From Escherichia coli (GTDB lineage Bacteria > Pseudomonadota > Gammaproteobacteria > Enterobacterales > Enterobacteriaceae), in the NCBI RefSeq assembly GCF_044324875.1, contig NZ_CP172188.1: a stretch of DNA of 64,000 bases; one strand, 5' to 3'. Below are positions 1 to 64,000 of this stretch, piece after piece. Position numbers and translations under genes: made by a program. How positions within the stretch are numbered: position 1 is the stretch's first letter; each line of letters opens with the position of its first letter. The notes under the pieces are model-generated. The model saw nothing but the letters and a program-made list of their open reading frames with translations. It was not told the DNA's origin and made no database searches.

Positions 1-149
1 CCAGCATCTCCGGGGATATCTCCTCCTCCGTAGCGAGCGTTTCTAATCGTTCGAGTATGTGGAAGGCTTTTTCCTGGGTAATCCTGGGTAATTCAGCGTT
101 ACGCTCTGCCAGTTGTGCGGGCGTTAAACCTTCAGACTTCATACACTCT
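1..149 (-). CDS. hypothetical protein, N-terminal fragment (gene runs off the window start)
   Basis: ATG at 149 on the minus strand with the frame open to position 1 (MKSEGLTPAQLAERNAELPRITQEKAFHILERLETLATEEEISPEML...); absent from the ORF track because truncated. Confidence 0.3.
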
Positions 150-449
150 CCTTTCGAAATAAACGTACTGATTAATCATGCCCAGGGGCATTTCGAGTTT
201 TTCCGCGATCTCACGGCGGGGAACACCACACTGATGAAGCTGCCGTGCCAGTTCTATATCGCTCTGCCGGTATTTGGCTGACGGATGAAAGTCACCTTTC
301 AGAATCATTCTGATCCCCAGTTCCCGCGCTTTAGTCCTGACAGCATCTCCGGTACGCCCGATCAGCCTCCCTATACTCTCGACTGTCATAGTTCCGGCAC
401 ACTGGCGGAGTATCATGATTTCTGCCCTTCTCCATCCCCGCCATCTCAC
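132..449 (-). CDS. putative DNA-binding protein with two helix-turn-helix-like segments
   Basis: 105-aa ORF; TVESIGRLIGRTGDAVRTKARELGI and VPRREIAEKLEMPLGMINQYV look like HTH motifs; true start uncertain. Confidence 0.4.
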   Translation of the reverse strand: MRWRGWRRAEIMILRQCAGTMTVESIGRLIGRTGDAVRTKARELGIRMILKGDFHPSAKYRQSDIELARQLHQCGVPRREIAEKLEMPLGMINQYVYFERRVYEV

Positions 450-596
450 GCTGACATCCTCTTAGACATAAACTCAACAAAACGAACTGCATCTTCAGAA
501 ACAACGCCGCATGACTTCAGCGAAAAACCGCCGAGAACCCTCGCCCAATGCGGGCGGGGAGGAAAGGCGGAAAAGCCCGAAGGGCTTTAAAAAAAA

Positions 597-1022
597 TCAT
601 TCCGGCGTTGACTGGTTTTGAACGTAAGCCCTGAGTGTTTCAATCGTTGCTCCTCCGGTACTACATGCAAAGTAGGCTCTCGACCAAAGCAAGCCTGTTT
701 TGCTCTGTGTTCGTAAATGTGTGTTTTGTTGACGTAGCAGACGTGACGATACTGATTTCAAATTATTCACCATTACGCTGACTGCCAGCTTTGGCGGATA
801 GGCAACCAGTAGATGTACATGATCTGCTTCTCCATCCATTTCAAGAATTTCGCATTCAAGTTTTGCAGCAGCGGAACAAAAAGCTTCCCGTAGTTGCTCT
901 ATCATGCAGCCGTCAAAAAGTTTTCTGCGGTATTTTGTAGTGAAAATTAAATGCACAACGAGCTTACTCACGCTGTGACGTTTCCGAAGGAATCCCTCAA
1001 GGGATTCATGCTGTTCGCTCAA
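597..1022 (-). CDS. tnpA: IS200/IS605 family transposase TnpA (Y1 HUH transposase)
   Basis: 141 aa; HVHLLV (HuH) motif and the size typical of IS200 TnpA. Confidence 0.85.
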   Translation of the reverse strand: MSEQHESLEGFLRKRHSVSKLVVHLIFTTKYRRKLFDGCMIEQLREAFCSAAAKLECEILEMDGEADHVHLLVAYPPKLAVSVMVNNLKSVSSRLLRQQNTHLRTQSKTGLLWSRAYFACSTGGATIETLRAYVQNQSTPE

Positions 1023-1078
1023 TTGAAAAAACGCCTCAATTTGTTAAAATGATTGAATAATATCAATGAGCGCTGAGT

Positions 1079-2257
1079 ATGTTAAGAGCGACAAAAGTAC
1101 GCATATATCCCACTACTGAACAGGCTGAGTATCTCAATGCCCAGTTCGGTGCGGTACGTTTTGCGTACAATAAAGCTCTTCACATCAAAAAACATGCTTA
1201 CCAGCGATACGGGGTGAATTTAAGTCCGCGCAAAGATTTAAAGCCGTTGCTGTCTATAGCGAAGAAGTCCCGTAAGTATGCCTGGCTCAAAGAGTTTGAT
1301 TCAATGGCATTGCAACAGGCAGTAATTAATCTTGATGCGGCATTTTCCAACTTTTTTAATCCGAAGCTGAAAGCACGGTTCCCGACGTTTAAACGTAAAC
1401 ACGGGAGACAATCGAGCTATCACTGCACCGGAATCAAGGTGCTGGATGATGCCATTAAGATCCCTAAACTGAATCTGCCGATAAAGGCGCGTATACACCG
1501 TGTAATTACGGGAAAAGTAACGAGCATAACAATTACTCGCAATGCCGCTGGGGAATATCACGCATCCATCCTTTGTGATGACGGTATTCCCGCGCCAGAG
1601 AAACCCACGTATCTGGAAGAAGAAAAGATTACTGGTGTGGACATGGGATTAACAGATTATGCCATCAAATCGGATGGTAATAAGGTTGGTAATCCTCGTC
1701 ATCTCATCAATGCCAGTCGTAATCTGCGACGCAAACAAAAAGCGTTATCCCGCAAGCAAAAGGGAAGCGCGAACCGTAAAAAGGCCAGAATCCGTCTGGC
1801 AGCGTTACACGAACGGGTGGCTAATGCCCGTGCTGATTTTCAACACAAGCTCTCTCGTGCAATTGTTGACGAAAACCAAGCGGTAATTGTCGAGACGCTG
1901 AAAACAGCCAACATGATGAAAAACCACAATCTGGCAAGAGCGATAGGTGATGCAGGCTGGCATAGCTTCATCACAAAGCTGGAGTACAAGGCAGCGGAAA
2001 AAGGCGTTCACCTGGTAAAACTCGACCAGTGGTTTGCCAGTTCGAAAACGTGCCATTGTTGTGGTTACAAAATGCCGGAAATGCCGCTTCATAAACGCAT
2101 CTGGCGATGCCCTGAATGTGGAGCAGAGCACGACCGCGATATCAATGCGGCGCTCAATATCCGGCAAAAAGGAATACTGGAACTAAAGGCGGCGGGACTC
2201 GTCGTTTCTGTCCATGGAGGCCAGCGTAAATCCGTCGAACAGACGGTAGCGGCCTGA
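1079..2257 (+). CDS. tnpB: IS605-family TnpB (RuvC-like RNA-guided nuclease, OrfB)
   Basis: 392 aa; N-terminus MLRATKVRIYPT..., C-terminal zinc finger CHCCGY...CPECGAEHDRDINAALNI typical of TnpB. Confidence 0.85.
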   Translation: MLRATKVRIYPTTEQAEYLNAQFGAVRFAYNKALHIKKHAYQRYGVNLSPRKDLKPLLSIAKKSRKYAWLKEFDSMALQQAVINLDAAFSNFFNPKLKARFPTFKRKHGRQSSYHCTGIKVLDDAIKIPKLNLPIKARIHRVITGKVTSITITRNAAGEYHASILCDDGIPAPEKPTYLEEEKITGVDMGLTDYAIKSDGNKVGNPRHLINASRNLRRKQKALSRKQKGSANRKKARIRLAALHERVANARADFQHKLSRAIVDENQAVIVETLKTANMMKNHNLARAIGDAGWHSFITKLEYKAAEKGVHLVKLDQWFASSKTCHCCGYKMPEMPLHKRIWRCPECGAEHDRDINAALNIRQKGILELKAAGLVVSVHGGQRKSVEQTVAA

Positions 2258-2300
2258 GAAGTGGGAAGCCTCGCCCGACAGGGCGGGGAGCAGTCACATA
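2140..2300 (+). ncRNA. predicted omega-RNA (reRNA) region at the tnpB 3' end / IS right end
   Basis: Inferred from the known position of the TnpB guide RNA scaffold over the tnpB 3' end and right-end hairpin (2269-2289); not demonstrated from sequence alone. Confidence 0.3.
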
Positions 2301-2846
2301 ATTCATTGCGTCATTAGGTAGCGGATTAGTTGGTTCGGCATTTGCCAGGGATTGAGATAAACGCGTGATTAATTTGACCATTCTCCGCTGCCGGAGGTTG
2401 TATCCTTCAGCTAAAGACAGGTAACTGGAAAGGGTATTGCTTAAGCGGGCGCGAAGCTGATCCGTGCCGTGACATTCAATAGCAACATCACGTAACGCAT
2501 CGACCAGTTCACGGTAAAGATGCGCTGCCATTCTGCAATCTGTGTCAGATGGTGCTTCATAAATTACCGTCAACCCCAGTTTTTCAGCCAGAGCGTGTTC
2601 TGCACGTGCTCCTGCGGACACATCCCATCCCTTAAGCAGATAGATCGCATCAGCAGAACGCACCATTGCCAGGCAAATATCCATGTATTCACTCTGGCAA
2701 AGGCCACCAGGTAACACAGCTGGATTCAGAACGATATGCCCTTCAGACATCAGCTCGCTCGCTTTCGCATTAAACGCCGCACGGTTGTAGTCTGGATAAC
2801 CAGTCATCGGCCCCGCGATGTAAATTTTCAAAACACGTTTCACCAT
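2154..2846 (-). CDS. DUF4406 / nucleoside 2-deoxyribosyltransferase-like protein; 3' part reads into the IS605 right end
   Basis: N-terminus MVKRVLKIYIAGPMTGYPDYNRAAFNAKASELMSEGHIVLNPA matches the DUF4406 pattern; start ATG at 2846 overlaps the stop of the upstream small ORF (TGATG); the frame below ~2300 runs through the IS hairpin and the tnpB 3' end. Confidence 0.45.
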   Translation of the reverse strand: MVKRVLKIYIAGPMTGYPDYNRAAFNAKASELMSEGHIVLNPAVLPGGLCQSEYMDICLAMVRSADAIYLLKGWDVSAGARAEHALAEKLGLTVIYEAPSDTDCRMAAHLYRELVDALRDVAIECHGTDQLRARLSNTLSSYLSLAEGYNLRQRRMVKLITRLSQSLANAEPTNPLPNDAMNYVTAPRPVGRGFPLLRPLPSVRRIYAGLHGQKRRVPPPLVPVFLFAGY

Positions 2847-3001
2847 CAAAATTTCCCCAAAATCGTGACGCAAAACATAAGCACTGCGAAAAGCTCAATA
2901 CCAAGCTCAAGTAGCGCCAACGCCCCGAAAAACAACACATAGAACAGGCCAATCTCATTCACAGATGGCTGGTGGATCGCACTTAAAGCTATAAGCATCA
3001 T
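2846..3001 (-). CDS. small hydrophobic protein (51 aa)
   Basis: GGAGGA Shine-Dalgarno before ATGATG at ~3001/2998; MMLIALSAIHQPSVNEIGLFYVLFFGALALLELGIELFAVLMFCVTILGKF; stop overlaps the start of the downstream gene. Confidence 0.35.
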   Translation of the reverse strand: MMLIALSAIHQPSVNEIGLFYVLFFGALALLELGIELFAVLMFCVTILGKF

Positions 3002-3037
3002 GTCCTCCAAACAGTTATCAGGAATGATATTAATGTT

Positions 3038-3050
3038 TTGTGTTAGAAAA
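3038..3050 (+). promoter_or_regulatory. copy of dispersed motif TTGTGTTAGAAAA, ~70 bp upstream of the Ref-like gene
   Basis: One of at least nine intergenic occurrences (see findings). Confidence 0.35.
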
Positions 3051-3118
3051 TCAATTTTGAATATCTAACTGTTTTGATCAATCATAGAAAAATAGCTGAA
3101 AAGTAAGAGGCAGCCATC

Positions 3119-3697
3119 ATGCAGAAACAGAGCTATTGGGAGAAACAGAGACAAAAAGCCATGCAAAAATTGGCTGACCCAGCCTGGCGAGAGGAACAAA
3201 GGGCAAAGCGCCTTCAACAAGCTCAACGCCAGCAGCAGCGAGCGAGAGAAAAAGCCGCATCGCCTGAATATCGGCAAAAGAAAATTGAAAAAGCAAAGCA
3301 ATATGAACAGCGGAGAAAAGATAAAGCTGTATCCGCTCCGCCCAAAAAAACACGCACGTCACGCGGCCTGAAGGGCAGATCACTCACAGCCGATGAACGC
3401 CGGATACAGACCGCTATCGGTACTCTCCCCTGCATTGCCTGCCATATTCACGGGCAACATAGCCCAGTGGTATCCCTGCACCATATCTTCGGGAGAACGG
3501 CAGAGAACGCACATAAATATGTCCTCCCTTTGTGTAAATGGCACCACCAGTACGCAGCGCCAGCCGAGGTCCGAGAACAATATCCCTGGCTGGTCCCTGT
3601 TCATGCTGATGGAAAAATAGGCGGAAAAGCAGATTTCATACGGCACAATGCCGATGAAATGGCGTTGTATCAGATGGCGATTGAATTAATAAATTAG
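3119..3697 (+). CDS. Ref-family (DUF968-like) HNH-type nuclease-like protein
   Basis: 192 aa; basic low-complexity N-terminus then LPCIACHIHGQ...SLHHIFG...LPLCKWHH Cys/His motifs; GAGG Shine-Dalgarno. Confidence 0.5.
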   Translation: MQKQSYWEKQRQKAMQKLADPAWREEQRAKRLQQAQRQQQRAREKAASPEYRQKKIEKAKQYEQRRKDKAVSAPPKKTRTSRGLKGRSLTADERRIQTAIGTLPCIACHIHGQHSPVVSLHHIFGRTAENAHKYVLPLCKWHHQYAAPAEVREQYPWLVPVHADGKIGGKADFIRHNADEMALYQMAIELIN

Positions 3698-3707
3698 TTT
3701 TCTAACA
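3698..3707 (-). promoter_or_regulatory. copy of dispersed motif (reverse orientation, TTTTCTAACA) just after the Ref-like gene
   Basis: Reverse complement of the TGTTAGAAAA core. Confidence 0.3.
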
Positions 3708-4028
3708 TTTTAAGTTGAATTGTAAATTTCTCCGATGTACATTCACTACCGATTGGCACACCGGTCAACTTTTTGAGACAAACTGTTTAGTTTTTCGTAT
3801 TATTGCCCCCGCCATACCTATGGCGGTGCAATATAGGTGGCTGAAAAGCCCCCGTTGACTCACGGTGTTCCAGCCTTTATTGCGCCGCCACCAGACCGTG
3901 GAACAGTCGATGGCGGCTCCGAAAGCAAGGAGTCACTACACTATGAACAACTACAGTCTTTTCCCATCACTCGTCGTCCACCACTCACGCGATAATCTGC
4001 ATTCTTTATTCGCGCTGGGGGAGTCAAA

Positions 4029-4196
4029 ATGACTGTTCGCTACCTCAACTTTCAAATCAAGAACATTACTGGCGGTTGCTATGACTGGTTTGTCACTCTC
4101 GGAAAAGAAGTGATTACCGGGAAGCTGGATGAAGTGAAAGCTAAAGCAATGGCCTACGCCTGCAAGCAAGCCCGGAAGAAATCCGCCAAAGCATAA
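4029..4196 (+). CDS. small hypothetical protein (55 aa), coupled to an upstream 29-aa ORF at 3943-4032
   Basis: GGGGGAG before ATG; ATGA overlap with the upstream mini-ORF; followed ~100 nt later by a terminator. Confidence 0.25.
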   Translation: MTVRYLNFQIKNITGGCYDWFVTLGKEVITGKLDEVKAKAMAYACKQARKKSAKA

Positions 4197-4301
4197 AATA
4201 CTGACTGTTGCGCCCTGGCATTATCGTGGGGTATATTTCTACGGCACCTTAGAAAAACGGGTGCCGGGATTGGAACCCCGGATAATGCAAAAGGCGACAC
4301 A

Positions 4302-4323
4302 GACGCCGAAAGCGTCTTTTCTT
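4302..4323 (+). terminator. rho-independent terminator candidate
   Basis: gacgc-cgaaa-gcgtc hairpin followed by ttttctt. Confidence 0.5.
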
Positions 4324-4329
4324 GTGTCA

Positions 4330-4508
4330 TGCCATCGCACAGCCATACGTAGCGTTTAGCTCAGAGATCAATGGTAGTGCTGGCTGGGCTGCCGAAAGGC
4401 AGGCCGGTTCCCTTTTGCGCCGGTAGTTCCAACCCAGTCAGTGCTACCGCCATTGAGATTGGAACCTCACGCGGTAGCTCCTTAAATTAGCAAAAGGAGG
4501 CTGCCAAT
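4330..4508 (+). promoter_or_regulatory. structured leader of antirepressor module A (differs from the leaders of modules B/C/D)
   Basis: Hairpins ctgcc-gaaa-ggcag (~4388-4401) and gttccaa...ttggaac (~4415-4458); AGGAGG before the ATG at 4509. Confidence 0.3.
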
Positions 4509-4724
4509 ATGGCTACTATCCCTACCCCAACTCATTCTGAATTTATCTGGCGTTTCTATTCCTGCCAAAAACACCTGTATATCTGCGTCATGGCTGCAAC
4601 CGAAGCAGAAGCTCGTTCATACCTTCCTGAAGAACCCTGCATTTTTGCCGCACGCTTCACTCTTGATGCGATGGAGATCCTCAATTACTGGAATCTGCCA
4701 ATGAACTGCGTGGAGGTGCACTGA
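4509..4724 (+). CDS. small protein upstream of the antirepressor (Icd-position ORF, module A)
   Basis: 71 aa; stop overlaps the ATG of the next gene (TGATG); paralogous to 28238-28462, 38110-38325 and 63376-63600. Confidence 0.6.
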   Translation: MATIPTPTHSEFIWRFYSCQKHLYICVMAATEAEARSYLPEEPCIFAARFTLDAMEILNYWNLPMNCVEVH

Positions 4725-5665
4725 TGAATCTGTCCATCTCTCAAAAAGCGACAATGACCAGCATTGAGATCGCGGAACTGGTAGGAAGTCGCCAAGATAG
4801 TGTGAAGAGAACTATCGAAACACTGGCTAAAAAGAGTGTGATCCAATTTCCACAATCTGTGGAAATTGAAAATAAACAATCAGTTGGCCCTCGTCGATTT
4901 TCCAAGGCTTACATCTTTGAAGGCGAACAAGGCAAGCGCGATAGTATCATTGTCGTCGCACAGCTCTCTCCGGAATTCACCGCCCGGCTGGTGGACCGCT
5001 GGCGCGAACTGGAGAATGCCAGGGGACCGTTAAAATCAAAAGCCGAAATCCTGGCTGAAATGGCGCAAATGCATCTTGAGCATGAACGCCGGATCAACGC
5101 CGTAAATGCCCAGGTAGCCGAGGTATCAGCACAAGTATCGATGGTCGCTGAAACACTCGAGCAAATAAAGAAAGGCAATATGCCGGAAGGCTACATTGGC
5201 TACCGCCAGCTGGCGGCGAAATGCGGCCTGACTGAAGCCAAATGTCGCAACCTGGTTAACGCTTACCGGATACCCACTGATACGCATGAGTTTTTGACTC
5301 CCGACGGTTTGCTTGCGCGACGCTCAATTGTGGCCCTGGCCCCCTTCCGGAAAGCCTTTAAGCAGGTTATGTCGGAGGCAGAACCACGCAACAAACGCTG
5401 GTATCATCCAAAGATGGGGATGTTTCAGGCAATCCACCATCCTGTGCCTGAAAGTCCAAAGGCAAACCTGTCGTTGCATACCGCCAGAGAGAGGATTAAA
5501 ACAGGGTATGCAATCGTATGCCGTCGAGCATCTTGGCCTGAAGGTGTATGGGTATGGCCCGAAGGTGGATCACGAAAGCACTGGCGCACTATCCGGGATG
5601 GGAAAATCCATGCGATTGATTTAGCTCCAGAGGATGTTGTTGCTACGGACTGGATTGTTAGTTAA
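4724..5665 (+). CDS. phage antirepressor-type protein (Rha-like N-terminal domain plus conserved C-terminal domain), module A
   Basis: 313 aa; N-terminus ...MTSIEIAELVGSRQDSVKRTIETL... resembles the Rha regulatory domain; C-terminal ~180 aa nearly identical to the module B and C proteins. Confidence 0.6.
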   Translation: MNLSISQKATMTSIEIAELVGSRQDSVKRTIETLAKKSVIQFPQSVEIENKQSVGPRRFSKAYIFEGEQGKRDSIIVVAQLSPEFTARLVDRWRELENARGPLKSKAEILAEMAQMHLEHERRINAVNAQVAEVSAQVSMVAETLEQIKKGNMPEGYIGYRQLAAKCGLTEAKCRNLVNAYRIPTDTHEFLTPDGLLARRSIVALAPFRKAFKQVMSEAEPRNKRWYHPKMGMFQAIHHPVPESPKANLSLHTARERIKTGYAIVCRRASWPEGVWVWPEGGSRKHWRTIRDGKIHAIDLAPEDVVATDWIVS

Positions 5666-5673
5666 TTACTGTT

Positions 5674-5695
5674 GCCCCGGCCTGTCCGGGGCTTT
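5674..5695 (+). terminator. conserved hairpin / terminator after the antirepressor gene
   Basis: ccccgg-cctgt-ccgggg followed by cttt; the same element follows modules B and C. Confidence 0.5.
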
Positions 5696-5724
5696 AACTA
5701 CTAAATAACCGGATTCTCCGCACG

Positions 5725-6009
5725 ATGAAGAAAATAGATTTCACTTACTCTGCTGCCACAATCCAGCGACGTTTCAGTCTCATAAGGGAAGTGGAACTAT
5801 CAAAAAACTGGTATCAAATTCTACTGGATGAAGAGTTTTCACTGATGGTTATAGCAGAAAAATTGGCTATGCCGAATGACCGGCACAAGGTCATAGCCAG
5901 CCTGGATCTGGTGACAAACAGATACTGGGAATCCGAGGAACTACTTGAAGTTGGCTTGATACGCGAGATGATAGAACAGGCTGTTCCCCTCCACTTACAG
6001 CAACCATAA
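5725..6009 (+). CDS. hypothetical protein (94 aa)
   Basis: ORF at the start of an AT-rich segment; no recognisable motif. Confidence 0.4.
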   Translation: MKKIDFTYSAATIQRRFSLIREVELSKNWYQILLDEEFSLMVIAEKLAMPNDRHKVIASLDLVTNRYWESEELLEVGLIREMIEQAVPLHLQQP

Positions 6010-6145
6010 TTGAAAGGTCTTAACGATAGTCTGCCACGAATAGTTACTTTCACTGCCTAAAGTTATTTAATTGCATTACAAAGTGTAAATTAGTAACATT
6101 AGAATCTCACACAGCACTATAACTATATGTTTTTTATGTAAAAGG

Positions 6146-6505
6146 ATGATAATCGTGGCTACTAAAATTAAACTTGAAAACCCTCAAACTGGCGAATCAA
6201 TCACCGGTTTTTATGGTTTTTCCTGGACTACATTCTTGTTTGGTGCTTTTCCAGCTTTGTTCAGGAAAGACTTTATAACTTTTATTGGGGTATTCGTAGT
6301 GATGCTGATACTGGCATTCCTCACAGCCGGAATTGGCCCGTGGATTGCCTCATTTATCTGGGCGTTCATGTATAATAAATATTTCACCGTAAATAAGATA
6401 AAACAAGGCTTCATTTTTGCTGGTTCTCACACAGAAAATGAGTTGGCTGCTAGCAAGCTAGGATTGTCATTAAATCAAAACAACTGCAAAACTATTACCG
6501 AGTAA
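6146..6505 (+). CDS. small inner-membrane protein (two hydrophobic segments)
   Basis: 119 aa; hydrophobic stretches FSWTTFLFGAFPALF and FIGVFVVMLILAFLTAGIGPWIASFIWAF; alternative GTG start at 6155 has better Shine-Dalgarno spacing. Confidence 0.45.
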   Translation: MIIVATKIKLENPQTGESITGFYGFSWTTFLFGAFPALFRKDFITFIGVFVVMLILAFLTAGIGPWIASFIWAFMYNKYFTVNKIKQGFIFAGSHTENELAASKLGLSLNQNNCKTITE

Positions 6506-6545
6506 TAGCCAAAAAGCAGGCTTAATAGTAAGCCTGCTATGTCAA

Positions 6546-7367
6546 TCACGAATCTCTCTGACAATTCAGAAACATAAACGCCCGCTTGTCTGTTAAATCC
6601 GTAACATAATACTCTCTCATGCCTGTAGGTTTTATTCTACGAGCATATACAAACTTATGAACTGGTTGTTTTTCCCCATAACTTACATCAGTCCTAAATT
6701 CATCAACCACGCTACCATCTTTTTCGACTTCCTTCCTCACCAGCTTATTTTCTAATGCTGGCTTTAATTCGTCCATGCCACTAAAAGCATCCTGGCCTGT
6801 ACTATTGCCTCGATTTCCGCGCGGCAAATCCCAGGAGAAATAAGTGCCATAGTCAGTAATCACACGATCCCAGACTCCGGTATCCCCCATATAGTTAGAG
6901 CGCTTTCCATTGTAGGTTACAGCCACTTTACAGGAGTACGTTTCTTCATTCCCTCCAGCCTTACTCGCTGTGGTTGCAGGGATATTTTGGATAGATGCGC
7001 TTACGTCATCTTGCGTTAATTCCTCAACTGGAGCAAATTCATATATGGGTGTGCCGAGGCTATTTAAATATAACTTATATCTAACCCTAAGCGCACTTCC
7101 ATCTGAGAATTCATACGTTCCCAGGCATTGGAGCTTATTTTTTTCTCTTATCTCATTGATCTGATAATAAGCATCAATTACAGAGATTGCTTCCTGATCG
7201 TCCTTCAGCAGTTCATTATAATCATCAATTAACATCTGTCTGGTTTTAGGGGCATTGCAGTCAATTTTGCTAAAATCATAAGCAAAGGCAAATGTGGGAA
7301 CAGAGAGAGCAACAACAGTAGCAAGTATTGTTGAGGAACATCTTTTTCCATTTTTTATAAAAAACAT
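6546..7367 (-). CDS. secreted / periplasmic protein of unknown function
   Basis: Start chosen at MFFIKNGKRCSSTILATVVALSVPTFAFA (signal-peptide-like, GGAG 8 nt upstream); the ORF track extends to 7430; AT-rich. Confidence 0.5.
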   Translation of the reverse strand: MFFIKNGKRCSSTILATVVALSVPTFAFAYDFSKIDCNAPKTRQMLIDDYNELLKDDQEAISVIDAYYQINEIREKNKLQCLGTYEFSDGSALRVRYKLYLNSLGTPIYEFAPVEELTQDDVSASIQNIPATTASKAGGNEETYSCKVAVTYNGKRSNYMGDTGVWDRVITDYGTYFSWDLPRGNRGNSTGQDAFSGMDELKPALENKLVRKEVEKDGSVVDEFRTDVSYGEKQPVHKFVYARRIKPTGMREYYVTDLTDKRAFMFLNCQRDS

Positions 7368-7607
7368 TTCATTAACTCCATACTTTACCATCTTAGCCGC
7401 GAGCGCGGTCCCTAAAACCATTAACTTCACTGCACCGTTCCTTCATGCAATCAAAATGACTTTTATGTTATAAAAATAATCAGCCAAATCAACATGATTT
7501 AGGCCAAATGCGTATTCCGCTCTATTCGATCACGGATTGGCATCGAAGTCCGATCAGCGATTCGCATCCATTCGATCAACCGGGAACTTAACTTTTTCTA
7601 CCGCTTT

Positions 7608-8363
7608 TTAACGCGTTTTTTCGCTGCTTTCCACTACCGGGGGATTTTTCCTCAGTGACTCTCCCTGAAGGACCACTCGGTGTGAGTTATGTACCAGTCT
7701 GTCCAGGATGGCATCTGCTGTTGTTGGGTTCTCCATCAGACCATGCCATTTATCTACCGGGAACTGGCTTACCACTATCGTGCTGCTTTGTCCGTAACGA
7801 TCCTCTATGAGCTCCAGAAGGTCATTACACTGGGCGTTACTTAACTGTTCCAGCCCCAGATCGTCCAGGATTAGAACCTGTATTTTTTGCAACTGTTTCA
7901 GATATTTCAGCCAGCTGCCATCAACACGTCCCTGAGCCAGTTGTTCCAGTAATCGCCCGGTTCTACAGTACCGGACGCTGTGTTTCTGTCGACATGCCTG
8001 TTCGCCCAGCGCATTGGCTATCCAGCTCTTGCCACATCCTGTCGGACCGGTTATCAGCAGGTTTTTCCTGTGGGTTATGTAGTGGCCGTTCAGCAGTTCT
8101 CTCATCTGTTCAGCCCGCAGACCTCTTGAGGCCGGATAGCGCAGCCCTTCCGGTGTTGCCTGGTATTTCAGGCCGGCATTTTTTCTCAACCGTGCCACAC
8201 GGCTGTTTTCCCTGCTCAGAAGCTCGTCATCAACCAGCAGCGTCAGCCTTTCCTCGAACGACAGTTCGTCGTAGGTCTGAGGCGTTTCCCGCTGCCGTAT
8301 CAGGCTCCCGGCCATCGCCGGGAGTTTCAGTTGGGTCAGTTTGTTTAACAGGTTATCACTCAT
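7608..8363 (-). CDS. istB: IS21-family transposition helper ATPase IstB
   Basis: Walker A GPTGCGKS, DExx-like LILDDLG; start set at MSDNLL with AAGGAA Shine-Dalgarno; the ORF track extends upstream to 8606. Confidence 0.85.
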   Translation of the reverse strand: MSDNLLNKLTQLKLPAMAGSLIRQRETPQTYDELSFEERLTLLVDDELLSRENSRVARLRKNAGLKYQATPEGLRYPASRGLRAEQMRELLNGHYITHRKNLLITGPTGCGKSWIANALGEQACRQKHSVRYCRTGRLLEQLAQGRVDGSWLKYLKQLQKIQVLILDDLGLEQLSNAQCNDLLELIEDRYGQSSTIVVSQFPVDKWHGLMENPTTADAILDRLVHNSHRVVLQGESLRKNPPVVESSEKTR

Positions 8364-8379
8364 ACTGTTGTTCCTTCTG

Positions 8380-9915
8380 TCAGTGGTAGTAGCCCGGACC
8401 ACGCAGGTTTTCATGCTCTGAAGCATATGCCGGATGTTGTTCGCCCTGGCGGGATAATGGAAGCTCCAGGTTCTCCCGATGGTGACGCAGCAGATTGTCG
8501 ATAAAGCGTCTGTCAGGGGCGTTATAGTGCAGGGCAACGTAACAGGCCTTTTCCAGCCGTTCCGGGCCGTATTTTTTCTGAAGTGCCAGCAGCCCCAGAA
8601 CTGCACGATAAGCCAGTTCCGGATGGGGTTTTGCCTTCAGCATGGATTCAACCACCCGGCCTGTGGACGGGCCCGTACGTTTTCCCTGCTCGATCAGGCG
8701 TTCCGGTGTCCATGTCCCGTGCTGCCGGTGGCGCTCTGGCATGTGAAGCGGATTGGTTGTGTGTTTATATTCATGTGTGCTGCGCGGATGTTGCGCCACA
8801 CACTGCCCCTTGTGCCAGAGCTGTACCACCGACTGCCCCGCCTTCAGTGACAGACGCTGACCGACCAGTTCGTGTGGAACGGAGTACCAGTGACGGGCAT
8901 ATTCAACGTGGTAGTCAGGGCCAACCTTCACAGCTTTGTATTCCGTGTATTCATAAGGTGCCAGAGGCAGCGGAGAGAGTGCTGGCGCATCCAGTATGCG
9001 GAAGCGTTCTGCACGGGTTTGATTGCCGTACCCCTTCATTGGCCGGTTATTCATGTCTGTCAGTAACTCCCTAAGGCGCGCATTCAGCGCCCTGAGCGTG
9101 TGGAAGGTTTCATTACGGATGCGGGCAAGAAGCCATCGTTCAACGATGAGGACGCCGTTTTCTGCTTTTGGTTTATCTTTAGGTTTGCGTGGTCGGGCCG
9201 GGATGATAACCGTGCCATAGTGCTCAGCCAGTGCCTGATAACTGTCGTTGATGACAGGCTCATATCGATCGGCCTTTTTCACTGCGCTTCTGAGGTTATC
9301 GGGGATGAGCAGCTTCGGTACGCCGCCCAGGAAGGTCAGGCAACGGCTGTGGGCATTTAACCATGACATCATGTCCTGACCTTCGCACGCTTCAACGTAG
9401 GTATAGTTGGACGCCCCCATTACGGCCACGAAGATTGCCACGCGGCGTATCTCACCGGTGTCCGGATTAATAACAGGAACCGTAGGACCACAGAAGTCGA
9501 TAAAAAGCTTTTCGCCGGCACGATGCTCCTGGCGCATGGAGAGACGTCGCGTTTTTTTCCACTCCCGGTAGCAACGGCAGAAGTGCGAGTATCCCATCGC
9601 TTTGTTACCCGCCTGTGCCTTGTATTCCATCCACAACAGTTGCCGCGTCACACCTGGTTTTCTCATTTCCGTATCGAAGTACAACATGTCAGGCATTACA
9701 AGCTCTGATGCAAAGGTGTCTTTGGGCGGAAAAATGAGTTTCTCCAGCGTGTCATGGGATATATCAGCAGGTAATGGCCATGACAGAGAAGAGGCTTTGA
9801 AGCGGGCAAGAACCTCAAAAACGGTTGAGGCGCTGATGTGTAACGTCAGTCCGATACAACGGTTAGTCAGCTTCTTGTCGAACTTGAGCTGAAGGATCTT
9901 AAAACAGGTTTCCAT
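8380..9915 (-). CDS. istA: IS21-family transposase IstA
   Basis: ~511 aa from METCF... (AGGAG Shine-Dalgarno); N-terminal HTH and a DDE-type core; the ORF track extends to 10026. Confidence 0.85.
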   Translation of the reverse strand: METCFKILQLKFDKKLTNRCIGLTLHISASTVFEVLARFKASSLSWPLPADISHDTLEKLIFPPKDTFASELVMPDMLYFDTEMRKPGVTRQLLWMEYKAQAGNKAMGYSHFCRCYREWKKTRRLSMRQEHRAGEKLFIDFCGPTVPVINPDTGEIRRVAIFVAVMGASNYTYVEACEGQDMMSWLNAHSRCLTFLGGVPKLLIPDNLRSAVKKADRYEPVINDSYQALAEHYGTVIIPARPRKPKDKPKAENGVLIVERWLLARIRNETFHTLRALNARLRELLTDMNNRPMKGYGNQTRAERFRILDAPALSPLPLAPYEYTEYKAVKVGPDYHVEYARHWYSVPHELVGQRLSLKAGQSVVQLWHKGQCVAQHPRSTHEYKHTTNPLHMPERHRQHGTWTPERLIEQGKRTGPSTGRVVESMLKAKPHPELAYRAVLGLLALQKKYGPERLEKACYVALHYNAPDRRFIDNLLRHHRENLELPLSRQGEQHPAYASEHENLRGPGYYH

Positions 9916-10307
9916 AGTGCTCCTGGATTTTCTCTTTCTGGACATTGACGTCTCCACTGGTTTAAACACGGCAATGGAGACTGTGGTGAAAAGAGTTAAT
10001 TCCCGGAGTGACTGGCAGGATGCCAATCAATGATCGGAAGCATGCCAAATCGTGATCGATTGTGATGCCAAACTGTGATCGGAGATGGATGCCAAATCAT
10101 GATCGATTCGAATGCCAAACTGCGATCGATTCAGATGCCATTTTGCAGCCAAATTTCTGTCAAAAAATAAAATCCACAAAAAGTGGTTGACACTATTTTG
10201 GAAATCACAAACTGCACATAATCCATCGCGCTAACGGCTCCCGTTGAAGGTTCTTTTGACGATTAACTTTCAGCCGAAGCGCGGTAGGGAGTCATAACGC
10301 CAAAGCA

Positions 10308-10331
10308 GGCCGCCATGTGCGGCCTTTTTTT
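10308..10331 (+). terminator. rho-independent terminator candidate between the IS21 end and the next gene
   Basis: ggccgc-catgt-gcggcc followed by a T7 run. Confidence 0.4.
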
Positions 10332-10358
10332 GTATCCGTCATCCGTGGAGGAAGGACA

Positions 10359-11012
10359 ATGGAAAAGATCGCAATATTCAGCCTGACCACCAGCAAGCCT
10401 CAAATGCTCACTGCAATACTGAAAGACGGTGCTCTCATTATTAACGAAGTAAAACCCCTTCCCGCGTCAGCATTGGAGCAAAAGCAAAAAATTCCTCCAG
10501 CTATAGCAGCCCTGCGGAAAAGCAAATTTAAGGTACTGGTAGACGAAATTACGCCAACGATCTCCGCTGGCACCGGAGCAAGCCAGGTTACTCTCAAGAC
10601 CCGTCATGCCGATGGCAGAGCAGCAATCATCGTCGGGATGGAAAGATACAGAGAGTTAAAACTCCAGAAGCTATTATCCCTGCCGCAAAATAACAAAGGT
10701 GCTTTCGAAATCCCTGACTCCATCGTTGACACCGAATACAACGGTAACGGAGAAGAAGTCTACCGGGTGAACTGGCAGGATATCAGGCCGGAACATATTC
10801 TGATGGTCCTGTGTTGCTACGCGACCGTATACCACAACGTTGCCAGTGCAGATTACGTAGAGCAGATGACCGGCACAGTCGAGAAAGAGCAAAAAACAGG
10901 CATACTCGCTTCGTTCCTGTCCATTATTGGGCATGAAAAAGTTGAAGCAGGCACCTCCCAGCCAAAGTCACTGGCTGGGAAAGAAGTTGATGAAGATACC
11001 GTGATACTTTGA
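10359..11012 (+). CDS. hypothetical protein (217 aa)
   Basis: GGAGGAAGGA Shine-Dalgarno before the ATG at 10359; no recognisable motif. Confidence 0.45.
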   Translation: MEKIAIFSLTTSKPQMLTAILKDGALIINEVKPLPASALEQKQKIPPAIAALRKSKFKVLVDEITPTISAGTGASQVTLKTRHADGRAAIIVGMERYRELKLQKLLSLPQNNKGAFEIPDSIVDTEYNGNGEEVYRVNWQDIRPEHILMVLCCYATVYHNVASADYVEQMTGTVEKEQKTGILASFLSIIGHEKVEAGTSQPKSLAGKEVDEDTVIL

Positions 11013-11348
11013 TCACATTAGTAGCTTTGTTAACTCCCTCAATACCAGGTAGAAGAGTAACAAAAACACTGACGTGGATACCTGCTGAGTTAAAGAAGCA
11101 CTAATGAATTTATTCAATAAATCAATCAGCTTATTAAAAATATTCATCTTTTCGAATCCATTCGATCGGTAAATAACACCCAGCTCACTATCGAGCTGGT
11201 CCACGCCTTAAGATTAATGAAAGTCACTTGTTGACAGTCAATAAATTCCAGGGTGGCGAAAAAACTCTGTCTATACGGATAGTGCTTGCATTTTACTCTT
11301 TCTGCGTGTAGCGTATATACACAGGTTGCACGCACGAATGGAATTATT

Positions 11349-11630
11349 TTGATTAAGTCATTTCGCCATAAAGGGCTTGAACGCTTTTTCAAGACAGGTT
11401 CAACCGCAGGCATTCAGGCCAAACATGCGGTTAAGCTACGCATTCAATTGACTGCGCTTAATACAGCTAAACGCCCGGACGATATGTCTGCGCCTGGATG
11501 GGAATTGCACCCTCTAAAGGGGGCGGACCTTAAAGGTCACTGGGCAATATCGGTAAACGGTAACTGGCGACTTACCTTCCGATTTGAAGGAGAAGACGCA
11601 ATTCTAGTTGACTATCAGGATTATCATTGA
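11349..11630 (+). CDS. higB: HigB-type toxin (plasmid-killer / RelE-like fold)
   Basis: [17 protein letters not shown]...[40 protein letters not shown] closely resembles Rts1-type HigB; probable TTG start at 11349. Confidence 0.7.
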
Positions 11631-11638
11631 GGAACACT

Positions 11639-11920
11639 ATGAGTCGTATGCATAATCCCGCGCATCCAGGCGCGGTTCTTCGTGAATATTTGGGAGACAT
11701 GTCAGTCACAGACGCCGCTGCGGCATTAGGCATTACTCGCACGGCGCTTTCCCGAATTCTGAATGAAAAAGCAGGTATATCTGCTGATATGGCACTTCGT
11801 CTGGAGTCCGCTCTTGGAACCAGTGCCGAAATGTGGACCGGTATGCAATCCCAGTATGAGCTTTGGGTTGCTTCGCAAACCACTCGCCCAAACATCCGTC
11901 CATTATTTTTCCACGCATAA
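11639..11920 (+). CDS. higA: HigA-type antitoxin (HTH, XRE-like)
   Basis: [18 protein letters not shown]...[14 protein letters not shown]...; start overlaps the higB stop region; GAGGA Shine-Dalgarno. Confidence 0.7.
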
Positions 11921-12012
11921 TTTCACAGCGTCACCAGGCCTGGTGACGCTGCTTTCTCGCATTTCACACCCTGCATACAGTTTTCCCCAGGTTATGACTG
12001 AGGGGCTTTGTT

Positions 12013-12342
12013 ATGGGCTATAGCAGACTCGACGATAGGTACATTGAAGACGATATTTTTCGTGCGCTGTTTCACCAGGAAATGATTAAGCGGGTATCGG
12101 AGTATCACTCTGATAATTTCCAGTACACGATAAAGATTGATGAAGTATATCGTTCAGACCTTGCAGCCTACAGGGCGTATGGCAATGCAGATTTGCGCTG
12201 GGTATTCCGGGTGCTGGTGGGCCATGAGTCAGAAATGGAAGAAATGCCCGCCGGGACCACGTTAACTCTTCCTGATGTGGCATGGCTGAGGAATAAGATC
12301 CGTGATTACGCGAGCGCGGAACCGGAGATAGAAAATGCCTGA
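12013..12342 (+). CDS. hypothetical protein (109 aa), first gene of a two-gene operon
   Basis: ORF; its stop overlaps the start of the next gene by 8 nt. Confidence 0.45.
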   Translation: MGYSRLDDRYIEDDIFRALFHQEMIKRVSEYHSDNFQYTIKIDEVYRSDLAAYRAYGNADLRWVFRVLVGHESEMEEMPAGTTLTLPDVAWLRNKIRDYASAEPEIENA

Positions 12343-13525
12343 TTTCCTGAAAAACCAGGACGGGCGCTATATCACTGACGGCCTGTCCTCTAAGGACTTC
12401 ACGCGTTTATTCGACCTTATCAGGAAAGAACAAACCCGTAAGCGCCGGCAAGCTCACCGGACGCTGACGCCAGGTAGACTGAGGAACAAATCCGCCGAAG
12501 ATATTCTCAAGTTAGGGAAGAAAAAAGGCGGCACGTTCTTCACGCGAGACGACCTGAAAGGTTTCGAAAAGCTACGGAGTAAAACGCGCGAAAAATATGA
12601 CAGCAAGACGGCTGGCATCACATACGCCCAGCTGGTGGCATCCAGCCAGGCAATCGATATTAAGCGTGCAAATAACGCCGTGGATGACGGATCTGGTATC
12701 AAAAGAGCTACACCCGTATCTCTTCGCCACAATGTGATTAATATCCGCGTAGAAGCATCGGATATATCCGTCCACCAGCACCATATCGTCCGGATACGCT
12801 TTGAAGAATGGGATCAGATGGTTGATGATATCGCAGAAGACGATAAATCAGCTCTCAAAATCACTAAATCACTGTGCGCCGGGCGAGTGTCTTTCGATTG
12901 TGACTGTGGTCGTCATCAATACTGGTATCGTTACATCGCCACTGCGGGTAACTTTGCCCTGGCACCGCCAAAAGAATACGCCTATCCAAAAGTTCGCAAC
13001 CCGAAGCTGCAAGGCGTCGCCTGTAAACACGTGATCCACTCAATGACGCGGTTACAGTCCGCCAGTTGGCAAATGAGTATTGCTCGTGCGCTACAAAAGG
13101 CTGCAACGCAAATTGCATTTGGTGACGATCGCCGCCGTACAACCAAACACTTCTCAAAAGAAGACGAGAAGGAGTTTAATCGCAATCGTAGCAGTAAAAC
13201 AAACGTTGAAGCCGCCAAACGCGAATGGAGGCTCTATCAGAAGCGCCAGGCAGCTTTAAGTACAAAACTGGCAAAGGACAACGGCAATATCGACAAGCTA
13301 CGTGACCAATTGACCAGGGCCAGAAAGTTGTCAGACGCACAGAAAAAACGGGCGGCTGCAAAAGAAGCGGCCTTGCAACGTGAGAAACAGAAAAATAAGG
13401 AACTTCAGCAACGCCTTGCCGATCAGTTCGCACTGAAGAAGCAGGCGTTCATTGATGCGCTTGTCATGGCTGGAACACCACCAGCACAAGCTGAAAAAAT
13501 GTTCATGGAGTACATAAAAAATTAA
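12335..13525 (+). CDS. hypothetical protein with a SWIM-like zinc-finger motif and a basic coiled-coil C-terminus
   Basis: CAGRVSFDCDCGRHQ...GVACKHVIH (CxC...CxH spacing); Lys/Arg/Glu/Gln-rich C-terminal 130 aa. Confidence 0.5.
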   Translation: MPDFLKNQDGRYITDGLSSKDFTRLFDLIRKEQTRKRRQAHRTLTPGRLRNKSAEDILKLGKKKGGTFFTRDDLKGFEKLRSKTREKYDSKTAGITYAQLVASSQAIDIKRANNAVDDGSGIKRATPVSLRHNVINIRVEASDISVHQHHIVRIRFEEWDQMVDDIAEDDKSALKITKSLCAGRVSFDCDCGRHQYWYRYIATAGNFALAPPKEYAYPKVRNPKLQGVACKHVIHSMTRLQSASWQMSIARALQKAATQIAFGDDRRRTTKHFSKEDEKEFNRNRSSKTNVEAAKREWRLYQKRQAALSTKLAKDNGNIDKLRDQLTRARKLSDAQKKRAAAKEAALQREKQKNKELQQRLADQFALKKQAFIDALVMAGTPPAQAEKMFMEYIKN

Positions 13526-13526
13526 C

Positions 13527-13552
13527 AAAGGTGGGTTTATCCCACCTTTTTA
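13527..13552. terminator. bidirectional terminator between convergent genes
   Basis: aggtggg-tttat-cccacct flanked by A and T runs. Confidence 0.5.
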
Positions 13553-14277
13553 TTAGCATCGCATTTAATTTTTTCAAGTGAATCAGAAAGCTTTGAGAGA
13601 ATCTCCTCAAGTGTCTCCCTGTCATTTGTATCACCCGAACGAAAAGATGAGTTTTTCACGGCAGTAAAAAATTCATAAAAATCATCCAACGAATTTAAGC
13701 TCTCACCTTTCTCTCTATATAATTTAATAACATGACGGATATCGCTATCCACACATTCAATCTGTTCCCTAACTTCTTCTACCTTTCTTTTTAATGATTC
13801 ATGTTCTTCTTTTTCTTTTTCAAGACGCTCTTCAACGTCTTTCCGTTTCTTAGTAAGATCATTAATGTCTCTGTTAATTTTTCTTACTTGTTCTTTTTTG
13901 TCTTCAATTTTATCTATCTCTCTCAATTTAGCGTATATTGTGCCAGTCACCATAGAAATTAGTAAAGTTAACATTGGGGCTAATATTGAAGCCACAACAC
14001 CATAAATAAAAGGCAAGACAAAATGAGCTACGAATGAGGGTACAAAAACATTCCCAAATAATGGAATCTTTTCCCCAACAAACACCATAGATAATGTATA
14101 CATAACATCATCTTTTGACTTCAACAATATAAATATATCTCGCCAGTTAGAAATTAAAAATGAAATAAAAATGTAGGCAAAAACCTTATTAAACAACTTA
14201 TCTTTTACAGCATCTTCTATCAGATTTTGGGCGGATGATTTTTCATTTTCCTTTTCTATTGATGAATCAGTGCTCAT
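13537..14277 (-). CDS. membrane protein with a long C-terminal coiled coil (unknown function)
   Basis: 246 aa; hydrophobic segments (FAYIFISFLISNW; VFVPSFVAHFVLPFIYGVVASILAPMLTLLISMV) then a K/E-rich heptad-like region; visibly AT-rich. Confidence 0.5.
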   Translation of the reverse strand: MSTDSSIEKENEKSSAQNLIEDAVKDKLFNKVFAYIFISFLISNWRDIFILLKSKDDVMYTLSMVFVGEKIPLFGNVFVPSFVAHFVLPFIYGVVASILAPMLTLLISMVTGTIYAKLREIDKIEDKKEQVRKINRDINDLTKKRKDVEERLEKEKEEHESLKRKVEEVREQIECVDSDIRHVIKLYREKGESLNSLDDFYEFFTAVKNSSFRSGDTNDRETLEEILSKLSDSLEKIKCDANKKVG

Positions 14278-14337
14278 ATAATCACCAAATATTTAAACCT
14301 TGATTTTATGTAAAATCGGCCCTCCAGACTGCCAAAC

Positions 14338-14718
14338 TTAAACACCAACTAGGCTTTCAAGAGGAATGCCAAACTGGGAATGTAAACGACGAATCATAGG
14401 TAACGTTAAATTTCGTGTCCCATTTAGCACTTCGTAAACACGATTTGACTTACCAATCGCCGGTTCCAGATCCTTCACGGTCAACCCTTGCTATTCCATA
14501 CGGGATTTAATGGCTTCAATAGGTGATGGCGGCTCAATTGGGTAATGTTTTTTCTCGTACTCCTCAATGAGAAGACACATAACCTCCAAGAAATTACCTT
14601 CCGGGGTGTTCGTTTCCGGTTCGTTATCGAACATCGGTTCTACCGCACGCAGTGCGGCCTCATAATCTTGTTCTGTACGGATAGTTTTAATGTTCATTAA
14701 TTCCAAAGGAAAGCCCAC
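14338..14718 (-). pseudogene. higA-like antitoxin gene (N-domain plus HTH) interrupted by an in-frame TAG
   Basis: 75-aa ORF ...IKSRME then TAG at 14491-14493; the same frame continues QGLTVKDLEPAIGKSNRVYEVLNGTRNLTLPMIRRLHSQFGIPLESLVGV to TAA at 14338, resembling the E. coli K-12 HigA C-terminal HTH. Confidence 0.45.
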
Positions 14719-14753
14719 TTGTTAAGTGGGCTTTTTGTATGTGTTTTACTATA

Positions 14754-15092
14754 TCAGGCTGCTTTTTTATTCAGGTTCCGCTGAGAAATAAATTTTTCAG
14801 CAGTATTGATACGACTTAACTCTTCCTGAACGCGCATGTCATTTTCGACTTCCCACAGGTCTACTGCGGTCTGGAGATTAATCCAAAAATCTACAGAAGT
14901 ATCGAATGCTTTTGCCAGGCGATATGCCATATCCATCGTTAGCTTACGATTATTATTAACAAGAGCACTTACGGTGTTACGATGAACATGAAGTATTTCT
15001 GCTAACTCGTTGATCTTCAGCTCTAACGGCTCCAGGTATTCGTACAGCAGGATATCACCTACGGTCGTCGGTTTTCTGGTTGCCTGTTTCAT
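14754..15092 (-). CDS. higA: HigA-family antitoxin (HTH), second TA pair
   Basis: KPTTVGDILLYEYLEPLELKINELAEILHVHRNTVSALVNNNRKLT...FWINLQTAVDLW matches the HigA antidote pattern. Confidence 0.7.
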   Translation of the reverse strand: MKQATRKPTTVGDILLYEYLEPLELKINELAEILHVHRNTVSALVNNNRKLTMDMAYRLAKAFDTSVDFWINLQTAVDLWEVENDMRVQEELSRINTAEKFISQRNLNKKAA

Positions 15093-15162
15093 TTTTTGCC
15101 CTTACTAGCGTGCGTATTAAGTGGACTCTGGTCAGAACCCGGTCCGTAACCGGGTATCTGTT

Positions 15163-15465
15163 TTAGTATTTGTGAGGGTCGAGATACAAGTCCTCGGCCT
15201 TTCCGTTAACCCACTTAAAAATTAACCTATATTGCTTATTCACCCTTACTGATGAATAGCCATTTAGCTTCCCTGACAGTTCCTCATACCGATTACCTGG
15301 TGGTGATCTTAAATCCTTACAGGTAGTTGCGGCATTGATAATGTCCAACTTCCGTGACAATGTCATATGAATATCAGGAGGTATCTTTCTATGTGGTGTT
15401 GAAAATTCAAAAAAATCATCAAGCCACGCATCCCTGAAATCCTTTATGTTAATTTTTTTGGTCAT
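15163..15465 (-). CDS. higB: HigB-like killer toxin, second TA pair
   Basis: ...DLRSPPGNRYEELSGKLNGYSSVRVNKQYRLIFKWVNGKAEDLYLDPHKY resembles the plasmid-killer (HigB) family; lies immediately upstream of the antitoxin. Confidence 0.65.
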   Translation of the reverse strand: MTKKINIKDFRDAWLDDFFEFSTPHRKIPPDIHMTLSRKLDIINAATTCKDLRSPPGNRYEELSGKLNGYSSVRVNKQYRLIFKWVNGKAEDLYLDPHKY

Positions 15466-15627
15466 TAGTCATTTGATCCTCCGTGATGATTACCGAATGC
15501 CATAACTATAGCGCACTGTTGCACTGTGCGCAAGTGCATTTTATGAATTCCCCCTCCTTCATCCAAAATCACAATCTCCCGAAAATCTTCCTTTCGATAC
15601 CTGACAGATCGACCTTTGAGGATGCTT

Positions 15628-16419
15628 ATGGGCCGTTTTGACGAATGGTTTGCTGACGATGCAAACCTGGCAAGTAAGGAGTCAGAACATGACAGCACGC
15701 AGAGAGAAACGCCAGCACCGATTGAAGCGAATGCAGGAGGCGCGCCGGAACATGGCAATACCGGTTCGGATTCATTCAGCATTCTGGAAGAGCAACCCGC
15801 CGCCAAAGCTGATAGCCATGATAATTTTGCTGATAGCAACGGTGGCCTTACTTCGGATGCTGGCGAATCAGATATAGCCATACTTCCATCTTCCCTGGCT
15901 GGCAGAGAACCGACTCCACAGTTAAAAGCACGCTATAACGGGCATAAAGCCTTTAACGACCAAATCCGCGCAGACTGGATGCTGATTATTGAATCCAGCC
16001 CAGACGCGTTTCAGGCTCTCTTATATCGACCAGATGTTGGCACATATGGGGTAGTCAGCGACGAAACAGGAGAAGAGTCATTCACCGAACTGGATAACAA
16101 CCAACGCGAACTGACTTACCAGGAACCTGAAATCGTTTATGTGCTGGATAACCCTGACGGGCGTGACTCTTTCCATGCGATTGACGCAGACGGTGAGCAG
16201 GATGGCTTAACCGATGATGTTCTGATTCTGCGTATTGCAGCAAATAACGTCCCCGTCGGCTCAATTCTTGAATGGAATGAAGAGATGGTAAACGGCGTAG
16301 CGCGCCGCTGGTGGTACGTGCACCGTATTTTTAGCTACGGCACACAGCATGTTGGTTCGCTTTACTACTGCATACCTGCCAGGAATTTTGATACGACTCA
16401 AAACGGAGTGATCGAATGA
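15628..16419 (+). CDS. phage virion morphogenesis protein (unknown role)
   Basis: First gene of a four-gene overlapping operon that ends in a spike-like gene; GAGGA Shine-Dalgarno; start at 15628. Confidence 0.4.
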   Translation: MGRFDEWFADDANLASKESEHDSTQRETPAPIEANAGGAPEHGNTGSDSFSILEEQPAAKADSHDNFADSNGGLTSDAGESDIAILPSSLAGREPTPQLKARYNGHKAFNDQIRADWMLIIESSPDAFQALLYRPDVGTYGVVSDETGEESFTELDNNQRELTYQEPEIVYVLDNPDGRDSFHAIDADGEQDGLTDDVLILRIAANNVPVGSILEWNEEMVNGVARRWWYVHRIFSYGTQHVGSLYYCIPARNFDTTQNGVIE

Positions 16420-17183
16420 CTTCAAATAAAACCCTCCTGGCGCGAACAGGTGAATGGCAAACCTCACGCACAGGAAAATTCCAGACCACGGGCTTTGAAA
16501 ACGTGGATAACGCGTTTGCGACGCTAATCAGCAACATTTTTTCTGATATCTTACTGGTGGCCCCCGCGCCGGAAGAAAAACGCTTTGCGTCATTCCTGAA
16601 TCGTCCACCAGCAGAGCGTGTCTATGTGGCCCGTTTCGACAATGCGATCGAGTTTCTTAAAGCAGTTCGTCGCGCAAATGCCGGGCAAGGGAGAAAACCT
16701 GAAAACCAGAACATTAACCGGGATGCTCTCCCCCTGGTCAATATCTCACGCAATATGGATATCAATTATATCAACGATGATCAGCAGATTGACCGCAAAA
16801 AAGTAGCCAGTTTTTGCGAACCGGATACCGGAATGCCTTTAGCAGAACTGGAATACACCCAGGCCATTCTGACGTATGACGTTACGTTAATGGCAACTGA
16901 TAAAGCGACCATGAGTCTGATGTGTAATTCGCTGGGCGCACGGCTTCGCCTGATGACAGGTACACAATTTGAAGCAACCACTCACCTTGTTCGTGTCCCG
17001 GTCCCGCTGATTAGCTCGATACAGGATGCCAAAGAAGTCGGCTTTACGGATGTTTCAGCACCAATTGGAGAAGAGCGTATTTATGCCACACAAGCGCCGA
17101 TAAGTGTGATTGCAGACGTGATCACAGCATGGGAGTTGGACGCAAAACGTATTATTACCGAAACCTCGATATCTATGGGGTGA
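16416..17183 (+). CDS. phage structural / baseplate-associated protein (unknown)
   Basis: Overlapping start/stop coupling within the operon. Confidence 0.4.
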   Translation: MTSNKTLLARTGEWQTSRTGKFQTTGFENVDNAFATLISNIFSDILLVAPAPEEKRFASFLNRPPAERVYVARFDNAIEFLKAVRRANAGQGRKPENQNINRDALPLVNISRNMDINYINDDQQIDRKKVASFCEPDTGMPLAELEYTQAILTYDVTLMATDKATMSLMCNSLGARLRLMTGTQFEATTHLVRVPVPLISSIQDAKEVGFTDVSAPIGEERIYATQAPISVIADVITAWELDAKRIITETSISMG

Positions 17184-17186
17184 TAA

Positions 17187-18167
17187 GTGGCCCAGGAGTT
17201 ACAACAATATTTTCTACAGTCAGTGCTCATTAACGATAACAAAGTGCCACGAGACTGGATTTTTACCGCAGTATATGTAGAAAAAACCAGCCTCAAAGCC
17301 CCTTTGCTAAAACTGGAAATTCATGACGCTACCGGCACCGTAATTGATGACTGGAAAGCCAAATACGGTGCATCGCTGGTGGCTGAAATGGGCGATCCAA
17401 ACGGTAATGCAGGCACTTTTAAAACAGATTTCTTTGTTACGTCTGCAATGCTGGCTGGTGATGTTGTTACCGTTATTGCTGTCAGTGAAGACGTGCGCAG
17501 GTTTAAGATCCCCTCCCCGCGCACAAATTTACATACCAACAAAACACCAGACGCTATATTCAAGGCATATTCCGGCAAGCTTAAAATTACCAGCAGCGTG
17601 CTAAAACGCGCAGTTACATATCATCTGAATGCCGGTGACAAACCGTCAAAAATGCTTTCGGAGATAGCGCGAGACAAAGGTGCATTATGTTGGGTATGCC
17701 GGGGGGAATTTAACTTTTACACCCTGGATGATCTGATGAAGCAAACGCCATCATTTACCTACGAGGGGAATAACCCTAAAGCAGAATACACTTTGTCCAA
17801 AATGCGCCTACTCCAACAGGAACATGCGACAACAGCAAAGAATCAATATCGTTTTGTTGGGTATTCCATGACCGATGGCTACGTCGAATATGGCGATAGC
17901 TCACTCCCAGTGCGTTATATATCCGACTCTGATATGGAAACTCTTCGCAATATGCAGCTGTCTCTCGTCCCCAAAATGGATATAGAAGTCGCAGGCAATC
18001 CGGATATAAAACCGGGAATGGTAATAGAGATTATCGTATACCGCTATGACCAGGAAAACCGCATTGATGAATCAATGCCCCGCAAGCTGATAGTAAAAAA
18101 TGTTGCGCACTTTGAAGACCGCGTAGGCTACACAACACGAATGATATTAGGAGTGCCGAACAAATGA
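17187..18167 (+). CDS. baseplate / tail-associated protein (unknown)
   Basis: 326 aa; stop overlaps the start of the spike-like gene. Confidence 0.4.
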   Translation: MAQELQQYFLQSVLINDNKVPRDWIFTAVYVEKTSLKAPLLKLEIHDATGTVIDDWKAKYGASLVAEMGDPNGNAGTFKTDFFVTSAMLAGDVVTVIAVSEDVRRFKIPSPRTNLHTNKTPDAIFKAYSGKLKITSSVLKRAVTYHLNAGDKPSKMLSEIARDKGALCWVCRGEFNFYTLDDLMKQTPSFTYEGNNPKAEYTLSKMRLLQQEHATTAKNQYRFVGYSMTDGYVEYGDSSLPVRYISDSDMETLRNMQLSLVPKMDIEVAGNPDIKPGMVIEIIVYRYDQENRIDESMPRKLIVKNVAHFEDRVGYTTRMILGVPNK

Positions 18168-18817
18168 AGCGTAGAGCGCAAATTGTTGGAACTGTGCACC
18201 CGGCAGGGCTTATGCGTGCTCAGGTCCGTGTTTTACCAGACTGGAATGGCGTTCCTGATGACGATCTACCCTGGGCAGAATACCTGTTACCCATAGGTAA
18301 CGCGTTTGTACCTACAGTAAAAGGCGACCTGGTATGGGTAGAGTTTCCTTATCTGGATGTTAATGGTCGAATTGATACCAGACGCCCAATGATAGTTGGC
18401 GCAGCTCAGGATGCGCCTGGCGGAGTACCAAACGTCGCGCCGGAGGCGTCAGGCAATGGTAGCGGCTGGACGCCACCAGAAGTAGACGGAGCGCCTCCCC
18501 GCCCGCAATTTTCGGCGACAAAAGATTTCGTGATTCACCGCAACAATGTGCTCGAAGTGCGAACGGCTGGCGGTGGATATGAAATAGCGAATACGGCAGC
18601 AGGCTCAAGGATTGGAATGAATGAATCAGGGCAGATATACATCATTGGTCCGGCTGATGTAGTAGTGAATGCGGGAGGGAGTGTTAACGTCAAATCAGCC
18701 GATAACATCAGCGTTAATGGCAAAAACATTACTGTGACAGCCGACGAAAATATTGATTTCAAGGCTGGAGGCACCTTCCAGGCTATCGCAAGCAACTTTG
18801 ATTTCAAGAAGGGATAG
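18164..18817 (+). CDS. baseplate central spike protein (gpV-like)
   Basis: N-terminal region VRVLPDWNGVPDDDLPWAEYLLPIG... and a Gly-rich C-terminal repeat-like region (ISVNGKNITVTADENIDFKAGG) resembling gpV-type spikes. Confidence 0.5.
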   Translation: MKRRAQIVGTVHPAGLMRAQVRVLPDWNGVPDDDLPWAEYLLPIGNAFVPTVKGDLVWVEFPYLDVNGRIDTRRPMIVGAAQDAPGGVPNVAPEASGNGSGWTPPEVDGAPPRPQFSATKDFVIHRNNVLEVRTAGGGYEIANTAAGSRIGMNESGQIYIIGPADVVVNAGGSVNVKSADNISVNGKNITVTADENIDFKAGGTFQAIASNFDFKKG

Positions 18818-18826
18818 AAAACACAT

Positions 18827-18870
18827 CCAATTGTGTTAGATAATTGAACAGAATTTTCTAACACAATTGG
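18827..18870. promoter_or_regulatory. perfect 14-bp inverted repeat carrying the dispersed motif in both orientations, upstream of rdgC
   Basis: CCAATTGTGTTAGA (18827-18840) ... TCTAACACAATTGG (18857-18870), 16-bp spacer. Confidence 0.45.
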
Positions 18871-18876
18871 TGAAAC

Positions 18877-19782
18877 ATGAGATCAGTCGCTTTCAAAAAC
18901 ATCTTCATCTATCGTCTTTCACGTGAAGTTAACTGGAGTGCCGCAGAAGTATCCGATGCTCTTAGCAAATTCGTGTTTACTCCTTGCGGTTCTCAGGACA
19001 CAGCTAAAGTCGGTTGGACACCTGTTCTTGGTGACAACCTCACCCATGAATACCAGGGTTTTCTGCTAATACAGCATAAGCGAGAAGAAAAAATTCTCCC
19101 CTCGCAGGTGCTCAAGGAAGAGTTGCAGAAAAAAGTCCTGAAACTCGAAGAAGAGCAAGCCCGCAAGCTGAAGAAAACGGAAAGAGACAGTCTTAAAGAT
19201 GAAGTCCTGCATTCCCTTTTGCCTCGCGCGTTCACGAGAAAATCACTCGCCAAAATCCTGATCGACCGCAGCAACCATCTGGTATTCGTTGAGGCAAGCA
19301 GCGCCAAAAAGGCAGAGGACCAGCTGGCTTTATTGCGAAAATCGCTCGGCAGCCTGCCTGTCATTCCATTCACACCACGCGAACCGCTGGAAATTACAAT
19401 GACCGAGTGGTTTAAAAACGGCTTCCCTGCCGGATTTACAGCAGGTGAAGACGCCACATTAAAGGGTCTGCTCGATAATGGTGGTGCCGTTCGCTGCAAC
19501 AAAGTTGATCTACAGTCCGACGAGATTATGTCTCACATTGAGGCGGGGAAAGTAGCTACGACCGTTGCAATTAACTGGATGGAACGCGCGTCGTTCAGAG
19601 TCAACGATGATATGAGTATCAAAGCCCTGACATTCTGTGATGATCTCTATGACCAGAACGACGATATCGACCGGGAGGATGTAGCACAACGATTTGATGC
19701 TGATTTCGTGCTCTTTACGGGCGAATTATCTGCACTGTTTAACGCGCTGGTGGAGGCCATTGGCGGTGAAGCAGAACGATAA
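18877..19782 (+). CDS. rdgC: recombination-associated protein RdgC homologue
   Basis: 301 aa; near-colinear similarity to E. coli RdgC as I recall it ([35 protein letters not shown]..., [26 protein letters not shown]). Confidence 0.85.
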
Positions 19783-19798
19783 TAACCGACAGCTTGTT

Positions 19799-20446
19799 GT
19801 GAGTCTTTGTGATTTTACGGGGGCAATGGTTGCCCCCTGGCTGGAATACGGTGTCGATGCCGCTATCGTCGATCCACAGCACTTATCGACCAGTGACGAG
19901 CGGATGCAATCAGGTGCCGTTCTGACGCGTATTAGTGCGATCATCGATAGCGATGAAGTATACGCTTTTCTTCGTAAGAATTTGCAGCGCATCGTGTTTC
20001 TGGCCGGGTTCCCACCGTGTACTGACCTGGCTGTTTCCGGCGCGCGCTGGTTTTCTGACAAGGCTAATAAAGATCCGGTTTTCCAGTTCAAAGCAATGCA
20101 GGTTGTCTGGCAGTGTTACGACATTGCAAAGATGATTGGTTGCCCGTACATGATTGAAAACCCGGTCAGCCAAATATCGACATTCTGGCGTAAACCTGAT
20201 CACATCTTCCATCCTTACCACTTCACTGCATATTGCAAGGAAGACAATTACACCAAAAAAACATGCCTCTGGAGCGGGCAAGGCTTTGTCATGCCTGATG
20301 CCCTAATGGACGAATCATTAGGCAAGCCAGATAACAGAATCCATACCGCGCCACCTGGACCTGAAAGGGCTAATTTTCGAAGTGCTACTCCGCATGGATT
20401 CGCAAAGGCAGTTTTCGAAGCGAATAAGGGGGTGCTCTATGAGTAA
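19799..20446 (+). CDS. DNA cytosine-C5 methyltransferase-like protein (short; start uncertain)
   Basis: LCDFTGAM (motif I-like), GFPPC (PC catalytic motif-like), MIENPV (ENV-like); candidate starts GTG 19799 or ATG 19826; the frame is open from 19694. Confidence 0.4.
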   Translation: MSLCDFTGAMVAPWLEYGVDAAIVDPQHLSTSDERMQSGAVLTRISAIIDSDEVYAFLRKNLQRIVFLAGFPPCTDLAVSGARWFSDKANKDPVFQFKAMQVVWQCYDIAKMIGCPYMIENPVSQISTFWRKPDHIFHPYHFTAYCKEDNYTKKTCLWSGQGFVMPDALMDESLGKPDNRIHTAPPGPERANFRSATPHGFAKAVFEANKGVLYE

Positions 20447-21344
20447 ATCTATAGCAAGCATAGCCATAGAAAAACAGGATACGATGGCTGAAATTAGCTA
20501 TATGCGCACCATTCGGACTCAGGATGAATATGAGCGCCCGATCTTCAAATGGGTAGGCGGTAAATTCTCAGAGTTGCCTACAGTGCTTGAGCATCTACCA
20601 CACGGCAAGCGGTTAATAGAACCATTCGTTGGTGGCGGTTCCGTATTTACAAATGCAGGATTTCGCCACAACCTGCTTAATGATATTAACGGTGACCTGA
20701 TTAACTTCTATCAGACATTGCAGCGAGAAGGACATTCGCTCGTCACGCTGTCATATAGTTTTTTCCAAAATTACAACAACGCTGACGCTTACCTCGAAGT
20801 GCGTGAGGCATTTAACAGAGGAAAGTATGACCAGCTACATCATGCTGCCGCCTTTTTGTACCTTAATCGGCACTGTTTTAATGGCGTAACGCGGTACAAC
20901 CAAAATGGCGAGTTCAACGTGGGGTATGGCAAATACAAAGCGCCCTACTTCCCACATGCAGAGATGGAGGCATTTTTGGCTGATGACGTACTCAAAAACA
21001 CGTCCTTTGTATCAGGTGACTTTGCTGGCGTCATCGAGGCGGCTGGTGAAGGCGATGTGATTTTTTGCGATCCGCCGTATGAACCGCTGCCGGATACAGA
21101 AGGGTTTACCAGTTATTCAGGAAATAGCTTCCGTTTCGACGAACAGAAACGGCTGGTATCTCTATTGGTGGAAGCCCACCAGCGCGGCGCTAAGGTAGTG
21201 ATAACAAATAGTGGTGCGCCAAACATCCGTGAACTATATGAAGGAAACGGGTTTAAAGTACATCATATGGCAGCCAGACGGTCGGTTTCCTGCAAGGCGT
21301 CAACACGTGTAGTTGCTAACGATATAATTGCAATAATGAAGTAA
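20439..21344 (+). CDS. dam: DNA adenine methyltransferase (Dam-like, N6-adenine)
   Basis: FKWVGGK, EPFVGGGSVF, DPPY motifs; AAGGGGG Shine-Dalgarno; start overlaps the upstream stop. Confidence 0.8.
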   Translation: MSKSIASIAIEKQDTMAEISYMRTIRTQDEYERPIFKWVGGKFSELPTVLEHLPHGKRLIEPFVGGGSVFTNAGFRHNLLNDINGDLINFYQTLQREGHSLVTLSYSFFQNYNNADAYLEVREAFNRGKYDQLHHAAAFLYLNRHCFNGVTRYNQNGEFNVGYGKYKAPYFPHAEMEAFLADDVLKNTSFVSGDFAGVIEAAGEGDVIFCDPPYEPLPDTEGFTSYSGNSFRFDEQKRLVSLLVEAHQRGAKVVITNSGAPNIRELYEGNGFKVHHMAARRSVSCKASTRVVANDIIAIMK

Positions 21345-21372
21345 AAAACGCCGCAGTAGCGGCGTTTACTTT
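21343..21372. terminator. bidirectional rho-independent terminator (mainly serving glnS on the minus strand)
   Basis: aacgccgc-agta-gcggcgtt with T-runs on the minus-strand side. Confidence 0.55.
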
Positions 21373-21392
21373 TTCATGTGGCGAAATACCTA

Positions 21393-23054
21393 TTAACCTA
21401 ACTTCGCCCAGGTATCACGCAGCCCAACGGTGCGGTTAAATACCGGTTTTTCCGCCGTAGAATGGCGGCTATCGAGGCAGAAGTAACCTTCACGCTCAAA
21501 CTGGAATGCTTTACCCGCAACCGCATCTTTCAGCGACGGTTCAGCAAAGCCCTGTTTGATCACCAGCGATTCCGGGTTAATCACCGACAGGAAATCATCC
21601 GCAGCACCTGGGTTAGGCACGCTGAACAGACGATCGTACAGGCGGATTTCAACCGGCAGCGCATGTGCCGCGCTCACCCAGTGAATAACGCCTTTCACTT
21701 TACGACCATCTGCCGGATCTTTGCTTAAGGTGTCGGCGTCATAAGTACAGAAGATGGTGGTGATATTGCCTTCGGCATCTTTCTCCACGCGTTCAGCCTT
21801 AATGACGTAAGCATTACGCAGACGCACTTCTTTACCCAGCACCAGACGTTTGTACTGCTTGTTAGCTTCTTCGCGGAAATCGGCGCGGTCGATCCAAATC
21901 TCACCGCTAAACGGCACCTGACGGCTACCCATTTCCGGTTTGTTCGGATGGTTCGGCATGGTGACCATTTCGCCTTCGCCCTGGTAGTTTTCGATAACCA
22001 GTTTCACCGGATCGATAACCGCCATTGCGCGCGGCGCATTTTCGTTGAGATCTTCACGGATGCAGGATTCCAGCGACGCCATCTCAATGGTGTTGTCCTG
22101 CTTGGTCACGCCGATGCGTTTGCAGAACTCACGAATAGAAGCCGCAGTGTAACCACGACGACGCAGACCGGAAATGGTCGGCATACGCGGGTCATCCCAG
22201 CCTTCAACGTGTTTGTCGGTCACCAGCAGGTTCAGCTTACGCTTGGACATCACGGTGTATTCCAGATTCAGGCGCGAGAATTCGTACTGGCGCGGGTGAA
22301 CAGGAATGGTGATGTTGTCCAGCACCCAGTCGTACAGGCGACGGTTGTCCTGGAACTCAAGCGTACACAGAGAGTGCGTAATACCTTCCAGCGCATCGCT
22401 GATGCAATGGGTGAAGTCGTACATCGGGTAGATGCACCACTTGTTGCCAGTCTGGTGGTGTTCAGCAAATTTAATGCGGTACAGCACCGGATCGCGCATT
22501 ACGATAAATGGCGACGCCATGTCGATTTTCGCACGCAGGCAGGCTTTACCTTCTTCAAAACCACCGGCACGCATTTTTTCGAACAGCGCCAGGTTCTCTT
22601 CAACGCTGCGATCGCGGTACGGGCTGTTTTTACCCGGCTGCGTCAGGGTGCCGCGGTATTCGCGGATCTGTTCCGGCGTCAGTTCGTCAACATACGCCAG
22701 GCCTTTGTTGATCAGTTCAACAGCATAGGCGTGGAGCTGATCAAAATAATCGGAGGAGTAACGGATGTTGCCAGACCAGTGAAAACCTAACCATTCAACG
22801 TCGTTTTTAATCGACTCGACGTACTCGATATCTTCTTTTACCGGGTTAGTGTCGTCGAAACGCAGGTTGCACTGGCCTTTATAGTCCTGGGCGATCCCGA
22901 AGTTCAGGCAGATAGATTTCGCATGACCAATATGCAGATAGCCATTCGGTTCCGGCGGGAAACGGGTATGTACTGTGGTGTGCTTACCACTGGCCAGATC
23001 TTCATCGATGATCTGACGAATAAAGTTAGTCGGGCGGGCTTCTGCCTCACTCAT
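21393..23054 (-). CDS. glnS: glutamine--tRNA ligase (GlnRS)
   Basis: 553 aa, colinear with E. coli GlnS over the whole length as I recall it (HIGH motif, VMSKR motif); C-terminus ...WAKLG. Confidence 0.95.
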
Positions 23055-23224
23055 TGTGGATTCCTCAAAGCGTAAACAACGTATAACAGCGTATGATCTT
23101 ATAAGCCGAATAGGCTGACAACCACTAGTTGATTAGAAATTGCTTTCTATCGTTATTTCAATAATGAGCTTTTTCATTAAGCCCACTTTTGCGCATAAGT
23201 AAATTAATGACAAATGGTACACAA

Positions 23225-23289
23225 TTGGAACCAAAAAGGATGTAAAGGTGCACCAAATTAGTGGTGTATTGGTGCACCTTTGGTTCAAG
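23225..23289. promoter_or_regulatory. palindromic partition-site-like element downstream of the parA/parG operon
   Basis: TTGGAACCA ... AAAGGTGCACCAA-12 bp-TTGGTGCACCTTT ... GGTTCAAG; related 9-mers recur upstream of parA (24270-24480). Confidence 0.4.
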
Positions 23290-23322
23290 ACTTTTTAAGT
23301 TCTAAAACCAACCTGAAAGACT

Positions 23323-23610
23323 TTATTTTGCTTCCTCAGACTCCGCTAACATGAGGATAGCATGGCGGATCATATTCAATTTGCTACGATTATGCTTTTT
23401 ACTTAACGCATCAAGTACCTGGTACTCGTATTCATTGAAACCAACACGAATAGATTTAAAATCACGTGGAGCGTCCTTATCGAGCACTTTGTTGTCTTCT
23501 GGTTGCTCACCCGGCACCAAATCAGCCTTACTTGCAAAATCCTCAATTCGGCGTTCAAGATCGGGGTCTTTTACTTCGGGGGCTTTTACCGATTTACGAG
23601 GCTTAATCAC
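23323..23610 (-). CDS. small partition protein (ParG-like, second gene of the ParA operon)
   Basis: 95 aa, directly downstream of and overlapping the Walker-type parA; C-terminus ...LNMIRHAILMLAESEE consistent with a ribbon-helix-helix-type centromere binder. Confidence 0.6.
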   Translation of the reverse strand: MIKPRKSVKAPEVKDPDLERRIEDFASKADLVPGEQPEDNKVLDKDAPRDFKSIRVGFNEYEYQVLDALSKKHNRSKLNMIRHAILMLAESEEAK

Positions 23611-24244
23611 TTAATAACTCCTTAACCAACATCTGGATTTCACCTTTAGCTTTCCCGTTGTCCATCTCAACAACGCCCTTCCCTTCAGCCATGCAATCGC
23701 GGTAAACCTTACGATCACGAATGATGGTTTTCAGCAACTTCAGTTGCGGATATTCAGCCAGGTACTCTTTGGCCTCATTGGTTTCATTCACAACCGGATT
23801 GGATGGGGCCATTGTTAAGACTGCGAACGCCTTAATGCTAGGATTAGGCATCAGGTCCAAAGCCTCTTCAAACACTTCAACAAAGTGTGCCAGCGTGTCT
23901 AAATCTGGTTGAGATGGTCTGAATGGGACCAACACAATATCTGCAGCGGTTATGCCTGTACGCATCTCTTTGCTATCGCGCCCGGCTGTATCAACAACTA
24001 CAAATTCATAACGCTTATCCAGATCGAGAAGTGTTTCTCGAATATTACCAAACTTCTGGACACAATGAATTACAGGAGAAACCTCTGCCGTGTTACGGTC
24101 AGCGGCCCAGCGGGCAGCTGTTCCTTGCTTGTCTGCATCTAGTAACACTACATCCTTATTTTCGCGGGCAAGCTCCGCACAGATGTTTACGCTTGTGGTT
24201 GATTTTCCACAGCCACCTTTTTGGCTGACTACCAATATAATCAT
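23603..24244 (-). CDS. parA: ParA-family partition ATPase (small, type Ib-like)
   Basis: KGGCGKST deviant Walker A; 213 aa. Confidence 0.8.
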   Translation of the reverse strand: MIILVVSQKGGCGKSTTSVNICAELARENKDVVLLDADKQGTAARWAADRNTAEVSPVIHCVQKFGNIRETLLDLDKRYEFVVVDTAGRDSKEMRTGITAADIVLVPFRPSQPDLDTLAHFVEVFEEALDLMPNPSIKAFAVLTMAPSNPVVNETNEAKEYLAEYPQLKLLKTIIRDRKVYRDCMAEGKGVVEMDNGKAKGEIQMLVKELLSD

Positions 24245-24269
24245 ATCCGTTCCTCGGTGTTATTTTGGT

Positions 24270-24480
24270 ATCAAACTGGTTCCAAACAGAAGCCTTATTG
24301 ATGCGGTTTTGGCTCTATAGTGGAGTCATTATGCTTTGCAAAAGTATAACACTAATCATTCTAAATTTGCCCTCTGTTGCATCCTGTTTAACACGAAATC
24401 AGCACTAAATTGGAACCAGATACAAAGCAGCACCATAACAACACCGTTTTGGTACTAAAAGAGCACCAAACTAGAACCAT
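24270..24480. promoter_or_regulatory. parA upstream region with repeated TGGTTCCAA / TTGGAACCA and GCACCAAA motifs
   Basis: Short repeats shared with the element at 23225-23289. Confidence 0.35.
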
Positions 24481-24488
24481 AACGGTAT

Positions 24489-24516
24489 AAAAAAGGCTGC
24501 AAATTGCAGCCTTTGA
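24489..24516 (-). terminator. rho-independent terminator after parR
   Basis: Perfect palindrome GGCTGCAAATTGCAGCC flanked by A6 (plus) / T6 (minus). Confidence 0.55.
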
Positions 24517-24529
24517 AGATGTAGATTGG

Positions 24530-24901
24530 TTAATCAGGGAGTGAGTTTGCCAAATTCTGAGCAGAGCGGCTTTTCGGAACGCCTGGTTTTTTTACATCCT
24601 CTGAGACAGAGGTTTTTCCTTCAGTAGGTTCCCGAACTTCATGCGAAATTTCAAGAAACGAAACCAGCATTTTTCTGATCACTTCAGAGCTATTATCACC
24701 GGATAAAAGCGATGCCAACATGGGAGGTAATCTGCTATCAACCTCGCCAAGAGCGATACCTGCAAGCATCGCAGTGCGCACCATATCATTGCGATCACTT
24801 AATGGATGGGCCTCAATTTTTGCCACAGCATATTGCTCACTGGCGTAAGCGTTAAGATCTGAACGAAGATAAAACATTATTTTTCGACGTTCTTTAGACA
24901 T
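24530..24901 (-). CDS. parR: ParR/StbB-like centromere-binding protein
   Basis: 123 aa directly downstream of parM; similar in size and N-terminal character to plasmid R1 ParR. Confidence 0.6.
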   Translation of the reverse strand: MSKERRKIMFYLRSDLNAYASEQYAVAKIEAHPLSDRNDMVRTAMLAGIALGEVDSRLPPMLASLLSGDNSSEVIRKMLVSFLEISHEVREPTEGKTSVSEDVKKPGVPKSRSAQNLANSLPD

Positions 24902-24911
24902 GGCAACCTCA

Positions 24912-25871
24912 TCAACCGATAGATTTTAGACCATATACAAGAGCAAGTTGTGGATCATCAGCAACGAAAAACCTATCGTCACGAATGTTTACCTGCTCAC
25001 GGATAGCATCAGCAACAAGCGGCGCGCCGCCACCAATTACCATAACATGTGTGTATCCTTTGAAATCACTGATCACATCCAGTACGCGTGTACGGAGTCG
25101 CTCTATGCTTGACGAAATGGCTTTCTTAACATCATCAATAGCAGACGGATCGTTAATATTGTCGGTCAGATAATCCTCATCATCTCGATTAATGATTAAT
25201 TGATCGACGTTATAATTAGAGGTTTCGGTATTAGCTTTTGCAAGTGCCTGTCTGACCTCTTTAGTTACCAGCGAAACGCCGAGATTAGAATCGCCAAATA
25301 CGCGAGAAACGGCGGTCATTTGCCCGGCAACCATCGACACATCCAGAGTAGTCCCGCCAAGATCAACAATAAGCACAGAATGCGCTGGCACAAGGCTGTC
25401 GCACAGACCGATCCCTGCGGGTATTGACTCCGGGCGCACAGTCACTTTTTTGATAGTAAAAACCTGACCTTTGTTAAGGGTGACTGGTCGCATCAGGCTG
25501 GCCTTTTTCCGCTCAATATTTTTCATGTTGTATTGTGCGTCGTCGTCATAAAACTCTGCCAGTGGCAACGTGACTACTATTTCCACTTCTTGAGGCTCAA
25601 TGCCACTTGTAAGCAGGGCATGATGAACAGCAAGCACATTAAGCGGGCTGTATTGCCATTCAACGTTATTCGTTGGCAGAGCATCCGGCGAGATCAAGTC
25701 ATATGAATATTTTTCGTCATCAATGATGTAGTTAAACGTTTTTCCTGCGCCAAATGTGGCGGACCATCCACGTTTAAAACTGTTCGGGCAGATATGGGTT
25801 CGAGTTTCCCCGTCTTGTTCCCACAGCATTTTGATATTGGTAGAACCATCGTCGATAAAAATGCGCATCAT
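24912..25871 (-). CDS. parM: ParM/StbA actin-like plasmid segregation ATPase
   Basis: MMRIFIDDGSTNIKM..., WQY..NV.AVHHALLTSG, ESIPAG, IVDLGGTTLDVS, GYTHVMVIGGGA: colinear with R1 ParM as I recall it; start at MMRIF. Confidence 0.85.
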   Translation of the reverse strand: MMRIFIDDGSTNIKMLWEQDGETRTHICPNSFKRGWSATFGAGKTFNYIIDDEKYSYDLISPDALPTNNVEWQYSPLNVLAVHHALLTSGIEPQEVEIVVTLPLAEFYDDDAQYNMKNIERKKASLMRPVTLNKGQVFTIKKVTVRPESIPAGIGLCDSLVPAHSVLIVDLGGTTLDVSMVAGQMTAVSRVFGDSNLGVSLVTKEVRQALAKANTETSNYNVDQLIINRDDEDYLTDNINDPSAIDDVKKAISSSIERLRTRVLDVISDFKGYTHVMVIGGGAPLVADAIREQVNIRDDRFFVADDPQLALVYGLKSIG

Positions 25872-25964
25872 ATTGCTCCACTTCTGAGACACATTTGAGA
25901 AAGAATTGAATCTTATATGAGAAAACAAAATAAAACCAGAAGTTGAGAGAGCAAAAAGCACCAG

Positions 25965-26032
25965 ATTTGAGACAAACCAGAGACAAACCAGAGACAAACT
26001 AGAGACACACTAGAGACAAGTATGAGAAACAA
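25965..26032. repeat. parC-like centromere iterons upstream of parM
   Basis: Five to six tandem ~11-bp units GAGACAAACCA / GAGACAAACTA / GAGACACACTA / GAGACAAGTAT. Confidence 0.6.
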
Positions 26033-26090
26033 GAAATCTTAAGAGTGAAAATCACAAAGTGGAGAAGATTTAAGAAAAAGGAGGTGTTAG

Positions 26091-26375
26091 ATGAGTGCAA
26101 TAGCGACCTGTGACACAGTTTGTTCCGGTCATGGAGGATTCCCTCCGCGACCTGTAGCAGAAACAGTTTCCTGGTTTACCGTAAATGGAAAGCCAGTTGT
26201 TGTAGATGGTGCCATGTTTCCCAGTCACACTGACGGTAACAGTGCACATCCAGGGGCAGCTGTATCGACGCGAGTATGGTTTTCGATAGGTGGAAAGGGA
26301 GTTGTCTGTGTAGGCGATCCGCTTTCTTGTGGTTCTGTTATCGCCAACGGCGAGGATATTTTTCAGGTTGCATAA
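26091..26375 (+). CDS. PAAR-like spike-tip protein
   Basis: 94 aa; Cys/His/Gly-Pro pattern CDTVCSGHGGFPP...HPGAAVS...GDPLSCGSV typical of PAAR-repeat proteins; strong AAGGAGG Shine-Dalgarno. Confidence 0.55.
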   Translation: MSAIATCDTVCSGHGGFPPRPVAETVSWFTVNGKPVVVDGAMFPSHTDGNSAHPGAAVSTRVWFSIGGKGVVCVGDPLSCGSVIANGEDIFQVA

Positions 26376-27181
26376 TGCTTGATTCAATAGGTGAAGTTAA
26401 AGCCTTCAAAATTCTGTCAGATGCCGGTATCTCTACACCAGAATCTATAACCATAAGCCGGGCAGCTTCTGTAAAAGCCTCATCGCTCGCCAGCGCCATA
26501 CAGGGAATAGTTCACGCCGATAAAACCTATCCTGATTCTGTTTCGGCCTGGACTACTCAATTGCTTGGCTTTTCTGAACAGCTCAATGAGGCCAGCAAAG
26601 CGTCTTCATCACTGGCTGATTCTCTTTCCCCATACACCAAGCCATCAGAGCTGTTACAGATGAAGATTGGCTGGGAATGCTACGCAAAAGGTAACGAGCT
26701 GACCCCCATACCTGCTTTCGCCCTTGTTGAGGGAATGGGGAATGTTTCCATTCCGCAATCTCTAACGGACGCATTGACGGCGCTAAAACTTGATGCTCTG
26801 AAAACCGCCATGAACGCCATTAACGCAAAAATTGAAGCTGCCGGAAGTGCTGGTGGTGGTGAAAGCAATGGTGGACAGGGTGGTGCTGGGGGCGCTCAGG
26901 CTCCAGTCATTACTCAGGATGAAATTGATGCTTTACGGGAAGCAGTGACAGCCGCCGAAGTTTTACTCTCCGAAATTAACTCAGCAAGTGAGGGTGTCGT
27001 AGCCCTTACAGGTCGCATTAAAACGTCAACCACTCAGGCAACCAAAGGTTTAGAGAACGCTGTCGCCATCACGTTAACTGGTTCTCTACTGGATGATGCA
27101 GTAATGAGTCCGGCAATCAGTTTAATCATGCCACAAGGCGTTATTGATGCGCTCCAAAAGAACACCAAAAAGGAACCATAG
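26375..27181 (+). CDS. hypothetical two-domain protein with a Gly-rich linker, coupled to the PAAR gene
   Basis: Start ATG overlaps the PAAR stop (TAATG); internal linker AAGSAGGGESNGGQGGAGGAQAPV. Confidence 0.45.
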   Translation: MLDSIGEVKAFKILSDAGISTPESITISRAASVKASSLASAIQGIVHADKTYPDSVSAWTTQLLGFSEQLNEASKASSSLADSLSPYTKPSELLQMKIGWECYAKGNELTPIPAFALVEGMGNVSIPQSLTDALTALKLDALKTAMNAINAKIEAAGSAGGGESNGGQGGAGGAQAPVITQDEIDALREAVTAAEVLLSEINSASEGVVALTGRIKTSTTQATKGLENAVAITLTGSLLDDAVMSPAISLIMPQGVIDALQKNTKKEP

Positions 27182-27206
27182 AAACACCACTTAGGCACAC
27201 AAAAGG

Positions 27207-27710
27207 ATGTATATTGGTACATGTTTAACACCAAAAATGAACCTGAAGAGGATGGTTTTGAAAAAGATAATTTTGATTGTAATTGCGCTTTTAGCCATTT
27301 CTGGAATTTACCGAACAACGACGGCAGTTATCGAACACATCAGGTATGTCCGATCGCTTGAAGACTCAAAATCACAACTGGAAAGCACGAACAACACGCT
27401 TTCTACCGCATTACAGTTAAGTGAGAACGCTCGCTCAGCCATGCTGACCGAAAACGAAAGAATTAAAGCACTGGAAAAGGAGTACCAGCGCAAAACAGCA
27501 GAACTGAATGCCAACCTAATCAAACAACGAGAGGAAAGCCAGAATGAAATCACTCGCCTTGAAAATGCGTTGCGCCGTGCTGGGATTAACGATGTGCGTG
27601 TGCCTGATGACGTTATCAGGATGCAGCGGGAACGGGCAAAAGCCATCAACCAGCGTGCCAGTGAAAATTACCGTAGAAGCCACCAGCAAGCCGCAGGCAA
27701 ATCTGATTGA
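27207..27710 (+). CDS. i-spanin (Rz-like): N-terminal membrane anchor plus coiled coil
   Basis: Hydrophobic IILIVIALLAISGIY then heptad-rich region; start ambiguous (27207, 27237 or 27252). Confidence 0.55.
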   Translation: MYIGTCLTPKMNLKRMVLKKIILIVIALLAISGIYRTTTAVIEHIRYVRSLEDSKSQLESTNNTLSTALQLSENARSAMLTENERIKALEKEYQRKTAELNANLIKQREESQNEITRLENALRRAGINDVRVPDDVIRMQRERAKAINQRASENYRRSHQQAAGKSD

Positions 27711-27870
27711 TTACTCCCCTTGTTTAGTGCCAGAGGACACGCCAGTGCTGTTAAACAAGTATCCGACATACGCTGAACAGTTATTCAGCACGATCGACGA
27801 ATGCAACCAACGAAACGCACTGAATAACCAAAGAAACAGGGAGATTTGGGAAGGGAAGGGGCGGCAGTGA
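27544..27870 (+). CDS. o-spanin (Rz1-like lipoprotein), overlapping Rz in another frame
   Basis: Signal peptide with lipobox LSGC; Pro-rich mature part; begins inside the Rz gene in a different frame and extends past it; GAGAGGAAAG Shine-Dalgarno. Confidence 0.6.
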   Translation: MKSLALKMRCAVLGLTMCVCLMTLSGCSGNGQKPSTSVPVKITVEATSKPQANLIDYSPCLVPEDTPVLLNKYPTYAEQLFSTIDECNQRNALNNQRNREIWEGKGRQ

Positions 27871-27896
27871 GCTTCACAAAATCTATATAGCTATTT

Positions 27897-27909
27897 TATG
27901 TTAGAAAAA
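27897..27909 (+). promoter_or_regulatory. copy of dispersed motif (TATGTTAGAAAAA) ~50 bp upstream of the module B promoter
   Basis: See findings. Confidence 0.35.
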
Positions 27910-27961
27910 TAATTTGAATTTTCGAACATAAACAATAAAATAAATCATCAAAAATTTGATG

Positions 27962-27990
27962 TTGATCTTCCATGTTTTCAGGCTTATATT
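27962..27990 (+). promoter_or_regulatory. sigma70-like promoter of module B
   Basis: TTGATC - 17 bp - TATATT; identical sequence in module D and, reverse-complemented, in module C. Confidence 0.5.
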
Positions 27991-27996
27991 CACGCC

Positions 27997-28237
27997 GTTG
28001 CAGCAAATTCTGCGACCGGGTTTAGCAGCCTGAATGTACATGCGGACAACCGCAGATATCCGATATTGCGGTATTTTTGTGTCCGTAAAACCATGTTACG
28101 CCCGAATTATGGTGGGGCGTGATGGGGAGGCTTCGGCCTGCTGGTTTCATGTACGCCAGTCTGCTAACCCCGTCACGTCCTGCCACCCGTTTAGCAGCGG
28201 GTAGCAGGTTGTTAAACCTGTACATGAGGCCGTAACT
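27997..28237 (+). ncRNA. structured leader with an embedded c4-like antisense regulator and two target sites (module B)
   Basis: Elements TTAGCAG/GTACATG at 28022-28042 and 28191-28226 (the second abuts the GAGG Shine-Dalgarno) are complementary to CATGTAC/CTGCTAA at 28148-28167; the complementarity is kept by compensatory changes in modules C and D. Confidence 0.5.
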
Positions 28238-28462
28238 ATGGTTAATGCCAATCCTTGCTCACGTCCAGAATTCATCTGGCGTTTTCACTCCCTGCAAAAA
28301 CACTGCGATCACTTCGCAATTGCCGCAACTGAAAAAGAAGCCCGTTCTCTGATCCCTGATCAGTATGGTGTTCTTACTGGTCGTTTCTCTACTTCCCCAC
28401 AACCAAACACTAATCCCTGGTATCGCAATATTACCAATCCCGGAATTGCGGAGGCACACTGA
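28238..28462 (+). CDS. small protein upstream of the antirepressor (Icd-position ORF, module B)
   Basis: 74 aa; TGATG coupling to the next gene. Confidence 0.65.
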   Translation: MVNANPCSRPEFIWRFHSLQKHCDHFAIAATEKEARSLIPDQYGVLTGRFSTSPQPNTNPWYRNITNPGIAEAH

Positions 28463-29382
28463 TGGATATCTGCATTCTTGAAAAGCCATCAATGACCAGC
28501 ATTGAGATCGCGGAGCTGGTGGGAAGTCGTCCAGATAACGTAAAAATATCAATAGAGCGCCTGGCTAAATCTGGAGTTATTCAACTTCCTGCATTGCAGG
28601 TTTTCGAAAAAATCAATAACTTAGGACTACGCCGTAGTGTCGAGGCTTACGTCTTCGAAGGCGAGCAAGGCAAACGAGACAGCATTATTGTCGTTGCGCA
28701 GCTCTCTCCCGAATTCACCGCCCGGCTGGTGGACCGCTGGCGCGAACTGGAAGAACAAGTACGCCAGCCGTTGACCGAAATAGAGATGATCGCCGCAATG
28801 GCTGCAAATGCAGTTCAGCAGCAAAAGCGGCTTCATGTTGTTGAGTCAAAGGTTAGCCAGGTTGCTGAAACCGTCGAGCAGATCAAGAAGGGCAACATGC
28901 CAGAAGGTTACATTGGCTACCGCCAGCTGGCGGCGAAATGTGGCCTGACTGAAGCCAAATGTCGCAACCTGGTTAACGCTTTCCGGATTCCCACCGATAC
29001 GCATGAGTTTTTAACTCCAGATGGTTTGCTTGCGCGACGCTCCATTGTGGCCCTGGCCCCCTTCCGGAAAGCCTTTAAGCAGGTGATGTCGGAGGCAGAA
29101 CCACGCAACAAACGCTGGTATCATCCGAAGATGGGGCTGTTTCAGGCAATCCATCATCCTGTGCCTGAAAGCCCAAAGGATAATCTGTCACTACATACCG
29201 TCAGAGAGAAGATCAGGACTGGATACGCAACAGTGTGTCGTCGTTCTTCCTGGCCTGAAGGTATATGGGTGTGGCCCGAAGGTGGATCACGAAAGCACTG
29301 GCGCACTATCCGGGACGGGAAAATCCATGCTATTGATTTAGCGCCAGAGGATATTGTTGCTACGGACTGGATTGTTAGTTAA
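28462..29382 (+). CDS. phage antirepressor-type protein (Rha-like N-domain), module B
   Basis: 306 aa; N-terminus ...MTSIEIAELVGSRPDNVKISIERL...; conserved C-terminal domain. Confidence 0.65.
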   Translation: MDICILEKPSMTSIEIAELVGSRPDNVKISIERLAKSGVIQLPALQVFEKINNLGLRRSVEAYVFEGEQGKRDSIIVVAQLSPEFTARLVDRWRELEEQVRQPLTEIEMIAAMAANAVQQQKRLHVVESKVSQVAETVEQIKKGNMPEGYIGYRQLAAKCGLTEAKCRNLVNAFRIPTDTHEFLTPDGLLARRSIVALAPFRKAFKQVMSEAEPRNKRWYHPKMGLFQAIHHPVPESPKDNLSLHTVREKIRTGYATVCRRSSWPEGIWVWPEGGSRKHWRTIRDGKIHAIDLAPEDIVATDWIVS

Positions 29383-29389
29383 TTACTGT

Positions 29390-29413
29390 TGCCCCGGCCT
29401 GTCCGGGGCTTTC
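29390..29413 (+). terminator. conserved hairpin / terminator after module B
   Basis: ccccgg-cctgt-ccgggg followed by cttt. Confidence 0.5.
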
Positions 29414-29417
29414 GTGA

Positions 29418-29822
29418 CTAAAAATCTGTTCGCTGTCGCCATGCGTTTTTTAACTCAGGAATATCCGCCATTTCAATTAACTTGCGAAGTCCAGCACTGA
29501 CTTTCCCATTGCCAACCATAGCAAGCCAATCTCTTACAGCTTTCGGCATGTAGAGCGTTGCAGTTACCGGCTCTTCAACCCTGGCAGGACATCCGCATAC
29601 AGGCCATTTAATTGATTCCATAACTTCGGATGCCGGGGTGAGGGCGGGGACATTGAGTATATCTCTACCAGAAAACTGGATAACGATCCGTTCAGCGAGC
29701 GAGAGTATCTCACTTTCGGCAAGAATTGATGCCAACTGCGCCTCAACAAGAAAGCGACTTGTTGTGTTCAGAGAGTGGCTCTTAGCGCCATTTTTATACG
29801 AAACAAAGATTCGATACGCCAT
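29418..29822 (-). CDS. hypothetical protein (134 aa)
   Basis: ORF; its start lies 12 bp from a copy of the dispersed motif (29834-29848). Confidence 0.45.
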   Translation of the reverse strand: MAYRIFVSYKNGAKSHSLNTTSRFLVEAQLASILAESEILSLAERIVIQFSGRDILNVPALTPASEVMESIKWPVCGCPARVEEPVTATLYMPKAVRDWLAMVGNGKVSAGLRKLIEMADIPELKNAWRQRTDF

Positions 29823-29980
29823 AACTCTAATGATTTGTGTTAGAAAACTAAAATTAAATCACATAACAACATGTGTGTTAATAGATTTTATTTTACTAAA
29901 CCTATTGACTAAATCACAAAGTAGGTATTGTTAGCCCGTCAAAAGAACCTTCACGCCGCGCCCGAATTTAGGGCTTAACC

Positions 29981-31678
29981 GTGAATAAAAACATTCAGCC
30001 AGCTCGTGATCGCGAGCGCGAGATTATGAATCGGGCGGCAAGCGTCATGGCTATGACCGTCGATCCGACCACCGATGCAGCAGGCAACATGATTGCTGAC
30101 CAGGCAGTAATGATGGAAAACCTGGATAAAGCAATCCAGAAAGTGCCTATGTTTGAAGGCGTAAATCCAGAGGTCGCTCGTCAGATCACTGGTGGGTGGG
30201 CTATGTCTCTGCATGAGTATAAACGTCAACATGGTCATTACCCGGCAAGTGACATCCTGGCGAACGCACACATGGCTCTTGAACGCCTGATGACTGAATG
30301 TGCCAGTGATACCCATGAAGGCACGGGTAAGGCAATGTTTGAGTCTGTCGCGCAATCAATGCGTAGCTCTGACGGCGTAATGAAAGTTGCTCAATATGCT
30401 GCTCTAATTCTGCCTGCCTCTCTGGGCGCTGCTACCAGTGATGCCTGTACTTTTGTTCCTTGTGATCGTGACGAGTCAAATATTTATGAACTGGTCAACG
30501 TAGCAGGCACAAAATTCGGCACCTTCAAACAAGGTGACGAACTGAATATGCAGTCAGCTGGTGTTTATTCTCAAATGAAGCGCCTGTATACCCTTTCCAC
30601 TAAAGGGGATGGCAGCACCAAAACCTTCCAGTTCGACATCCAAAATTTTGAGGGACAATCCTGCCCGCTTCGCGCTGGTTATAACAAACTGCTGATCAAC
30701 CGCAAACCGTCCAAAGTTGACGACGGCGATGGCAACCTTTATTTCAATGCTAAAGACAGCAAAGGTAATGCTTTCTCAGCGACTGCCAAAGTTGCCTATG
30801 ACACTGGTGTCATTGACATTACATTTACCCAGGCTCCGCCAGAAGGTACTGAAATTGCTGTTCAGGTCGAAATTAACATCGAGCGCAATCCAAGCCTGAT
30901 TCCGGTGATCAACCAGGCTATGCGTAAGTACGAAGTTCGTCCGTCCCAGTACGTAATTGCTTCCGAACACACCGTAATGTCCGCTTCCGATTTAAGCCGT
31001 GAACACGGCCTTGAATTGGCGGCACTTCAGTTCTCCGCAATGCGGAACTGGATCTCCCATGAAACCGACATCATGCGTCTGCGCACCCTGGTATTCCATA
31101 CCGTTTATGGTCGTGAATTTGATGTGGCTCTGCCTGAAGCTCAAAACTATGAGTCCTGGGTCGGCCTCCTGCGCCACGCAGTAAACGCCCTGTCTCAGGA
31201 AATGGCAAACCGCACCCTGACCACAGGTATTCGCGGTGGCTTCGCAGGTGGTGACGCAGCTAACTTCCTGCGTTCTCTGCCTCCACAGCACTTCCAAATC
31301 GCGCCGGGCTACGTTCAGTCACCGTATGTGCAGTACATCGGCACCCTGTTTGGCACGATTCGTATTTACGAAGTGCCGCAGCCTGTGTGTGAGCAATTCA
31401 AGGCTCAGGGATATGACTTAGGTCTGGATGACATTTATTTCTATGGTCGCGGTGAAGGCATCGGTAAAGCCGGGCTGATCGCTGGTGATGCGGTCCCAGC
31501 AATCCCGTATGTGCACGAAACCAATCCATCTCTCGTTAACCGCACCACTCTCTGGGGTAGTGCTATCAACGAAGTCCACCCGCGCAACGGTGAGAATTAT
31601 TTCGCCCGCCTGCGTCTGACTCGTGCCAAAGAAGGTGCTATCGACATGCTGACAGGCAAGGTTAACGAAAAAAAGTGA
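29981..31678 (+). CDS. large virion structural protein (possibly major head protein)
   Basis: 565 aa; GTG start with AGGG Shine-Dalgarno; function inferred from position at the head of a structural operon and from size only. Confidence 0.35.
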   Translation: MNKNIQPARDREREIMNRAASVMAMTVDPTTDAAGNMIADQAVMMENLDKAIQKVPMFEGVNPEVARQITGGWAMSLHEYKRQHGHYPASDILANAHMALERLMTECASDTHEGTGKAMFESVAQSMRSSDGVMKVAQYAALILPASLGAATSDACTFVPCDRDESNIYELVNVAGTKFGTFKQGDELNMQSAGVYSQMKRLYTLSTKGDGSTKTFQFDIQNFEGQSCPLRAGYNKLLINRKPSKVDDGDGNLYFNAKDSKGNAFSATAKVAYDTGVIDITFTQAPPEGTEIAVQVEINIERNPSLIPVINQAMRKYEVRPSQYVIASEHTVMSASDLSREHGLELAALQFSAMRNWISHETDIMRLRTLVFHTVYGREFDVALPEAQNYESWVGLLRHAVNALSQEMANRTLTTGIRGGFAGGDAANFLRSLPPQHFQIAPGYVQSPYVQYIGTLFGTIRIYEVPQPVCEQFKAQGYDLGLDDIYFYGRGEGIGKAGLIAGDAVPAIPYVHETNPSLVNRTTLWGSAINEVHPRNGENYFARLRLTRAKEGAIDMLTGKVNEKK

Positions 31679-31824
31679 TGGTGGCGAACGTGTCGGTATC
31701 ACCAACGTCACTTGACGTAGATGAAGGTGAAACTATCGCCGCGAACACTTCAAAGGCACAGAAAAAAACAAAGCAGAAGTAAGGCAAAAACACGCCCCTG
31801 ATTAAGGGGCGTTCAGGAGAAAAA

Positions 31825-32103
31825 ATGGCAAACATTCAAGTAACTATCACGCCATCTGACGCAACAGACAAATCTTTCACTGTTGAGTCAGATCACCCTG
31901 AAATTGTCCGGGTTGATGGCACTACATGTACCGCTCTTAAGGCCGGGCAGGCAGTGCTGACAATCAAAACAAATGACGGCAATAAAACCGCACAGTGCAC
32001 AGTCACTGTTAGGGAGGCACATAAAAGCGTAAGCACCGTCAGTGTTGAACCAACTACGAAAGAAGTAACCGTAGGCGATAACTTCACGGTAAGCGAATCC
32101 TGA
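31825..32103 (+). CDS. Ig-like (Big_2-type) domain protein, possible capsid/tail decoration
   Basis: 92 aa; beta-rich pattern ...FTVESDHPEIVRVDGTTCTALKAGQAVLTIKTNDG..CTVTV. Confidence 0.45.
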   Translation: MANIQVTITPSDATDKSFTVESDHPEIVRVDGTTCTALKAGQAVLTIKTNDGNKTAQCTVTVREAHKSVSTVSVEPTTKEVTVGDNFTVSES

Positions 32104-32170
32104 TCAGAGGCTGCCCATTAACCGTGGGTAGCCTTGCCTCGTTCTCTCGCTTTAGAGGATAAGAACCAGC

Positions 32171-33829
32171 ATGAATAAGATTAGTTTTTCGGTAGGGCAG
32201 GCAGCTGGCGTTGCTGTAATGTCAGTAAATGCTGACGCTACCCTCACCAATACCAGCGGTGGCGCATCCGTCTTTGCTGGGCTTGTAATATCGCGTCGTG
32301 GCGCACCGGGTAAGGTACTGAAAGTTGACGATGCGACTTATCAAAGCGTATTAGGTTCACCGATTCACCCTCGCCAGGGCGCGGCATTTGAACCATATCG
32401 CCACGTGGAGCGTGCAGTAAAAGGCGGCTCTGGATATGTCGTTCGAGTTTGCGCTAAAGACATGAAGGTGCCGGGTATTTCTGTTTCCGTTGTGGGCAGA
32501 GCAAAAGCGGCAAAGGCGAGTAAAGAACTTTCCGTTGAACCAACTGAAACCACAGTAAATCCAGGTGACACATTAAGCGTTGGTGTTGCTTCAACTGCAA
32601 CGACTCAATCAGTGACCTTCACACCCAAAGAGACGCCCCAGATTAAAGGTGGAGAGAAGGCATTATTCTTCATCAAAGATGGTGATGCATCTCAAAATCG
32701 CACGTTATCACTAACTCGCGATGATGAAGAAAGCGAACTCTTTACGCTGACGCTGAAAGAAAAACAAACCGATGGGTCCATTGAGGTGCTGGAAAGCCAC
32801 CAAGTGTCTTTCAATCCAGAAGGCACCAACGACATGGGCCAACCAGCATGGATTCCGACACTGCTTGAAAGCCAGTCCTCTCGCATTGGTGCCGTACTGG
32901 CAGATAATGCAGAAGCATCCGCTGCTCAACTCATTTTTGAGGATGTAGCTTTTGAAGGTGGTACTGATGGAAATCTGTCCGAAATTAACGCTGCAGACTA
33001 TCTGGAAGCATTAAAGGTTCTCGAAGCTTCAGAGGTTAATTACACCGCATTGCTGTCACTGGGTTGTTATGACGCATCCGCCTTAGCCGCAATCAAAAAG
33101 CTGGCTGAAGATGTTCGCGTAGACATGTTCTATGACCTGAAGGGCAACCAGACACCTGAAAACGCTATTTCAGAAGCGAAAAGCCATAGTTTTGGCGGCT
33201 CACATCAACCAAGCCGTTACTACTTCCCACTTTCCTGCCGAGATACCTTCACTGGGATGAATGTCGTCTATGGCATTAGTTGCGACGCATTCGTAGCGAA
33301 AGCAAAAGGAGTTGCGCTGGTACCGGATGTTGGTGGTTGGCATTACGCACCCGCAGGTATATCACGCGCGATTATTGATCGACAGAACATTGCCCGAATT
33401 CCAAATATCGGTGCGGTTGATCGTGAAGCGTTCGTTCTTGCGCGCATTAATCCAGTTTCAGTTGCTGCTGACGGGTCCGTTTACATTGACGACTCTTTAA
33501 CAACTTACAGCAAAAACAACTATCTGCGATTCCAGCATGTGTCTTCCTTGATGAACGCCATCGCCAGAGATTTCTATGAAGTAGCTCAGGCGATTAAGCA
33601 CGAACCGGATGGCATTACCAAAGAAACGCTAATGAAAGCAATGACTGAATTGCTTGACCGTTACGTTGCAGCCGGTGCGCTGGTTACTCCACGTGACAAG
33701 TCCCAGGGTGAAGATCCATATGTTGTTCAGGTTGTCCAAAAGGACATCGATCTGTGGGAAGTGTCCTGGTCTGTTTGTCCGACCGGTACAGCTCGCCGAA
33801 TCGTCGGTAAGCCAATTCTGATGCGCTGA
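32171..33829 (+). CDS. tail sheath-like protein
   Basis: 552 aa; C-terminal region GGWHYAPAGISRAIIDRQNIARIPNIGAVDREAFVLARINPV resembles the conserved sheath C-domain; PAAR and spike genes elsewhere fit a contractile tail. Confidence 0.45.
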   Translation: MNKISFSVGQAAGVAVMSVNADATLTNTSGGASVFAGLVISRRGAPGKVLKVDDATYQSVLGSPIHPRQGAAFEPYRHVERAVKGGSGYVVRVCAKDMKVPGISVSVVGRAKAAKASKELSVEPTETTVNPGDTLSVGVASTATTQSVTFTPKETPQIKGGEKALFFIKDGDASQNRTLSLTRDDEESELFTLTLKEKQTDGSIEVLESHQVSFNPEGTNDMGQPAWIPTLLESQSSRIGAVLADNAEASAAQLIFEDVAFEGGTDGNLSEINAADYLEALKVLEASEVNYTALLSLGCYDASALAAIKKLAEDVRVDMFYDLKGNQTPENAISEAKSHSFGGSHQPSRYYFPLSCRDTFTGMNVVYGISCDAFVAKAKGVALVPDVGGWHYAPAGISRAIIDRQNIARIPNIGAVDREAFVLARINPVSVAADGSVYIDDSLTTYSKNNYLRFQHVSSLMNAIARDFYEVAQAIKHEPDGITKETLMKAMTELLDRYVAAGALVTPRDKSQGEDPYVVQVVQKDIDLWEVSWSVCPTGTARRIVGKPILMR

Positions 33830-33866
33830 TTTATAACCCCCGCTAAATGATGCGGGGGAGAGAGGT

Positions 33867-34607
33867 TTGAATATGAAAAATTATACTGCTGATCCTTTTA
33901 TGCGTGCGATTTTCGGTTCTGGCTGCTTTGAAAGCGGTGATAAATCCACGCAGGACAATAATGATAACGCCATGCTGGAAAGCGCAGGACAGAAAGGAAA
34001 GGACACTCAACCAAAGCCCAAAGACGACATTGAAACCGCGATGATGGAAGCGGTTGAATCCCGTGCACAAGGTGATATGCGCAGCCTGGCAGCTTCCATG
34101 ATTGCTGGTTGGGTTGAAGATGGTGATCCGGAGGCTGACTCATTTGATGCATTAGCAATCACTATGGCTGGCCTGGCTGATATCGATGAAGACACCGATT
34201 TCACCGATGAGCAAATCGATGCTTATAACGATGCTCTCGCAGCTCTTGCTGATGCAGCTGTTGCGCTTGGCGCTGATCAGGACGATGTAACCGAAATGAT
34301 CGACGATGAAGATGACTCAGCTGCCGAACGTGTTTATGACGCTCTTTCCGAAAGCGACACCGACATGATGGAAACAGCTATTGCCATTTACACCGTTGCT
34401 GGTGGTGATAGCGCAATGCTGGAAGCGGTACGTAAAAAAGTGGTTCGTGATGGCAAGGTTACCATCATCCGTAAACGCCCGCGTCCTCGCCGCATGACGT
34501 CATTGCAAAAACAGGCGCTGAAAAAAGCACGCCGCAAAGCACATACATCCGTAGCGAATATCAACCGCAAAAAATCAATGCGCATTCGCAAAAAACGCGG
34601 TTTGTAA
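33867..34607 (+). CDS. acidic protein with a basic C-terminal tail (unknown; possibly internal virion protein)
   Basis: 246 aa; D/E-rich body, C-terminus RKRPRPRRMTSLQKQALKKARRKAH...KKRGL. Confidence 0.4.
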   Translation: MNMKNYTADPFMRAIFGSGCFESGDKSTQDNNDNAMLESAGQKGKDTQPKPKDDIETAMMEAVESRAQGDMRSLAASMIAGWVEDGDPEADSFDALAITMAGLADIDEDTDFTDEQIDAYNDALAALADAAVALGADQDDVTEMIDDEDDSAAERVYDALSESDTDMMETAIAIYTVAGGDSAMLEAVRKKVVRDGKVTIIRKRPRPRRMTSLQKQALKKARRKAHTSVANINRKKSMRIRKKRGL

Positions 34608-34655
34608 GTGACATAGGCCGCCTGCAAAGGTGGCCTCTACCTGGGAGAAATAGCT

Positions 34656-35252
34656 GTGTATTGCGGAGCAAGTTTAGCTGATGGCATAAGCCCTTTTTTA
34701 AAGGTTTATATTATAAACGAGTCCAATACAGATATGGTGGTCGGCTATATTGGAGAAGGTTCGTCGGCGGAATTAGCATCACTATGGCAATCCCCATTTG
34801 AAGATAAAGCTATGGGAAGTTTGTTAGGCTCAATTAGTGAAGCAGCGTCATCATTTGCCAGCATAGTTCAAAATTTAAGTGGACTGACAAGCAAAAGCCG
34901 ATTCAATTCCACGTTAATCTGGGAAGGACAACAGCCACCAGAGTTCAATCTTGTGCTGGATTTCTTAGCAACATCCAATGCAAAAATTGAAGTTAATGAC
35001 GCAATTACAACCTTATTGAAAATGGCCTCTCCAGAGTTAAATGACGTTGCGCCAATGGGAAGGATTCCTGAAACAGTCACAATTAATATTGGCAGAAACG
35101 TCCTGCTAACTGGCGTTGTTATCAAAAGCGTGAGTTACCAACTGGACGCCCCGCGCACACCGGAAGGCTATTTCACTCATAACACGGTAACCCTGCAATG
35201 CAGCGGTAACACATCGATCAACCGTAGCAATATCTCATCTGTTTTTGTGTAG
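34656..35252 (+). CDS. tail tube-like protein (tentative)
   Basis: 198 aa, downstream of the sheath-like gene; size and position only. Confidence 0.3.
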   Translation: MYCGASLADGISPFLKVYIINESNTDMVVGYIGEGSSAELASLWQSPFEDKAMGSLLGSISEAASSFASIVQNLSGLTSKSRFNSTLIWEGQQPPEFNLVLDFLATSNAKIEVNDAITTLLKMASPELNDVAPMGRIPETVTINIGRNVLLTGVVIKSVSYQLDAPRTPEGYFTHNTVTLQCSGNTSINRSNISSVFV

Positions 35253-35260
35253 GAGTATTT

Positions 35261-35752
35261 ATGTCCGGTTTTGCAAATACAAAAGCCGATATGGCCTTTC
35301 TAAAATCCCGGTTTAATAAAAACCTGGCTGCAGGCGAAAAACTTATTGGTTCTGAATATTGGATGACCATTAAGGGTTACGAACATCTGTCTGTACTAGT
35401 TCGTACAGCTCAGTTACCAGAAATGACACGTGAAGATGTGGAGGATTACGCCCCTGGTGGCATGAAATTCAACCAGCACGGACCATTACGCAACTCTGGT
35501 GAATTTCAGGTCACATGCGCGGAAACTATCGAAGGCGCAGTTCTCGCCGCTGTAAAACAGATGGTATACGGAAAAGAATATCTGGAAATTACCTTACAGG
35601 CGGCGGCTGAATCGAATAGCGGTAACCATAAAGGTCTGATCCGCACATATTCTCATTGCAAAGTGTATTCCGACGCCGTGGACTTCTCATCCGAAGACGT
35701 AACGGCGGTCGTTAAACCTTCCCTGCGCATTGTTTACAACTGGGCGGAATAA
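35261..35752 (+). CDS. hypothetical phage structural protein
   Basis: 163 aa ORF in the structural operon. Confidence 0.4.
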   Translation: MSGFANTKADMAFLKSRFNKNLAAGEKLIGSEYWMTIKGYEHLSVLVRTAQLPEMTREDVEDYAPGGMKFNQHGPLRNSGEFQVTCAETIEGAVLAAVKQMVYGKEYLEITLQAAAESNSGNHKGLIRTYSHCKVYSDAVDFSSEDVTAVVKPSLRIVYNWAE

Positions 35753-35806
35753 TCCCTATCCCGCCCTTGTGGCGGGAACATCCTTGTTATTGAGTTGTAG
35801 GCAACA

Positions 35807-36358
35807 ATGACACCAATTGAATTATTAGAAAGCGTTAAAGAGCGATTTAATCCGCTGCTTGTGCGTGAAGAAGAAACGTTGAAAGCATTCCTGATCAAAG
35901 CTCTGACCACGTATCAGGACAGGGCAGGGGTAGTGAAAACGTTAAAACTTGAAAGAGCTGGTGGTACTGCAATCCCGTTGCCAGAAGATTATCTCTCTCT
36001 GGTTCATGTTACCGACAACAACGGCCTGTTGGTCTATTCGGATGAATTATCCGGCTTTATTGAATTAGAGCTAACAGGTTCAGAACGCTGGCCTTTTCGA
36101 ATGCTGTATCTGGTTAATCTACGCGACAGAAAGCTGGATGAATGGCAAGTGCCTCCTGCAATCATTGGAATGCTAGAGGAATATCTGGAGGCGCTTATCA
36201 ATGTAAGAAATGTCGCCCGGCAGCGTAGAGCGTCCATCGACGGGAAATTTGACTACTCCGATCTGCCCGATGAAGCCACGCTATATGCCCGCGTGCAGGA
36301 GATTGAGGAAAAAATGTCCTCAAACCGGGCCATTATTCCGGGGGCTACCATTTTTTAA
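35807..36358 (+). CDS. hypothetical phage structural protein
   Basis: 183 aa ORF in the structural operon. Confidence 0.4.
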   Translation: MTPIELLESVKERFNPLLVREEETLKAFLIKALTTYQDRAGVVKTLKLERAGGTAIPLPEDYLSLVHVTDNNGLLVYSDELSGFIELELTGSERWPFRMLYLVNLRDRKLDEWQVPPAIIGMLEEYLEALINVRNVARQRRASIDGKFDYSDLPDEATLYARVQEIEEKMSSNRAIIPGATIF

Positions 36359-36373
36359 CGCTGGAGGCGCAGA

Positions 36374-37081
36374 GTGAGTATTTTCAGCAGCGTTGGTAGA
36401 ACGTTGACCACCGCATTGTCATTTAACACGAAATCATTCACCAGCAACCTCATTAGCGACATTCTTGATAAAGCCATATCAGGCGGCGGGGTAAGCGGGA
36501 ATTACAGTAGCGATATTGCCTACGGGAAAAATATTGTTGCTGCCGCTATGCGCATCCGTTACGCCCAGGGGTGGCAGTGGACCGTTGAAGTGGATGGTCT
36601 GAACGGCTTCGATATGTTCGTGAAGGATATCACCTACAGCAGTGGGAACATCGAGACAGAAAGCAAGGTGATCGGTAGCGTAGAATTCAGCAAGCCAACC
36701 TATGTTAGCGCCGGACCGGTCACTATGACCGTGAGGGATACCGAAGATGGCAAGATCATGGACTGGTTCAAAGAGCGTCGTTCTCGTGTAACAAATCCTG
36801 ATGGAACAATAAACCTTCCTCCGGAATATCTGATGAAAATCCGTGTCTACCGGGTAACTCAGGACGGCGGAAAAGAACTGGAAGAAGAAATGCGCGTATT
36901 TCCTACACAACTTGGGGAAATCACTCGCTCACGTGATCAGGTGTCAGAGTTCTTGTCATACCCAATCACTTTCCAGAAATACACATCCGCAGGCTCAGGT
37001 GTTTCTGCTTTGGTCAACGGTGCCGCTGGCATGGCTACAAGTGCCCTGAAAAATACTGCCAGTAACATAATTAAATTTTAA
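36374..37081 (+). CDS. hypothetical phage structural protein
   Basis: 235 aa ORF in the structural operon. Confidence 0.4.
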   Translation: MSIFSSVGRTLTTALSFNTKSFTSNLISDILDKAISGGGVSGNYSSDIAYGKNIVAAAMRIRYAQGWQWTVEVDGLNGFDMFVKDITYSSGNIETESKVIGSVEFSKPTYVSAGPVTMTVRDTEDGKIMDWFKERRSRVTNPDGTINLPPEYLMKIRVYRVTQDGGKELEEEMRVFPTQLGEITRSRDQVSEFLSYPITFQKYTSAGSGVSALVNGAAGMATSALKNTASNIIKF

Positions 37082-37083
37082 AA

Positions 37084-37106
37084 AGCCCCGGACAGGCCGG
37101 GGCAAC
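37084..37106. terminator. conserved hairpin / bidirectional terminator (shared by the structural operon and module C)
   Basis: ccccgg-acagg-ccgggg between convergent genes. Confidence 0.5.
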
Positions 37107-37111
37107 AGTAA

Positions 37112-38110
37112 TTAACTAACAATCCAGTCCATAGCAATAACATCCTCTGGAGCTAAATCAATAGCATGGATTTTCCCGTCACGGATGGTGCGCCAGTGCT
37201 TTCGTGATCCACCTTCGGGCCATACCCATACACCTTCAGGCCAGGAAGAACGACGACACACTGTTGCGTATCCAGTCCTGATCTTCTCTCTGACGGTATG
37301 CAGTGACAGATTATCTTTTGGGATTTCCGGTAAAGGATGATGGATTGCCTGAAACAGCCCCATCTTCGGATGATACCAGCGTTTGTTGCGTGGTTCTGCC
37401 TCCGACATAACCTGCTTGAAGGCTTTCCGGAAGGGGGCCAGGGCCACAATGGAGCGTCGGGCAAGCAAACCATCTGGAGTTAAAAACTCATGCGTATCGG
37501 TGGGAATCCGGTAAGCGTTGACAAGGTTGCGGCATTTGGCTTCAGTCAGGCCACATTTCGCCGCCAGCTGGCGGTAGCCAATGTAGCCTTCCGGCATATT
37601 GCCTTTCTTGATTTGCTCGACGGTTTCAGCGACTTTGGACACTTGTGCCGATACCTCGGCTACCTGGGCATTTACGGCGTTAATCCGGCGTTCATGTTCA
37701 AGATGCATTTGCGCCATTTCAGCCAGGATTTCGGCTTTTGATTTTAGCGGTGAGTGCTCCGGTATTAATTGCTTAATACGAAAATAGCTGTTTACCAGCT
37801 CACGTTGCACTTGCCAGGCCAGATCGTCATTGAATGACTTAACAATCATTAGATAACCGGACTCAGTGAACACGCGCAAACCGCGCGGGGGGACATTAAT
37901 TCCAAAAGTGTCAAAAACGCCCTTTTCAGAGTAATCAATAAGATAGGTATCTACACCATCAACAAAACGGTGCTTGTTACGATGGAAAGTTGTTTTAGCT
38001 AATCCTTTTGGTCGCTCGTGCACCTCATCAATCATCTCAAAGGTCACTACACGCTGATTTTTATATTCGAGAGTCGGGAATGGTTTGTTATTGATAGTTA
38101 CTGCGTCCAT
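37112..38110 (-). CDS. phage antirepressor-type protein with a KilA-N/ORF6N-like N-domain, module C
   Basis: Start at MDAVTINNKPFPTLEYKNQRVVTFEMIDEVHERPKG... (TAATG coupling with the upstream small ORF); C-terminal ~180 aa nearly identical to modules A and B; the ORF track extends to 38197. Confidence 0.6.
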   Translation of the reverse strand: MDAVTINNKPFPTLEYKNQRVVTFEMIDEVHERPKGLAKTTFHRNKHRFVDGVDTYLIDYSEKGVFDTFGINVPPRGLRVFTESGYLMIVKSFNDDLAWQVQRELVNSYFRIKQLIPEHSPLKSKAEILAEMAQMHLEHERRINAVNAQVAEVSAQVSKVAETVEQIKKGNMPEGYIGYRQLAAKCGLTEAKCRNLVNAYRIPTDTHEFLTPDGLLARRSIVALAPFRKAFKQVMSEAEPRNKRWYHPKMGLFQAIHHPLPEIPKDNLSLHTVREKIRTGYATVCRRSSWPEGVWVWPEGGSRKHWRTIRDGKIHAIDLAPEDVIAMDWIVS

Positions 38111-38325
38111 TAATGCACCTCCACGCAGTTCATTGGGCGGTTCCAGTAGGTCAAAACGTCCAGGGCATCGAGTTTGAAGCGAGCCGCAAAAATGCACGGA
38201 TCTGTAGGAAGAAATGAACGCGCTTCAGCCTCAGTAGCTGCCATTACGGTGATATAGGTGTGTTTTGTGCAGGAATAAAAGCGCCAGATGAATTCTGGAC
38301 GTGAGCAAGGATTGGCATTAACCAT
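38110..38325 (-). CDS. small protein upstream of the antirepressor (Icd-position ORF, module C)
   Basis: 71 aa; paralogue of 4509-4724. Confidence 0.65.
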   Translation of the reverse strand: MVNANPCSRPEFIWRFYSCTKHTYITVMAATEAEARSFLPTDPCIFAARFKLDALDVLTYWNRPMNCVEVH

Positions 38326-38566
38326 AGTTACGGCCTCATGTACAGGTTTAACAACCTGCTACCCGCTGTCAAACAGGTGGCAGGGCGTGACAGGGTTGAC
38401 AGACTGGCGTACATGAAACCAGCAGGCCGAAGCCTCCCCATCACGCCCCACCATAATTCGGGCGTAACGTGGTTTACGGACACAAAAATACCGCAATATC
38501 GGAAATCTGCGGATGTCCGCATGTACATTCAGGCTGTCAAACCTGGTCGCAGAATTTGCTACGACG
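38326..38566 (-). ncRNA. structured leader with a c4-like antisense regulator (module C)
   Basis: Minus-strand elements TTGACAG/GTACATG (targets) and CATGTAC/CTGTCAA (antisense) in the same arrangement as module B. Confidence 0.5.
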
Positions 38567-38571
38567 GCGTG

Positions 38572-38600
38572 AATATAAGCCTGAACATCTGGAAGATCAA
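38572..38600 (-). promoter_or_regulatory. sigma70-like promoter of module C
   Basis: Reverse complement of TTGATC-17-TATATT. Confidence 0.5.
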
Positions 38601-38653
38601 CATCAAATTGTTGATGATTTATTTTATTATTCATGTTTGAAAATTCAAATTAT

Positions 38654-38666
38654 TTTTCTAACACAA
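38654..38666 (-). promoter_or_regulatory. copy of dispersed motif upstream of the module C promoter
   Basis: TTTTCTAACACAA on the plus strand = TTGTGTTAGAAAA on the minus strand. Confidence 0.35.
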
Positions 38667-38789
38667 TACGAAAGGGAGTGAAAATTATTCTCCAGCGTTA
38701 ACCCAAACAAAATTATGTGTGCTGGAGGGTTGCTCATTTCCCGTCAGCACCCACGCCCTCAACGATAGCGGGTAGGGAAGGAAGCGCAA

Positions 38790-39088
38790 TTTTGAGGGCA
38801 TTTTTTACATCATCAATCCATATGTAATGAAGGCATTCTTTACACATTTCAATAATATCAATCAGTTAGCACAGTGAATGATAATAAAAAAGCGCAATAA
38901 GAATGCACGATACGCACGATATTGGTTGAGGGTAATTTTTACATAATCCTTATATATCAATATGTTATATAAAAACACAACTTACCAATAACAAGATACA
39001 TGCAATTAAGATGTAAAAATTGCCCTCAATTGCCGATCGTTAAGGGCAAATTCTACACCTTGAGAGGGGTGTAAAAATTGCCCTTAAG
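38790..39088. repeat. iteron cluster downstream of repE (copy-control / incompatibility-type repeats)
   Basis: Repeats of TGAGGGCA(A/T)TTTTTACA and inverted copies (for example 38791-38812, 38926-38946, 39010-39029, 39041-39088) in an AT-rich region. Confidence 0.55.
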
Positions 39089-39839
39089 ACTGCTGATAGG
39101 TAAATTTTATCCTGGTAACTTTGCCGCCTTCCGTCACCTCTGAGAAGACTATTTTCATTTTTGTATTTTTTTCAATCTCTGCTACAGCCTTCGTTAAAAA
39201 ACTTCTCTTAAATTCGGCATACCGCTGATAGCTTTTTGGTAACCCATAACGCTCCCGCATCCATTCGACGCCAAGTATGGCAAAGCCGCTTCCATCATCC
39301 TTCCTGTACTGGCATAAGGACTCATAAAGCCGCATAGAATAAGGATTTGTAAGGCGAGATACTTCGGTAAAATTCAGCCTTGTGAATCTCTTATCAAGCA
39401 GAGTAAAAAACGGCATGAGATATGGATTAAGATGAATAATGTAAGTCCCACGCCGTGGTGAATAGGCATCCTTAATCATCCAAGGATAAGACTCATAACT
39501 GTCTTCTGATTCGGTCGATTCATCAGGGTTATATATCGTAACTTTCTTCTCGCTAAGACCTGAAATGGCCTTACGAATATCCTTGCTGGCTTCAGCAGAG
39601 GGCAAATTATACATCTCTGCATATTCGTTGACCGTCAACTCACAGGCACCTGAACCAAGAACGCCATCCTTAGAAGCATAGCGAAGCCTTCCCACCACAA
39701 TAAACAACAGTCGCTTTTGGTCGCGAGTCAGGTGATAAGCAGCCTCCGTGATCTCATTGGCTTGTGCCAAACTACGACTAATAGGTGTCGCTGACTCAAT
39801 CAGGCTGACGGCTTTTGCTGTTAATTCCGCTCTGTTCAT
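39084..39839 (-). CDS. RepE-like iteron-binding replication initiator (mini-F type)
   Basis: ...EAAYHLTRDQKRLLFIVV..., FGLTSAEASKDIR-like NLPSAEASKDIRKAISG, YESYPWMIKDAYSPRRGTYIIHLNPYLMPFF, NPYSMRLYESLCQYRKDDGSG closely resemble F-plasmid RepE as I recall it; start at 39839 (ATG) or 39872 (TTG). Confidence 0.75.
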   Translation of the reverse strand: MNRAELTAKAVSLIESATPISRSLAQANEITEAAYHLTRDQKRLLFIVVGRLRYASKDGVLGSGACELTVNEYAEMYNLPSAEASKDIRKAISGLSEKKVTIYNPDESTESEDSYESYPWMIKDAYSPRRGTYIIHLNPYLMPFFTLLDKRFTRLNFTEVSRLTNPYSMRLYESLCQYRKDDGSGFAILGVEWMRERYGLPKSYQRYAEFKRSFLTKAVAEIEKNTKMKIVFSEVTEGGKVTRIKFTYQQS

Positions 39840-39863
39840 AACCCTGTGTGATCCTTCAAATGG

Positions 39864-40125
39864 TGAGGGCAATTTTTACATCACTTTGAGGGCAATTACT
39901 ACACCTTTTGAGGGCAAATCTTACACCTTCTGAGGGCAAATCTTACACCGATCGTATCTAATTGAGGGCAAATCTTACACCAGACTCCTCTACAGCCCGC
40001 GCCACTACTGGCTCCAGCGACGCCTAAAAAGGATCTAAAAAGGATTAAAAATGGAAAAAGGTTTATAAAAATACTCTGTGGATATGTGAGTAGCGTCACT
40101 TAAGGTGTAAAAATCACCCTCAATA
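39864..40125. repeat. origin-type iterons, AT-rich tract and DnaA-box-like site upstream of repE
   Basis: Five direct ~19-22-bp iterons TGAGGGCAAATCTTACACC (39864-39981), one inverted copy (40105-40123), A-rich tract 40030-40075, TGTGGATAT (~40078-40086) one mismatch from a DnaA box. Confidence 0.6.
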
Positions 40126-40227
40126 ATCGCTTCTCGACCGGCAAAGATCTTCATTCAATCCCCATCGCAAATCACACACTCCCTATCCTCTGGAAAATGA
40201 ACAGATACCTGCTTTTCGGAGGAATAA

Positions 40228-41049
40228 TTGAACATTCCAAAATTTCCATTGCCTTCCCGTCCTGAGACAGAAATTCAGTTCCACGCCCCTACCGTGAAGG
40301 ATGCGCTGAAATATTCTGACCTGAACCCGGCAGAAGATGAGGCAACTACTACAGAGTACCTTAACTCGATGCAGGATGGTGAAATTAACGACAGTGCTAA
40401 CTGGACAGTTCAGGATCGCAGAACTGCTCTTTGGTGGATATTTGTTAATTCGCGCCCCGATGCAGTAATGACCTACTCCTATGAGTGCAGTCACTGCGGT
40501 AATACGCATCATGCAGATATTAACCTAAGCGACCTGGCCCAAACAGTAGAAATACTCACTGTACCTCCTTACGTGAAAACCAACGTACCAGTAAATGGAG
40601 TACCAACTAACTGGATACTTAAACCATTAACCGGGAAAGGCGCGGAACTCCTTGAACGAATGCGAGCGTCACTTCCTGATATGAAAAGCCCCGAATACAG
40701 TGCTGGCGTGGCACGGATGCGGATTGCTGAACTCGCTTTATGCACGGCGCTTGAAGACGATCCGGAGGACTTCACGCAGGCCGCTAACCGACGCTTTGAC
40801 ATCATTGAAAGCATGGCGCTTGAAACCGAATTTACACCGCTTGTGGCTCGCATACAGCTTATGCAAAAAGACCTACGCCACGGCCTGAAGATGTCTATTG
40901 AGAGAGGCAAAAGCCGCCTGATCCTGCCTCCGCAACATTGCAAAAACGCTAAGGAGGGTGCAGACGTGACTACCACGCTGTACGTCACCTTTCACAATAG
41001 AGAGTTTATCCCATCAATTAGATCTGAATGGATGGCTAACCATTATTAA
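40228..41049 (+). CDS. hypothetical protein with a Cys/His cluster
   Basis: 273 aa; TTG start with strong GGAGGA Shine-Dalgarno; CSHCGNTHH. Confidence 0.45.
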   Translation: MNIPKFPLPSRPETEIQFHAPTVKDALKYSDLNPAEDEATTTEYLNSMQDGEINDSANWTVQDRRTALWWIFVNSRPDAVMTYSYECSHCGNTHHADINLSDLAQTVEILTVPPYVKTNVPVNGVPTNWILKPLTGKGAELLERMRASLPDMKSPEYSAGVARMRIAELALCTALEDDPEDFTQAANRRFDIIESMALETEFTPLVARIQLMQKDLRHGLKMSIERGKSRLILPPQHCKNAKEGADVTTTLYVTFHNREFIPSIRSEWMANHY

Positions 41050-41103
41050 CAACCTGACTCTGTATGGATATCAGCCCGTTAGTGACGTTGAACAATTGCC
41101 ACA

Positions 41104-44100
41104 ATGGCGAGCACTCCATATGTCAAAAGCCCTAGAAGAAAAATACAAAGCTCAAGCCGGGAAACGTTGATCGCCGCTGGCAAAAGAGAGGTTATTTTGA
41201 AAGAGAATAAAGACCGTATCGCAATAATTGACGCTATTCAGGGGGCGAGCACAAACGAACTTAAGGCTCTTGCTGAGATCAAAGACGCCATTCTCTCTGG
41301 TAGAGGGTCTATAACTCAACTTGGTGAAAATCAAGGTAAAGTAAGTCAAAGACTATCCCGTAGACGCATAGCAAGCGAACCCTATGTCTCTGGTGATGCC
41401 AAGAATACCCAAGCTAACCCATATATAAAACGCCTTCCGATGAAAAAAGGGAGGACGCAGGTCAACAACGGAGAAGAACGTCTCATTGTTGCAACCAACA
41501 CATCAGAGCGCGTTCATTTTGCGTCATCACGCCAGTCCGCCCAAAAGTTGAAAGGTTCTGTGCCAGTAGCCGCTAATTCTGCTCCTCTTGAACCACAATC
41601 CCCCCAAAGCCAAAAAGGACCGCTTCGGGATAGTAATGGACGCTTTGTATCCCAGAAAAACAACGAAGATATAGCCAGAAAAAAAGAATGGCAGAACGCA
41701 CGTAAGGCCGACGCCAAACTACAAGAAGGCTTCCTCCGGAAATTAGGCTCCATTATAGGGGTAGATGGCAATCAGTCTTCCAGTGAAGAGTCTTTAACAG
41801 ATGCCGCAGGTGTCGGCGCTGGTGGTCCGTTGTGGATGGCTGCTCGCGGCATGTACGACATTACTAAAGAGATCACAGGTAAAGCAGAATCTCTTAAAGA
41901 ATGGGTAGAAAAGGGGAAAGGTGAGGCTTTATCTTCGAAAGCGACATCACCAGCTATCACTTATCCGGCGGTGGTGAATACTCAAAAAGCAACCTCTGCA
42001 ACAGCATTTAATAATGCTGTTGAGACAAAATCAGCACAAGCAGTAGAAGAGCAAACAAAAATTCTTCAGACCAATGACAACAAAATAATTGATGGTCTGG
42101 AAAATGTCTCCGACGAAGTAGTTAAGCTACGCAAATCAGTATCTTCTGGGAATAAGTTCGGCTTAAGTGATCTCTGGAGAAATCGAGCAAGCAGAAGAAA
42201 TAAAATCAATATTGGCGATCAGGCTGGTAAAAATAAACGGAACAAACCGAAAAGGAAAGGTCGCAATCTGGGGAAAAATGCCCTTTCTGTTGGTGAAAAA
42301 GCCGCTGCCGGAACCGCTGCTGCTGGAGCTGGTGCCGGAGCTGCAAAGACTGTTAAAACAAAGGTTAGTAAAGCCAAAGACATCAGCACCACAAGCGACG
42401 CATCTAAGGGTATTGCTAAAGAAACAAAAAACACAGCAAAGGCAGTTAAGCCAGCAGGTGTTGTTGCCGAAGAGGCCACAATTAAAACAGGTGAAACTGT
42501 TGCAAAGAAAAAAACCGAATCCGTAGCCCTCAAAAGTGCTGCAAAAATAGGTGTTAAATCAGCTGCTTCTACAGCTGCAAGAGCTATCCCGATCATCGGA
42601 TCGCTGGCTATGGCGGGATATGACGCTATAGATGGTTACACTGATACAGATGCGCAAAAGGCAGCCTTTGGATTAAGTGACGATGATGCTGTATCCGAAC
42701 AGCAAAAAACGGCTTACGCAACAGCTAATGTGCTCGATATGGGGGGCTTGGTGTCGGGCGCAACGAACTTGATAGGGAAAGGAATTTCTGCGCTAGGATT
42801 TGAAAGAGCAGGTGAAAAACTTCAGAATTTTGATACCGGAGATATTGCTCGTGGTGTTAACGGCGCGGTAGATATCACCAAATCTGTTTTTGGTAACCTT
42901 AAGGATACATTTTTATCCACTGACGAAAACACGAAACAAGTAAAAAAAGCTGTTGAAGACGGCACAAAAAAAACTGTCGATGCGATTCATTCTCTTGGTG
43001 AACAATTACAAGGTGGGCGTAATGGCGAGGATGGAGTTGGTGAGCACGGGTATACTTCTCCAACTGAATTTAGTGCACCTGCCAACAACACCATTGCAGC
43101 GGATCTGAATATTGGCGGCAGCAACGCTAAAAACCGCAATTACCGAAATAATAATCTCGGCAATCTTGTTTTTGCCAACCAGGAAGGGGCGACGCTGGAA
43201 TCGCCAAATGCAAAAGGTGAACAACGTTTTGCGCGATTTAACACACCTGAAGAAGGGATCAGGGCACTGGCAAACCAGGTTTCCAGCTATTACAACGGCA
43301 CCAGTGCCGCAGCGGGATATCAGAAGTTACAGACGGTATCCAGCATCATTTCAAAATGGGCACCGCCAAATGAGAACAATACTAACCAATATATTGATAA
43401 CGTCAGTAAATATCTTGGTGTATCGCCTAATGAAAAAATAGATGTCAGCAAACCAGAAGTTATGACGCAATTAGTTCGTGCAATTGCGACGAAAGAAGGC
43501 GGAAATCCGGCAGTTAATAATGAGTTCATTAAGAACGCACTTGGAGCATTTAACACAAACACTGGTCGATGGGAGGGACAATTCTCTGACGAAACATTGG
43601 CGCGGATTAATAAAATTCAGAAAGAAAATGGTGGTCAGCTAATTGCCCGCGATTCGCAATATAGTGTTGGTCGCAAGGTAAAATATGCTAATGGAAAATC
43701 TCCAGCTCAACCAGTTTTGAATGCCGTTCCGACAGCAACACAACAGCCAATTGAGGTTGCACAACATGCCCAGGCAGTCAAAAAGCCACAAAAAACAGGT
43801 AACCAACCACAACCGATTAATCCAGAGAACGCTGATGTTAATACCGGCTCTCCATCGAGTTTGCTTGAGCGGTTAATCACAATAAATGAAAGCGGAATCA
43901 GTGGTGCAAGTAATTTATTTGGCGGCGCGGCTACCAGCCTTGCTGGAACAAGTCTGGACCTGGTAAAGGATTTTGCGTTAGCTACTTCGTTTGGTTCTAT
44001 ATCTTCGCTTTCCGAAAAAGCGAAAGGAATGGATCAGGCTCTTACTGAAAAGATATCCAGCTTAACCGGTAAATCTTTTGGATTTAAAAAAGCTTCTCAA

Positions 44101-45168
44101 GTGGCTGATATCGCAACAGCCATACAACAAAAACGCACTGTTAATCACGATACAGAAATCATTGATCTACTTCCGGGAGATCAAGTATCCCCTTCTACTC
44201 CGAAAACTCCACAGCAGGAGCAGGCTCTGGCAATCAACCAGGCTATGGAGGGCTTTTCGTCTGCAGCGCCAGCACCGAAAACCCCACAGCAGGAGCAGGC
44301 TCTGGCAATCAGCCAGGCTATGGCGGGCTTTTCGTCTGCAGCGCCAGCACCGAAAACCCCACAGCAGGAGCAGGCTCTGGCAATCAACCCGGCTATGGAG
44401 GGCTTTTCGTCTGCAGCGCCAGCACCGAAAACCCCACAGCAGGAGCAGGCTCTGGCAATCAGCCAGGCTATGGCGGGCTTTTCGTCTGCAGCGCCAGTAG
44501 TTACCTCTGGAAAACGAACTATCACGGCACCAAGTGATGTGCAGATTTATGACAACGGCTACAAGGTGGTTACAGGTGAGGATAAGAGCTTCTTTGGTTC
44601 GCTATTTGATTCCACGGTGTCAGGGCTTAAACAGACAGGAACCGCAGTAATTCCTGCCGTTGGCGATAACCTTTCACGACTTGTTGGGGGGATTGATAGT
44701 ACAGGGATATTGAACGATCTTGTAATGCAGTCTACTGGGCAGAATAGTGCGATTGCGCGAGCTATTAGCCCATTAACAAGAAATGTTGGAGACTGGTTGA
44801 ATGGGGGGATTCAACAAACCGCTAATAGCATTAGGGGAATAGCAACTGGTGCCAATAACGCCATATTTGGCTCTGCTTCAGCTGTGCAAGAACCTTTTCT
44901 TGCTATGCCGCCACAACTCCCTACTGTAACCGATCTCGCACGAAGCGGAATAAGACAACCATTAACTACTGACACTATAAATAACGATCCTGCTATGTTG
45001 AAGGCGCTGGATAACATCTGCTCTATCCTGAACGATCTGCTGAATGTGAACAAGAACAATACAAAAGGCGATCCGGATAATGTTGTCAAAACATCGCAGC
45101 CGCAGCCGCGACCACGTGCGAGCACAACTATTAATGACCAGTCGCTGGATGCTCTGCTTGAGGATTAA
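41104..45168 (+). CDS. tail tape-measure-like protein with an internal putative peptidoglycan-hydrolase-like region
   Basis: 1354 aa; Ala/Gly-rich helical stretches, internal 25-aa tandem repeats, and the region NRNYRNNNLGNLVFANQEGA...GGNPAVNNEF; located immediately upstream of baseplate genes. Confidence 0.55.
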   Translation: MASTPYVKSPRRKIQSSSRETLIAAGKREVILKENKDRIAIIDAIQGASTNELKALAEIKDAILSGRGSITQLGENQGKVSQRLSRRRIASEPYVSGDAKNTQANPYIKRLPMKKGRTQVNNGEERLIVATNTSERVHFASSRQSAQKLKGSVPVAANSAPLEPQSPQSQKGPLRDSNGRFVSQKNNEDIARKKEWQNARKADAKLQEGFLRKLGSIIGVDGNQSSSEESLTDAAGVGAGGPLWMAARGMYDITKEITGKAESLKEWVEKGKGEALSSKATSPAITYPAVVNTQKATSATAFNNAVETKSAQAVEEQTKILQTNDNKIIDGLENVSDEVVKLRKSVSSGNKFGLSDLWRNRASRRNKINIGDQAGKNKRNKPKRKGRNLGKNALSVGEKAAAGTAAAGAGAGAAKTVKTKVSKAKDISTTSDASKGIAKETKNTAKAVKPAGVVAEEATIKTGETVAKKKTESVALKSAAKIGVKSAASTAARAIPIIGSLAMAGYDAIDGYTDTDAQKAAFGLSDDDAVSEQQKTAYATANVLDMGGLVSGATNLIGKGISALGFERAGEKLQNFDTGDIARGVNGAVDITKSVFGNLKDTFLSTDENTKQVKKAVEDGTKKTVDAIHSLGEQLQGGRNGEDGVGEHGYTSPTEFSAPANNTIAADLNIGGSNAKNRNYRNNNLGNLVFANQEGATLESPNAKGEQRFARFNTPEEGIRALANQVSSYYNGTSAAAGYQKLQTVSSIISKWAPPNENNTNQYIDNVSKYLGVSPNEKIDVSKPEVMTQLVRAIATKEGGNPAVNNEFIKNALGAFNTNTGRWEGQFSDETLARINKIQKENGGQLIARDSQYSVGRKVKYANGKSPAQPVLNAVPTATQQPIEVAQHAQAVKKPQKTGNQPQPINPENADVNTGSPSSLLERLITINESGISGASNLFGGAATSLAGTSLDLVKDFALATSFGSISSLSEKAKGMDQALTEKISSLTGKSFGFKKASQVADIATAIQQKRTVNHDTEIIDLLPGDQVSPSTPKTPQQEQALAINQAMEGFSSAAPAPKTPQQEQALAISQAMAGFSSAAPAPKTPQQEQALAINPAMEGFSSAAPAPKTPQQEQALAISQAMAGFSSAAPVVTSGKRTITAPSDVQIYDNGYKVVTGEDKSFFGSLFDSTVSGLKQTGTAVIPAVGDNLSRLVGGIDSTGILNDLVMQSTGQNSAIARAISPLTRNVGDWLNGGIQQTANSIRGIATGANNAIFGSASAVQEPFLAMPPQLPTVTDLARSGIRQPLTTDTINNDPAMLKALDNICSILNDLLNVNKNNTKGDPDNVVKTSQPQPRPRASTTINDQSLDALLED
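44200..44500 (+). repeat. four in-frame tandem ~75-bp repeats inside the tape-measure-like gene
   Basis: Unit encodes APAPKTPQQEQALAI(N/S)QAM(E/A)GFSSA; read directly from the sequence. Confidence 0.8.
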
Positions 45169-45173
45169 TACTG

Positions 45174-45548
45174 ATGCTTTACGAAATAGACGCAAGACTT
45201 CAAACGAATGAGAGCGGTGTCATTATTGCAGAAGGAAGTACCGCAGCATGGATGGCCCGACTTGACGAGTGGCTACGAACCCCTGAAGGGAGTGTTTATG
45301 GTTTACCCTCTTGGGGGAGTCCAATGGAAGAATTTAAGCATGAACCATTCGGCTCTGAAACTTCGCACATAGTTGAAGTGGCTATTGAAGGGAGAATGAT
45401 GAAAAAACTACGACAAGACTTGCCAGGTTTGGATGTGCAGGGGATTCGTTGCACATCAATTTCTGAAGATTCTTTATTAATTAGTTTTTATGCGAAAGGT
45501 GGGAGCATGGATATTGTTATGCAGAAATCAAGTGGGGTGGGCGCGTGA
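45174..45548 (+). CDS. baseplate wedge protein (gp25/GpW-like)
   Basis: 124 aa; LRTPEGSVYGLPSWGSPMEEFKHEP resembles the GpW/gp25 motif. Confidence 0.45.
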   Translation: MLYEIDARLQTNESGVIIAEGSTAAWMARLDEWLRTPEGSVYGLPSWGSPMEEFKHEPFGSETSHIVEVAIEGRMMKKLRQDLPGLDVQGIRCTSISEDSLLISFYAKGGSMDIVMQKSSGVGA

Positions 45549-46975
45549 CGATTACAGAATTACTGGACAAATTTAACGCTAAGTTAAATGAAAACACATG
45601 GTGGTCACGATTTGTAAATAGTCAGTTTGTGCAGATGCACGCTATATTCGGATCACAGCTTATTTATATTGCCCGTACATTTGCAAGCCGCGGCCTCACT
45701 GAGGGACTTATTTCAACGGCTACGCGCCGCTCAAGTATTTTAGCGGTTGCTGAAGACCGTAGCTACGTAGGGCGATTTGTTAGTGCTTCATACGGAACAA
45801 CGTCTATAACCAATAAAACTGATCGGGATATTACATTACCAGCCGGGGCTGAATTGCTTGCCAATGACCAAACACCTTTGGCAATTATTAACAGTGTTGT
45901 AATTCCTGCTGGAGGAACTGTTTCTGGCGTAGAAACTAAACAGCATGAAGCTGTTAGCGTTACATTTGATATTGAGAAGGAAACTTTATTTCTGACATTG
46001 TTGCTTTCCAGAGAGTTAACAAAAGAAGTCTCTAGCCTGGATGTTTATGTTATTACAGATGGCGTAGAAGAAAAATGGACATATAACCCATTATTTAGAA
46101 TGTCCAGAGACAAGAGTAAGCACTATTCATTGGCATATAAACCTACAGAACAACTTGGAGTCAAGTTTGGTGATGGTTCTATGGGTATGATGCCTCCAGC
46201 AGGCTGTCAGGTTCGAATCGATGTTATGGCTAGCCTTGGCGACTATACTTTGGCTGAAGGACAAAAGTTAGAACCGGCTGGAAATATCGCTCAATATGTG
46301 GAGTCACTTGAGTTTAAAACTGATTCGATCATTACCGGTGGTAGTGGTATGGAAACTACAGAAGAAACTCGAAATCGTGCTCAGTATTATGTTGCATACG
46401 ATGAACAAGTGGTATGGGGCGGTGATTATCGCCAATTCATTCAGAATGTTGTTCATGGAACTTCATGGTTGAACGTTTGGGGCGAAGCGTTACAAGAGAA
46501 AATAACTGGGTTTGACGTTCGAAACATCAACAAAATTTTCTTTTGCGGACATAAGCCGGGTGTAAGCCAGGCTCAGCTAAAATCAGAAATACTGAAAGCT
46601 CTAGAGAATGTTCCAAATGAGTTGAACAAGCGGTTCGAGTATGTAGATACAAATGAACAGCCATTTACTATAAATTTTACAGGTATTGCACGTAAAAATG
46701 TTCTGATAGACGACGCTCAAAATGCTATTAAAGCAGCATTGGAAGATAATTTTGGTCGTGATTCGTCATCATTTAGTTTATTACTACAGAGTGATGATGA
46801 TTCTCAGCAATGTTATGCACAGGTAAAAGTTAAAGATATTTGGCGAGTAATAGAATCGCTGGATATGTTTCTCTCTTATGACATAACAATACAAAATATG
46901 AAAGATGCAGTTTACTTTAATGACTTCATTTATCTTGACGTGAAATCTTCCACGTTCAGCATTTCTTACCCGTAA
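45545..46975 (+). CDS. baseplate J-like protein
   Basis: 476 aa, directly after the gp25-like gene with overlapping start; order and size typical. Confidence 0.4.
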   Translation: MTITELLDKFNAKLNENTWWSRFVNSQFVQMHAIFGSQLIYIARTFASRGLTEGLISTATRRSSILAVAEDRSYVGRFVSASYGTTSITNKTDRDITLPAGAELLANDQTPLAIINSVVIPAGGTVSGVETKQHEAVSVTFDIEKETLFLTLLLSRELTKEVSSLDVYVITDGVEEKWTYNPLFRMSRDKSKHYSLAYKPTEQLGVKFGDGSMGMMPPAGCQVRIDVMASLGDYTLAEGQKLEPAGNIAQYVESLEFKTDSIITGGSGMETTEETRNRAQYYVAYDEQVVWGGDYRQFIQNVVHGTSWLNVWGEALQEKITGFDVRNINKIFFCGHKPGVSQAQLKSEILKALENVPNELNKRFEYVDTNEQPFTINFTGIARKNVLIDDAQNAIKAALEDNFGRDSSSFSLLLQSDDDSQQCYAQVKVKDIWRVIESLDMFLSYDITIQNMKDAVYFNDFIYLDVKSSTFSISYP

Positions 46976-46985
46976 TGAGGTTAGC

Positions 46986-47831
46986 ATGAAAGATAATTGG
47001 CTTAAGGAACGATTAACTAAAGTAAAGCAGGATTCACATCTCTGGAGTGCCTTTATAGACGCTTTACAGGATGTCTGGAATGAGGCAGTAGAACCAATAT
47101 TAACAAGAATAAGTAACAGAAAATCCTTCTTCACTATGGACAGTGAGGATATGGATGCCCGCATTGCTGAATACGGGCGTTTTTTCGTTATCACTGAAAA
47201 AGATAATGCCCGTAGGCCAATGCTTCTGGCGCAGCGTTTAGATGAAGTGCACTTTAAAGGTACTATCTTGCCTATTGAGCAGACATTCTGGCGTGAATTC
47301 GGTTGTATTCCTGTTAGTTGGGAACCGCTGTATGCACCTGTAAATATAGAAAAACACCCCTATGGTTCATATTTTGCGACCGAAATAGAAATACCTACGG
47401 CACAGGCTCAATTCGGTGAGTTCTTCCTGACATCAAGGGGGCTGGTCGTTGTTGATCAGAACAAGCTATATCGCTCATATGGAGAGCAGGATAAAGAAGC
47501 CGCTGTGCAGAAATTGTTATCTGACTTCGAAACAGTAATAGCCCCTTTGTTGCCATTGCATATTGTTTTTGATGGCGTCTCGTTTCGGCTTAGTGCTGTA
47601 TTCCCTGAAGTGGCAGAAATACTAAATTGCCTGTCTACGGATGTTTCGGTAATTGAAGGTGTTTATGTTACTGAGAGTATGGCTGATATGCTATCCCGTA
47701 GTGATACCTCCTGCCAGGTAAACAATATTTCTCTTAACGCCATACCGAACAGAACGGCAGAAAAGCAATTACATCTTGATGTAACCCCACTCGATGCGTG
47801 GCCTTTGGATTACCACCTTCAACCTGTTTAA
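46986..47831 (+). CDS. baseplate / tail-fibre attachment protein (tentative)
   Basis: 281 aa ORF in the baseplate operon. Confidence 0.35.
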   Translation: MKDNWLKERLTKVKQDSHLWSAFIDALQDVWNEAVEPILTRISNRKSFFTMDSEDMDARIAEYGRFFVITEKDNARRPMLLAQRLDEVHFKGTILPIEQTFWREFGCIPVSWEPLYAPVNIEKHPYGSYFATEIEIPTAQAQFGEFFLTSRGLVVVDQNKLYRSYGEQDKEAAVQKLLSDFETVIAPLLPLHIVFDGVSFRLSAVFPEVAEILNCLSTDVSVIEGVYVTESMADMLSRSDTSCQVNNISLNAIPNRTAEKQLHLDVTPLDAWPLDYHLQPV

Positions 47832-47925
47832 TAATTCTTCCCCCAAATGCGGGGGAAGAACAACGGAAATCACAAACTGAGCATACTCTCCTTTGGTTCA
47901 TTGCTTATGAAGGGGCTATGTTCGT

Positions 47926-48372
47926 ATGGCTGAAAATTTAAAGGCAAGAGATGGTAACCGCCTGTATAAGGCGCAATTGCTTTCCTACTATTATTCACGC
48001 CGCGCTGAGTCGGCGATCGGCAAAGGTGCGCGTTTTGTTATCTCTAAGGCGTATTGGTGCAAATCTAGTCTGGTAACTGCTAATGGTGCAGGAGGCTGGA
48101 ATATAGCGGACATTCCACTCGATTTTAAATTGAGTAACGCTCAACAGTTTGCTGTGTCCGATCTGATATTGTCCAGTGTGGATGGGATTATCACTATCAA
48201 TGCAGCCTTCCCTCAAGAAAGAATGCCGGATAACACGCCTTACGACTTTAACACGCTTGTGCTTGTGGATGCTGAGGAACAGGCTTTTGCTGTGCTTTGC
48301 ACCCAGCAAGACACCCTCTATAAAGGTAAACGTTACAGTATTCTCATGACAATCGAGCAAGTTGAGGGTTGA
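47926..48372 (+). CDS. hypothetical tail protein
   Basis: 148 aa; stop overlaps the tail-fibre start. Confidence 0.35.
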   Translation: MAENLKARDGNRLYKAQLLSYYYSRRAESAIGKGARFVISKAYWCKSSLVTANGAGGWNIADIPLDFKLSNAQQFAVSDLILSSVDGIITINAAFPQERMPDNTPYDFNTLVLVDAEEQAFAVLCTQQDTLYKGKRYSILMTIEQVEG

Positions 48373-51257
48373 TTATGGGTGCTGATAAAACGAACAACAT
48401 AATGACACTATCCTCTGGTGTCTCACAGCCGTTGCTTGCTGATGTTCAATATTTCGAACTCTATAGTAGTTCGGCTCTTAACAGAAAACTTAAAAATATT
48501 GTTTTGCCGGGCTTTTACTGTGGATTTGAACCGGTTCCCGGCACAGGGTTGAGTGTCCGTATAACTTCTGAAAACTCAGAAGGTAAAGGGGCTGCTTCAG
48601 TAGATGTAAATAATGTTCAGATATCCGTTCAGCAAATAGAAGATGTGACTGTCTCGGTAAAGGCAGGGGCTACCAACATTATTGTGCTGGAAGCCAATTT
48701 TGAACATGGTGTAAAAACGACACAGGTAGATAGCGCATCTTCTGTCAGTGCTGCAAGAATTTACGCGCGTACGGACAATACTATTGGGCAGAATCAAATT
48801 GAATTATGTCGAGTTATCGTGCCTAGCGGCGCAACGGCTGTGACTAAAGAAATGATTGTGCTTAAATACCGGGTTAACCGTGCTGTTGGTGTCGAATTCT
48901 CTAATGAAATAAGCAGTACAGAAGAAAGAAAAGCGGCTACACCTCTGGCTGTCAAAACTCTCCATGATTTGGTTGATACAAAAGCCCCGATCAACAGCCC
49001 GAATCTGACAGGAACGCCAACAACACCAACAGCGCCACAGGGGACTAATAATACCCAGATCGCAAGCACGGCTTTCGTTATGGCCGCGATTGCCGCACTT
49101 GTAGATTCGTCACCTGATGCACTTAACACTCTGAACGAACTGGCCGCCGCGCTTGGTAATGATCCGAACTTTTCCGCGACAGTGACTCGCCTGATTGGAG
49201 AAAAAGTTGCCAAAGATGGCGACACCATGACAGGTAAACTTAATCTGCCGCAGACCTCTGCATTCGGCATCAATACCAACAACAGACTGGGGGGGAACTC
49301 TCTGACGCTGGGCGATCACGATACCGGAATTAAACAGGAAGGAGACGGCGTATTGTCCGTGTTCGCCAACGGCCAGCGTGTGTTCCTTTTCACGGAAAGA
49401 AGTATTACCTCATTAAAAGAGCTTCTGATAGGGGATGCACGTTATAGCACCGGTGGTGATGTGTATGGCAGTCAGTGGGGAGACGGTTGGTTGAGTTCCT
49501 GGTTAAGTGCTCGCTTTGCAGAGTGTGCCAACGCCAGCCATAACCACCCTTGGAGCCAGATTACCGACGTACCAGCAGCCAGCCTCACTCAGAGCGGCAT
49601 TGTACAACTTAGTAGTGCCATCAACAGCACTTCTGAAACATTAGCTGCAACTCCAAAAGCGGTTAAAGCTGCATACGATCTAGCAGCCGGAAAGGCACCA
49701 TCCAGTCATACACACCCCTGGAATCAGATCACTGGTGTGCCAACAGCTTCATTGACAGCGAAAGGCATCACTCAGCTCAGTAGTGCTACTAACAGCACGT
49801 CTGAAGTGCTGGCCGCCACACCAAAAGCTGTCAAGGCTGCATATGACCTGGCTAACGGGAAGTATACAGCCCAGGATGCAACCACGACACAAAAAGGGAT
49901 AGTTCAGCTCAGTAGCGACACCAACAGCACTTCTGAAACATTAGCTGCAACTCCAAAAGCGGTTAAAGCTGCATACGATCTAGCAGCCGGAAAGGCACCA
50001 TCCAGTCATACACACCCCTGGAATCAGATCACTGGTGTGCCAACAGCTTCATTGACAGCGAAAGGCATCACTCAGCTCAGTAGTGCTACTAACAGCACGT
50101 CTGAAGTGCTGGCCGCTACACCGAAAGCGGTTAAAGCTGCATACGATCTAGCAGCCGGAAAGGCACCATCCAATCATATACATCCCTGGAATCAGATCAC
50201 TGGTGTGCCAACAGCTTCATTGACAGCGAAAGGCATCACTCAGCTCAGTAGTGCCACTAACAGCACGTCTGAAGTGCTGGCCGCTACACCGAAAGCGGTT
50301 AAAGCTGCATACGATCTAGCAGCCGGAAAGGCACCATCCAGTCATACACACCCCTGGAATCAGATCACTGGTGTGCCAACAGCTTCATTGACAGCGAAAG
50401 GCATCACTCAGCTCAGTAGTGCTACTAACAGCACGTCTGAAGTGCTGGCCGCTACACCGAAAGCGGTTAAAGCTGCATACGATCTAGCAGCCGGAAAGGC
50501 ACCATCCAATCATATACATCCCTGGAATCAGATCACTGGTGTGCCAACAGCTTCATTGACAGCGAAAGGCATCACTCAGCTCAGTAGTGCCACTAACAGC
50601 ACGTCTGAAGTGCTGGCCGCTACACCGAAAGCGGTTAAAGCTGCATACGATCTAGCAGCCGGAAAGGCACCATCCAATCATATACATCCCTGGAATCAGA
50701 TCACTGGTGTGCCAACAGCTTCATTGACAGCGAAAGGCATCACTCAGCTCAGTAGTGCCACTAACAGCACGTCTGAAGTGCTGGCCGCTACACCGAAAGC
50801 TGTCAAGGCTGCATACGATCTGGCAAACGGAAAACAACCGGCAGATGCCACGCTCACTGCTCTGGCAGGACTTGCCACTGCAGCAGATCGGTTGCCTTAT
50901 TTTACCGGAGCAGACCGCGCAGCGCTGACAACCCTTACAGCTATTGGTCGCGCTATTATCGCTAAGGGCAGTATAAAAGATGTCCTCAATTACCTTGGTT
51001 TAGGAGAAGGCTCGGCGCTACCCGTTGGTGTGCCTGTTCCATGGCCCACCGCCACACCGCCAGCAGGCTGGTTAAAGTGCGACGGGCGCGCCTTTACAAA
51101 AGAACAATATCCTGTTCTGGCCAGAGTCTACCCGACCCTCCGTCTTCCCGATTTACGCGGTGAGTTTATCCGTGGATGGGACGACGGGCGAAAAGTTGAT
51201 ACAGGGCGCGATTGCTTTCACGGCAAGGGGTACAAGTTTTTCTCATTACGGAGGTAA
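48369..51257 (+). CDS. tail fibre protein with variable C-terminus encoded in the invertible segment
   Basis: 962 aa; about seven tandem ~60-aa repeats containing ATPKAVKAAYDLA...H.HPW.QITGVP (classic fibre repeat); the last ~85 aa lie inside the invertible segment. Confidence 0.7.
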   Translation: MIMGADKTNNIMTLSSGVSQPLLADVQYFELYSSSALNRKLKNIVLPGFYCGFEPVPGTGLSVRITSENSEGKGAASVDVNNVQISVQQIEDVTVSVKAGATNIIVLEANFEHGVKTTQVDSASSVSAARIYARTDNTIGQNQIELCRVIVPSGATAVTKEMIVLKYRVNRAVGVEFSNEISSTEERKAATPLAVKTLHDLVDTKAPINSPNLTGTPTTPTAPQGTNNTQIASTAFVMAAIAALVDSSPDALNTLNELAAALGNDPNFSATVTRLIGEKVAKDGDTMTGKLNLPQTSAFGINTNNRLGGNSLTLGDHDTGIKQEGDGVLSVFANGQRVFLFTERSITSLKELLIGDARYSTGGDVYGSQWGDGWLSSWLSARFAECANASHNHPWSQITDVPAASLTQSGIVQLSSAINSTSETLAATPKAVKAAYDLAAGKAPSSHTHPWNQITGVPTASLTAKGITQLSSATNSTSEVLAATPKAVKAAYDLANGKYTAQDATTTQKGIVQLSSDTNSTSETLAATPKAVKAAYDLAAGKAPSSHTHPWNQITGVPTASLTAKGITQLSSATNSTSEVLAATPKAVKAAYDLAAGKAPSNHIHPWNQITGVPTASLTAKGITQLSSATNSTSEVLAATPKAVKAAYDLAAGKAPSSHTHPWNQITGVPTASLTAKGITQLSSATNSTSEVLAATPKAVKAAYDLAAGKAPSNHIHPWNQITGVPTASLTAKGITQLSSATNSTSEVLAATPKAVKAAYDLAAGKAPSNHIHPWNQITGVPTASLTAKGITQLSSATNSTSEVLAATPKAVKAAYDLANGKQPADATLTALAGLATAADRLPYFTGADRAALTTLTAIGRAIIAKGSIKDVLNYLGLGEGSALPVGVPVPWPTATPPAGWLKCDGRAFTKEQYPVLARVYPTLRLPDLRGEFIRGWDDGRKVDTGRDCFHGKGYKFFSLRR
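49540..50830 (+). repeat. tandem ~180-bp in-frame repeats in the tail-fibre gene
   Basis: Near-identical units with few substitutions (for example SSHTHPW versus SNHIHPW). Confidence 0.8.
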
Positions 51258-53036
51258 TTTCGACATTGGGTCTGGTTATTCAATCAATAACTACGACCAA
51301 TAGTTGTTTCTAACAACCAAGATTTTCCCGACCTTCATGAGGGCCTTTAACGAGGTGATGGGGTTAACATGTAACCATTCGTCCTGGTAACATTGTTTAA
51401 TTATATGGTATGCAGGCTATAAACGTTGGTTTAGGAGAAGCGGCGCTATGCGTTGGTGTGCCTGTTCAGTGGCCCCCGCCACACCGCCATTGCAGGCTTA
51501 ATTAAATTGTGAGGGCGCGTTTACAAAAGAACAATATCAGTTCTGGCCAGAAAACCCGACCCTCCGCTTCCCGATTTAGCGGTGCGATATCCGTGGATCA
51601 CTATGACGAGACGAAAGGTTGATACACGGGCGTGCCTCTTTGGAGTTTCGCCCTTGGGACTATCGTATCCGGTTTTGATGCGCCGATGCATACCGGAGAT
51701 TTCAGGTTACGTGGTCGGCTGCCACACAAACGGATGGTGACGCATTTAACCTGATCACCTGGGGGTATAAATGGCAAAAAGTGGATATTTGATGCATCCC
51801 AACCGGTGCACAAAGATATGACTGGCGGACTTACCACCAGCAAAACAGCCTGCCACAATATGGGATTTAACTATATCGTGAAGGCGGCGTATACCGTTAC
51901 TGAACGGCATAGAGCCGCAGTGGCGCTGGCCAGCTGCAACGCCAGAAACCTTGTGATATCCAGGCGTTCAGCTCGTCGATATAATCCAGCACGGCGGGCA
52001 GTTTTGCCGTTTCTTCCAGTTTCAGACTGCGACCTGCCCGCCGTTTGGGTTGATAGGTCGACGGCTTCACGCCTGGATCCACCCGGCACTGGCGTTGCAG
52101 TTGGCAAGTCTCCAGCTCTGCGGCTCTATGCCGGCTCAGTATCACGCCGCCCACGATTACCGTTCCAGGTATCCCATGGTGTGGCAGGCTGTTTTGTGGT
52201 GGTGTCCGCCGGTAATCACCCGGTTGAGGTGCATCAGAACGGGGTTCCCGTTTTCCGTTTATACCGTCTCCCGCGGTGATTAGGGTTACATGCGTCCCAA
52301 ATCCGTTCAGTGTGGCAGTCCGAAACCACGTAACCCGATATCCTCCGGTATGCATTATCATCACGAACCGGAGTACGATAGTCCCAAGGGCGAGATACTG
52401 AAAGTAGCGCACGCCCGGTATCAACCTTTCGTCCGTCATATCCACGGATAAACTCACCGCGTAAATCGGGAAGACGGATCGGTTAGACTCTGGCCAGAAC
52501 AGGATATTGTTCTTTTGTAAACGCGCCCTCACAATGTAACCAGCCTGCTACGGCGGTGTGACGGTGATACCCTTCGCATACAGGCTTCTGATAGAGGTCA
52601 GAATAGTAGCCTGCATACCATTGTCTGACATTACCACGATGTTACGAGGATCGCTGAATGTTGTCCCGTCCGGCATTTTGAAGGCCCTCACGAAGGTCTG
52701 TAATGGAATCTTCATTGTTGAATCCCATGCCGACTATCCCCGAGGTTCCCGTAGTGTCCTGGTTATAATAATCCAGCATTGCTGTTCTTAACAGCGTTGC
52801 CCCTTGTGCGGACAGCAACTTACGTCCTGTATCAACTTTGCGCCCGTCGTCCCATCCACGGATAAACTCACCGCGTAAATCGGGAAGACGGAGGGTCGGG
52901 TAGGCTCTGGCCAGAACAGGATATTGTTCTTTTGTAAAGGCGCGCCCGTCGCACTTTAACCAGCCTGCTGGCGGTGTGGCGGTGGGCCACGGAACAGGCA
53001 CACCAACGGGTAGCGCCGAGCCTTCTCCTAAACCAA
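50995..53036. other. invertible tail-fibre segment (Cin/Gin-type) with ~210-bp inverted repeats plus two degenerate internal repeat copies
   Basis: IR-L 50995-51205 and IR-R 52826-53036 are near-identical inverted copies beginning with TTGGTTTAGGAGAAGG; degenerate copies at ~51425-51640 (direct) and ~52440-52570 (inverted, partial); invertase gene starts 67 bp beyond IR-R. Confidence 0.6.
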
Positions 53037-53102
53037 CGTTTATCTCTCAAATCCTCCCCACATTATCTCAGTACTTTAACCACTCAAAAGGGAGTATTTT
53101 TA

Positions 53103-53675
53103 ATGCTGATTGGCTACATACGTGTGTCAACAAATGACCAAAACACAGATTTGCAACGCAATGCATTAATGTGCGCAGGATGTGAACAGATTTTTGAGGA
53201 CAAAATGAGCGGAACCAAGTCGGAACGACCAGGCCTGAAACGCGCTTTAAAGTGCCTTAAAAGAGGGGATACATTGGTGGTCTGGAAGCTGGATCGGTTG
53301 GGTAGAAGAATGAAACACCTCATTGCTCTCACAGAAGAGCTACGCGCAAAAGGTGTCAATTTTCGCAGTCTGACGGATTCAATCGATACCAGCACTCCGA
53401 TGGGAAGGTTCTTTTTTCATATGATGGGTGCACTGGCAGAAATGGAGCGTGAACTGATAGTTGAGCGCACGCTGGCAGGACTGGCTGCTGCGCGATCACA
53501 AGGAAGAGTTGGAGGACGTCGCCCGAAACTGACGAAGGAGCAGCATGAGCAGATCGCAAGATTGCTCCAGAAAGGGTATGACAGAAAGCGGCTGGCAATT
53601 ATCTATGATATTGGACTGTCAACGATCTACCGCTATCACCCTGTTGGGACTGTCATAACGCAACCTGAAATGTAA
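53103..53675 (+). CDS. serine DNA invertase (Hin/Gin/Cin/Pin family)
   Basis: MLIGYIRVSTNDQNTDLQ..., RPGLKRAL, LVVWKLDRLGR, C-terminal HTH; 190 aa. Confidence 0.85.
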   Translation: MLIGYIRVSTNDQNTDLQRNALMCAGCEQIFEDKMSGTKSERPGLKRALKCLKRGDTLVVWKLDRLGRRMKHLIALTEELRAKGVNFRSLTDSIDTSTPMGRFFFHMMGALAEMERELIVERTLAGLAAARSQGRVGGRRPKLTKEQHEQIARLLQKGYDRKRLAIIYDIGLSTIYRYHPVGTVITQPEM

Positions 53676-53891
53676 TTCTTTTTCAAATAATGAAACGCCG
53701 CGTGGATGCCATTTATCGCACAAGATAGAGTGCATTTATCGCGCGGCGCATCATCATTTGTTGATATGCGAATGTATCCAATAAGCATATGTCTCCCTTG
53801 TATGCTAAGGATACGATCCTAGAAGATGTCCTGTAAGGAAATAACAAACTGACTAAGTTAGTGGCGCATTAGATGTTATTTCTGGAGGGGT

Positions 53892-54218
53892 ATGTTTGCA
53901 GATTATGAAAATCTGGCTGTAGTAGTCATAACATCCCTACTAAGTGGAACCGGCGTATTCCTTCTCGGAGTTAGAGACGGGCGCATTTCTGCGTCCCTGC
54001 TCAATCTTGCGAGTGAATTGTTTACTGCGGTAACAGCCGGGCTTGCGGGGTATGGGGTGGCGGTTAGCCAAGAATGGCCTGAAGGTATCATTTTCTGCGT
54101 TGTTCTGATTGCCAGTAACAACGGTAGTGAAATTTTACAGGGCTTGAAGTCCAGAGCTAGTAACGTCTTGAATCTCTTAAGCGTAATAGCGAATGGGGGA
54201 AAAGGTGGAGAGAAATAA
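53892..54218 (+). CDS. holin-like small membrane protein (LydA-position)
   Basis: 108 aa with ~3 hydrophobic segments; first gene after the invertase, as in the P1 lydA position. Confidence 0.4.
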   Translation: MFADYENLAVVVITSLLSGTGVFLLGVRDGRISASLLNLASELFTAVTAGLAGYGVAVSQEWPEGIIFCVVLIASNNGSEILQGLKSRASNVLNLLSVIANGGKGGEK

Positions 54219-54664
54219 TGGGTAACTTTGGAAATTATTTCATTTTTATCATGGCATTTGTTGCCATCATTGACCGTTTCATTTTTCGTCGCAAGAGTGT
54301 TGAGATTTTGAGTATTGGTGACGCTGTAGTGAAAGAATCCGCTATAGCATTTCCTGTTTCGCTACGTGTTAAGCGAAGCTGGGTCAGCAATGCTCAAATC
54401 GAATATTGGTTGCAAGACCTGAAAAATCCATCTGTGGTTATTTCAGGGAAAACGCGACCAGTTGACGCCTCAAAACGCGGTGAGAGAGAAGAGTATTTGC
54501 TCATCGATACGAAATATCTTGAGCCAACGAAGTGGGATCTGAAAGTCACATTGACTAACGGTAACTGCCGACTGAATCCGCTTTATCGCATTTTCCCTAT
54601 CAATGACTGCATAGAGCGCCAGTTTACGATCGAAAAGCGTAAAGGAGACTGGGATGTCAAATAA
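54218..54664 (+). CDS. membrane-anchored protein (antiholin / LydB-position, tentative)
   Basis: 148 aa; N-terminal hydrophobic segment NYFIFIMAFVAIIDRFIF; ATGA coupling. Confidence 0.35.
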   Translation: MGNFGNYFIFIMAFVAIIDRFIFRRKSVEILSIGDAVVKESAIAFPVSLRVKRSWVSNAQIEYWLQDLKNPSVVISGKTRPVDASKRGEREEYLLIDTKYLEPTKWDLKVTLTNGNCRLNPLYRIFPINDCIERQFTIEKRKGDWDVK

Positions 54665-55274
54665 GAATAATTATGTTCTTCTTAATTATGATGAGTTAAA
54701 CGAAAAGGGGCTGGCAAAACTCGTCAAAGAAATCAGCAAAGGTGGTTACAAGATAGCGAGGGTGATCCCTGCAAGTAATGGCAGGAAGAAAGATGGGATC
54801 ATGACGCGCACGTTTACCCTTATTGGTATTGATGAACAGACAATGGAAGTTCAGGTTAACGATACCGGTGATATATCTGGGATCAAACTGAATGGTAAAA
54901 CAGTACCGTTCAAGCCAGTAAAAACAATGTCGGCTTTGGGGCAATCTCTTGCGGCTTTATTTAATCGCGGAGCAACTTCTTTCCAGAAGTCATTAGCTCG
55001 AAAACTTGCTCGTGCAGCAAAAAATATTGATGACGGAAATAAGAAGCGGCAGGGAGTTAAATCTAACGCTCAGAAATTAGCTGAAGCGAAAGAATCACGT
55101 GATGCACTCCGTGAAGATATCGCTAATGCTAACGACAAACTGTCTAAACTCCAGAGCAAGTCAGACAAAGTAATACAAGATACGGGTAACGTTAAAGCTG
55201 CCTTGTCTCAGGAAGTAGCTAAGACACGTGCTCTTAAAGAAGAAATCGCGCGCCTGGAGGATGAGCATGATTAA
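54654..55274 (+). CDS. hypothetical protein (Hdf-position, tentative)
   Basis: 206 aa; coiled-coil C-terminus; assignment by synteny with the P1 darA operon as I recall it. Confidence 0.3.
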   Translation: MSNKNNYVLLNYDELNEKGLAKLVKEISKGGYKIARVIPASNGRKKDGIMTRTFTLIGIDEQTMEVQVNDTGDISGIKLNGKTVPFKPVKTMSALGQSLAALFNRGATSFQKSLARKLARAAKNIDDGNKKRQGVKSNAQKLAEAKESRDALREDIANANDKLSKLQSKSDKVIQDTGNVKAALSQEVAKTRALKEEIARLEDEHD

Positions 55275-57192
55275 CAATCCTTTACGAATTAATATTCAGT
55301 CTACTTTTGCTGATACGATCCCCGGCTATATGCCAAGTCGCTGGTCTTCAGAAGAATTAAGCGAAGATGACCTGATTTTTGAGGCGGCGACCTTAGAAGA
55401 TATTGAGCTTGCCTATATGGGCAATGAAATTCTGGTTGTGTCTGACGAAGCTATGTTTGAGTCCATAACTACAACCAGAATTCGGTTAGCTCAAACAATG
55501 CGAGCTTTCGTCCGTGCGCTGAATCGTGGCCTGAATGGTACGAATATTATGGCAGGGACTGATGAAGCTGGGACCGATGAAAATGGACGTAATTGTATTG
55601 GAGGTGCGATTATCGGTCGTGTACGTCGGGTAGCTAATATCCCTGTTTTGACCGCGCAGATACCGCTTACTGACGGGCAGAGTACAAGCATAATTTTCCA
55701 CTCTCCAACAGCTGACGGGGCAAAAATAAAGAGTAACGACGAGCTTGTTGCATTTCAGTTTTTACTTAATAAACGTAACGTAACTCACGTTGTCGCCCCG
55801 ATTGGTGGGAGAGATGTTTCTTTAAGCCAGGTATGCCAGGCGCTATCTAATTTGATTGAGCGTAACAGCGAAAAATTTAAGAAAGCAAAAGAGCGCCAGG
55901 ACAAAATGAAGGCAGATATTGAGAGTTATCTCAATGAAGCAGATAAACTGGCAGAAGAACGGTCAATAATGATTGATCAGGTGGAAGTTGCGCAACGTGG
56001 GCTGACTGAAAAGCGTGCTGCTCTTACGGAGATGCAAAAAAAACTTGATGCCCAGAAAGCCATCAACGAGGAATTACAAGCAAAACGCGATAAATTGTTG
56101 TCTGCTAAAGGTGAAAAAACGAAAGAACGAGCGTTTAGTGACCAGCTGCGACATGTAAAACATAATCTTGCCATTGACGGAAAAACAGTGCTGGATAATG
56201 GCGCTGAAGTTAATTATGTCACGTCCGGCAGTGATAATTTCGTTACGATAGTAGCACCTGAAGGTAAATTCAGTATTGATGCCAGTGCTGTCAAAGGAGG
56301 CAGTTTGGCAGATGCTGCAACTAAATTACTTAAAGCCTACCGAGAGCATAACGCAGATAAATATAAAGTTGATGTGTTACCAGGCCAGCAGGAAGACCCC
56401 GAACCACCACAGACAGACCCCGAGACGAACCCAGTATCACAACCAGAGAGCCAGGATGTAGGTAAATACCACTATGCACTTCAATCTCGCCCGGCTGGTG
56501 TTGGTGCTGTGCCGGATGGAAATAAAGCCGTGCTTGATCGTCCTGACCAGGCTGATCAGTATTACGAATATGCTCGTCACGGTATCATTACGTATGACCG
56601 TAAACTGACAGATGAAGAAGTCAGCCAGTACGAGTTGCTCTATCTTCCTGATGAAGATGAGCTGAAAGATTTTGCAGGCCAATTGGTTGTGTCCAGCATG
56701 TCGAAACATATTGATGGCTATGTAGACCTGTTTGGCAGTGACCTGAAAACATTCAAGGCGCAAGTGAAAATTCTTTTCCGCAAAGCGTTTCCAAATGTGG
56801 CGTATCCACTTGGTGATGGGGAGAACCTTTTCATTATGGACGTGTATAACGCCCTTCAAAATCATTCAAGCGAAGTAAAAACAGAGCATGTGGTTGAGCC
56901 GGAATCACAACCACAACCAGCACCAGAACAGGAGCCGGAGCCAGAAGAAGTTGGTGAATCAGCAAGTGAAGCTGATCAGGAAGCAGATAAAGCGCTGGAG
57001 TACCTGAAATCCGTGCCGGAGCAGTTTACATCCCGCGATCTGACGGTCATCAGTGCTGAACTTGATCATGTGCAGGAAGCAGCGAACGCTCTAATCAGTG
57101 CAGGTCGATACGACGAGAACGAAGCCACTGTGGGTGCAGCAGTTGACTACCTGATCAATATTCTGGCTGAAATTCAGCAGGGAGGTGTTTAA
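55267..57192 (+). CDS. large protein in the DarA position (possible antirestriction / capsid-associated protein)
   Basis: ~641 aa; assignment by synteny and size only (P1 DarA is ~639 aa as I recall it); start overlaps the upstream stop. Confidence 0.3.
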   Translation: MINNPLRINIQSTFADTIPGYMPSRWSSEELSEDDLIFEAATLEDIELAYMGNEILVVSDEAMFESITTTRIRLAQTMRAFVRALNRGLNGTNIMAGTDEAGTDENGRNCIGGAIIGRVRRVANIPVLTAQIPLTDGQSTSIIFHSPTADGAKIKSNDELVAFQFLLNKRNVTHVVAPIGGRDVSLSQVCQALSNLIERNSEKFKKAKERQDKMKADIESYLNEADKLAEERSIMIDQVEVAQRGLTEKRAALTEMQKKLDAQKAINEELQAKRDKLLSAKGEKTKERAFSDQLRHVKHNLAIDGKTVLDNGAEVNYVTSGSDNFVTIVAPEGKFSIDASAVKGGSLADAATKLLKAYREHNADKYKVDVLPGQQEDPEPPQTDPETNPVSQPESQDVGKYHYALQSRPAGVGAVPDGNKAVLDRPDQADQYYEYARHGIITYDRKLTDEEVSQYELLYLPDEDELKDFAGQLVVSSMSKHIDGYVDLFGSDLKTFKAQVKILFRKAFPNVAYPLGDGENLFIMDVYNALQNHSSEVKTEHVVEPESQPQPAPEQEPEPEEVGESASEADQEADKALEYLKSVPEQFTSRDLTVISAELDHVQEAANALISAGRYDENEATVGAAVDYLINILAEIQQGGV

Positions 57193-57560
57193 TGACCATC
57201 TCTGTTTTAGACCGCCTGAAATTAGGTAAAGAGCTATCAGATCTAATGCAGGCGCAGAAAACTGCGCCAGTATTGCAACGCGTCACCATTGGTAAGCAGA
57301 TTGTTGATGTGATGCTGAAATTGGGCCTGGGGACTGCCGCGCAACCGGCAGCGGAACCGCAACAACAGGCTGATCCTGTTGTAGATGAAGTCCCTAAGAT
57401 AGTGACTGACTTCCTGGGCGGTGTGTTCACAAAGTCCACACAAATGGAATTTATTGATGCGCTGCGTGGGATCTCAAACTATGTTGGCGAGTTCCTTACG
57501 TTGGAGCAGGCTAAAGAGCAGACCATAAGCTGGGTGAAAGCTAACGGTTATGCCGGGTAA
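57192..57560 (+). CDS. hypothetical protein (DdrA-position, tentative)
   Basis: 122 aa; start overlaps the upstream stop. Confidence 0.3.
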   Translation: MTISVLDRLKLGKELSDLMQAQKTAPVLQRVTIGKQIVDVMLKLGLGTAAQPAAEPQQQADPVVDEVPKIVTDFLGGVFTKSTQMEFIDALRGISNYVGEFLTLEQAKEQTISWVKANGYAG

Positions 57561-57642
57561 TCAAAAGGGGCTGAAATGCCCCTTTCACTTATCTGTTCTC
57601 ACATAAATCACACACTTTTTACACTCACAGCTTTCTCTATAG

Positions 57643-59040
57643 TTGGAGTGTATTTTGAACAAATCAGTTACTTCTGCGCTTTCCGAGGCCGCAGATATTA
57701 ACAGCGTCATTGCTCTGGTTTCTTCATTAGAGAGGAAAGAAACACGCCTGGGGCGAAGTAGCTACGTAGTCACCAGCAAAGGTGCAGAGGTAAAGACGGC
57801 TTTTAAGGTCGTTGATGCCAGCAGTCTGATCATTTCGAACAACCTTGACGGTACGATTAACCCGGCCTTCCCGGAAGAACTCCAACCACGAGATCGTACC
57901 CGGCTATCCAGCAAACTCCAGGTTAACCGTATTGCCTCCAATTTACGCCCGGCACAATTAACGGATTCCGGTATGAGCAGCCACGGAGCGCCGATAGTTG
58001 GTCCGGACAACGTTGTTGAATCCGGCAACGGAAGGAGTATGGGTATCTGGCGTGCCTATGAGCAAGGACAGGCGGATGAGTATCGCCAGTACCTGATCGA
58101 CCATGCGAAAGAGTTTGGTCTGAATCCTGACGAAATTTCGCAAATGTCTATGCCTGTACTGGTGCGAGAAAGACTCACAGATGTAGACCGCGCTCAATTT
58201 GCCCGCGATTCAAACATTAGTGATCTGCAAGAGATGGCAGCAAGTGAAAAAGCGTATGCGGATGCGCAATTTCTCACTGAGAGCGTCATGGCGCTATTTA
58301 ATCCTTCAGATGATGGAAATCTGCTGGCGCGGTCCAATGATGCGTTTATTCGTGCGTTTTTGCGCGAAATTGGCGATACAGCGACGGCAGGCTTGCTTAC
58401 TGCCGATGGGCGTCCCACGAAACAGCTTATCGATCGCATCCAGAATGCAATTTTTGCCAAAGCGTACAAGGATGAAAGGCTTGTTCGGCTGGTGTCGGAA
58501 GAGCCAGATCCGGAAATGCGTAATATCCTGACCGCATTAAATACGGCAGCCAGCGATTTTGCGCAAATGCAGTCGCTGTCTGGCGACGCTCACCATGACG
58601 CAGTAACAGGCTTAGTGGACGGTATAGAGCAGGTTAATGGCCTGGATACACAGGCGATAGCAGCACTCCAGGAAGCAATTAATCTTGTTCGTGAAGCCAA
58701 AGACAACGGTCAGGCCGTTGAAGAAGTGATCGCCCAAAGGGGGTTATTCGGCGACAGTACACCGGAAGCTGAGGCATTGGCGTTATTCATCGTAGCAAAT
58801 AATCGCAGTGCGAAGCGTATGGGGGCAGCATTCAAAAAAATGGCGCAAAAAATCAACGACGAGCTGACTCATAAACAACAGGCATTGGGCGATATGTTCG
58901 GCGGTGGCGATGTTGATCTGCGTCGTATTTTGTCTGCTGTATCTGATGAAATTGAGGGTGAATTTGGCGAAGGGAAAGGTCTGAACTTTGCTATGTTTGA
59001 AAATTCTACAGATCTAAATAATTGCCGTACGGAAAACTAA
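57643..59040 (+). CDS. hypothetical protein, possibly virion-associated
   Basis: 465 aa; TTG start (alternative TTG at 57655); segment HGAPIVGPDNVVESGNGRSMGI is faintly ParB/Srx-like. Confidence 0.35.
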   Translation: MECILNKSVTSALSEAADINSVIALVSSLERKETRLGRSSYVVTSKGAEVKTAFKVVDASSLIISNNLDGTINPAFPEELQPRDRTRLSSKLQVNRIASNLRPAQLTDSGMSSHGAPIVGPDNVVESGNGRSMGIWRAYEQGQADEYRQYLIDHAKEFGLNPDEISQMSMPVLVRERLTDVDRAQFARDSNISDLQEMAASEKAYADAQFLTESVMALFNPSDDGNLLARSNDAFIRAFLREIGDTATAGLLTADGRPTKQLIDRIQNAIFAKAYKDERLVRLVSEEPDPEMRNILTALNTAASDFAQMQSLSGDAHHDAVTGLVDGIEQVNGLDTQAIAALQEAINLVREAKDNGQAVEEVIAQRGLFGDSTPEAEALALFIVANNRSAKRMGAAFKKMAQKINDELTHKQQALGDMFGGGDVDLRRILSAVSDEIEGEFGEGKGLNFAMFENSTDLNNCRTEN

Positions 59041-59104
59041 ACCAACCGCTGAAATCACATACTGATTATGCTGCCGCAAAACTGGAAACAATTTGCGGTG
59101 ATTC

Positions 59105-60787
59105 ATGGCAACGAAAGACAAAAACAAAGGCTTTCTGTCAGCATTGAAGAAAGCCTTCAACGGTGGTGATGTTACGCCCGCCGATCCGGTCGTTTTTACG
59201 AGCGGGCATAGTGTCGTTGCTCGTTCCGGCCTGTCTGCTTTACGTCCAGGTATACTGGGGAGCAACAGCGATGGCATGACGAGTGCAGCAGATTCAATTT
59301 CTTTATCCGCTGAACTGCCCGGCGAGCGCCTGCAAAAGTACAACATCCTGGAAACGATGGCTAAAAGCCCGACTATCTCGACGGCTTTAAATATTCACAT
59401 TGCACATGCGCTTGCGCCTTCAAAAAAAACCGGACAAGCATTCATCCTTTCGCCAAAGGATGGTTCCGATGCTGAGGCAGTAAGTAGATGTGAAGAGTTA
59501 ACTGCTGATTTGGGGGCGATGATTAATGACGGACTTCCTTCATGGGCCATGATTATGGCGATCTTTGGGGTGTCTTATGTCCGCCCTTATGCTGAACAGG
59601 GCAGGGGGATAACAGGCATTGAGTCCAGTTATTACACTCTGCCACACTTCGTCCAGGAGTTTTATCGTGGTAGCCAGCTGGTAGGTTTCAGTGGTGATTA
59701 CATCCTGGATACGCATAGTTTGCGCAGAGTAATAACCGAACCGTGGAATCTGGTTTCCATGAAAAATCCCTATTGGACGCCACAGCATAAAGTTATTCCG
59801 GTTAGCTACGGCACAAAAGGGTACTCACTGTTAAGTGATCAGGCTGATAAGCCGTTAATGGAGACGCAGAATTACGGGACTTCATTCCTGGAATACAGCT
59901 ATGAACCTTACCTTAATTTATGTGCTTCGCTCGCCGCGCTGAAATCAACGCGAAATAATGCAGCCAAAATTGACCGCCTGATTGCTCTTACGACGAACAC
60001 ACTGGACCCGGTTAATGCGGCGAACTATACGCGTGGCGTCAGCCAGGCATTGAAGCGTCATAGTGACTTGGTGGCGCAAAGGTCGATTAATGCCAACGCT
60101 ATTCCGACTGTGCTTAACCATCTGATACCTGTTATGGGAGACGGGAAGAACGGCATCACCATTGATACGCAATCCATACCCGCAGATATCAGTGGTATCG
60201 AAGACGTTATGTTTCACCTCCGGCAGCTTGCTGCAAGCCTCGGCATTGACGCAACAATGCTTGGCTGGGCTGATCAGATGAGCGGAGGGCTTGGAGAAGG
60301 CGGCTGGCAGCAAACTGCTATCCAGGCTGCATTGCGTGCGAACTGGATCAGACAGGCCGCCCAGCGAACTATTTATCGGCTTCTGGACATTCACCTCGCT
60401 TATAAATACGGCAAGGTTTACACCGAAACAAACCGCCCTTATGACGTGCAATTCAACTCAATGAACACTGCTATCCAGGAAGAGGAAAACCGAGAACTGG
60501 ATGCACGCGCCAACTTTGTTGCTGTCATCTCCCAAATTATGGACCAGATCCAGAATAACCCGAAACTGGCTGGTAGCGACGCGTTTATGCGTTATCTGTT
60601 CACTGAGCAGTTGCACATCGACGATGACACTCTCAACACCATGATCAAAGAGTTTAAGGCGAATGAATCAGAGCAAAACAACGAGCATGGTATGTACGAA
60701 TCCGCGCCGTTGTCGTCCGGTGACGATCCGGAAAACTGGACGCCAGAACAGTTAATAAACTTTGCAAAATTTGTGATGAGCAATTAA
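59105..60787 (+). CDS. portal-like protein (tentative)
   Basis: 560 aa immediately upstream of a protease/scaffold-like gene; size and position only. Confidence 0.4.
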   Translation: MATKDKNKGFLSALKKAFNGGDVTPADPVVFTSGHSVVARSGLSALRPGILGSNSDGMTSAADSISLSAELPGERLQKYNILETMAKSPTISTALNIHIAHALAPSKKTGQAFILSPKDGSDAEAVSRCEELTADLGAMINDGLPSWAMIMAIFGVSYVRPYAEQGRGITGIESSYYTLPHFVQEFYRGSQLVGFSGDYILDTHSLRRVITEPWNLVSMKNPYWTPQHKVIPVSYGTKGYSLLSDQADKPLMETQNYGTSFLEYSYEPYLNLCASLAALKSTRNNAAKIDRLIALTTNTLDPVNAANYTRGVSQALKRHSDLVAQRSINANAIPTVLNHLIPVMGDGKNGITIDTQSIPADISGIEDVMFHLRQLAASLGIDATMLGWADQMSGGLGEGGWQQTAIQAALRANWIRQAAQRTIYRLLDIHLAYKYGKVYTETNRPYDVQFNSMNTAIQEEENRELDARANFVAVISQIMDQIQNNPKLAGSDAFMRYLFTEQLHIDDDTLNTMIKEFKANESEQNNEHGMYESAPLSSGDDPENWTPEQLINFAKFVMSN

Positions 60788-60800
60788 CCGGAGGGAAATA

Positions 60801-61799
60801 ATGCAATCACTGAATACTGTTACGGATCGCTTCTCCCTGGTAGAGAAAATCCGCAAACACACACCGCAGAACAACCGAAATTACGTCATTCAGTCGGTAC
60901 GAGACACATTCAACTCGCCAGAAACAAAAGAGCGTATCGCGCTGGGTGAGATGTATGGTTATTACGGTCATGGTCGCCGGGCGATGCACTATAACAAAAC
61001 GAAAAGCCTGAACTTGCCGGAAGTCTCTGTTGTGATGGTAGATGGGAAGCCTGTTGTATTGGAGAACGTGCCATCCAACAGGACTATCGACATTTCGATT
61101 GACGACAACGGCATTGTTACCCATACGCAGGAAATACTGGATACAGACACCGGGCGTATTGTTCAGGGGATGATAAATTCTGGCGCCGGTGGTTGGTCAT
61201 GGGCTACATCTGGTCCAGACTCATCGGTATCCCTGGTAAAGTCTTTCCACGGCTTTGATTACGTAACTGTGCCTAACTATATCAGCCTCGACAAGAAAAG
61301 CCTGATGCTTGAATCAGCAGAAGAGCGCGATGCGGCTATTCATGCAGCACTTATCGAACAAGGTTTTACCGATAACGCTGCCACGGATCTGGTTCACCAC
61401 TTTTCAGCGATGAAAAATCAGCAAGCCATGCTCGAGTCTGCACATCGTGAAGCCCTGGAATCAGAATTAATGCTCCTTGAAGCGGAAAATATGCAACTTC
61501 GCGACAAATTACGAAACCAGGCTGCAATGATGGAAAGCCAGGGCGAAGATGCGAAGAAATGCCGCCGTATTTTGCGTGATGCTATCCAGGAAATGCCTGT
61601 TTTTATCAGTGCAGAACAACGCCGGGCGCTCTGCCGTATGCAGTCTGAAGATGATGCTCGCATAGTGGCTGCGATGCTTGAATCTCTGGGGGCAAATGCG
61701 ACTTATGGCTTACCGATATCAGGCAAGAAAGAGGCGGAGTTATCACCGAAGGAGAACAAAAATACCACACCGTTACTCTTCGTTTCGCGACGGGCGTAA
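60801..61799 (+). CDS. prohead protease / scaffold-like protein (tentative)
   Basis: 332 aa; GEMYGYYGHG motif near the N-terminus and a helical C-terminal half. Confidence 0.4.
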   Translation: MQSLNTVTDRFSLVEKIRKHTPQNNRNYVIQSVRDTFNSPETKERIALGEMYGYYGHGRRAMHYNKTKSLNLPEVSVVMVDGKPVVLENVPSNRTIDISIDDNGIVTHTQEILDTDTGRIVQGMINSGAGGWSWATSGPDSSVSLVKSFHGFDYVTVPNYISLDKKSLMLESAEERDAAIHAALIEQGFTDNAATDLVHHFSAMKNQQAMLESAHREALESELMLLEAENMQLRDKLRNQAAMMESQGEDAKKCRRILRDAIQEMPVFISAEQRRALCRMQSEDDARIVAAMLESLGANATYGLPISGKKEAELSPKENKNTTPLLFVSRRA

Positions 61800-61815
61800 C
61801 CGTTACATGAAGTTA

Positions 61816-61828
61816 AATTTCTAACATA
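61816..61828 (-). promoter_or_regulatory. copy of dispersed motif (reverse orientation) after the protease-like gene
   Basis: AATTTCTAACATA = reverse complement of TATGTTAGAAATT. Confidence 0.3.
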
Positions 61829-61911
61829 GTGTATTTATATACACTGTTGATCCTGTTCGATGTGATCGAGTAGGATCGCGGTCACTGCTCCGGTAGCGAC
61901 TGCCAAAAAAG

Positions 61912-61937
61912 CAAAAGCCGCTGAGAAGCGGCTTTTG
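61912..61937 (+). terminator. rho-independent terminator candidate
   Basis: agccgc-tgagaa-gcggct followed by TTTT. Confidence 0.55.
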
Positions 61938-61999
61938 GGTGTATAAATCCTCGGACATAGATTTATACGGTAGATAGATTTTTTTCACGGAACTATCTG

Positions 62000-62962
62000 G
62001 TGAGTATTTTAAATTCAGTTTCAGTAACTTTCAACACTTCTGAGTATAAAAACAACACTGAATACCACAAAAAAATCAAAGGTCATCAGTTGAGTTTTTT
62101 TGCTCGCCACTGTGGTTTTCTTTCCCCTTCACATAGCGCCATTATTGCCGAGTTCGCCAACCTGGCAGGGGCTACCGATGAATACATGATCCGTCGTTCA
62201 TATGCTGATATGTCCGAGATTACAGGACGCAGTATTTCTACTGTGCGCCGGGCATTTGCTGAAGCGACGAAGTGCGGAATGCTTGTTAAGCAACATCAGG
62301 TAGCGAATAACAATGCTCAGGTGTGTAACGTATACCGGTTTACAACACAATTTCTCCACTTCATTCATGTAGCAATGGAGATAGGGGGTAAGCAGGGCAT
62401 CAAATTTGCGAACGCCACAAAACTGGTTAAGCAGTTGATTTCAAATGTTCGGTATTTTTTTGAAACTGGGAACCCCCTGTTCAAATTGAACAAGTCCCCC
62501 CATGTTCAAAATGAACAGCCAATAGAAAATAAGAGTCACTCTATAGCCAAAAGAAGAGAAAGATCATGCGCGGTTCAGCCAAAGGCTTCACCAGCAGATA
62601 GTTCCCAAGCGGATAATGGATTACTGGATAAAAAACCAGTAATCAGGGAGGAACATACCAACCACTGCCTGGCGGCGGCAAAAGCGAGAGCTGCAAAGCG
62701 TCGTTCAGACGAGGGGCACGCAAAACGGCAGGCTCTGTATCGTACCGCTGAAAAGCTGGCAAAAAAATTTGCATGGATACGTAGTGCCGCTACCGCAGTG
62801 AATAAGCCTAAACAATCCAGTGCCCTGGATTTCTCAATGGATTATTCTGGCTCCCAGGGGTGTGCAACCATTGGTGAAGCCTTTGACCTGATGAAACAGC
62901 GTGGCTATCGGTCTGAATTTGACCGGGAGGATTGGTCAATCCCTGCGGGATTTAGGGGATGA
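62000..62962 (+). CDS. HTH-containing protein, possibly a replication initiator or regulator
   Basis: 320 aa; MSEITGRSISTVRRAFAEATKCGML HTH-like; basic C-terminal region; preceded by palindromes and a GATC cluster. Confidence 0.35.
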   Translation: MSILNSVSVTFNTSEYKNNTEYHKKIKGHQLSFFARHCGFLSPSHSAIIAEFANLAGATDEYMIRRSYADMSEITGRSISTVRRAFAEATKCGMLVKQHQVANNNAQVCNVYRFTTQFLHFIHVAMEIGGKQGIKFANATKLVKQLISNVRYFFETGNPLFKLNKSPHVQNEQPIENKSHSIAKRRERSCAVQPKASPADSSQADNGLLDKKPVIREEHTNHCLAAAKARAAKRRSDEGHAKRQALYRTAEKLAKKFAWIRSAATAVNKPKQSSALDFSMDYSGSQGCATIGEAFDLMKQRGYRSEFDREDWSIPAGFRG

Positions 62963-63012
62963 CCTGTGTGTCTACAAAGCATCCCAATGATCGGAAAATG
63001 CTCGCTCGATGA

Positions 63013-63027
63013 TTTGTGTTAGAAAAT
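63013..63027 (+). promoter_or_regulatory. copy of dispersed motif upstream of the module D promoter
   Basis: TTTGTGTTAGAAAAT. Confidence 0.35.
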
Positions 63028-63100
63028 TAATTTGCTGTTTCTAAATCGGAATGTATGATCTGCATCATCGACTGAAGTCATCCATTGCTGAAATTTTTAG

Positions 63101-63129
63101 TTGATCTTCCATGTTTTCAGGCTTATATT
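63101..63129 (+). promoter_or_regulatory. sigma70-like promoter of module D
   Basis: TTGATC-17-TATATT, identical to module B. Confidence 0.5.
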
Positions 63130-63135
63130 CATGCC

Positions 63136-63375
63136 GTCGTAGCAAATTCTGCGACCAGGTTTGACAGCCTGAATGTTAGTGCGGACAACCGCAGATTTCC
63201 GATATTGCGGTATTTTTGTGTCCGTAAACCGCGTTACGCCCGAATTATGGTGGGGCGTGATGGGGAGGCTTCGGCCTGCTGGTTTCACTAACGCCAGTCT
63301 GTCAACCCTGTCACGTCCTGCCACCTGTTTGACAGCGGGTAGCAGGTTGTTAAACCTGTTAGTGAGGCCGTAACT
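63136..63375 (+). ncRNA. structured leader with a c4-like antisense regulator (module D)
   Basis: TTGACAG/GTTAGTG at 63161-63181 and 63329-63364; complementary CACTAAC/CTGTCAA at 63286-63305. Confidence 0.5.
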
Positions 63376-63600
63376 ATGGTTAATGCCAATCCTTGCTCAC
63401 GTCCAGAATTCATCTGGCGTTTCCACTCCCTGCAAAAACACTGCGATCACTTCGCAATTGCCGCAACCGAAAAAGAAGCCCGTTCTCTGATCCCTGATCA
63501 GCATGGTGTTCTTACTGGTCGTTTCTCTACTTCCCCACAACCAAACACTAATCCCTGGTATCGCAATATTACCAATCCCGGCATTGCGGAGGCACACTGA
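63376..63600 (+). CDS. small protein upstream of the antirepressor (Icd-position ORF, module D)
   Basis: 74 aa, near-identical to the module B copy. Confidence 0.65.
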   Translation: MVNANPCSRPEFIWRFHSLQKHCDHFAIAATEKEARSLIPDQHGVLTGRFSTSPQPNTNPWYRNITNPGIAEAH

Positions 63601-64000
63601 TGGATATCTGCATTCTTGAAAAGCCATCAATGACCAGCATTGAGATCGCGGAGCTGGTGGGAAAACGTCATGACAATGTGAAGCGTACCATTGAAACATT
63701 AGCCGAATCCGGCGTTATTGTTCGTCCTCAAATTGAGGATGAACCAAAAATAGATGTAATGGGGCGTTCTCGATTAATTCAGGTGTTCCGATTTAGCGAC
63801 GAGCAAGGCAAACGAGACAGTATCATTGTAGTCGCACAGCTTTGTCCTGAGTTTACTGCCCGGCTGGTGGACCGCTGGCGCGAACTGGAAGAACAAGTAC
63901 GCCAGCCGTTGACCGAAATAGAGATGATCGCCGCAATGGCTGCAAATGCAGTTCAGCAGCAAAAGCGGCTTCATGTTGTTGAGTCAAAGGTTAGCCAGGT
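63600..64000 (+). CDS. phage antirepressor-type protein (Rha-like N-domain), module D, truncated by the window end
   Basis: MDICILEKPSMTSIEIAELVGKRHDNVKRTIETL...; frame open to position 64000. Confidence 0.6.
   Translation, partial: MDICILEKPSMTSIEIAELVGKRHDNVKRTIETLAESGVIVRPQIEDEPKIDVMGRSRLIQVFRFSDEQGKRDSIIVVAQLCPEFTARLVDRWRELEEQVRQPLTEIEMIAAMAANAVQQQKRLHVVESKVSQ

Follow-up and report, generated by a model that had tools for sequence, protein, structure and literature searches.

In the immI switch of phage P1, a cell-division inhibitor and an antirepressor-type protein are both kept silent by a small antisense RNA. The immI operon of phages P1 and P7 (c4-icd-ant1/2) has an order in which a P51b-like promoter is followed by a1, b1, the C4 RNA, a2 and, at the icd ribosome-binding site, b2, and the end of icd overlaps the beginning of the gene that follows; the roles of C4, Icd and Ant in P1 have been summarised (PMC8198154). 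A related arrangement, the IsrK-orf45-anrP locus, is found in Gifsy-1, where an RNA of ~80 nt (STnc1160), complementary to IsrK, is processed from a read-through transcript, translation of orf45 and anrP is coupled, and the AnrP protein brings about prophage induction (PMC4825925). The small ORF of Gifsy-1 (45 aa, from transcript nt 107) appears to lie within the region yielding STnc1160, and the published mechanism is activation by the short IsrK, not repression by C4. The CI RNA of phage P4, with seqA and seqC, is likewise processed from a leader, pairs on both sides of itself and keeps downstream genes off. It acts through transcription termination and controls replication genes; SeqA has been called a structural homologue of IsrK (PMC4825925).

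Four immI-type modules in a D6-like phage-plasmid

We analysed 64,000 nucleotides of Escherichia coli DNA (contig NZ_CP172188.1; the window), which by its sequence is most of a D6-like phage-plasmid of the P1 supercluster, the c1 gene lying outside. Genome comparison showed that the window is collinear with phage D6 (MF356679) at 93-99% identity, modules B and C being additional. We consider it quite probable that this single element carries four intact immI-type switches (A to D), each differently addressed; the annotated P1 genome, as the first-pass annotation had said, has one such module.

Rfam searches, proposed in that annotation for C4 and IsrK, returned four C4 RNA matches (RF01695), 24-32 bits over the gathering score of 45, with c4-a1b1 (RF03163) upstream of three (B, C and D) and isrK (RF01394) upstream of the fourth (A), all above gathering scores. 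Together with the ORFs, junctions and hairpins, they place the four modules where the annotation had put them. For B, C and D, the module starts that it gave coincide exactly with a promoter-like TTGATC-17-TATATT; module A begins before the proposed 4330, with a promoter-like site and an isrK element ahead of that position:

4208-4237, + strand: putative promoter, TTGCGC-18-TATATT, judged from the sequence
4244-4322, +: isrK-type leader RNA, counterpart of c4-a1b1 (RF01394, 59.4 bits; gathering score 50)
4270-4276, +: a1, TTGGAAC, in a hairpin loop of the predicted fold
4287-4294, +: b1, GCAAAAGG
4301-4317, +: intrinsic terminator of the isrK element, plus T-run (terminator scan)
4367-4454, +: C4-A antisense RNA (RF01695, 76.7 bits)
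4411-4418 and 4426-4432, +: b' loop and a' of C4-A
4459-4465 and 4490-4497, +: targets a2 and b2, exact complements of a' and b'
4509-4724, +: icd-A, 71 aa, Icd-like (NCBIfam NF033153, 49.4 bits, cut-off 25; PHROG 1426)
4724-5665, +: ant-A, 313 aa, junction TGATG (Pfam PF09669; PHROG 63 'anti-repressor Ant', E 2.8e-60)
5674-5692, +: terminator hairpin GCCCCGGCCTGTCCGGGGC

The promoter-like site of module A ends 6 nt ahead of the Rfam isrK start, and transcription would begin near 4244. C4-A folds at -46.6 kcal/mol into a three-helix shape as in P1 C4, with b2 overlapping AAGGAGG, the Shine-Dalgarno sequence of icd. Module A shares with the Gifsy-1 locus an isrK element with its own terminator, a C4-type RNA and a small ORF coupled to an antirepressor-type ORF, although its small ORF is Icd-like and follows C4. 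The parallel with IsrK that had been drawn for all the modules applies to A only; the other three carry c4-a1b1.

Module B comprises the following features:

27899-27916, +: candidate C1-type operator TGTTAGAAAAATAATTTG (motif match)
27962-27990, +: promoter-like TTGATC-17-TATATT
27984-28036, +: c4-a1b1 element (RF03163)
28022-28028 and 28036-28042, +: a1 TTAGCAG and b1 GTACATG, aligning, with the promoter, to P51b, a1 and b1 of P1
28105-28190, +: C4-B antisense RNA (RF01695, 71.7 bits)
28148-28154 and 28161-28167, +: b' CATGTAC and a' CTGCTAA (P7-type)
28191-28197 and 28220-28226, +: targets a2 and b2, the latter adjoining the icd Shine-Dalgarno sequence
28238-28462, +: icd-B, 74 aa (NF033153, 40 bits)
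28462-29382, +: ant-B, 306 aa, Rha-type N-terminus plus the shared C-terminal two thirds (PHROG 63, E 3.1e-64)
29391-29409, +: terminator hairpin

Module C lies on the opposite strand:

38646-38663, - strand: candidate C1-type operator (motif match)
38600-38572, -: promoter-like TTGATC-17-TATATT
38526-38578, -: c4-a1b1 element (RF03163)
38534-38540 and 38520-38526, -: a1 TTGACAG and b1 GTACATG
38373-38458, -: C4-C antisense RNA (RF01695, 69.9 bits)
38409-38415 and 38396-38402, -: b' (same allele as B) and a' (P1-type)
38366-38372 and 38337-38343, -: targets a2 and b2
38110-38325, -: icd-C, 71 aa (NF033153, 46.6 bits)
37112-38110, -: ant-C, 332 aa, junction TAATG (Pfam PF10543, E 1.3e-11; PHROG 1726 and 63)
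37085-37103, -: terminator hairpin, then a T-run

Module D runs into the window end:

63017-63034, +: candidate C1-type operator (motif match; site also in D6)
63101-63129, +: promoter-like TTGATC-17-TATATT
63123-63175, +: c4-a1b1 element (RF03163)
63161-63167 and 63175-63181, +: a1 TTGACAG and b1 GTTAGTG
63243-63328, +: C4-D antisense RNA (RF01695, 68.8 bits)
63329-63335 and 63358-63364, +: targets a2 and b2, both identical to those of P1
63376-63600, +: icd-D, 74 aa (NF033153, 40.3 bits)
63600-64000, +: ant-D, Rha-type, its first 133 aa within the window (PHROG 63 and 4936)

As the first-pass annotation had described, an icd ORF of 71-74 aa in each module has a stop that overlaps the ATG of the large ORF (TGATG in A, B and D; TAATG in C), and all four small ORFs passed the model of the Icd-like family, NF033153. 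The ccccgg-N5-ccgggg hairpin that it reported is present, as identical copies of GCCCCGG-CCTGT-CCGGGGC, after modules A, B and C; the terminator of module D is not visible because the module is cut by the window end. The length of ant-C is counted from the ATG overlapping the icd stop; a 361-aa version, an upstream GTG extension, was rejected in favour of this coupled start.

The likeness to the P1 immI layout was borne out at nucleotide level. Nucleotide by nucleotide, the B, C and D leaders are collinear with those annotated for immI in P1 and P7, with promoter P51b, a1, b1, c4, a2, b2 and the icd Shine-Dalgarno sequence all represented, and they are ~88% identical to that of P1; their TTGATC-17-TATATT sequence falls on the promoter annotated in P1 as P1c4 (P51b). 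Projection of the P1 annotation showed that the 77-nt core of C4-D equals P1 c4 at 77/77 nt. P1 Icd falls in PHROG 1426 with the small ORFs of the modules. In D6-like elements repL is upstream of module D, in contrast to its downstream position in P1, and kilA, which follows the module in P1, is absent after those of the window.

The P1 C1 operator consensus was looked for in the D6-like element and is absent. An alternative motif has 7 occurrences in the window (0.24 expected), and in D6 it also precedes c1, lpa, repL and ref; from its sequence and placement we infer that it may be the C1-type operator. The candidates upstream of B, C and D are positioned like P1 Op51, and those of B and C overlap the -35 of a further upstream promoter-like site (27914-27941 and 38648-38621, respectively).

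The large proteins encoded after icd

The gene after icd is of the Rha or ORF6N type, unlike Ant1/2 in P1, and neither BLASTP nor profile-profile comparison (hhalign) detected similarity between the large ORFs and P1 Ant1. NCBI names them Rha-family transcriptional regulators. Two N-terminal types, Rha and ORF6N, are joined to one common C-terminal part: ant-C has an ORF6N (KilA-N-like) N-terminus, and alignment shows that it shares its C-terminal two thirds with ant-A and ant-B. For ant-A, an AF2 model of moderate confidence predicts a winged-helix domain of the Rha type at the N-terminus, then a coiled coil, another winged-helix-like domain and, at the C-terminus, a domain of 65 aa; Foldseek of this model against the PDB gave nothing significant, the MarR-like matches being weak. 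Given the lack of Ant1 similarity, the moderate model and the blank Foldseek result, the label 'antirepressor' rests on architecture and family labels, by which the large ORFs may be classed as antirepressor-type.

These observations raise the alternative that the large ORFs are DNA-binding regulators, or proteins with other targets such as the repressors of other prophages, rather than antirepressors of the element's own C1, so that the window would hold four C4-gated regulators with different outputs. The winged-helix or ORF6N/KilA-N N-termini, the predicted second winged-helix-like domain, the weak MarR-like matches and the missing Ant1 homology would fit such a role, as would the attachment of two N-terminal types to one C-terminal part and a hypervariable patch that emerged within the Rha domain on comparing alleles, as expected for a specificity surface. 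However, N-terminal domains of the same kind occur in many characterised antirepressors, which counts against this reading, and P1 Ant1 and the large ORFs both match PHROG 63 and PHROG 1726 strongly. In addition, the homologous position in P1 and Gifsy-1 encodes proteins whose action against the prophage repressor has been shown (PMC8198154, PMC4825925). On balance, we think it rather unlikely that the large ORFs are something other than antirepressors of the element's C1.

Relatives and mosaic structure of the modules

Phage D6 has an isrK-type module (orf83/82) at the A site and a repL-adjacent module (orf19/18) at the D site, and is without B and C. Its addresses differ from those of the window (b ACTTACG at the D site, a TTGAGAC at the A site), and at its D site ant consists of a 235-aa protein and a separate 64-aa ORF (orf17), which are fused in A, B and C of the window. 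In pYU39_89, a D6-like plasmid prophage, a 'second region' with c4 and icd has been noted (PMC6799933). The count of four is not unique to the window. In plasmid pAPEC201603 (NZ_CP127300.1) each of the four sites holds a module, with B and C addresses equal to those of the window and differing A and D addresses; its B-site Ant is of the ORF6N type, in contrast to the Rha type here. Several P1-like contigs likewise combine three or four modules, and some reach the number of the window: IMGVR_UViG_2703718869_000013 has four P1-type modules, and IMGVR_UViG_2713896909_000009 three P1-type and one isrK-type. Unlike the window, such multi-module P1-like IMG/VR contigs carry Ant1-like proteins.

Segment identities indicate that the modules are mosaics of one another; icd-C, for example, has a B/D-like N-terminus and is otherwise A-like. 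Modules also shift between sites and exchange Ant N-terminal domains. The closest protein on record to ant-B (P0118, 97.7% identical) is placed after repL in another element, and proteins of 306 aa on record match the visible part of ant-D at 99.2% identity.

Mosaicism of this kind could mean that B and C are passive leftovers of recombination that have no function in the element, being either selfish cassettes or duplications of recent origin. Their sparse occurrence points the same way: the B site is filled in ~12 and the C site in ~5 PLSDB records, and 47 of the 60 sampled plasmid records having a P1-type leader have a single one. The paralogues are, however, 72-95% identical to one another and thus not recent copies, and their ORFs are all intact both in the window and in pAPEC201603. 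B and C each retain an intact promoter, operator-like site, terminator and six pairing sites, and they differ in a at three sites at once, for which three coordinated changes would be needed. We therefore regard passive leftovers as very improbable.

Pairing addresses of the C4 RNAs

In all four modules a1 equals a2 and is the complement of a', b1 equals b2 and is the complement of b', and b2 adjoins or overlaps the icd Shine-Dalgarno sequence. Module A has isrK-type addresses, B a P7-type a with a third b allele, C a P1-type a with the b of B, and D those of P1. The modules are thus not simple redundant copies, since their RNA addresses differ; the earlier suggestion of redundant or decoy control is refined by this result rather than confirmed. 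Cognate a'+b' duplexes reach -20 to -21 kcal/mol and most non-cognate pairs -6 to -16 kcal/mol, the exception being C4-B paired with the C target (-20.7 kcal/mol); because B and C have the b site in common, their independence is doubtful. By its sequence, the module A RNA would pair with itself only.

The matching is kept across populations. In IMG/VR, all four sites match perfectly in 110/110 P1-type modules with 12 address combinations, and perfect three-way matching is kept in 67/68 isrK-type modules with 4 combinations. Within any multi-module element examined, an (a,b) combination is never repeated; random draws would give this result with a probability of ~0.05-0.08.

The RNA families, complementarity, ORF families, coupling junctions, terminators, synteny and population-wide covariation are established. 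We propose that each module works as follows. Transcription from a constitutive promoter would produce a leader of ~240-265 nt containing the a1/b1 element, a C4 of ~80 nt and a2/b2. By analogy with P1 and Gifsy-1, C4 would be excised from the leader, and on transcripts of its own kind its b' hairpin loop would pair with b2 and its single-stranded a' with a2. Such pairing would block icd translation, because b2 borders on the Shine-Dalgarno sequence of icd or overlaps it, and polarity would silence ant jointly with icd, because the ant start lies inside the icd stop codon. Once competition removes the block by C4, Icd would be made along with the large protein, presumed to have antirepressor activity as in P1 and Gifsy-1, and the two would push the element to lytic growth. 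Loss of C1 repression at the upstream operator-controlled promoter could bring this about through a burst of transcription; the short a1b1/isrK RNA could also titrate C4.

Why an element would stack such switches may lie in phage-versus-phage warfare rather than internal redundancy, a reading that we advance tentatively. Extra C4 RNAs would broaden the immunity of the resident prophage, since P1-like and D6-like relatives with those addresses, whether incoming or co-resident, would have their antirepressor silenced. Extra ant genes with different addresses would, when this element superinfects, free it from the C4 of a relative already in the cell. C4-D, being P1 c4 in its core, should act in trans on P1-type immI targets, and the heteroimmunity of P1 and P7 has been ascribed to small immI differences (PMC6906374). 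The many address alleles in the same hosts (12 + 4 combinations), the relocation of modules with exchange of Ant N-terminal domains and the absence of repeated combinations agree with this idea, but the distinctness test is borderline, the compared elements are related to each other, and B and C share b.

The preferred reading remains that of four intact, differently addressed switches. With an own address for each module, the element would make C4 RNAs of three to four different specificities and keep as many antirepressor genes under separate locks. The parts of immI are well known; four stacked, differently addressed copies are an uncommon, little-described variant, and its novelty is the addressing, in which every module has its own matched triplets a1/a'/a2 and b1/b'/b2.

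Anatomy of the four modules

P1 immI is the textbook antisense-RNA immunity switch, and the first-pass annotation had proposed four modules of this type in the window, each with a small ORF coupled to an antirepressor-type ORF. The ORF listing gave the same coupled pair at all four places, designated modules A to D, with small ORFs icd-A to icd-D and large ORFs ant-A to ant-D.

Coupled ORFs of the four modules from the ORF listing (small ORFs, 71 or 74 aa)
4509-4724, plus strand: small ORF of module A
4724-5665, plus strand: large ORF of module A, 313 aa
28238-28462, plus strand: small ORF of module B
28462-29382, plus strand: large ORF of module B, 306 aa
38110-38325, minus strand: small ORF of module C
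37112-38110, minus strand: large ORF of module C, 332 aa from the coupled ATG
63376-63600, plus strand: small ORF of module D
63600 to the window end, plus strand: large ORF of module D

The overlap that had been described between the stop codon of the small ORF and the ATG of the large one was present as TGATG in A, B and D and as TAATG in C; in P1, icd (571-792) and ant1 (from 789) share an ATGA-type overlap. The hairpin noted after A, B and C was likewise located, with the sequence GCCCCGGCCTGTCCGGGGC at 5674-5692, 29391-29409 and 37085-37103; the end of the window truncates module D. The starts given for modules B, C and D were accurate, with a promoter-like TTGATC-17-TATATT lying exactly there, whereas module A begins at about 4208-4244 and not at 4330. 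A 361-aa ORF listed for C is the coupled ORF of 332 aa read from an upstream GTG.

An Rfam scan of the whole window, the C4 and IsrK models included, bore out the proposal, returning exactly eight matches at the gathering threshold, every one of them within the four modules. The C4 antisense RNA (RF01695) was matched four times at full length (68.8-76.7 bits, the gathering score being 45), and 5′ of it lay c4-a1b1 (RF03163) in B, C and D (53.5-55 bits against 46.7) and isrK (RF01394) in A (59.4 bits against 50). All four C4 RNAs fold into one common three-helix shape, with compensatory stem changes in A. Furthermore, icd-A to icd-D all exceeded the cut-off of the NCBI curated Icd-like model NF033153 and were assigned, together with P1 Icd, to PHROG 1426. 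Of the claimed P1 immI layout, all four modules have C4, an upstream a1/b1 element (isrK in A), a2/b2 at the icd ribosome-binding site, an Icd-like ORF and a coupled next gene. Pairwise, modules A-D are 72-95% identical in a mosaic pattern, and they are long-standing paralogues with exchange of segments rather than products of recent duplication.

Pairing-site addresses in the window and in the census

P1 and P7 are the classic heteroimmune pair, in which a few bases of an RNA make the difference. We aligned the window leaders to the annotated P1 and P7 immI regions and projected the P1 features onto them. The address of a module denotes its pair of alleles (a,b), where a1 and a2 are the complement of a′ in C4, and b1 and b2 the complement of b′.

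Addresses of P1, P7 and the window modules
P1 (reference): a TTGACAG, b GTTAGTG
P7 (reference): a TTAGCAG, b GATTGTG
Module D: a TTGACAG, b GTTAGTG; equal to P1 at every site, with a 77-nt C4 identical to P1 c4
Module C: a TTGACAG (P1 type), b GTACATG (a third b allele)
Module B: a TTAGCAG (P7 type), b GTACATG (b as in C)
Module A: a TTGGAAC, b GCAAAAGG; unrelated sequences in the same places

The six pairing sites were internally consistent in every module: b′ forms the loop of the second C4 hairpin and a′ the single strand after it, both being exact complements of the upstream and downstream site pairs, and b2 ends within or beside the icd Shine-Dalgarno sequence in all four. Cognate a′+b′ duplexes were calculated at -20 to -21 kcal/mol and most non-cognate ones at -6 to -16 kcal/mol, the exception being the pair B and C. 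Because B and C share b, the window holds three clearly distinct addresses and a fourth that differs at a only. All P1-type leaders contain an invariant UAGCAG that pairs with the P7-type a′ as well, and this blurs the a-site duplex energies; discrimination at the a site is therefore argued from aligned positions rather than from energies.

Subsequently, the addresses were surveyed in IMG/VR by collecting all stretches that exactly matched the conserved C4 core, with the loop left free. Among P1-type modules with complete flanks, b1, b2, a1 and a2 were perfectly matched to their own C4 in 110 of 110, comprising seven b and two a alleles in 12 observed combinations. The same scan with the isrK-type core gave 67 perfect matches out of 68, with two b and two a alleles in all four combinations; D6 (MF356679) and pAPEC201603 (NZ_CP127300.1) supplied further examples of matched addresses. 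Along the DNA the sites are interleaved in the order a1, b1, b′, a′, a2, b2, so that reassortment of a and b takes several crossovers or coordinated changes, an argument for selection that keeps both sites matched.

Multiple modules also occur in IMGVR_UViG_2703718869_000013 (four P1-type) and IMGVR_UViG_2713896909_000009 (three P1-type and one isrK-type). No address was repeated within one element among the elements examined (p ~0.05-0.08 for random draws from the census), a suggestive result that is borderline and comes from related elements. The allele GTACATG accompanies a P1-type a in one module and a P7-type a in another in the window, in pAPEC201603 and in IMGVR_UViG_2703718869_000013, and the same pair is found in genome 2534681832, split over two contigs. 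The first-pass annotation had offered layered, redundant or decoy control as the meaning of four modules; of these, plain redundancy fares poorly, and the evidence favours differently addressed locks.

The P1-like contigs IMGVR_UViG_2703718869_000013 (loci L118-L121) and IMGVR_UViG_2713896909_000009 (L097-L099), of about 97 kb, carry three or four C4 modules. Two sequence types occur among their Ant1-like proteins, beginning MKKPLV... and MRTSLV...; some of the ant ORFs look truncated, though some loci stop near the gene. Separately, the P1-like contig IMGVR_UViG_651053023_000001 has two P1-type C4 modules (L087 and L088, at ~3469 and ~5310), about 1.8 kb apart, divergent on opposite strands and with different b alleles.

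Leader elements, a candidate operator and the antirepressor-type proteins

In module A, isrK (4244-4322) occupies the position held by c4-a1b1 in the other modules (27984-28036, 38526-38578 and 63123-63175). Both elements follow one fold plan, namely a 5′ hairpin, another hairpin with a1 in its loop, a single-stranded b1, and a 3′ hairpin with a U-run; in the isrK of A this 3′ hairpin is a clear intrinsic terminator (4301-4317 plus TTTTCTT). By position and fold, the a1b1 element of the A-type module is isrK; Rfam places C4 and c4-a1b1 together in a clan and isrK in none. In Gifsy-1, translation of the read-through isrK-orf45-anrP mRNA is activated by the short IsrK, the ~80-nt STnc1160, complementary to IsrK, is processed from the read-through transcript, and AnrP induces the prophage (PMC4825925). 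We infer that a short a1b1/isrK RNA would compete with a2/b2 for C4, which fits these results. The likeness to this locus that had been drawn for the modules holds for module A only, through its isrK with a Rho-independent terminator, and does not extend to the 45-aa ORF. In Gifsy-1 that ORF lies ~30 nt after isrK and is coupled to anrP (PMC4825925), whereas the coupled ORF of module A is a 71-aa Icd-like one, 187 nt after the isrK match and 3′ of C4. Module A is no copy of that locus.

The P1 operator consensus ATTGCTCTAATAAATTT, allowing up to three mismatches, had no match in the window, and P1-type C1 control was set aside. A different motif of 18 bp, TGTTAGAAAAWTAATTTG, occurs at seven sites against 0.24 expected (~30-fold enriched).

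Sites of TGTTAGAAAAWTAATTTG in the window (motif count)
3041-3058
3690-3707
7466-7483
27899-27916
38646-38663
61809-61826
63017-63034

The motif is found 5′ of ref and of repL as well as 60-85 bp ahead of the main promoter in B, C and D; in B and C it overlaps the -35 element of a second, upstream promoter-like site, and no copy adjoins module A. In D6 it also immediately precedes c1 and lies upstream of lpa. We propose it as a candidate D6-type C1 operator. The arrangement mirrors that of P1, in which Op51 overlaps promoter P51a and P51b is unregulated.

The large ORFs all matched PHROG 63, "anti-repressor Ant", as did P1 Ant1 (E 2.8e-103), and both the window proteins and Ant1 were strong matches to PHROG 63 and PHROG 1726. 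Direct comparison of the large ORFs with Ant1 yielded only short stretches by BLASTP (E 0.013 and 0.42) and a probability of 0.3% by profile-profile alignment (hhalign), and an NCBIfam search of the large ORFs returned nothing above cut-off. By architecture and family label they are antirepressor-type proteins, not demonstrable Ant1/2 homologues. The N-terminal domain is Rha in ant-A and ORF6N in ant-C; ant-B and ant-D align with ant-A across the Rha region. An AlphaFold model of ant-A (mean pLDDT 68) points to a winged helix followed by a long coiled coil, another domain of winged-helix-like form and, over the C-terminal 65 aa, a domain that is poorly predicted. With this model, Foldseek retrieved winged-helix matches from the PDB, all of them below significance, and a sequence search among solved structures found no relatives.

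Assignment of the C-terminal 65 aa as a DUF2829-like domain was dropped, having no Pfam support and lying where the AF2 model is of low confidence. This region of ~65 aa in ant-A, ant-B and ant-C (e.g. window 5468-5662) corresponds to PHROG 7385, with no Pfam family found; fused to Ant in these three, it is a stand-alone orf17 in D6 (19789-19986 of locus L001), 3′ of the D-site ant. Elsewhere in the protein, comparison with D6 orf82 and pAPEC201603 exposed a hypervariable patch in the Rha winged helix (ant-A residues ~24-65, window ~4793-4918), outside which the ant-A alleles are nearly identical. The patch looks like a specificity-determining surface.

By analogy with P1 and Gifsy-1, each module most likely works like P1 immI. 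As outlined in a passage of PMC8198154 citing Citron & Schuster 1990, C4 of P1 is processed from the leader and blocks icd translation and ant expression, and Ant inactivates C1. In the window modules, constitutive transcription of the leader would supply C4, whose pairing with a2/b2 would block icd translation and silence the coupled large ORF along with it. Should C1 repression fail at the upstream promoter, or C4 be titrated, Icd and the large protein would be made, and the latter would then antagonise repression.

Relatives of the element and the case for differently addressed switches

By gene order and sequence, 50.9 of the 64 kb align with D6 in one order and in reverse orientation at 80-99% identity, most segments being 93-99% identical. 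D6, a plasmid prophage of the P1 supercluster, has two modules, an isrK-type one by ref/pmgF (equivalent to A) and a c4-a1b1-type one just after repL (equivalent to D). Compared with D6, module B stands in place of ~480 bp separating the upfB-side genes from the capsid gene, and 1.66 kb carrying module C is cleanly inserted between the tail-tube gene and repA. Among PLSDB records, ~5 have a module at the C site and ~12 at the B site, and the P1-type leader is present in 699 copies across 587 plasmids; in an evenly spaced sample of 60, one copy was carried by 47 plasmids, two by 13 and three by none. In the plasmid pAPEC201603 each of the four sites is filled by a module, and the large ORF is intact in every one. 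No record of the exact ant-B protein was found, and no complete E. coli genome contained at least 80% of the module B region as configured in the window.

At the B site the window encodes a Rha-type Ant (N-terminus 28462-28860), and its relatives, including NZ_CP020051.1 and NZ_CP127300.1, an ORF6N-type one; the protein closest to ant-B (P0118, 97.7%) comes from another element (L124), where it occupies the D site next to repL. It follows that entire cassettes or N-terminal domains are exchanged between sites. At 21393-23054 on the minus strand, a 553-aa ORF matches D6 orf62, a gene annotated as glutaminyl-tRNA synthetase, in place and in length; from synteny, the ORF is a putative phage-plasmid-borne aminoacyl-tRNA synthetase. 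The stretches 7608-10147 and 49022-53753 had no megablast alignment to D6 or pAPEC201603 and include minus-strand ORFs of 332 and 548 aa and a tail-fibre/invertase segment region; they are probably variable cargo or host-range regions.

All module parts come from known families; D6-like and some P1-like elements with two modules apiece have been recorded before, and GenBank already contains a four-module plasmid, of which no discussion was found. The literature searched contained no description of elements with three or four stacked modules, of how wide the address repertoire is, or of the isrK/a1b1 equivalence; the D6 genome and the classic P1 immI papers lay outside it.

Differently addressed locks may serve internal layering, with several antirepressor-type proteins whose differing N-terminal domains may act on different targets. 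They would also suit competition among related phage-plasmids, and the two readings are compatible. Under competition, the C4 repertoire, one member of which is identical to that of P1, would silence the antirepressors of relatives, and ant genes under several different locks would give the element a way around the C4 of a resident relative. A wider proposal, to which we give somewhat less than an even chance, is that P1- and D6-type immI modules form a combinatorial two-site RNA addressing system, stacked as an arms-race device, with a1b1/isrK as the common anti-antisense activator. At least 12 P1-type and four isrK-type addresses are observed, each fixed at three places per module, and up to four non-identical ones are stacked in one element. 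Under this proposal the C4 repertoire would confer broad immunity against induction by relatives, and antirepressors under different locks, their recognition domains swapped, would overcome the immunity of resident relatives.

Together, the window element and the census place P1 and P7 as two points in a far larger set of addresses, and single phage-plasmids can bear up to four differently addressed switches. In E. coli and Salmonella, such closely related phage-plasmids are often carriers of resistance genes. Without orthogonality of the addresses, the element is no more than a known operon present in several well-annotated copies. If the addresses are orthogonal in vivo, they would offer synthetic biology a natural collection of small, mutually orthogonal RNA repressors with their targets, open to testing how specificity diversifies when each site requires three coordinated changes, and explain coexistence, exclusion or induction among closely related phage-plasmids.

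Follow-up and report, generated by a model that had tools for sequence, protein, structure and literature searches.

The window analysed here, a 64,000-nucleotide stretch of Escherichia coli contig NZ_CP172188.1, belongs to a D6-like, P1-related phage-plasmid of E. coli and Salmonella. Between 59 and 67% of the region at 5.7-15.5 kb is alignable at 95-99% identity with phage D6 and with ~90-kb non-mobilizable E. coli and Salmonella plasmids, the annotation of which agrees. The gene order is that of orf81-orf69 in D6 (Escherichia phage, NC_050154), with 95-99% nucleotide identity for the pmgF-like gene, orf80, orf79 (SimB-like), mat, 26, 25, orf72, the HigA and HigB genes (orf71/70) and gene 7. 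Compared to D6, the window has an additional ISSso4-type insertion sequence (IS) in the orf79/mat gap, an additional HigBA pair in the mat/26 gap and an amber codon in orf72, and the orf73 alleles are just 39% identical. Nearly all of the features listed in an initial annotation of this DNA lie where it placed them, but they do not form the single contiguous island that it described (Table 1).

Table 1. Features of the ant-to-baseplate segment, numbered by position in the window.
Feature	Position	Strand	Assignment
pmgF-like gene	5725..6009	+	backbone; D6 annotation pmgF-like
Slot A small membrane protein (D6 orf80 family)	6146..6505	+	phrog_4915, function unknown
Slot A secreted two-domain protein, SimB-like N-domain and conserved C-domain (D6 orf79 family)	6546..7367	-	
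IS21-family (ISSso4-like) IS	7510..10147	-	IstA/IstB family matches; inverted terminal repeat motifs
istB	7608-8363	-	NF038214, E 2e-76
istA	8380-9945	-	NF033546, E 1e-84
Conserved leader with intrinsic terminator, 5' of mat	10187..10335	+	
mat (maturation control) homologue	10359..11012	+	backbone
Small hydrophobic ORF (D6 orf77 position)	11013..11204	-	
Slot B HigB-1 toxin (Rts1 HigB type)	11349..11630	+	PF05015; phrog_3066, toxin of TA system
Slot B HigA-1 antitoxin	11639..11920	+	TIGR02607, HTH_3
Gene 26 homologue, baseplate protein	12013..12342	+	backbone
Gene 25 homologue, tail-stability protein with CxC...CxH motif	12335..13525	+	backbone
Slot C membrane-anchored coiled-coil protein (D6 orf73 family)	13537..14277	-	phrog_8191, function unknown
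Slot C orphan HigA-type antitoxin pseudogene (D6 orf72)	14338..14697	-	amber TAG 14491-14493
Slot C HigA-2 antitoxin	14754..15092	-	TIGR02607, 102.5 bits; 100% identity to D6 orf71
Slot C HigB-2 toxin (GraT type)	15163..15465	-	PF05015; 100% identity to D6 orf70; GC 38%
Gene 7 homologue	15628..16419	+	tail/baseplate operon (7-24-6-5) restarts; slot C right boundary

The frame of this segment consists of the pmgF-like gene, mat, and genes 26 and 25, the first two genes of the late tail/baseplate operon. Identity to the P1 proteins is 56% for gp25 (E 1.5e-136), 46% for gp7 (D6 annotation agrees), 42% for PmgF (74 aa), 41% for gp26 and 33% for Mat (208 aa, E 4e-39), and gp24 is also homologous. 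PHROG assigns baseplate and tail functions to backbone genes, for example phrog_1269 (baseplate wedge subunit, E 2e-36) to the gene 26 homologue and phrog_1722 (tail protein) to that of gene 25. The 26-25 and 7-24-6-5 orders agree with those of P1, where 26-25-7-24-6-5 is one contiguous late operon behind the late promoter LP26; other homologues lie elsewhere in P1, with mat beside ref, pmgF beside bplB and sim beside c4. Backbone proteins overall are 97-100% identical across relatives (dN/dS 0.0-0.3). Within this range, the pmgF-like protein is 98-100% identical in D6 and pAPEC201603, Mat 98-99% among relatives (dN/dS 0.04-0.06) and the gene 26 product 99-100% in E. coli and Salmonella relatives; mat, 26 and 25 retain 97-100% identity in all D6-like relatives examined. 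In P1, pmgF is dispensable (PMC10695390), while mat, 26 and 25 are in the essential class and gp26, which resembles T4 gp53, has been modelled into the baseplate cryo-EM map (PMC10695390, PMC9024508, bioRxiv 10.1101/2025.07.21.665459).

Three of these genes had been described differently. The gene of unknown function placed behind a terminator is mat, annotated as "maturation control protein" in D6 and plasmids, and the terminator itself was found directly upstream (hairpin 10307-10325 with a T7 run). It lies in a leader with a folding z-score of -2.75 and no Rfam match, the sequence of which is kept as far as a Klebsiella IncF fragment. Similarly, the proposed operon of SWIM-motif proteins corresponds to genes 26 and 25; the gp25 homologue does contain a CxC...CxH motif (C189-x-C191...C230-x-H232, which P1 and an E. 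marmotae relative share without change), but a Pfam search gave no match, SWIM domain included.

Between these backbone genes lie three exchangeable intergenic slots: A (pmgF/mat), B (mat/26) and C (25/7). Their modules vary among otherwise near-identical relatives and independently of each other, and five alternative arrangements of slot C were observed. By megablast at approximately 85% identity or more, which undercounts diverged alleles, the slot A gene pair is carried by 56 plasmid records, and segment 11075-11952, missing in D6, by 17 D6-like plasmids of ~118 relatives; genes 26-25 occur in 118 plasmid records at at least 80% coverage, and no record matches the slot C cassette of the window at at least 80%, with 111 matching parts of it. 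The cargo has a GC content of 32-44%, with the exception of HigBA-1 (47-51%), compared to 48-50% for the backbone and 47% for the window mean. Terminator-like hairpins bound the modules, and 28 were found against 10.4 +/- 3.0 expected. The small, AT-rich modules have probably been swapped among relatives through recombination.

Slot A encodes a small protein predicted to reside in the inner membrane and a second predicted to be exported by Sec, the N-domain of the latter being homologous to P1 SimB; a terminator hairpin (6515-6538) separates the two genes. Both genes had been recognised as AT-rich (GC 38% and 40%), and the predicted membrane and secreted products agree with one long hydrophobic stretch at residues 37-74 of the former and a hydrophobic, signal-like N-terminus, ending AFA/YDF, in the latter. 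An alternative in-frame GTG upstream at 7430 is possible for the second gene, giving a longer ORF of 294 aa (6546-7430), and residues 29-137 of this ORF are 45% identical to the entire P1 SimB. In P1, SimB is a single domain of 111 aa that occurs with SimC, whereas the window has a SimB domain joined to a second domain, and a search for SimC similarity found no homologue. Among relatives, the C-terminal ~130 aa are conserved and the N-domain is swapped; pSL26_91 and an E. marmotae plasmid carry alternative cargo in this slot. The most likely role of the exported protein is in superinfection exclusion, exerted in the periplasm, with the caveat that the accessory role of P1 SimB is itself only putative.

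Slot B carries an Rts1-type HigB/HigA pair, the toxin matching Proteus vulgaris Rts1 HigB (4MCT) with E 4e-23 and the antitoxin TIGR02607 with 98.6 bits (cut-off 47.7). On its mat side, the small hydrophobic ORF is preceded by a P1-type late-promoter-like motif (11211-11229) that is invariant in four relatives, although one match in the window against 0.32 expected is within chance.

Slot C is a minus-strand cassette that splits the late operon, which in P1 is unbroken with a 25/7 gap of 3 bp. A GraT-type HigB/HigA pair comes first; HigB-2 has a match (E 2.8e-14) in PDB chain 6F8S_B, which carries the deposition name "Putative Killer protein", and 6F8S is presumably the Pseudomonas putida GraTA complex. 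Both HigB/HigA pairs of the initial annotation were thus recovered. They share toxin-first order, PF05015 toxins and TIGR02607 HTH antitoxins with Rts1 HigBA and 6F8S, but differ in lying among the tail genes of a phage-plasmid and in being toxin-antitoxin (TA) systems predicted from sequence. The HigB toxin cleaves mRNA as a ribosome-dependent endonuclease, and HigA is an HTH antitoxin. Both pairs would most likely keep the low-copy plasmid prophage stable through post-segregational killing, and they may also abort infection by other phages.

Next in slot C is an orphan E. coli-type HigA gene whose PF09907 HigB partner has been replaced. The decay reported for this gene was confirmed as a CAG>TAG change at codon 69, with five further private amino-acid changes, and the intact D6 orf72 protein matches E. 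coli HigA (5IFG) with E 9e-8. The last gene, bounded by a terminator hairpin at its junction with 25 (13527-13549), encodes a deeply divergent, purifying-selected membrane-anchored coiled-coil protein of the orf73 family; the description as AT-rich holds (GC 32%, GC3 27%). Identity of its allele is 82.5% to that of pF374-2 and 39-42% to those of D6, pAPEC201603, pRHB39-C20_3 and pZ1323HEC0010-2, compared to 97-100% for flanking genes. The gene is intact in every arrangement, with dN/dS of 0.22-0.34, and 66 representatives of the family were found. P2-like phages have a comparable non-essential S/V cargo slot (orf30 position), again with a minus-strand membrane-protein gene inside a myovirus tail/baseplate cluster; P2 Orf30 is not homologous to orf73, but in P2-like prophages this very slot holds one family member (P0033). 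For the orf73-family protein, the most likely role is exclusion or abortive infection exerted at the inner membrane, a role to which we attach low certainty. This uncharacterised family, which recurs at variable slots within the tail-gene clusters of myoviruses, is the sole fresh lead from the region.

Taken together, the region is very probably an ordinary ant-to-baseplate segment of a D6-type phage-plasmid (P1-related, P1 group 2), with a conserved frame, three exchangeable intergenic slots and one separate, recent IS. The identities of the genes, the limits and variability of the slots and the ends of the IS are shown by the comparisons, whereas all functions of the cargo, including those of the HigBA, orf73-family and SimB-like proteins, are ones that we infer. 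The suggestion that the cargo serves defence or exclusion could apply to the orf80/SimB-like pair, HigBA-1 and orf73-orf72-HigBA-2, which fit the cargo description (AT-rich, variable, hairpin-bounded), but not to mat, 26 and 25, conserved backbone genes with morphogenetic assignments that make up approximately one third of the non-IS sequence. PADLOC detected no complete known defence system in the region, and PADLOC, NCBIfam and Pfam gave nothing for the orf80-family and SimB-like proteins and only coiled-coil noise for the orf73-family protein.

The one specific PADLOC match, to component B of PD-lambda-2 over its HigA-like N-terminal part, raises the alternative that slot C represents or derives from a related three-gene abortive-infection system in which a HigB-family toxin and a HigA-like regulator require orf73 as sensor or effector, here rewired to a different HigBA with the original antitoxin inactivated. 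The HigA-like part of component B resembles the N-terminal/HTH region of orf72 (E 4e-43 for D6 orf72 against PD-Lambda-2_B, positions 1-119 of 402), and component A matches over its full length the upstream partner of orf72 in sister plasmids (E 1e-41 for the pF374-2 toxin). An order of PF09907 HigB, orf72-type HTH gene and orf73 is kept in pF374-2, pZ1323HEC0010-2 and a diverged 84-kb contig (L020). The persistence of an intact, purifying-selected orf73 in all arrangements would also fit, as would the dependence of PD-lambda-2 defence on its third component (Vassallo et al., 2022; PMC9519451). However, the B homologue is without the peptidase domain (119 vs 402 aa), orf73 matches no PD-lambda-2 model, component C included, and the window has neither component A nor component C, its B-like gene being a pseudogene. 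Moreover, a P2-like prophage and other elements carry orf73-family genes alone, with no TA gene, a Klebsiella fragment has a HigB/HTH pair without orf73, and in the window a terminator-like hairpin 3' of higA-2 (14708-14736) parts it from orf72 and orf73. We consider this origin of slot C unlikely, and prefer independent small modules exchanged within a conserved frame.

The structural reading of that frame has its own competitor, in which mat-26-25 would be a semi-autonomous non-structural module (a Zn-binding DNA or protein regulator with partners) and not tail hardware. Intact ref-mat-26-25 blocks (52-65% amino-acid identity) are found in Klebsiella IncFIB/IncFII conjugative plasmids, adjoining arsenic and lactate genes; the 10 kb examined there contain no further tail genes. 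A match to the motif region is present in ~125 Klebsiella records. Furthermore, the Cys/His motif of gp25 is invariant, and P1 gp25, like gp7, gives weak virion proteomics signals and is not in the baseplate model. Because the block persists in these plasmids, a purely structural role of mat and 25 falls short of proof. Against a non-structural module stand the placement of gp26 in the P1 baseplate map, the listing of 25, 26 and mat among known essential P1 genes, their position at the head of the P1 late tail operon and their presence in all P1-like phages searched. Decay of P1-like phage-plasmids into plasmids that afterwards acquire conjugation genes is known (PMC10879196) and accounts for the Klebsiella fragments without a new function, and we regard the non-structural module as very improbable.

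Least credible, and already contradicted, is the reading of the entire 5.7-15.5 kb as one accessory defence or exclusion island, possibly assembled by the IS: although GC is patchy, TA pairs, membrane or secreted unknowns and the IS lie near each other and P1 has nothing in the 25/7 gap, homologues of P1 pmgF, mat, 26 and 25, the last three near-invariant and with morphogenetic assignments, are interspersed with cargo modules that vary independently, and comparison with related phage-plasmids places the insertion boundaries at three slots plus an IS. The IS21-family element is complete, as initially described, with IstA and IstB genes, terminal motifs repeated in inverted orientation and a clean 7-bp target duplication (GCCAAAT, 7503-7509 and 10148-10154), its boundaries set against empty sites in D6 and pAPEC201603. 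It transposed into the intergenic stretch from which the SimB-like gene and mat diverge. The site is empty in every relative, and the element was absent from it in every plasmid and every complete E. coli genome searched. As an insertion it is simple, recent and private, and it carried in no cargo; it is not a cargo vehicle because it is flanked by a target-site duplication and relatives have the site empty. Copies 99.7-100% identical, annotated as ISSso4 family, occur in many E. coli genomes, and the istA-istB layout, the repeated terminal IstA-site-like motifs and the 7-bp duplication are all common to the ISSso4 group, with location as the sole difference.

Escherichia phage D6 (NC_050154), one of the P1 group 2 phage-plasmids (PMC10879196), matched the 9.8-kb query between 5.7 and 15.5 kb at 96% identity across 59% of its length, and non-mobilizable plasmids of approximately 90 kb from E. 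coli and Salmonella matched it at 94-99% identity over 54-67%. Gene names were taken from the D6 record and from the PGAP-annotated plasmid pAPEC201603, both of which have the order icd-ant, pmgF-like, orf80, orf79 ("similar to simB"), mat, 26 and 25, followed by orf73, orf72, a HigA/HigB pair, 7, 24, 6 and 5. The initial annotation had read this stretch as a single accessory island of defence or exclusion cargo. Its observations are largely right, and the features it listed are present where it placed them, but the single-island interpretation is wrong. Conserved backbone genes with morphogenetic roles, the outcome it had named beforehand as speaking against an island, are what was found for mat, 26 and 25, since these are homologous to P1 genes and near-invariant in relatives. 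What remains of the cargo idea is three short slots that together account for roughly half of the sequence outside the IS, namely slot A between pmgF and mat, slot B between mat and 26, and slot C between 25 and 7.

Features of the region and associated RNA elements, with positions in the window and supporting matches
Feature	Position (strand)	Assignment or evidence
isrK	4244-4322 (+)	Rfam match
C4 antisense RNA	4367-4454 (+); 28105-28190 (+); 38373-38458 (-); 63243-63328 (+)	Rfam matches
pmgF-like	5725-6009	P1 PmgF, 42% identity
Terminator-like hairpins at module ends	6515-6538; 13527-13549; 14708-14736	
IS21-family element	7510-10147	GCCAAAT duplicated on both sides; aligned to uninterrupted D6 and pAPEC201603 sites
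istB	7608-8363	AAA+ helper; NF038214, 257 bits (cut-off 200)
istA	8380-9945	DDE transposase; NF033546, 284 bits (cut-off 160)
mat leader	10187-10335 (+)	TTGACA box, intrinsic terminator
mat homologue	10359-11012	P1 Mat, 33% identity, E 4e-39
Small ORF	11013-11204 (-)	Hydrophobic C-terminus
Late-promoter-like motif	11211-11229 (-)	P1 late-promoter pattern
HigBA-1	11349-11920 (+)	Slot B
Gene 26 homologue	12013-12342	P1 gp26, 41% identity, E 1e-21; phrog_1269, E 2e-36
Gene 25 homologue	12335-13525	P1 gp25, 56% identity, E 1.5e-136
orf73	13537-14277 (-)	Slot C
orf72	14338-14697 (-)	Slot C
HigBA-2 (higA2-higB2)	14754-15465 (-)	Slot C
138-aa ORF	15465-15881 (-)	No family match

Gene 26 lies directly 5' of gene 25 and overlaps it, as it does in P1, where 26-25-7-24-6-5 form a single block downstream of the late promoter LP26 and genes 25 and 7 are just 3 bp apart. 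By homology and its position at the head of the operon, the gene 26 product is predicted to be a P1 gp26 / T4 gp53-type baseplate protein. Presence of this protein in the virion baseplate has been reported only for P1 itself, whose gp26 resembles T4 gp53 and has been placed in a cryo-EM model of the baseplate; in P1, gp25 and gp7 are "tail stability" proteins that are weakly virion-associated, and mat, 25 and 26 are known essential genes while pmgF and simABC are non-essential (PMC10695390, PMC9024508, bioRxiv 10.1101/2025.07.21.665459). Backbone proteins are 97-100% identical to those of the window in six relatives, with dN/dS of 0.0-0.3, and 79-97% identical in an Escherichia marmotae plasmid; a gp25 homologue was found in every P1-like phage of the phage collection searched. 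The AT-rich stretches described earlier are borne out: GC content falls from 47% for the window to 33-43% in the intervals 6.0-7.5 kb and 13.5-15.5 kb, and gene by gene the backbone has 48-50% GC and the cargo 32-44%, HigBA-1 (47-51%) excepted. The main value of the analysis is corrective, as composition and neighbourhood alone would class the essential genes 26 and 25, together with mat, as defence cargo and would also credit the IS with building the island.

Genes 26 and 25 had been described as a SWIM-motif operon. The motif is real, comprising C189-D-C191 and C230-K-H232 of the 396-aa gp25 homologue (window 12899-13030); it is invariant in P1 gp25 and the E. marmotae homologue and agrees with the CxCxnCxH signature of SWIM (PF04434). 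The family assignment did not hold, as no Pfam family, SWIM included, matched gp25 at E<=10. The spacer of 38 residues is presumably longer than in a typical SWIM motif. A related block with intact ref, mat, 26 and 25 occupies positions 2706-6430 of NZ_AP024580, an IncFIB/IncFII conjugative non-phage plasmid of Klebsiella pneumoniae, with amino-acid identities of 52% for mat, 65% for gene 26 and 60% for gene 25. There a HigB(PF09907)/HTH pair follows gene 25, and the block ends at the position of slot C. The block probably represents a fossil P1-like element, though its ORFs are intact, and about 125 Klebsiella plasmid records match the Cys/His-motif region of gp25. In the window, the start of gene 7 is overlapped on the minus strand by the 138-aa ORF, which most likely does not represent a gene.

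The complete IS21-family element reported in the initial annotation was confirmed. Members of this family end in inverted repeats that contain several copies of a motif, and they generate a target-site duplication of 4-8 bp. The element has istA followed by istB, both above their NCBIfam cut-offs, 18-bp motifs at 7526-7544 and, in inverted orientation, four copies at 10019-10129, and a duplicated target, so that gene order, terminal repeats and duplication are all as expected of IS21. Comparison with relatives, proposed earlier for defining insertion boundaries, fixed the edges of the IS against the empty D6 and pAPEC201603 sites. Many E. coli genomes carry ISSso4-family copies that are 99.7-100% identical, and the element was absent from this site in all plasmids and complete E. 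coli genomes searched; the insertion is private, recent and a simple transposition. Approximately 140 bp separate it from the ATG of the SimB-like gene and approximately 40 bp from the conserved mat leader, the IS being upstream of both.

The frequency of the slot contents was assessed against 118 plasmid records in which at least 80% of the 26-25 segment is present. The orf80/SimB-like pair of slot A occurs in 56 records. The 878-bp HigBA-1 segment of slot B is found in 17 D6-like plasmids and, at 90% identity, in Escherichia conjugative plasmids of about 220 kb; D6 has 206 bp with a hairpin in its place. The slot C cassette is partially matched in 111 records, none of which (0 of 111) matches it at 80% or more. 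Terminator-like hairpins stand at module ends and number 28 in total, compared to 10.4 +/- 3.0 in shuffled sequences. Different cargo occupies these slots in sister plasmids, for example at 1436-4537 of pSL26_91 and at 334-1502 and 4372-4911 of the E. marmotae plasmid. Slot A of pSL26_91 contains a dCTP deaminase and two unknown genes unrelated to the orf80/SimB-like pair; PADLOC gave no matches for this set, deaminase included, or for the E. marmotae proteins. The result is a map of the D6 lineage in which accessory genes turn over at three short recombination slots, pmgF|mat, mat|26 and 25|7, between flanks that are 97-100% identical. New genes for exclusion or defence are naturally sought in these slots, which would also be the natural sites for inserting payloads into D6-type phage-plasmids.

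Among 19 ORFs scanned with PADLOC-DB v2, the required components of no catalogued system were matched, and the only hits were coiled-coil noise, an IstB/DrmD AAA+ cross-hit and a partial PD-Lambda-2_B match. Both HigB/HigA pairs are genuine. Two of the scanned proteins, taken as the two HigB toxins, matched PF05015, both HigA antitoxins exceed the TIGR02607 cut-off, and the gene order is toxin-first in HigBA-1 and HigBA-2. Solved homologues are Rts1 HigB (PDB 4MCT) for HigB-1 and PDB chain 6F8S_B, from the P. putida GraTA complex, for HigB-2. By gene content and order, with a gene for a RelE-fold HigB ahead of one for an HTH HigA, these are type II HigB/HigA modules with predicted toxin-antitoxin activity. 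Addiction modules of this kind have previously been noted in D6-like plasmids (PMC6799933). Everything observed fits known P1-like phage-plasmid biology, with its mosaic slots, toxin-antitoxin addiction modules and IS traffic; new in the collections searched is the combination of IS site, HigBA-1, orf73 allele and orf72 amber codon.

In slot C, P1 has nothing between 25 and 7, and D6 and the window have orf73-orf72-higA2-higB2. Most D6-like plasmids sampled (e.g. pRHB39-C20_3) carry orf73, a 70-codon orf72 remnant and higA2-higB2, and pF374-2, pZ1323HEC0010-2 and a diverged 84-kb contig carry orf73 and an intact orf72-type HTH gene adjoining a PF09907 HigB toxin, at a distance of 4 bp in the two named plasmids. 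The E. marmotae plasmid has an unrelated gene, annotated "stationary phase growth adaptation protein". Intact orf72, being homologous to E. coli HigA, is the predicted antitoxin of the PF09907 toxin. The decayed higA-like gene reported earlier is indeed orf72. Its reading frame of about 119-120 codons runs collinear with that of D6 orf72 and has TAG in place of CAG at codon 69, in addition to five other amino-acid changes that are private to the window. A GraT-type pair has taken the place of the PF09907 toxin in D6 and the window, the breakpoint coinciding with the start codon of orf72. Decay of orf72 is now under way independently in the two types, through a deletion in the majority type and through the amber codon here.

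The partial PADLOC match arises from orf72, which covers positions 1-69 of the 402-position PD-Lambda-2_B model in the window and 1-119 in D6. The PF09907 toxin of sister plasmid pF374-2 matches PD-Lambda-2_A; models of that component matched there only, and neither HigB protein of the window was hit. Component B of PD-lambda-2 is a HigA-like HTH with a C-terminal peptidase, whereas orf72 has no peptidase domain and is amber-interrupted in the window, and PADLOC found no match to the P4-antitoxin-like component C in any neighbouring ORF. Component C is required for defence (PMC9519451). Because both the peptidase domain and component C are missing, the slot C genes are not PD-lambda-2 as defined in that work. 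The HigB(PF09907)-HigA-orf73 trio, resembling a peptidase-less PD-lambda-2, is a lead and is not established.

The membrane coiled-coil gene orf73 is 82.5% identical to the pF374-2 allele and 39-42% identical to those of D6, pAPEC201603, pRHB39-C20_3 and pZ1323HEC0010-2. With dN/dS of 0.22-0.34 and dS saturated against D6, these are old, functional alleles exchanged by recombination; positive selection or rapid adaptive change was rejected on the same ratios. A word-indexed search recovered only 12 clusters of the family, and a full profile search across 1.84 billion representatives recovered 66 proteins. Full-length members are all 200-270 aa and share a conserved N-terminal membrane domain (KDKLFNK...NW..I.I..KSK), which is followed by a coiled coil, variable among members, and by a small domain at the C-terminus. 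The AlphaFold2 model is all-helical and poor (pLDDT 67.5, pTM 0.28), and none of the function libraries PHROG, PADLOC, NCBIfam and Pfam assigns orf73 a function.

Members of the family occupy variable tail-cluster slots in temperate myoviruses, both D6-type phage-plasmids and P2-like prophages. In the latter one member lies between gpV and gpS in the reverse orientation, whereas P2 itself has the non-essential orf30 there; homology of orf73 to Orf30 was rejected (hhalign probability 0.1%). In one P2-like prophage (positions 5001-6576 of the locus) the gene adjoins one whose 247-aa product has an HNH-like Cys/His motif, and the two may form a cargo module. Other family genes are solitary, in mobile-element surroundings close to H-NS, methylase or WYL regulators. 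Location, variability and architecture would suggest a role in membrane exclusion or abortive infection. We consider it rather unlikely that the family is a new single-gene inner-membrane superinfection-exclusion/abortive-infection determinant, placed in the D6 lineage behind the HigB/HigA promoter and perhaps acting as a third PD-lambda-2-like component. The recurrence of this uncharacterised family in myovirus tail-cluster slots is likewise a lead, not an established result.

Slot A encodes a SimB-like protein with 45% identity over the whole of P1 SimB. It begins with a hydrophobic, export-signal-like segment ending in AFA; the N-domain is modelled as a helix packed on a beta-sheet (AlphaFold2, pLDDT ~80), and the strongly conserved C-domain of approximately 130 aa, with two conserved cysteines, is joined to a different N-domain in other relatives. 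The full model is poor (pLDDT 57.8), and neither Foldseek against PDB (E<=0.001) nor a sequence-profile search of PDB gave a match. Sim exclusion is reportedly attributed in the older P1 literature to exported SimC, and the P1 record annotates simC as "superimmunity" and simA/simB as "putative accessory function". Here a SimB homologue with a signal-like N-terminus is present, whereas no similarity to P1 SimC was found by BLASTP, tblastn or hhalign, and the C-domain as a diverged SimC was rejected (hhalign probability 0.1%). By analogy with Sim, the protein could plausibly act in superinfection exclusion from the periplasm.

The mat leader is an element of about 150 nt whose strong terminator ends approximately 25 nt short of the start codon of mat. 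Its conservation exceeds that of the Mat protein and reaches as far as a Klebsiella plasmid fragment, and its folding z-score is -2.75. With only 3 compensatory pairs from RNAalifold on five sequences, a structured RNA could not be called, and Rfam gave no match at gathering or relaxed thresholds; the leader may act as an attenuator or be a small RNA. Scans with the P1 late-promoter and C1-operator consensus were used to tell late (backbone) from cargo transcription. The late-promoter pattern (AAGTGACTT-N4-TAATCT) matched the window once, which is chance level, and the C1-operator consensus did not match it; the promoter and operator sequences of D6 evidently differ from those of P1. The single late-promoter match is invariant in four relatives and lies just upstream of the small ORF that is convergent with mat. 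Furthermore, c4-a1b1 target elements adjoin three of the four C4 antisense RNA matches in the 64-kb window, and isrK adjoins the first, so that several immI-type antirepressor control modules appear to be present in one element.

Follow-up and report, generated by a model that had tools for sequence, protein, structure and literature searches.

Described counterparts of the genes analysed here include the sim (superimmunity) genes of phage P1 and, in concept only, Imm (PF14373) and Sp of phage T4, a membrane protein and an envelope protein that stop DNA injection. The P1 exclusion protein characterised in papers of 1989-1990 is reportedly the product of orf2, SimC. A signal peptide is present in each of the three P1 Sim proteins. 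The characterised effector is SimC, which is processed and periplasmic, whereas SimB has the status of only a 'putative accessory' protein. P1 simABC were non-essential in a CRISPRi screen, and lytic growth does not require them, which is what one would expect of exclusion genes; pmgF of P1 was also non-essential in a CRISPRi screen (PMC10695390). In the P1-related plasmid prophage D6 (MF356679; Gilcrease & Casjens 2018), orf81, orf80 and orf79 lie between ant and mat and are annotated as 'similar to P1 pmgF', 'similar to p492 of phage 121Q' and 'similar to P1 simB'. The simB homologue of a D6-like plasmid has been listed under superinfection exclusion, and the same paper noted that simA and simC were missing and that there was variability 'in the vicinity of the simB gene' (PMC6799933). 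The genes and the similarity to SimB are hence already known from these two sources; our additions are the dissection of the SimB-like protein into domains, a rare barrel family that is shuffled among proteins, the finding that the genes assort independently, a deletion scar and the context of an insertion sequence (IS). D6-like phage-plasmids are frequent in STEC and Salmonella, and recognised defence systems are nearly absent from them (bioRxiv 10.1101/2025.09.12.675607), and the interval between ant and mat may hold unrecognised exclusion or defence cargo of these elements.

We analysed a window of 64,000 nucleotides of Escherichia coli DNA, which is a D6-like (P1-related) phage-plasmid. 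The 2-kb stretch around ORF1-ORF3 matched approximately 30 E. coli plasmids of 90-96 kb at 95-99.9% identity, and the same plasmids also matched a further 24 kb of the window; phage D6 matched the 2-kb stretch at 96% DNA identity. The window carries the three D6 genes in the same order and orientation, also at 96% DNA identity, with protein identities of 98%, 100% and 90%. The local order in D6 is ref, c4/icd, antirepressor (orf82), orf81, orf80, orf79 (minus strand), mat and tail genes, and RefSeq plasmids keep this order with the trio labelled 'hypothetical protein' three times; the sole difference of the window from this local order is an insertion between orf79 and mat. The first-pass annotation had described three genes of 94, 119 and 273 aa in an AT-rich stretch between an antirepressor gene and an IS21 element. 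All three were present and intact at these sizes, and the flanks proved to be a Rha-type gene and an IstA/IstB element (about 7510-10147). Positions 5725-7509 have a GC content of 39.3%, whereas the whole window has 47.0%; a value this low occurred in only 1.4% of windows of the same size.

Table 1. Features of the ant-mat interval in the window (positions counted from the first nucleotide of the window).
Feature	Position	Strand	Description and basis
Antirepressor gene (immI)	4724-5665		Rha-type; downstream of C4 RNA and an icd-like gene
Upstream hairpin	5674..5692	+	GC-rich, GCCCCGG-CCTGT-CCGGGGC, then TTTAAC; direct sequence reading
ORF1	5725..6009	+	94 aa; PmgF family; D6 orf81
ORF2	6146..6505	+	119 aa; D6 orf80
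Intergenic hairpin	6515..6538		AGCAGGCTTA-ATAG-TAAGCCTGCT, between convergent ORF2 and ORF3, minus-strand TTTTTGG after it; terminator scan and sequence
ORF3	6546..7367	-	273 aa; D6 orf79; Sec-type precursor of a predicted two-domain periplasmic protein
ORF3 C-domain	6549..6947	-	Residues 141-273; rare uncharacterised all-beta barrel (predicted)
ORF3 inter-domain linker	6948..7019	-	Residues 117-140; predicted disordered, variable length
ORF3 N-domain	7020..7280	-	Residues 30-116; SimB-like
ORF3 signal peptide	7281..7367	-	Predicted, residues 1-29 (MFFIKNGKRCSSTILATVVALSVPTFAFA, cleavage before YD), no lipobox; sequence rules, low pLDDT at residues 1-17, alignment with the P1 SimB signal peptide
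ORF3 upstream region	7368..7508	-	Putative sigma-70 promoter, AAGGA ribosome-binding site, GTG 7430
IS21-family insertion	about 7509-10147	-	ISSso4-like; istA 8380-10026, istB 7608-8606; direct repeat GCCAAA(T)

The hairpin directly 3' of the antirepressor stop codon is a candidate weak terminator-like element that would part the immI operon from ORF1; it was absent from the output of the terminator scan because its T-run is short. The hairpin between ORF2 and ORF3 is a predicted terminator for ORF3 on the minus strand. The promoter scan called no promoter ahead of ORF1, ORF2 or ORF3. In addition, the P1 C1 operator consensus had 0 matches in the whole window when up to 3 mismatches were allowed, which gave no ground for inferring repressor control of the P1 type. 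Scans of the three proteins against Pfam, NCBIfam and PADLOC gave nothing usable; against PADLOC-DB 2.0 none matched any defence-system model significantly, and the sole match was that of ORF1 to MTase_II (E 0.012, 12.8 bits).

The ORF1 protein is acidic (pI 5.1), without a signal peptide or TM segment, and was predicted to be beta-rich. The phrog_7349 profile covers positions 1-93 of its 94 residues (E 3.1e-53). Against P1 PmgF the identity was 42% (E 7e-6), and against P1 PmgF and P7 Upf52.1 (phrog_7349 / phrog_7522) it was about 42% over 71 residues; the family alignment has 14 invariant columns. The label 'transcriptional regulator' that ORF1 bears in some NCBI records was not adopted, as no DNA-binding domain was recognisable. 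The setting differs from that in P1, where pmgF sits after the bplB late operon whereas ORF1 sits after the antirepressor gene, and in SJ46 and RCS47 the PmgF-like domain forms the N-terminus of a protein of 198-210 aa, unlike the 94-aa ORF1. ORF1 is thus a PmgF-family protein, small and predicted to be cytoplasmic.

ORF2 may begin instead at GTG 6155, as annotated in D6, which gives 116 aa and is better spaced from an AAGGA ribosome-binding site. Its sequence predicts a small, basic protein of the inner membrane that has 2-3 hydrophobic segments: hydrophobicity is strong at residues 37-75 and weaker at about 21-38, so of the two hydrophobic segments originally proposed both stretches were recovered, with a count that could be two or three. 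ORF2 matched phrog_4915. Proteins of 121Q-like jumbo phages were 54-57% identical to ORF2, Lactobacillus phages also encode homologues, and the homologues as a whole form 183 clusters, mostly from proteobacterial chromosomes, where they are stand-alone genes in ordinary contexts among housekeeping genes. ORF2 was captured from this widespread bacterial family of small membrane proteins. No Pfam family reached its cut-off for ORF2. UniRef labels relatives of ORF2 as DUF2628 (PF10947), and the size and hydrophobic pattern are alike; however, ORF2 itself gave no match to this family, and its relatives P0047 and P0157 scored 12.4 and 8.9 bits against a gathering score of 23 bits. Likewise, ORF2 and five relatives did not match Imm_superinfect (PF14373) even at E <= 5, and a true member of that family (the L024 protein, 30.8 bits) aligned with ORF2 over 40 hydrophobic residues only. 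For 'HrgC', the name of the 121Q homologue, we found no relevant literature.

ORF3 starts at ATG 7367 with GGAG 8 nt upstream, and its frame stays open further upstream to ATG 7421 (291 aa) and GTG 7430 (294 aa); phrog_13054 matches from residue 22 of the longer frame. Its minus-strand orientation had gone unrecorded in the first-pass annotation. The N-terminus carries basic residues (K5, K8 and R9) followed by a 15-residue hydrophobic core and AFA before YD, an n-h-c pattern that fits signal peptidase I by rule. The signal-peptide-like N-terminus reported earlier was thereby recovered by sequence rule, and the description of the genes as unknown, one of them coding for an exported protein, holds in the sense that the export signals of ORF3 are predicted in this way. 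The AF2 model, built on 33 sequences, had a mean pLDDT of 84 and two confident domains. In the model of the N-domain, one helix packs on a 4-stranded antiparallel sheet, and the Cys pair C37/C81 is invariant or nearly so across 21 sequences. The C-domain has a conserved Cys pair, C146/C269, and the motif YFSWD-x3-GNRG(N/D)STG. A Cys pair brackets each domain, which fits oxidative folding in the periplasm. The linker had pLDDT values of <50 for residues 119-137 and is the most divergent segment of ORF3; D6 orf79 has 4 extra residues there. Neither domain matched anything in Pfam, NCBIfam, PADLOC or PDB sequences, including profile searches against PDB sequences and Pfam; a match to Lactamase_B_2 at 16 bits against a cut-off of 27 was noise.

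The comparison with P1 sim concerns ORF3. When the protein was searched against phages with tblastn, D6 orf79 was matched at 90% identity and P1 SimB was matched by residues 21-122 only. Pairwise alignment of ORF3 residues 8-116 with SimB residues 2-111, which are all of SimB including its signal peptide, gave 45% identity (E 3e-26), and tblastn of SimB against the window gave E 1.9e-23. The N-domain of ORF3 is a homologue of full-length SimB; the predicted signal peptide of ORF3 is of the type seen in SimB, the Cys pair is shared, and both genes reside on a P1-family phage-plasmid near the immI region. Unlike in P1 SimB, this domain is fused in ORF3 to an unrelated beta-barrel, and whereas P1 sim lies upstream of c4 under an Op51-type operator, ORF3 lies after ant and is divergent from mat. 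The other Sim proteins had no counterpart: SimC gave a BLASTP E of 0.78 against ORF3 and an hhalign probability of 0.07% against the C-domain profile, tblastn of SimC against the whole window found no match, and the best tblastn E for SimA against the whole window was 1.6. An absence of SimC is likewise reported for a D6-like plasmid (PMC6799933). We also found no relation to SimC by BLASTP or hhalign for P0009, an ORF3 relative with an alternative N-domain. Without SimC and SimA the window does not encode a P1-type Sim system and at most works like one; the architecture of ORF3 is a variation on a known but poorly understood theme. ORF2 and ORF3 as a predicted membrane/periplasm pair recall T4 Imm and Sp, to which they have no significant sequence similarity.

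A decaying, unexpressed stretch of junk DNA would also be AT-rich, and the missing strong promoter predictions, the adjoining IS and a deletion scar upstream of ORF3 fit such a view. However, these are not ORFs that arose by chance: D6 and dozens of plasmids carry all of them intact, the database holds hundreds of identical or near-identical members, and the AF2 models are confident. Furthermore, dN/dS for ORF3 against D6 orf79 was 0.23 over the whole gene, and for the C-domain against the L004 variant it was 0.05, with synonymous change saturated. ORF3 is under purifying selection, and no frameshifted remnant of the kind that the first-pass annotation had allowed for was found: the genes are intact and ORF3 has dN/dS values of 0.05-0.23, well below 1. 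Decay is largely refuted by this selection analysis, and we regard it as scarcely credible.

We then surveyed the distribution of ORF3. A word-indexed search of 5.8 billion proteins returned 11 ORF3 clusters and an exhaustive HMMER scan of 1.84 billion representatives returned 29, so the family is rare. It is found on phage-plasmids and plasmids. Either domain can occur without the other: SimB-like proteins mostly stand alone, at 100-120 aa, the barrel occurs alone in P0021 (145 aa), and it occurs behind unrelated N-domains in P0009-P0011, P0015, P0023 and P0026. In L007, a distant phage-plasmid, an operon of two genes for exported proteins has the ORF3 homologue as its second gene, an arrangement reminiscent of simABC.

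To see how the genes are distributed, we used 82 D6-like plasmids in complete E. coli genomes. ORF1, ORF2 and ORF3 were all present in 31 of them, ORF2 and ORF3 occurred without a matching ORF1 in about 6, and ORF1 occurred without ORF2 and ORF3 in about 45. The rest of the interval varied as well. In pEC213_2, ORF1 is followed by genes for a 101-aa protein, a 361-aa protein and a dCTP-deaminase-like protein (a cassette with no match in PADLOC) and then by a minus-strand pair for exported proteins of 202 and 130 aa adjoining mat; p1_000533 carries ORF1 and the same exported pair; ptetA has ORF2 and ORF3 but neither ant nor ORF1; and in NJWF01000014 only an ORF3 with an alternative N-domain lies between mat and ant. 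The position adjoining mat is repeatedly taken by exported proteins, and the ant-mat interval is thus a variable accessory-gene slot of D6-like phage-plasmids. The independent assortment among the 82 plasmids indicates that the three genes are cargo in this slot and not one system. The lysogenic cargo of the earlier description appears apt, and the three genes are not a functional unit. The genes would be three separately acquired, functional cargo genes between the immI antirepressor gene and mat.

A three-component system, with ORF1 in the cytoplasm, ORF2 in the inner membrane and ORF3 in the periplasm in a manner comparable to T4 Imm and Sp, would be suggested by the fact that ORF2 and ORF3 converge on one common hairpin in all SimB-type D6-like plasmids among those listed. 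In addition, small Rop-type plasmids carry a SimB-like gene that converges with a gene for a genuine Imm_superinfect+SHOCT membrane protein, an arrangement that also counts for exclusion. However, ORF1 is without the other two in more than half of the sample, as given above; L016 has ORF2 and ORF3 without ORF1 and ant; the ORF3 variant of L004 has neither neighbour; the ORF3 homologue of L007 is without ORF2; chromosomal homologues of ORF2 stand alone; and ORF2 does not match Imm_superinfect. We consider such a system very unlikely.

The same slot bears on a role in the phage's own lytic cycle, in which ORF3 would be expressed together with mat or the late genes as a periplasmic factor and would help lysis or keep progeny from injecting into lysing cells or debris. 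ORF3 is divergent from mat, a gene for maturation control, with which it has a common intergenic region; the slot adjoining mat always carries exported proteins in L007 and L014; and the homologue P0011 comes after spanin-like lysis genes in another phage-plasmid lineage. However, unrelated cassettes replace ORF3 in about half of the D6-like plasmids, which argues against a core lytic function, and the homologous sim genes of P1 are non-essential (PMC10695390). A lytic role therefore appears improbable to us.

Our preferred reading is a Sim-like block of phage entry, that is, superinfection exclusion by ORF3, and we consider it plausible, with a probability of roughly 0.4. It draws on the homology to the putative accessory protein SimB, the export features, the neighbourhood and the one Imm-type co-occurrence, and the other exported-protein cassettes (202 aa + 130 aa) in the same slot of relatives also count for it. 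Counted against it are that the defence library recognised none of the three proteins, that no strong promoter was called, that the structural fold matches of ORF3 were generic, and that SimB-like orphans are also found in ordinary chromosomal neighbourhoods. Of the superinfection exclusion that the first-pass annotation had raised for exported or membrane cargo, the SimB homology of ORF3 thus stands, whereas SimC and SimA are absent, SimB is itself only a putative accessory protein and no functional trio was found. The descriptive part, namely gene integrity, homology, architecture, export signals, selection and shuffling, we hold with high confidence. From sequence we infer the periplasmic location of ORF3, its expression in the lysogen and an exclusion phenotype.

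Of the three genes, only ORF3 offers a lead to its function. The protein would be exported through Sec and cleaved after AFA, and once in the periplasm it would fold into two domains, each stabilised by a disulfide, with a flexible linker between them. To block entry, it might bind the apparatus with which an incoming D6/P1-type phage injects, or a component of the host envelope that the phage needs, so that the adsorbed phage would fail to deliver its DNA to the cytoplasm. One domain could provide target specificity and the other a common activity, a division of labour suggested by relatives that join the same barrel to different N-domains. A bolder version, which we think unlikely, is that ORF3 belongs to an as yet undescribed class of modular periplasmic proteins for phage exclusion, in which the conserved, disulfide-bonded barrel (YFSWD..GNRGxSTG) is the common effector and swappable N-domains, SimB-like, helical or of other types, choose the phage or the injection component, possibly together with ORF2. 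If true, this would explain why P1 keeps SimB beside SimC, and phage-plasmids would possess an entry block programmable by recombination. ORF3 might instead protect or modify the envelope of the host by binding or inhibiting a target in the periplasm, such as a lysozyme, transglycosylase or protease that it inhibits, and would then act in lysogenic conversion without specific exclusion of phages. We regard this as a doubtful alternative, which could overlap with exclusion if the target were the Sit transglycosylase of an incoming phage. Should ORF3 exclude phages, SimB-type proteins would gain a first function, 35 years after the sequencing of sim, and there would be a new periplasmic domain family with a part in blocking phage DNA entry, where few mechanisms are understood in Gram-negative bacteria.

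The DNA upstream of ORF3 carries the apparent trace of a lost gene. The 122 bp that reach to position 7509 were about 88% identical to the start of the pEC213_2 gene for the 202-aa exported protein; the matched part comprises its promoter region, ribosome-binding site and first 13-14 codons (VKLxVLGxALAA). In the window, GTG 7430 and the following 13-14 codons (VKLMVLGTALAAKM) are fused in frame to ORF3, and L007 has an intact, 47%-identical homologue of the 202-aa gene directly before its ORF3 homologue. The lineage of D6 and the window thus appears to have lost the gene for the 202-aa exported protein by an in-frame deletion that left a scar at ORF3, which accounts for the GTG and ATG starts, upstream and in frame, that some annotations use. 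The hexamers of the putative promoter in this region (TTGATT 7492-7487 and TAACAT 7470-7465, with a 16 nt spacer) were picked out by eye and are absent from the calls of the scan.

The window differs from D6 in the linker, which is 4 residues shorter, and in the IS21-family element upstream of ORF3, which sits in the divergent intergenic region between ORF3 and mat in the same orientation as ORF3. IstA matched the Pfam families rve and Mu-transpos_C_2, and IstB matched IstB_IS21. The junction with the uninterrupted plasmid pE2863-2 was clean, the repeat GCCAAA(T) flanks the element as a target-site duplication, and 100% identical copies annotated as ISSso4 family occur elsewhere in E. coli. 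The element lies 142 bp upstream of the ORF3 ATG and 17 bp upstream of the TTGATT-16-TAACAT promoter read by hand, and it could weaken upstream promoter elements or supply read-through transcription to ORF3. The insertion is recent, since it is absent from plasmids that are 99.9% identical.

Beside ORF3, which encodes a predicted exported protein, the window carries a recent ISSso4-like insertion of the IS21 family, and plasmids 99.9% identical to the window are without it. The insertion is flanked by the direct repeat GCCAAA(T) and lies in the divergent intergenic region between ORF3 and mat. It cuts off a perfect TTGACA (window 10158-10163, minus strand) from ORF3, and it may have changed the expression of ORF3 and/or mat. 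In addition, an in-frame remnant (VKLMVLGTALAAKM...KYG; window 7368-7430, minus strand) of a gene for a 202-aa exported protein was found upstream of ORF3. This gene is complete in the D6-like plasmid pEC213_2 (L014 8179-8787), and an intact version precedes the ORF3 homologue of the phage-plasmid L007 (5361-5990). The remnant is thus probably an in-frame deletion scar, which accounts for the conflicting annotations of the ORF3 start codon (273, 291, 294 and 298 aa). In another phage-plasmid (L008 5256-5859), the ORF3 relative P0011 is, as judged from translations alone, preceded by a 150-aa gene that appears i-spanin-like and in which an embedded +1-frame ORF bears a lipobox-like LSGC, suggesting that this ORF could encode an o-spanin.

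In pEC213_2 (NZ_CP061103.1), the slot that holds the ORFs of the window is occupied by a three-gene cassette (5673-7677). The cassette was not recognized by PADLOC 2.0; it is possibly a candidate nucleotide-depletion defence. Furthermore, two metagenomic Rop-type small plasmids (L023 181-932 and L024 1098-1912) carry a stand-alone SimB-like gene convergent with a gene for a membrane protein with SHOCT and a bona fide Imm_superinfect domain (PF14373, 30.8 bits), an arrangement that resembles the convergent ORF3/ORF2 layout of the window. The only further stretch of the window that matches the AT-richness of the ORF1-ORF3 region is ~13050-15600, which, by synteny with D6, should contain orf73 and HigA/RelE toxin-antitoxin genes.

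Within the 64-kb window, four C4 antisense RNA genes were detected at Rfam gathering scores, and a1/b1 target elements accompany three of these genes. In contrast, P1 has one annotated c4 in the region examined; therefore, the D6-like element of the window seems to bear multiple immI-type antirepressor control loci. The final ~60 residues (window 5423-5662) of the Rha-type antirepressor (ORF 4724-5665) weakly resemble a Tad2-like (anti-Thoeris) domain (11.5 bits, E 0.46). At the equivalent position in L007 (6857-7186), a separate 108-aa protein scores 24.3 bits as Tad2-like against a cut-off of 25. Tad2 is present in 93% of D6-like elements according to a 2025 preprint (bioRxiv 10.1101/2025.09.12.675607).

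Features of the window and genes of the pEC213_2 (L014) cassette
Feature	Position	Strand or orientation	Size	Evidence
C4 RNA gene 1	window 4367-4454	+		Rfam gathering score
C4 RNA gene 2	window 28105-28190	+		Rfam gathering score
C4 RNA gene 3	window 38373-38458	-		Rfam gathering score
C4 RNA gene 4	window 63243-63328	+		Rfam gathering score
c4-a1b1 element	window 27984-28036			Rfam gathering score
c4-a1b1 element	window 38526-38578			Rfam gathering score
c4-a1b1 element	window 63123-63175			Rfam gathering score
isrK-like element	window 4244-4322			Rfam gathering score
ISSso4-like insertion (IS21 family)	window 7509/7510-10147	same as ORF3		
L014 cassette gene			101 aa	
L014 cassette gene			361 aa	weak Peptidase_M48 match
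L014 cassette gene, dCTP-deaminase-like protein				PF22769, E 1e-30
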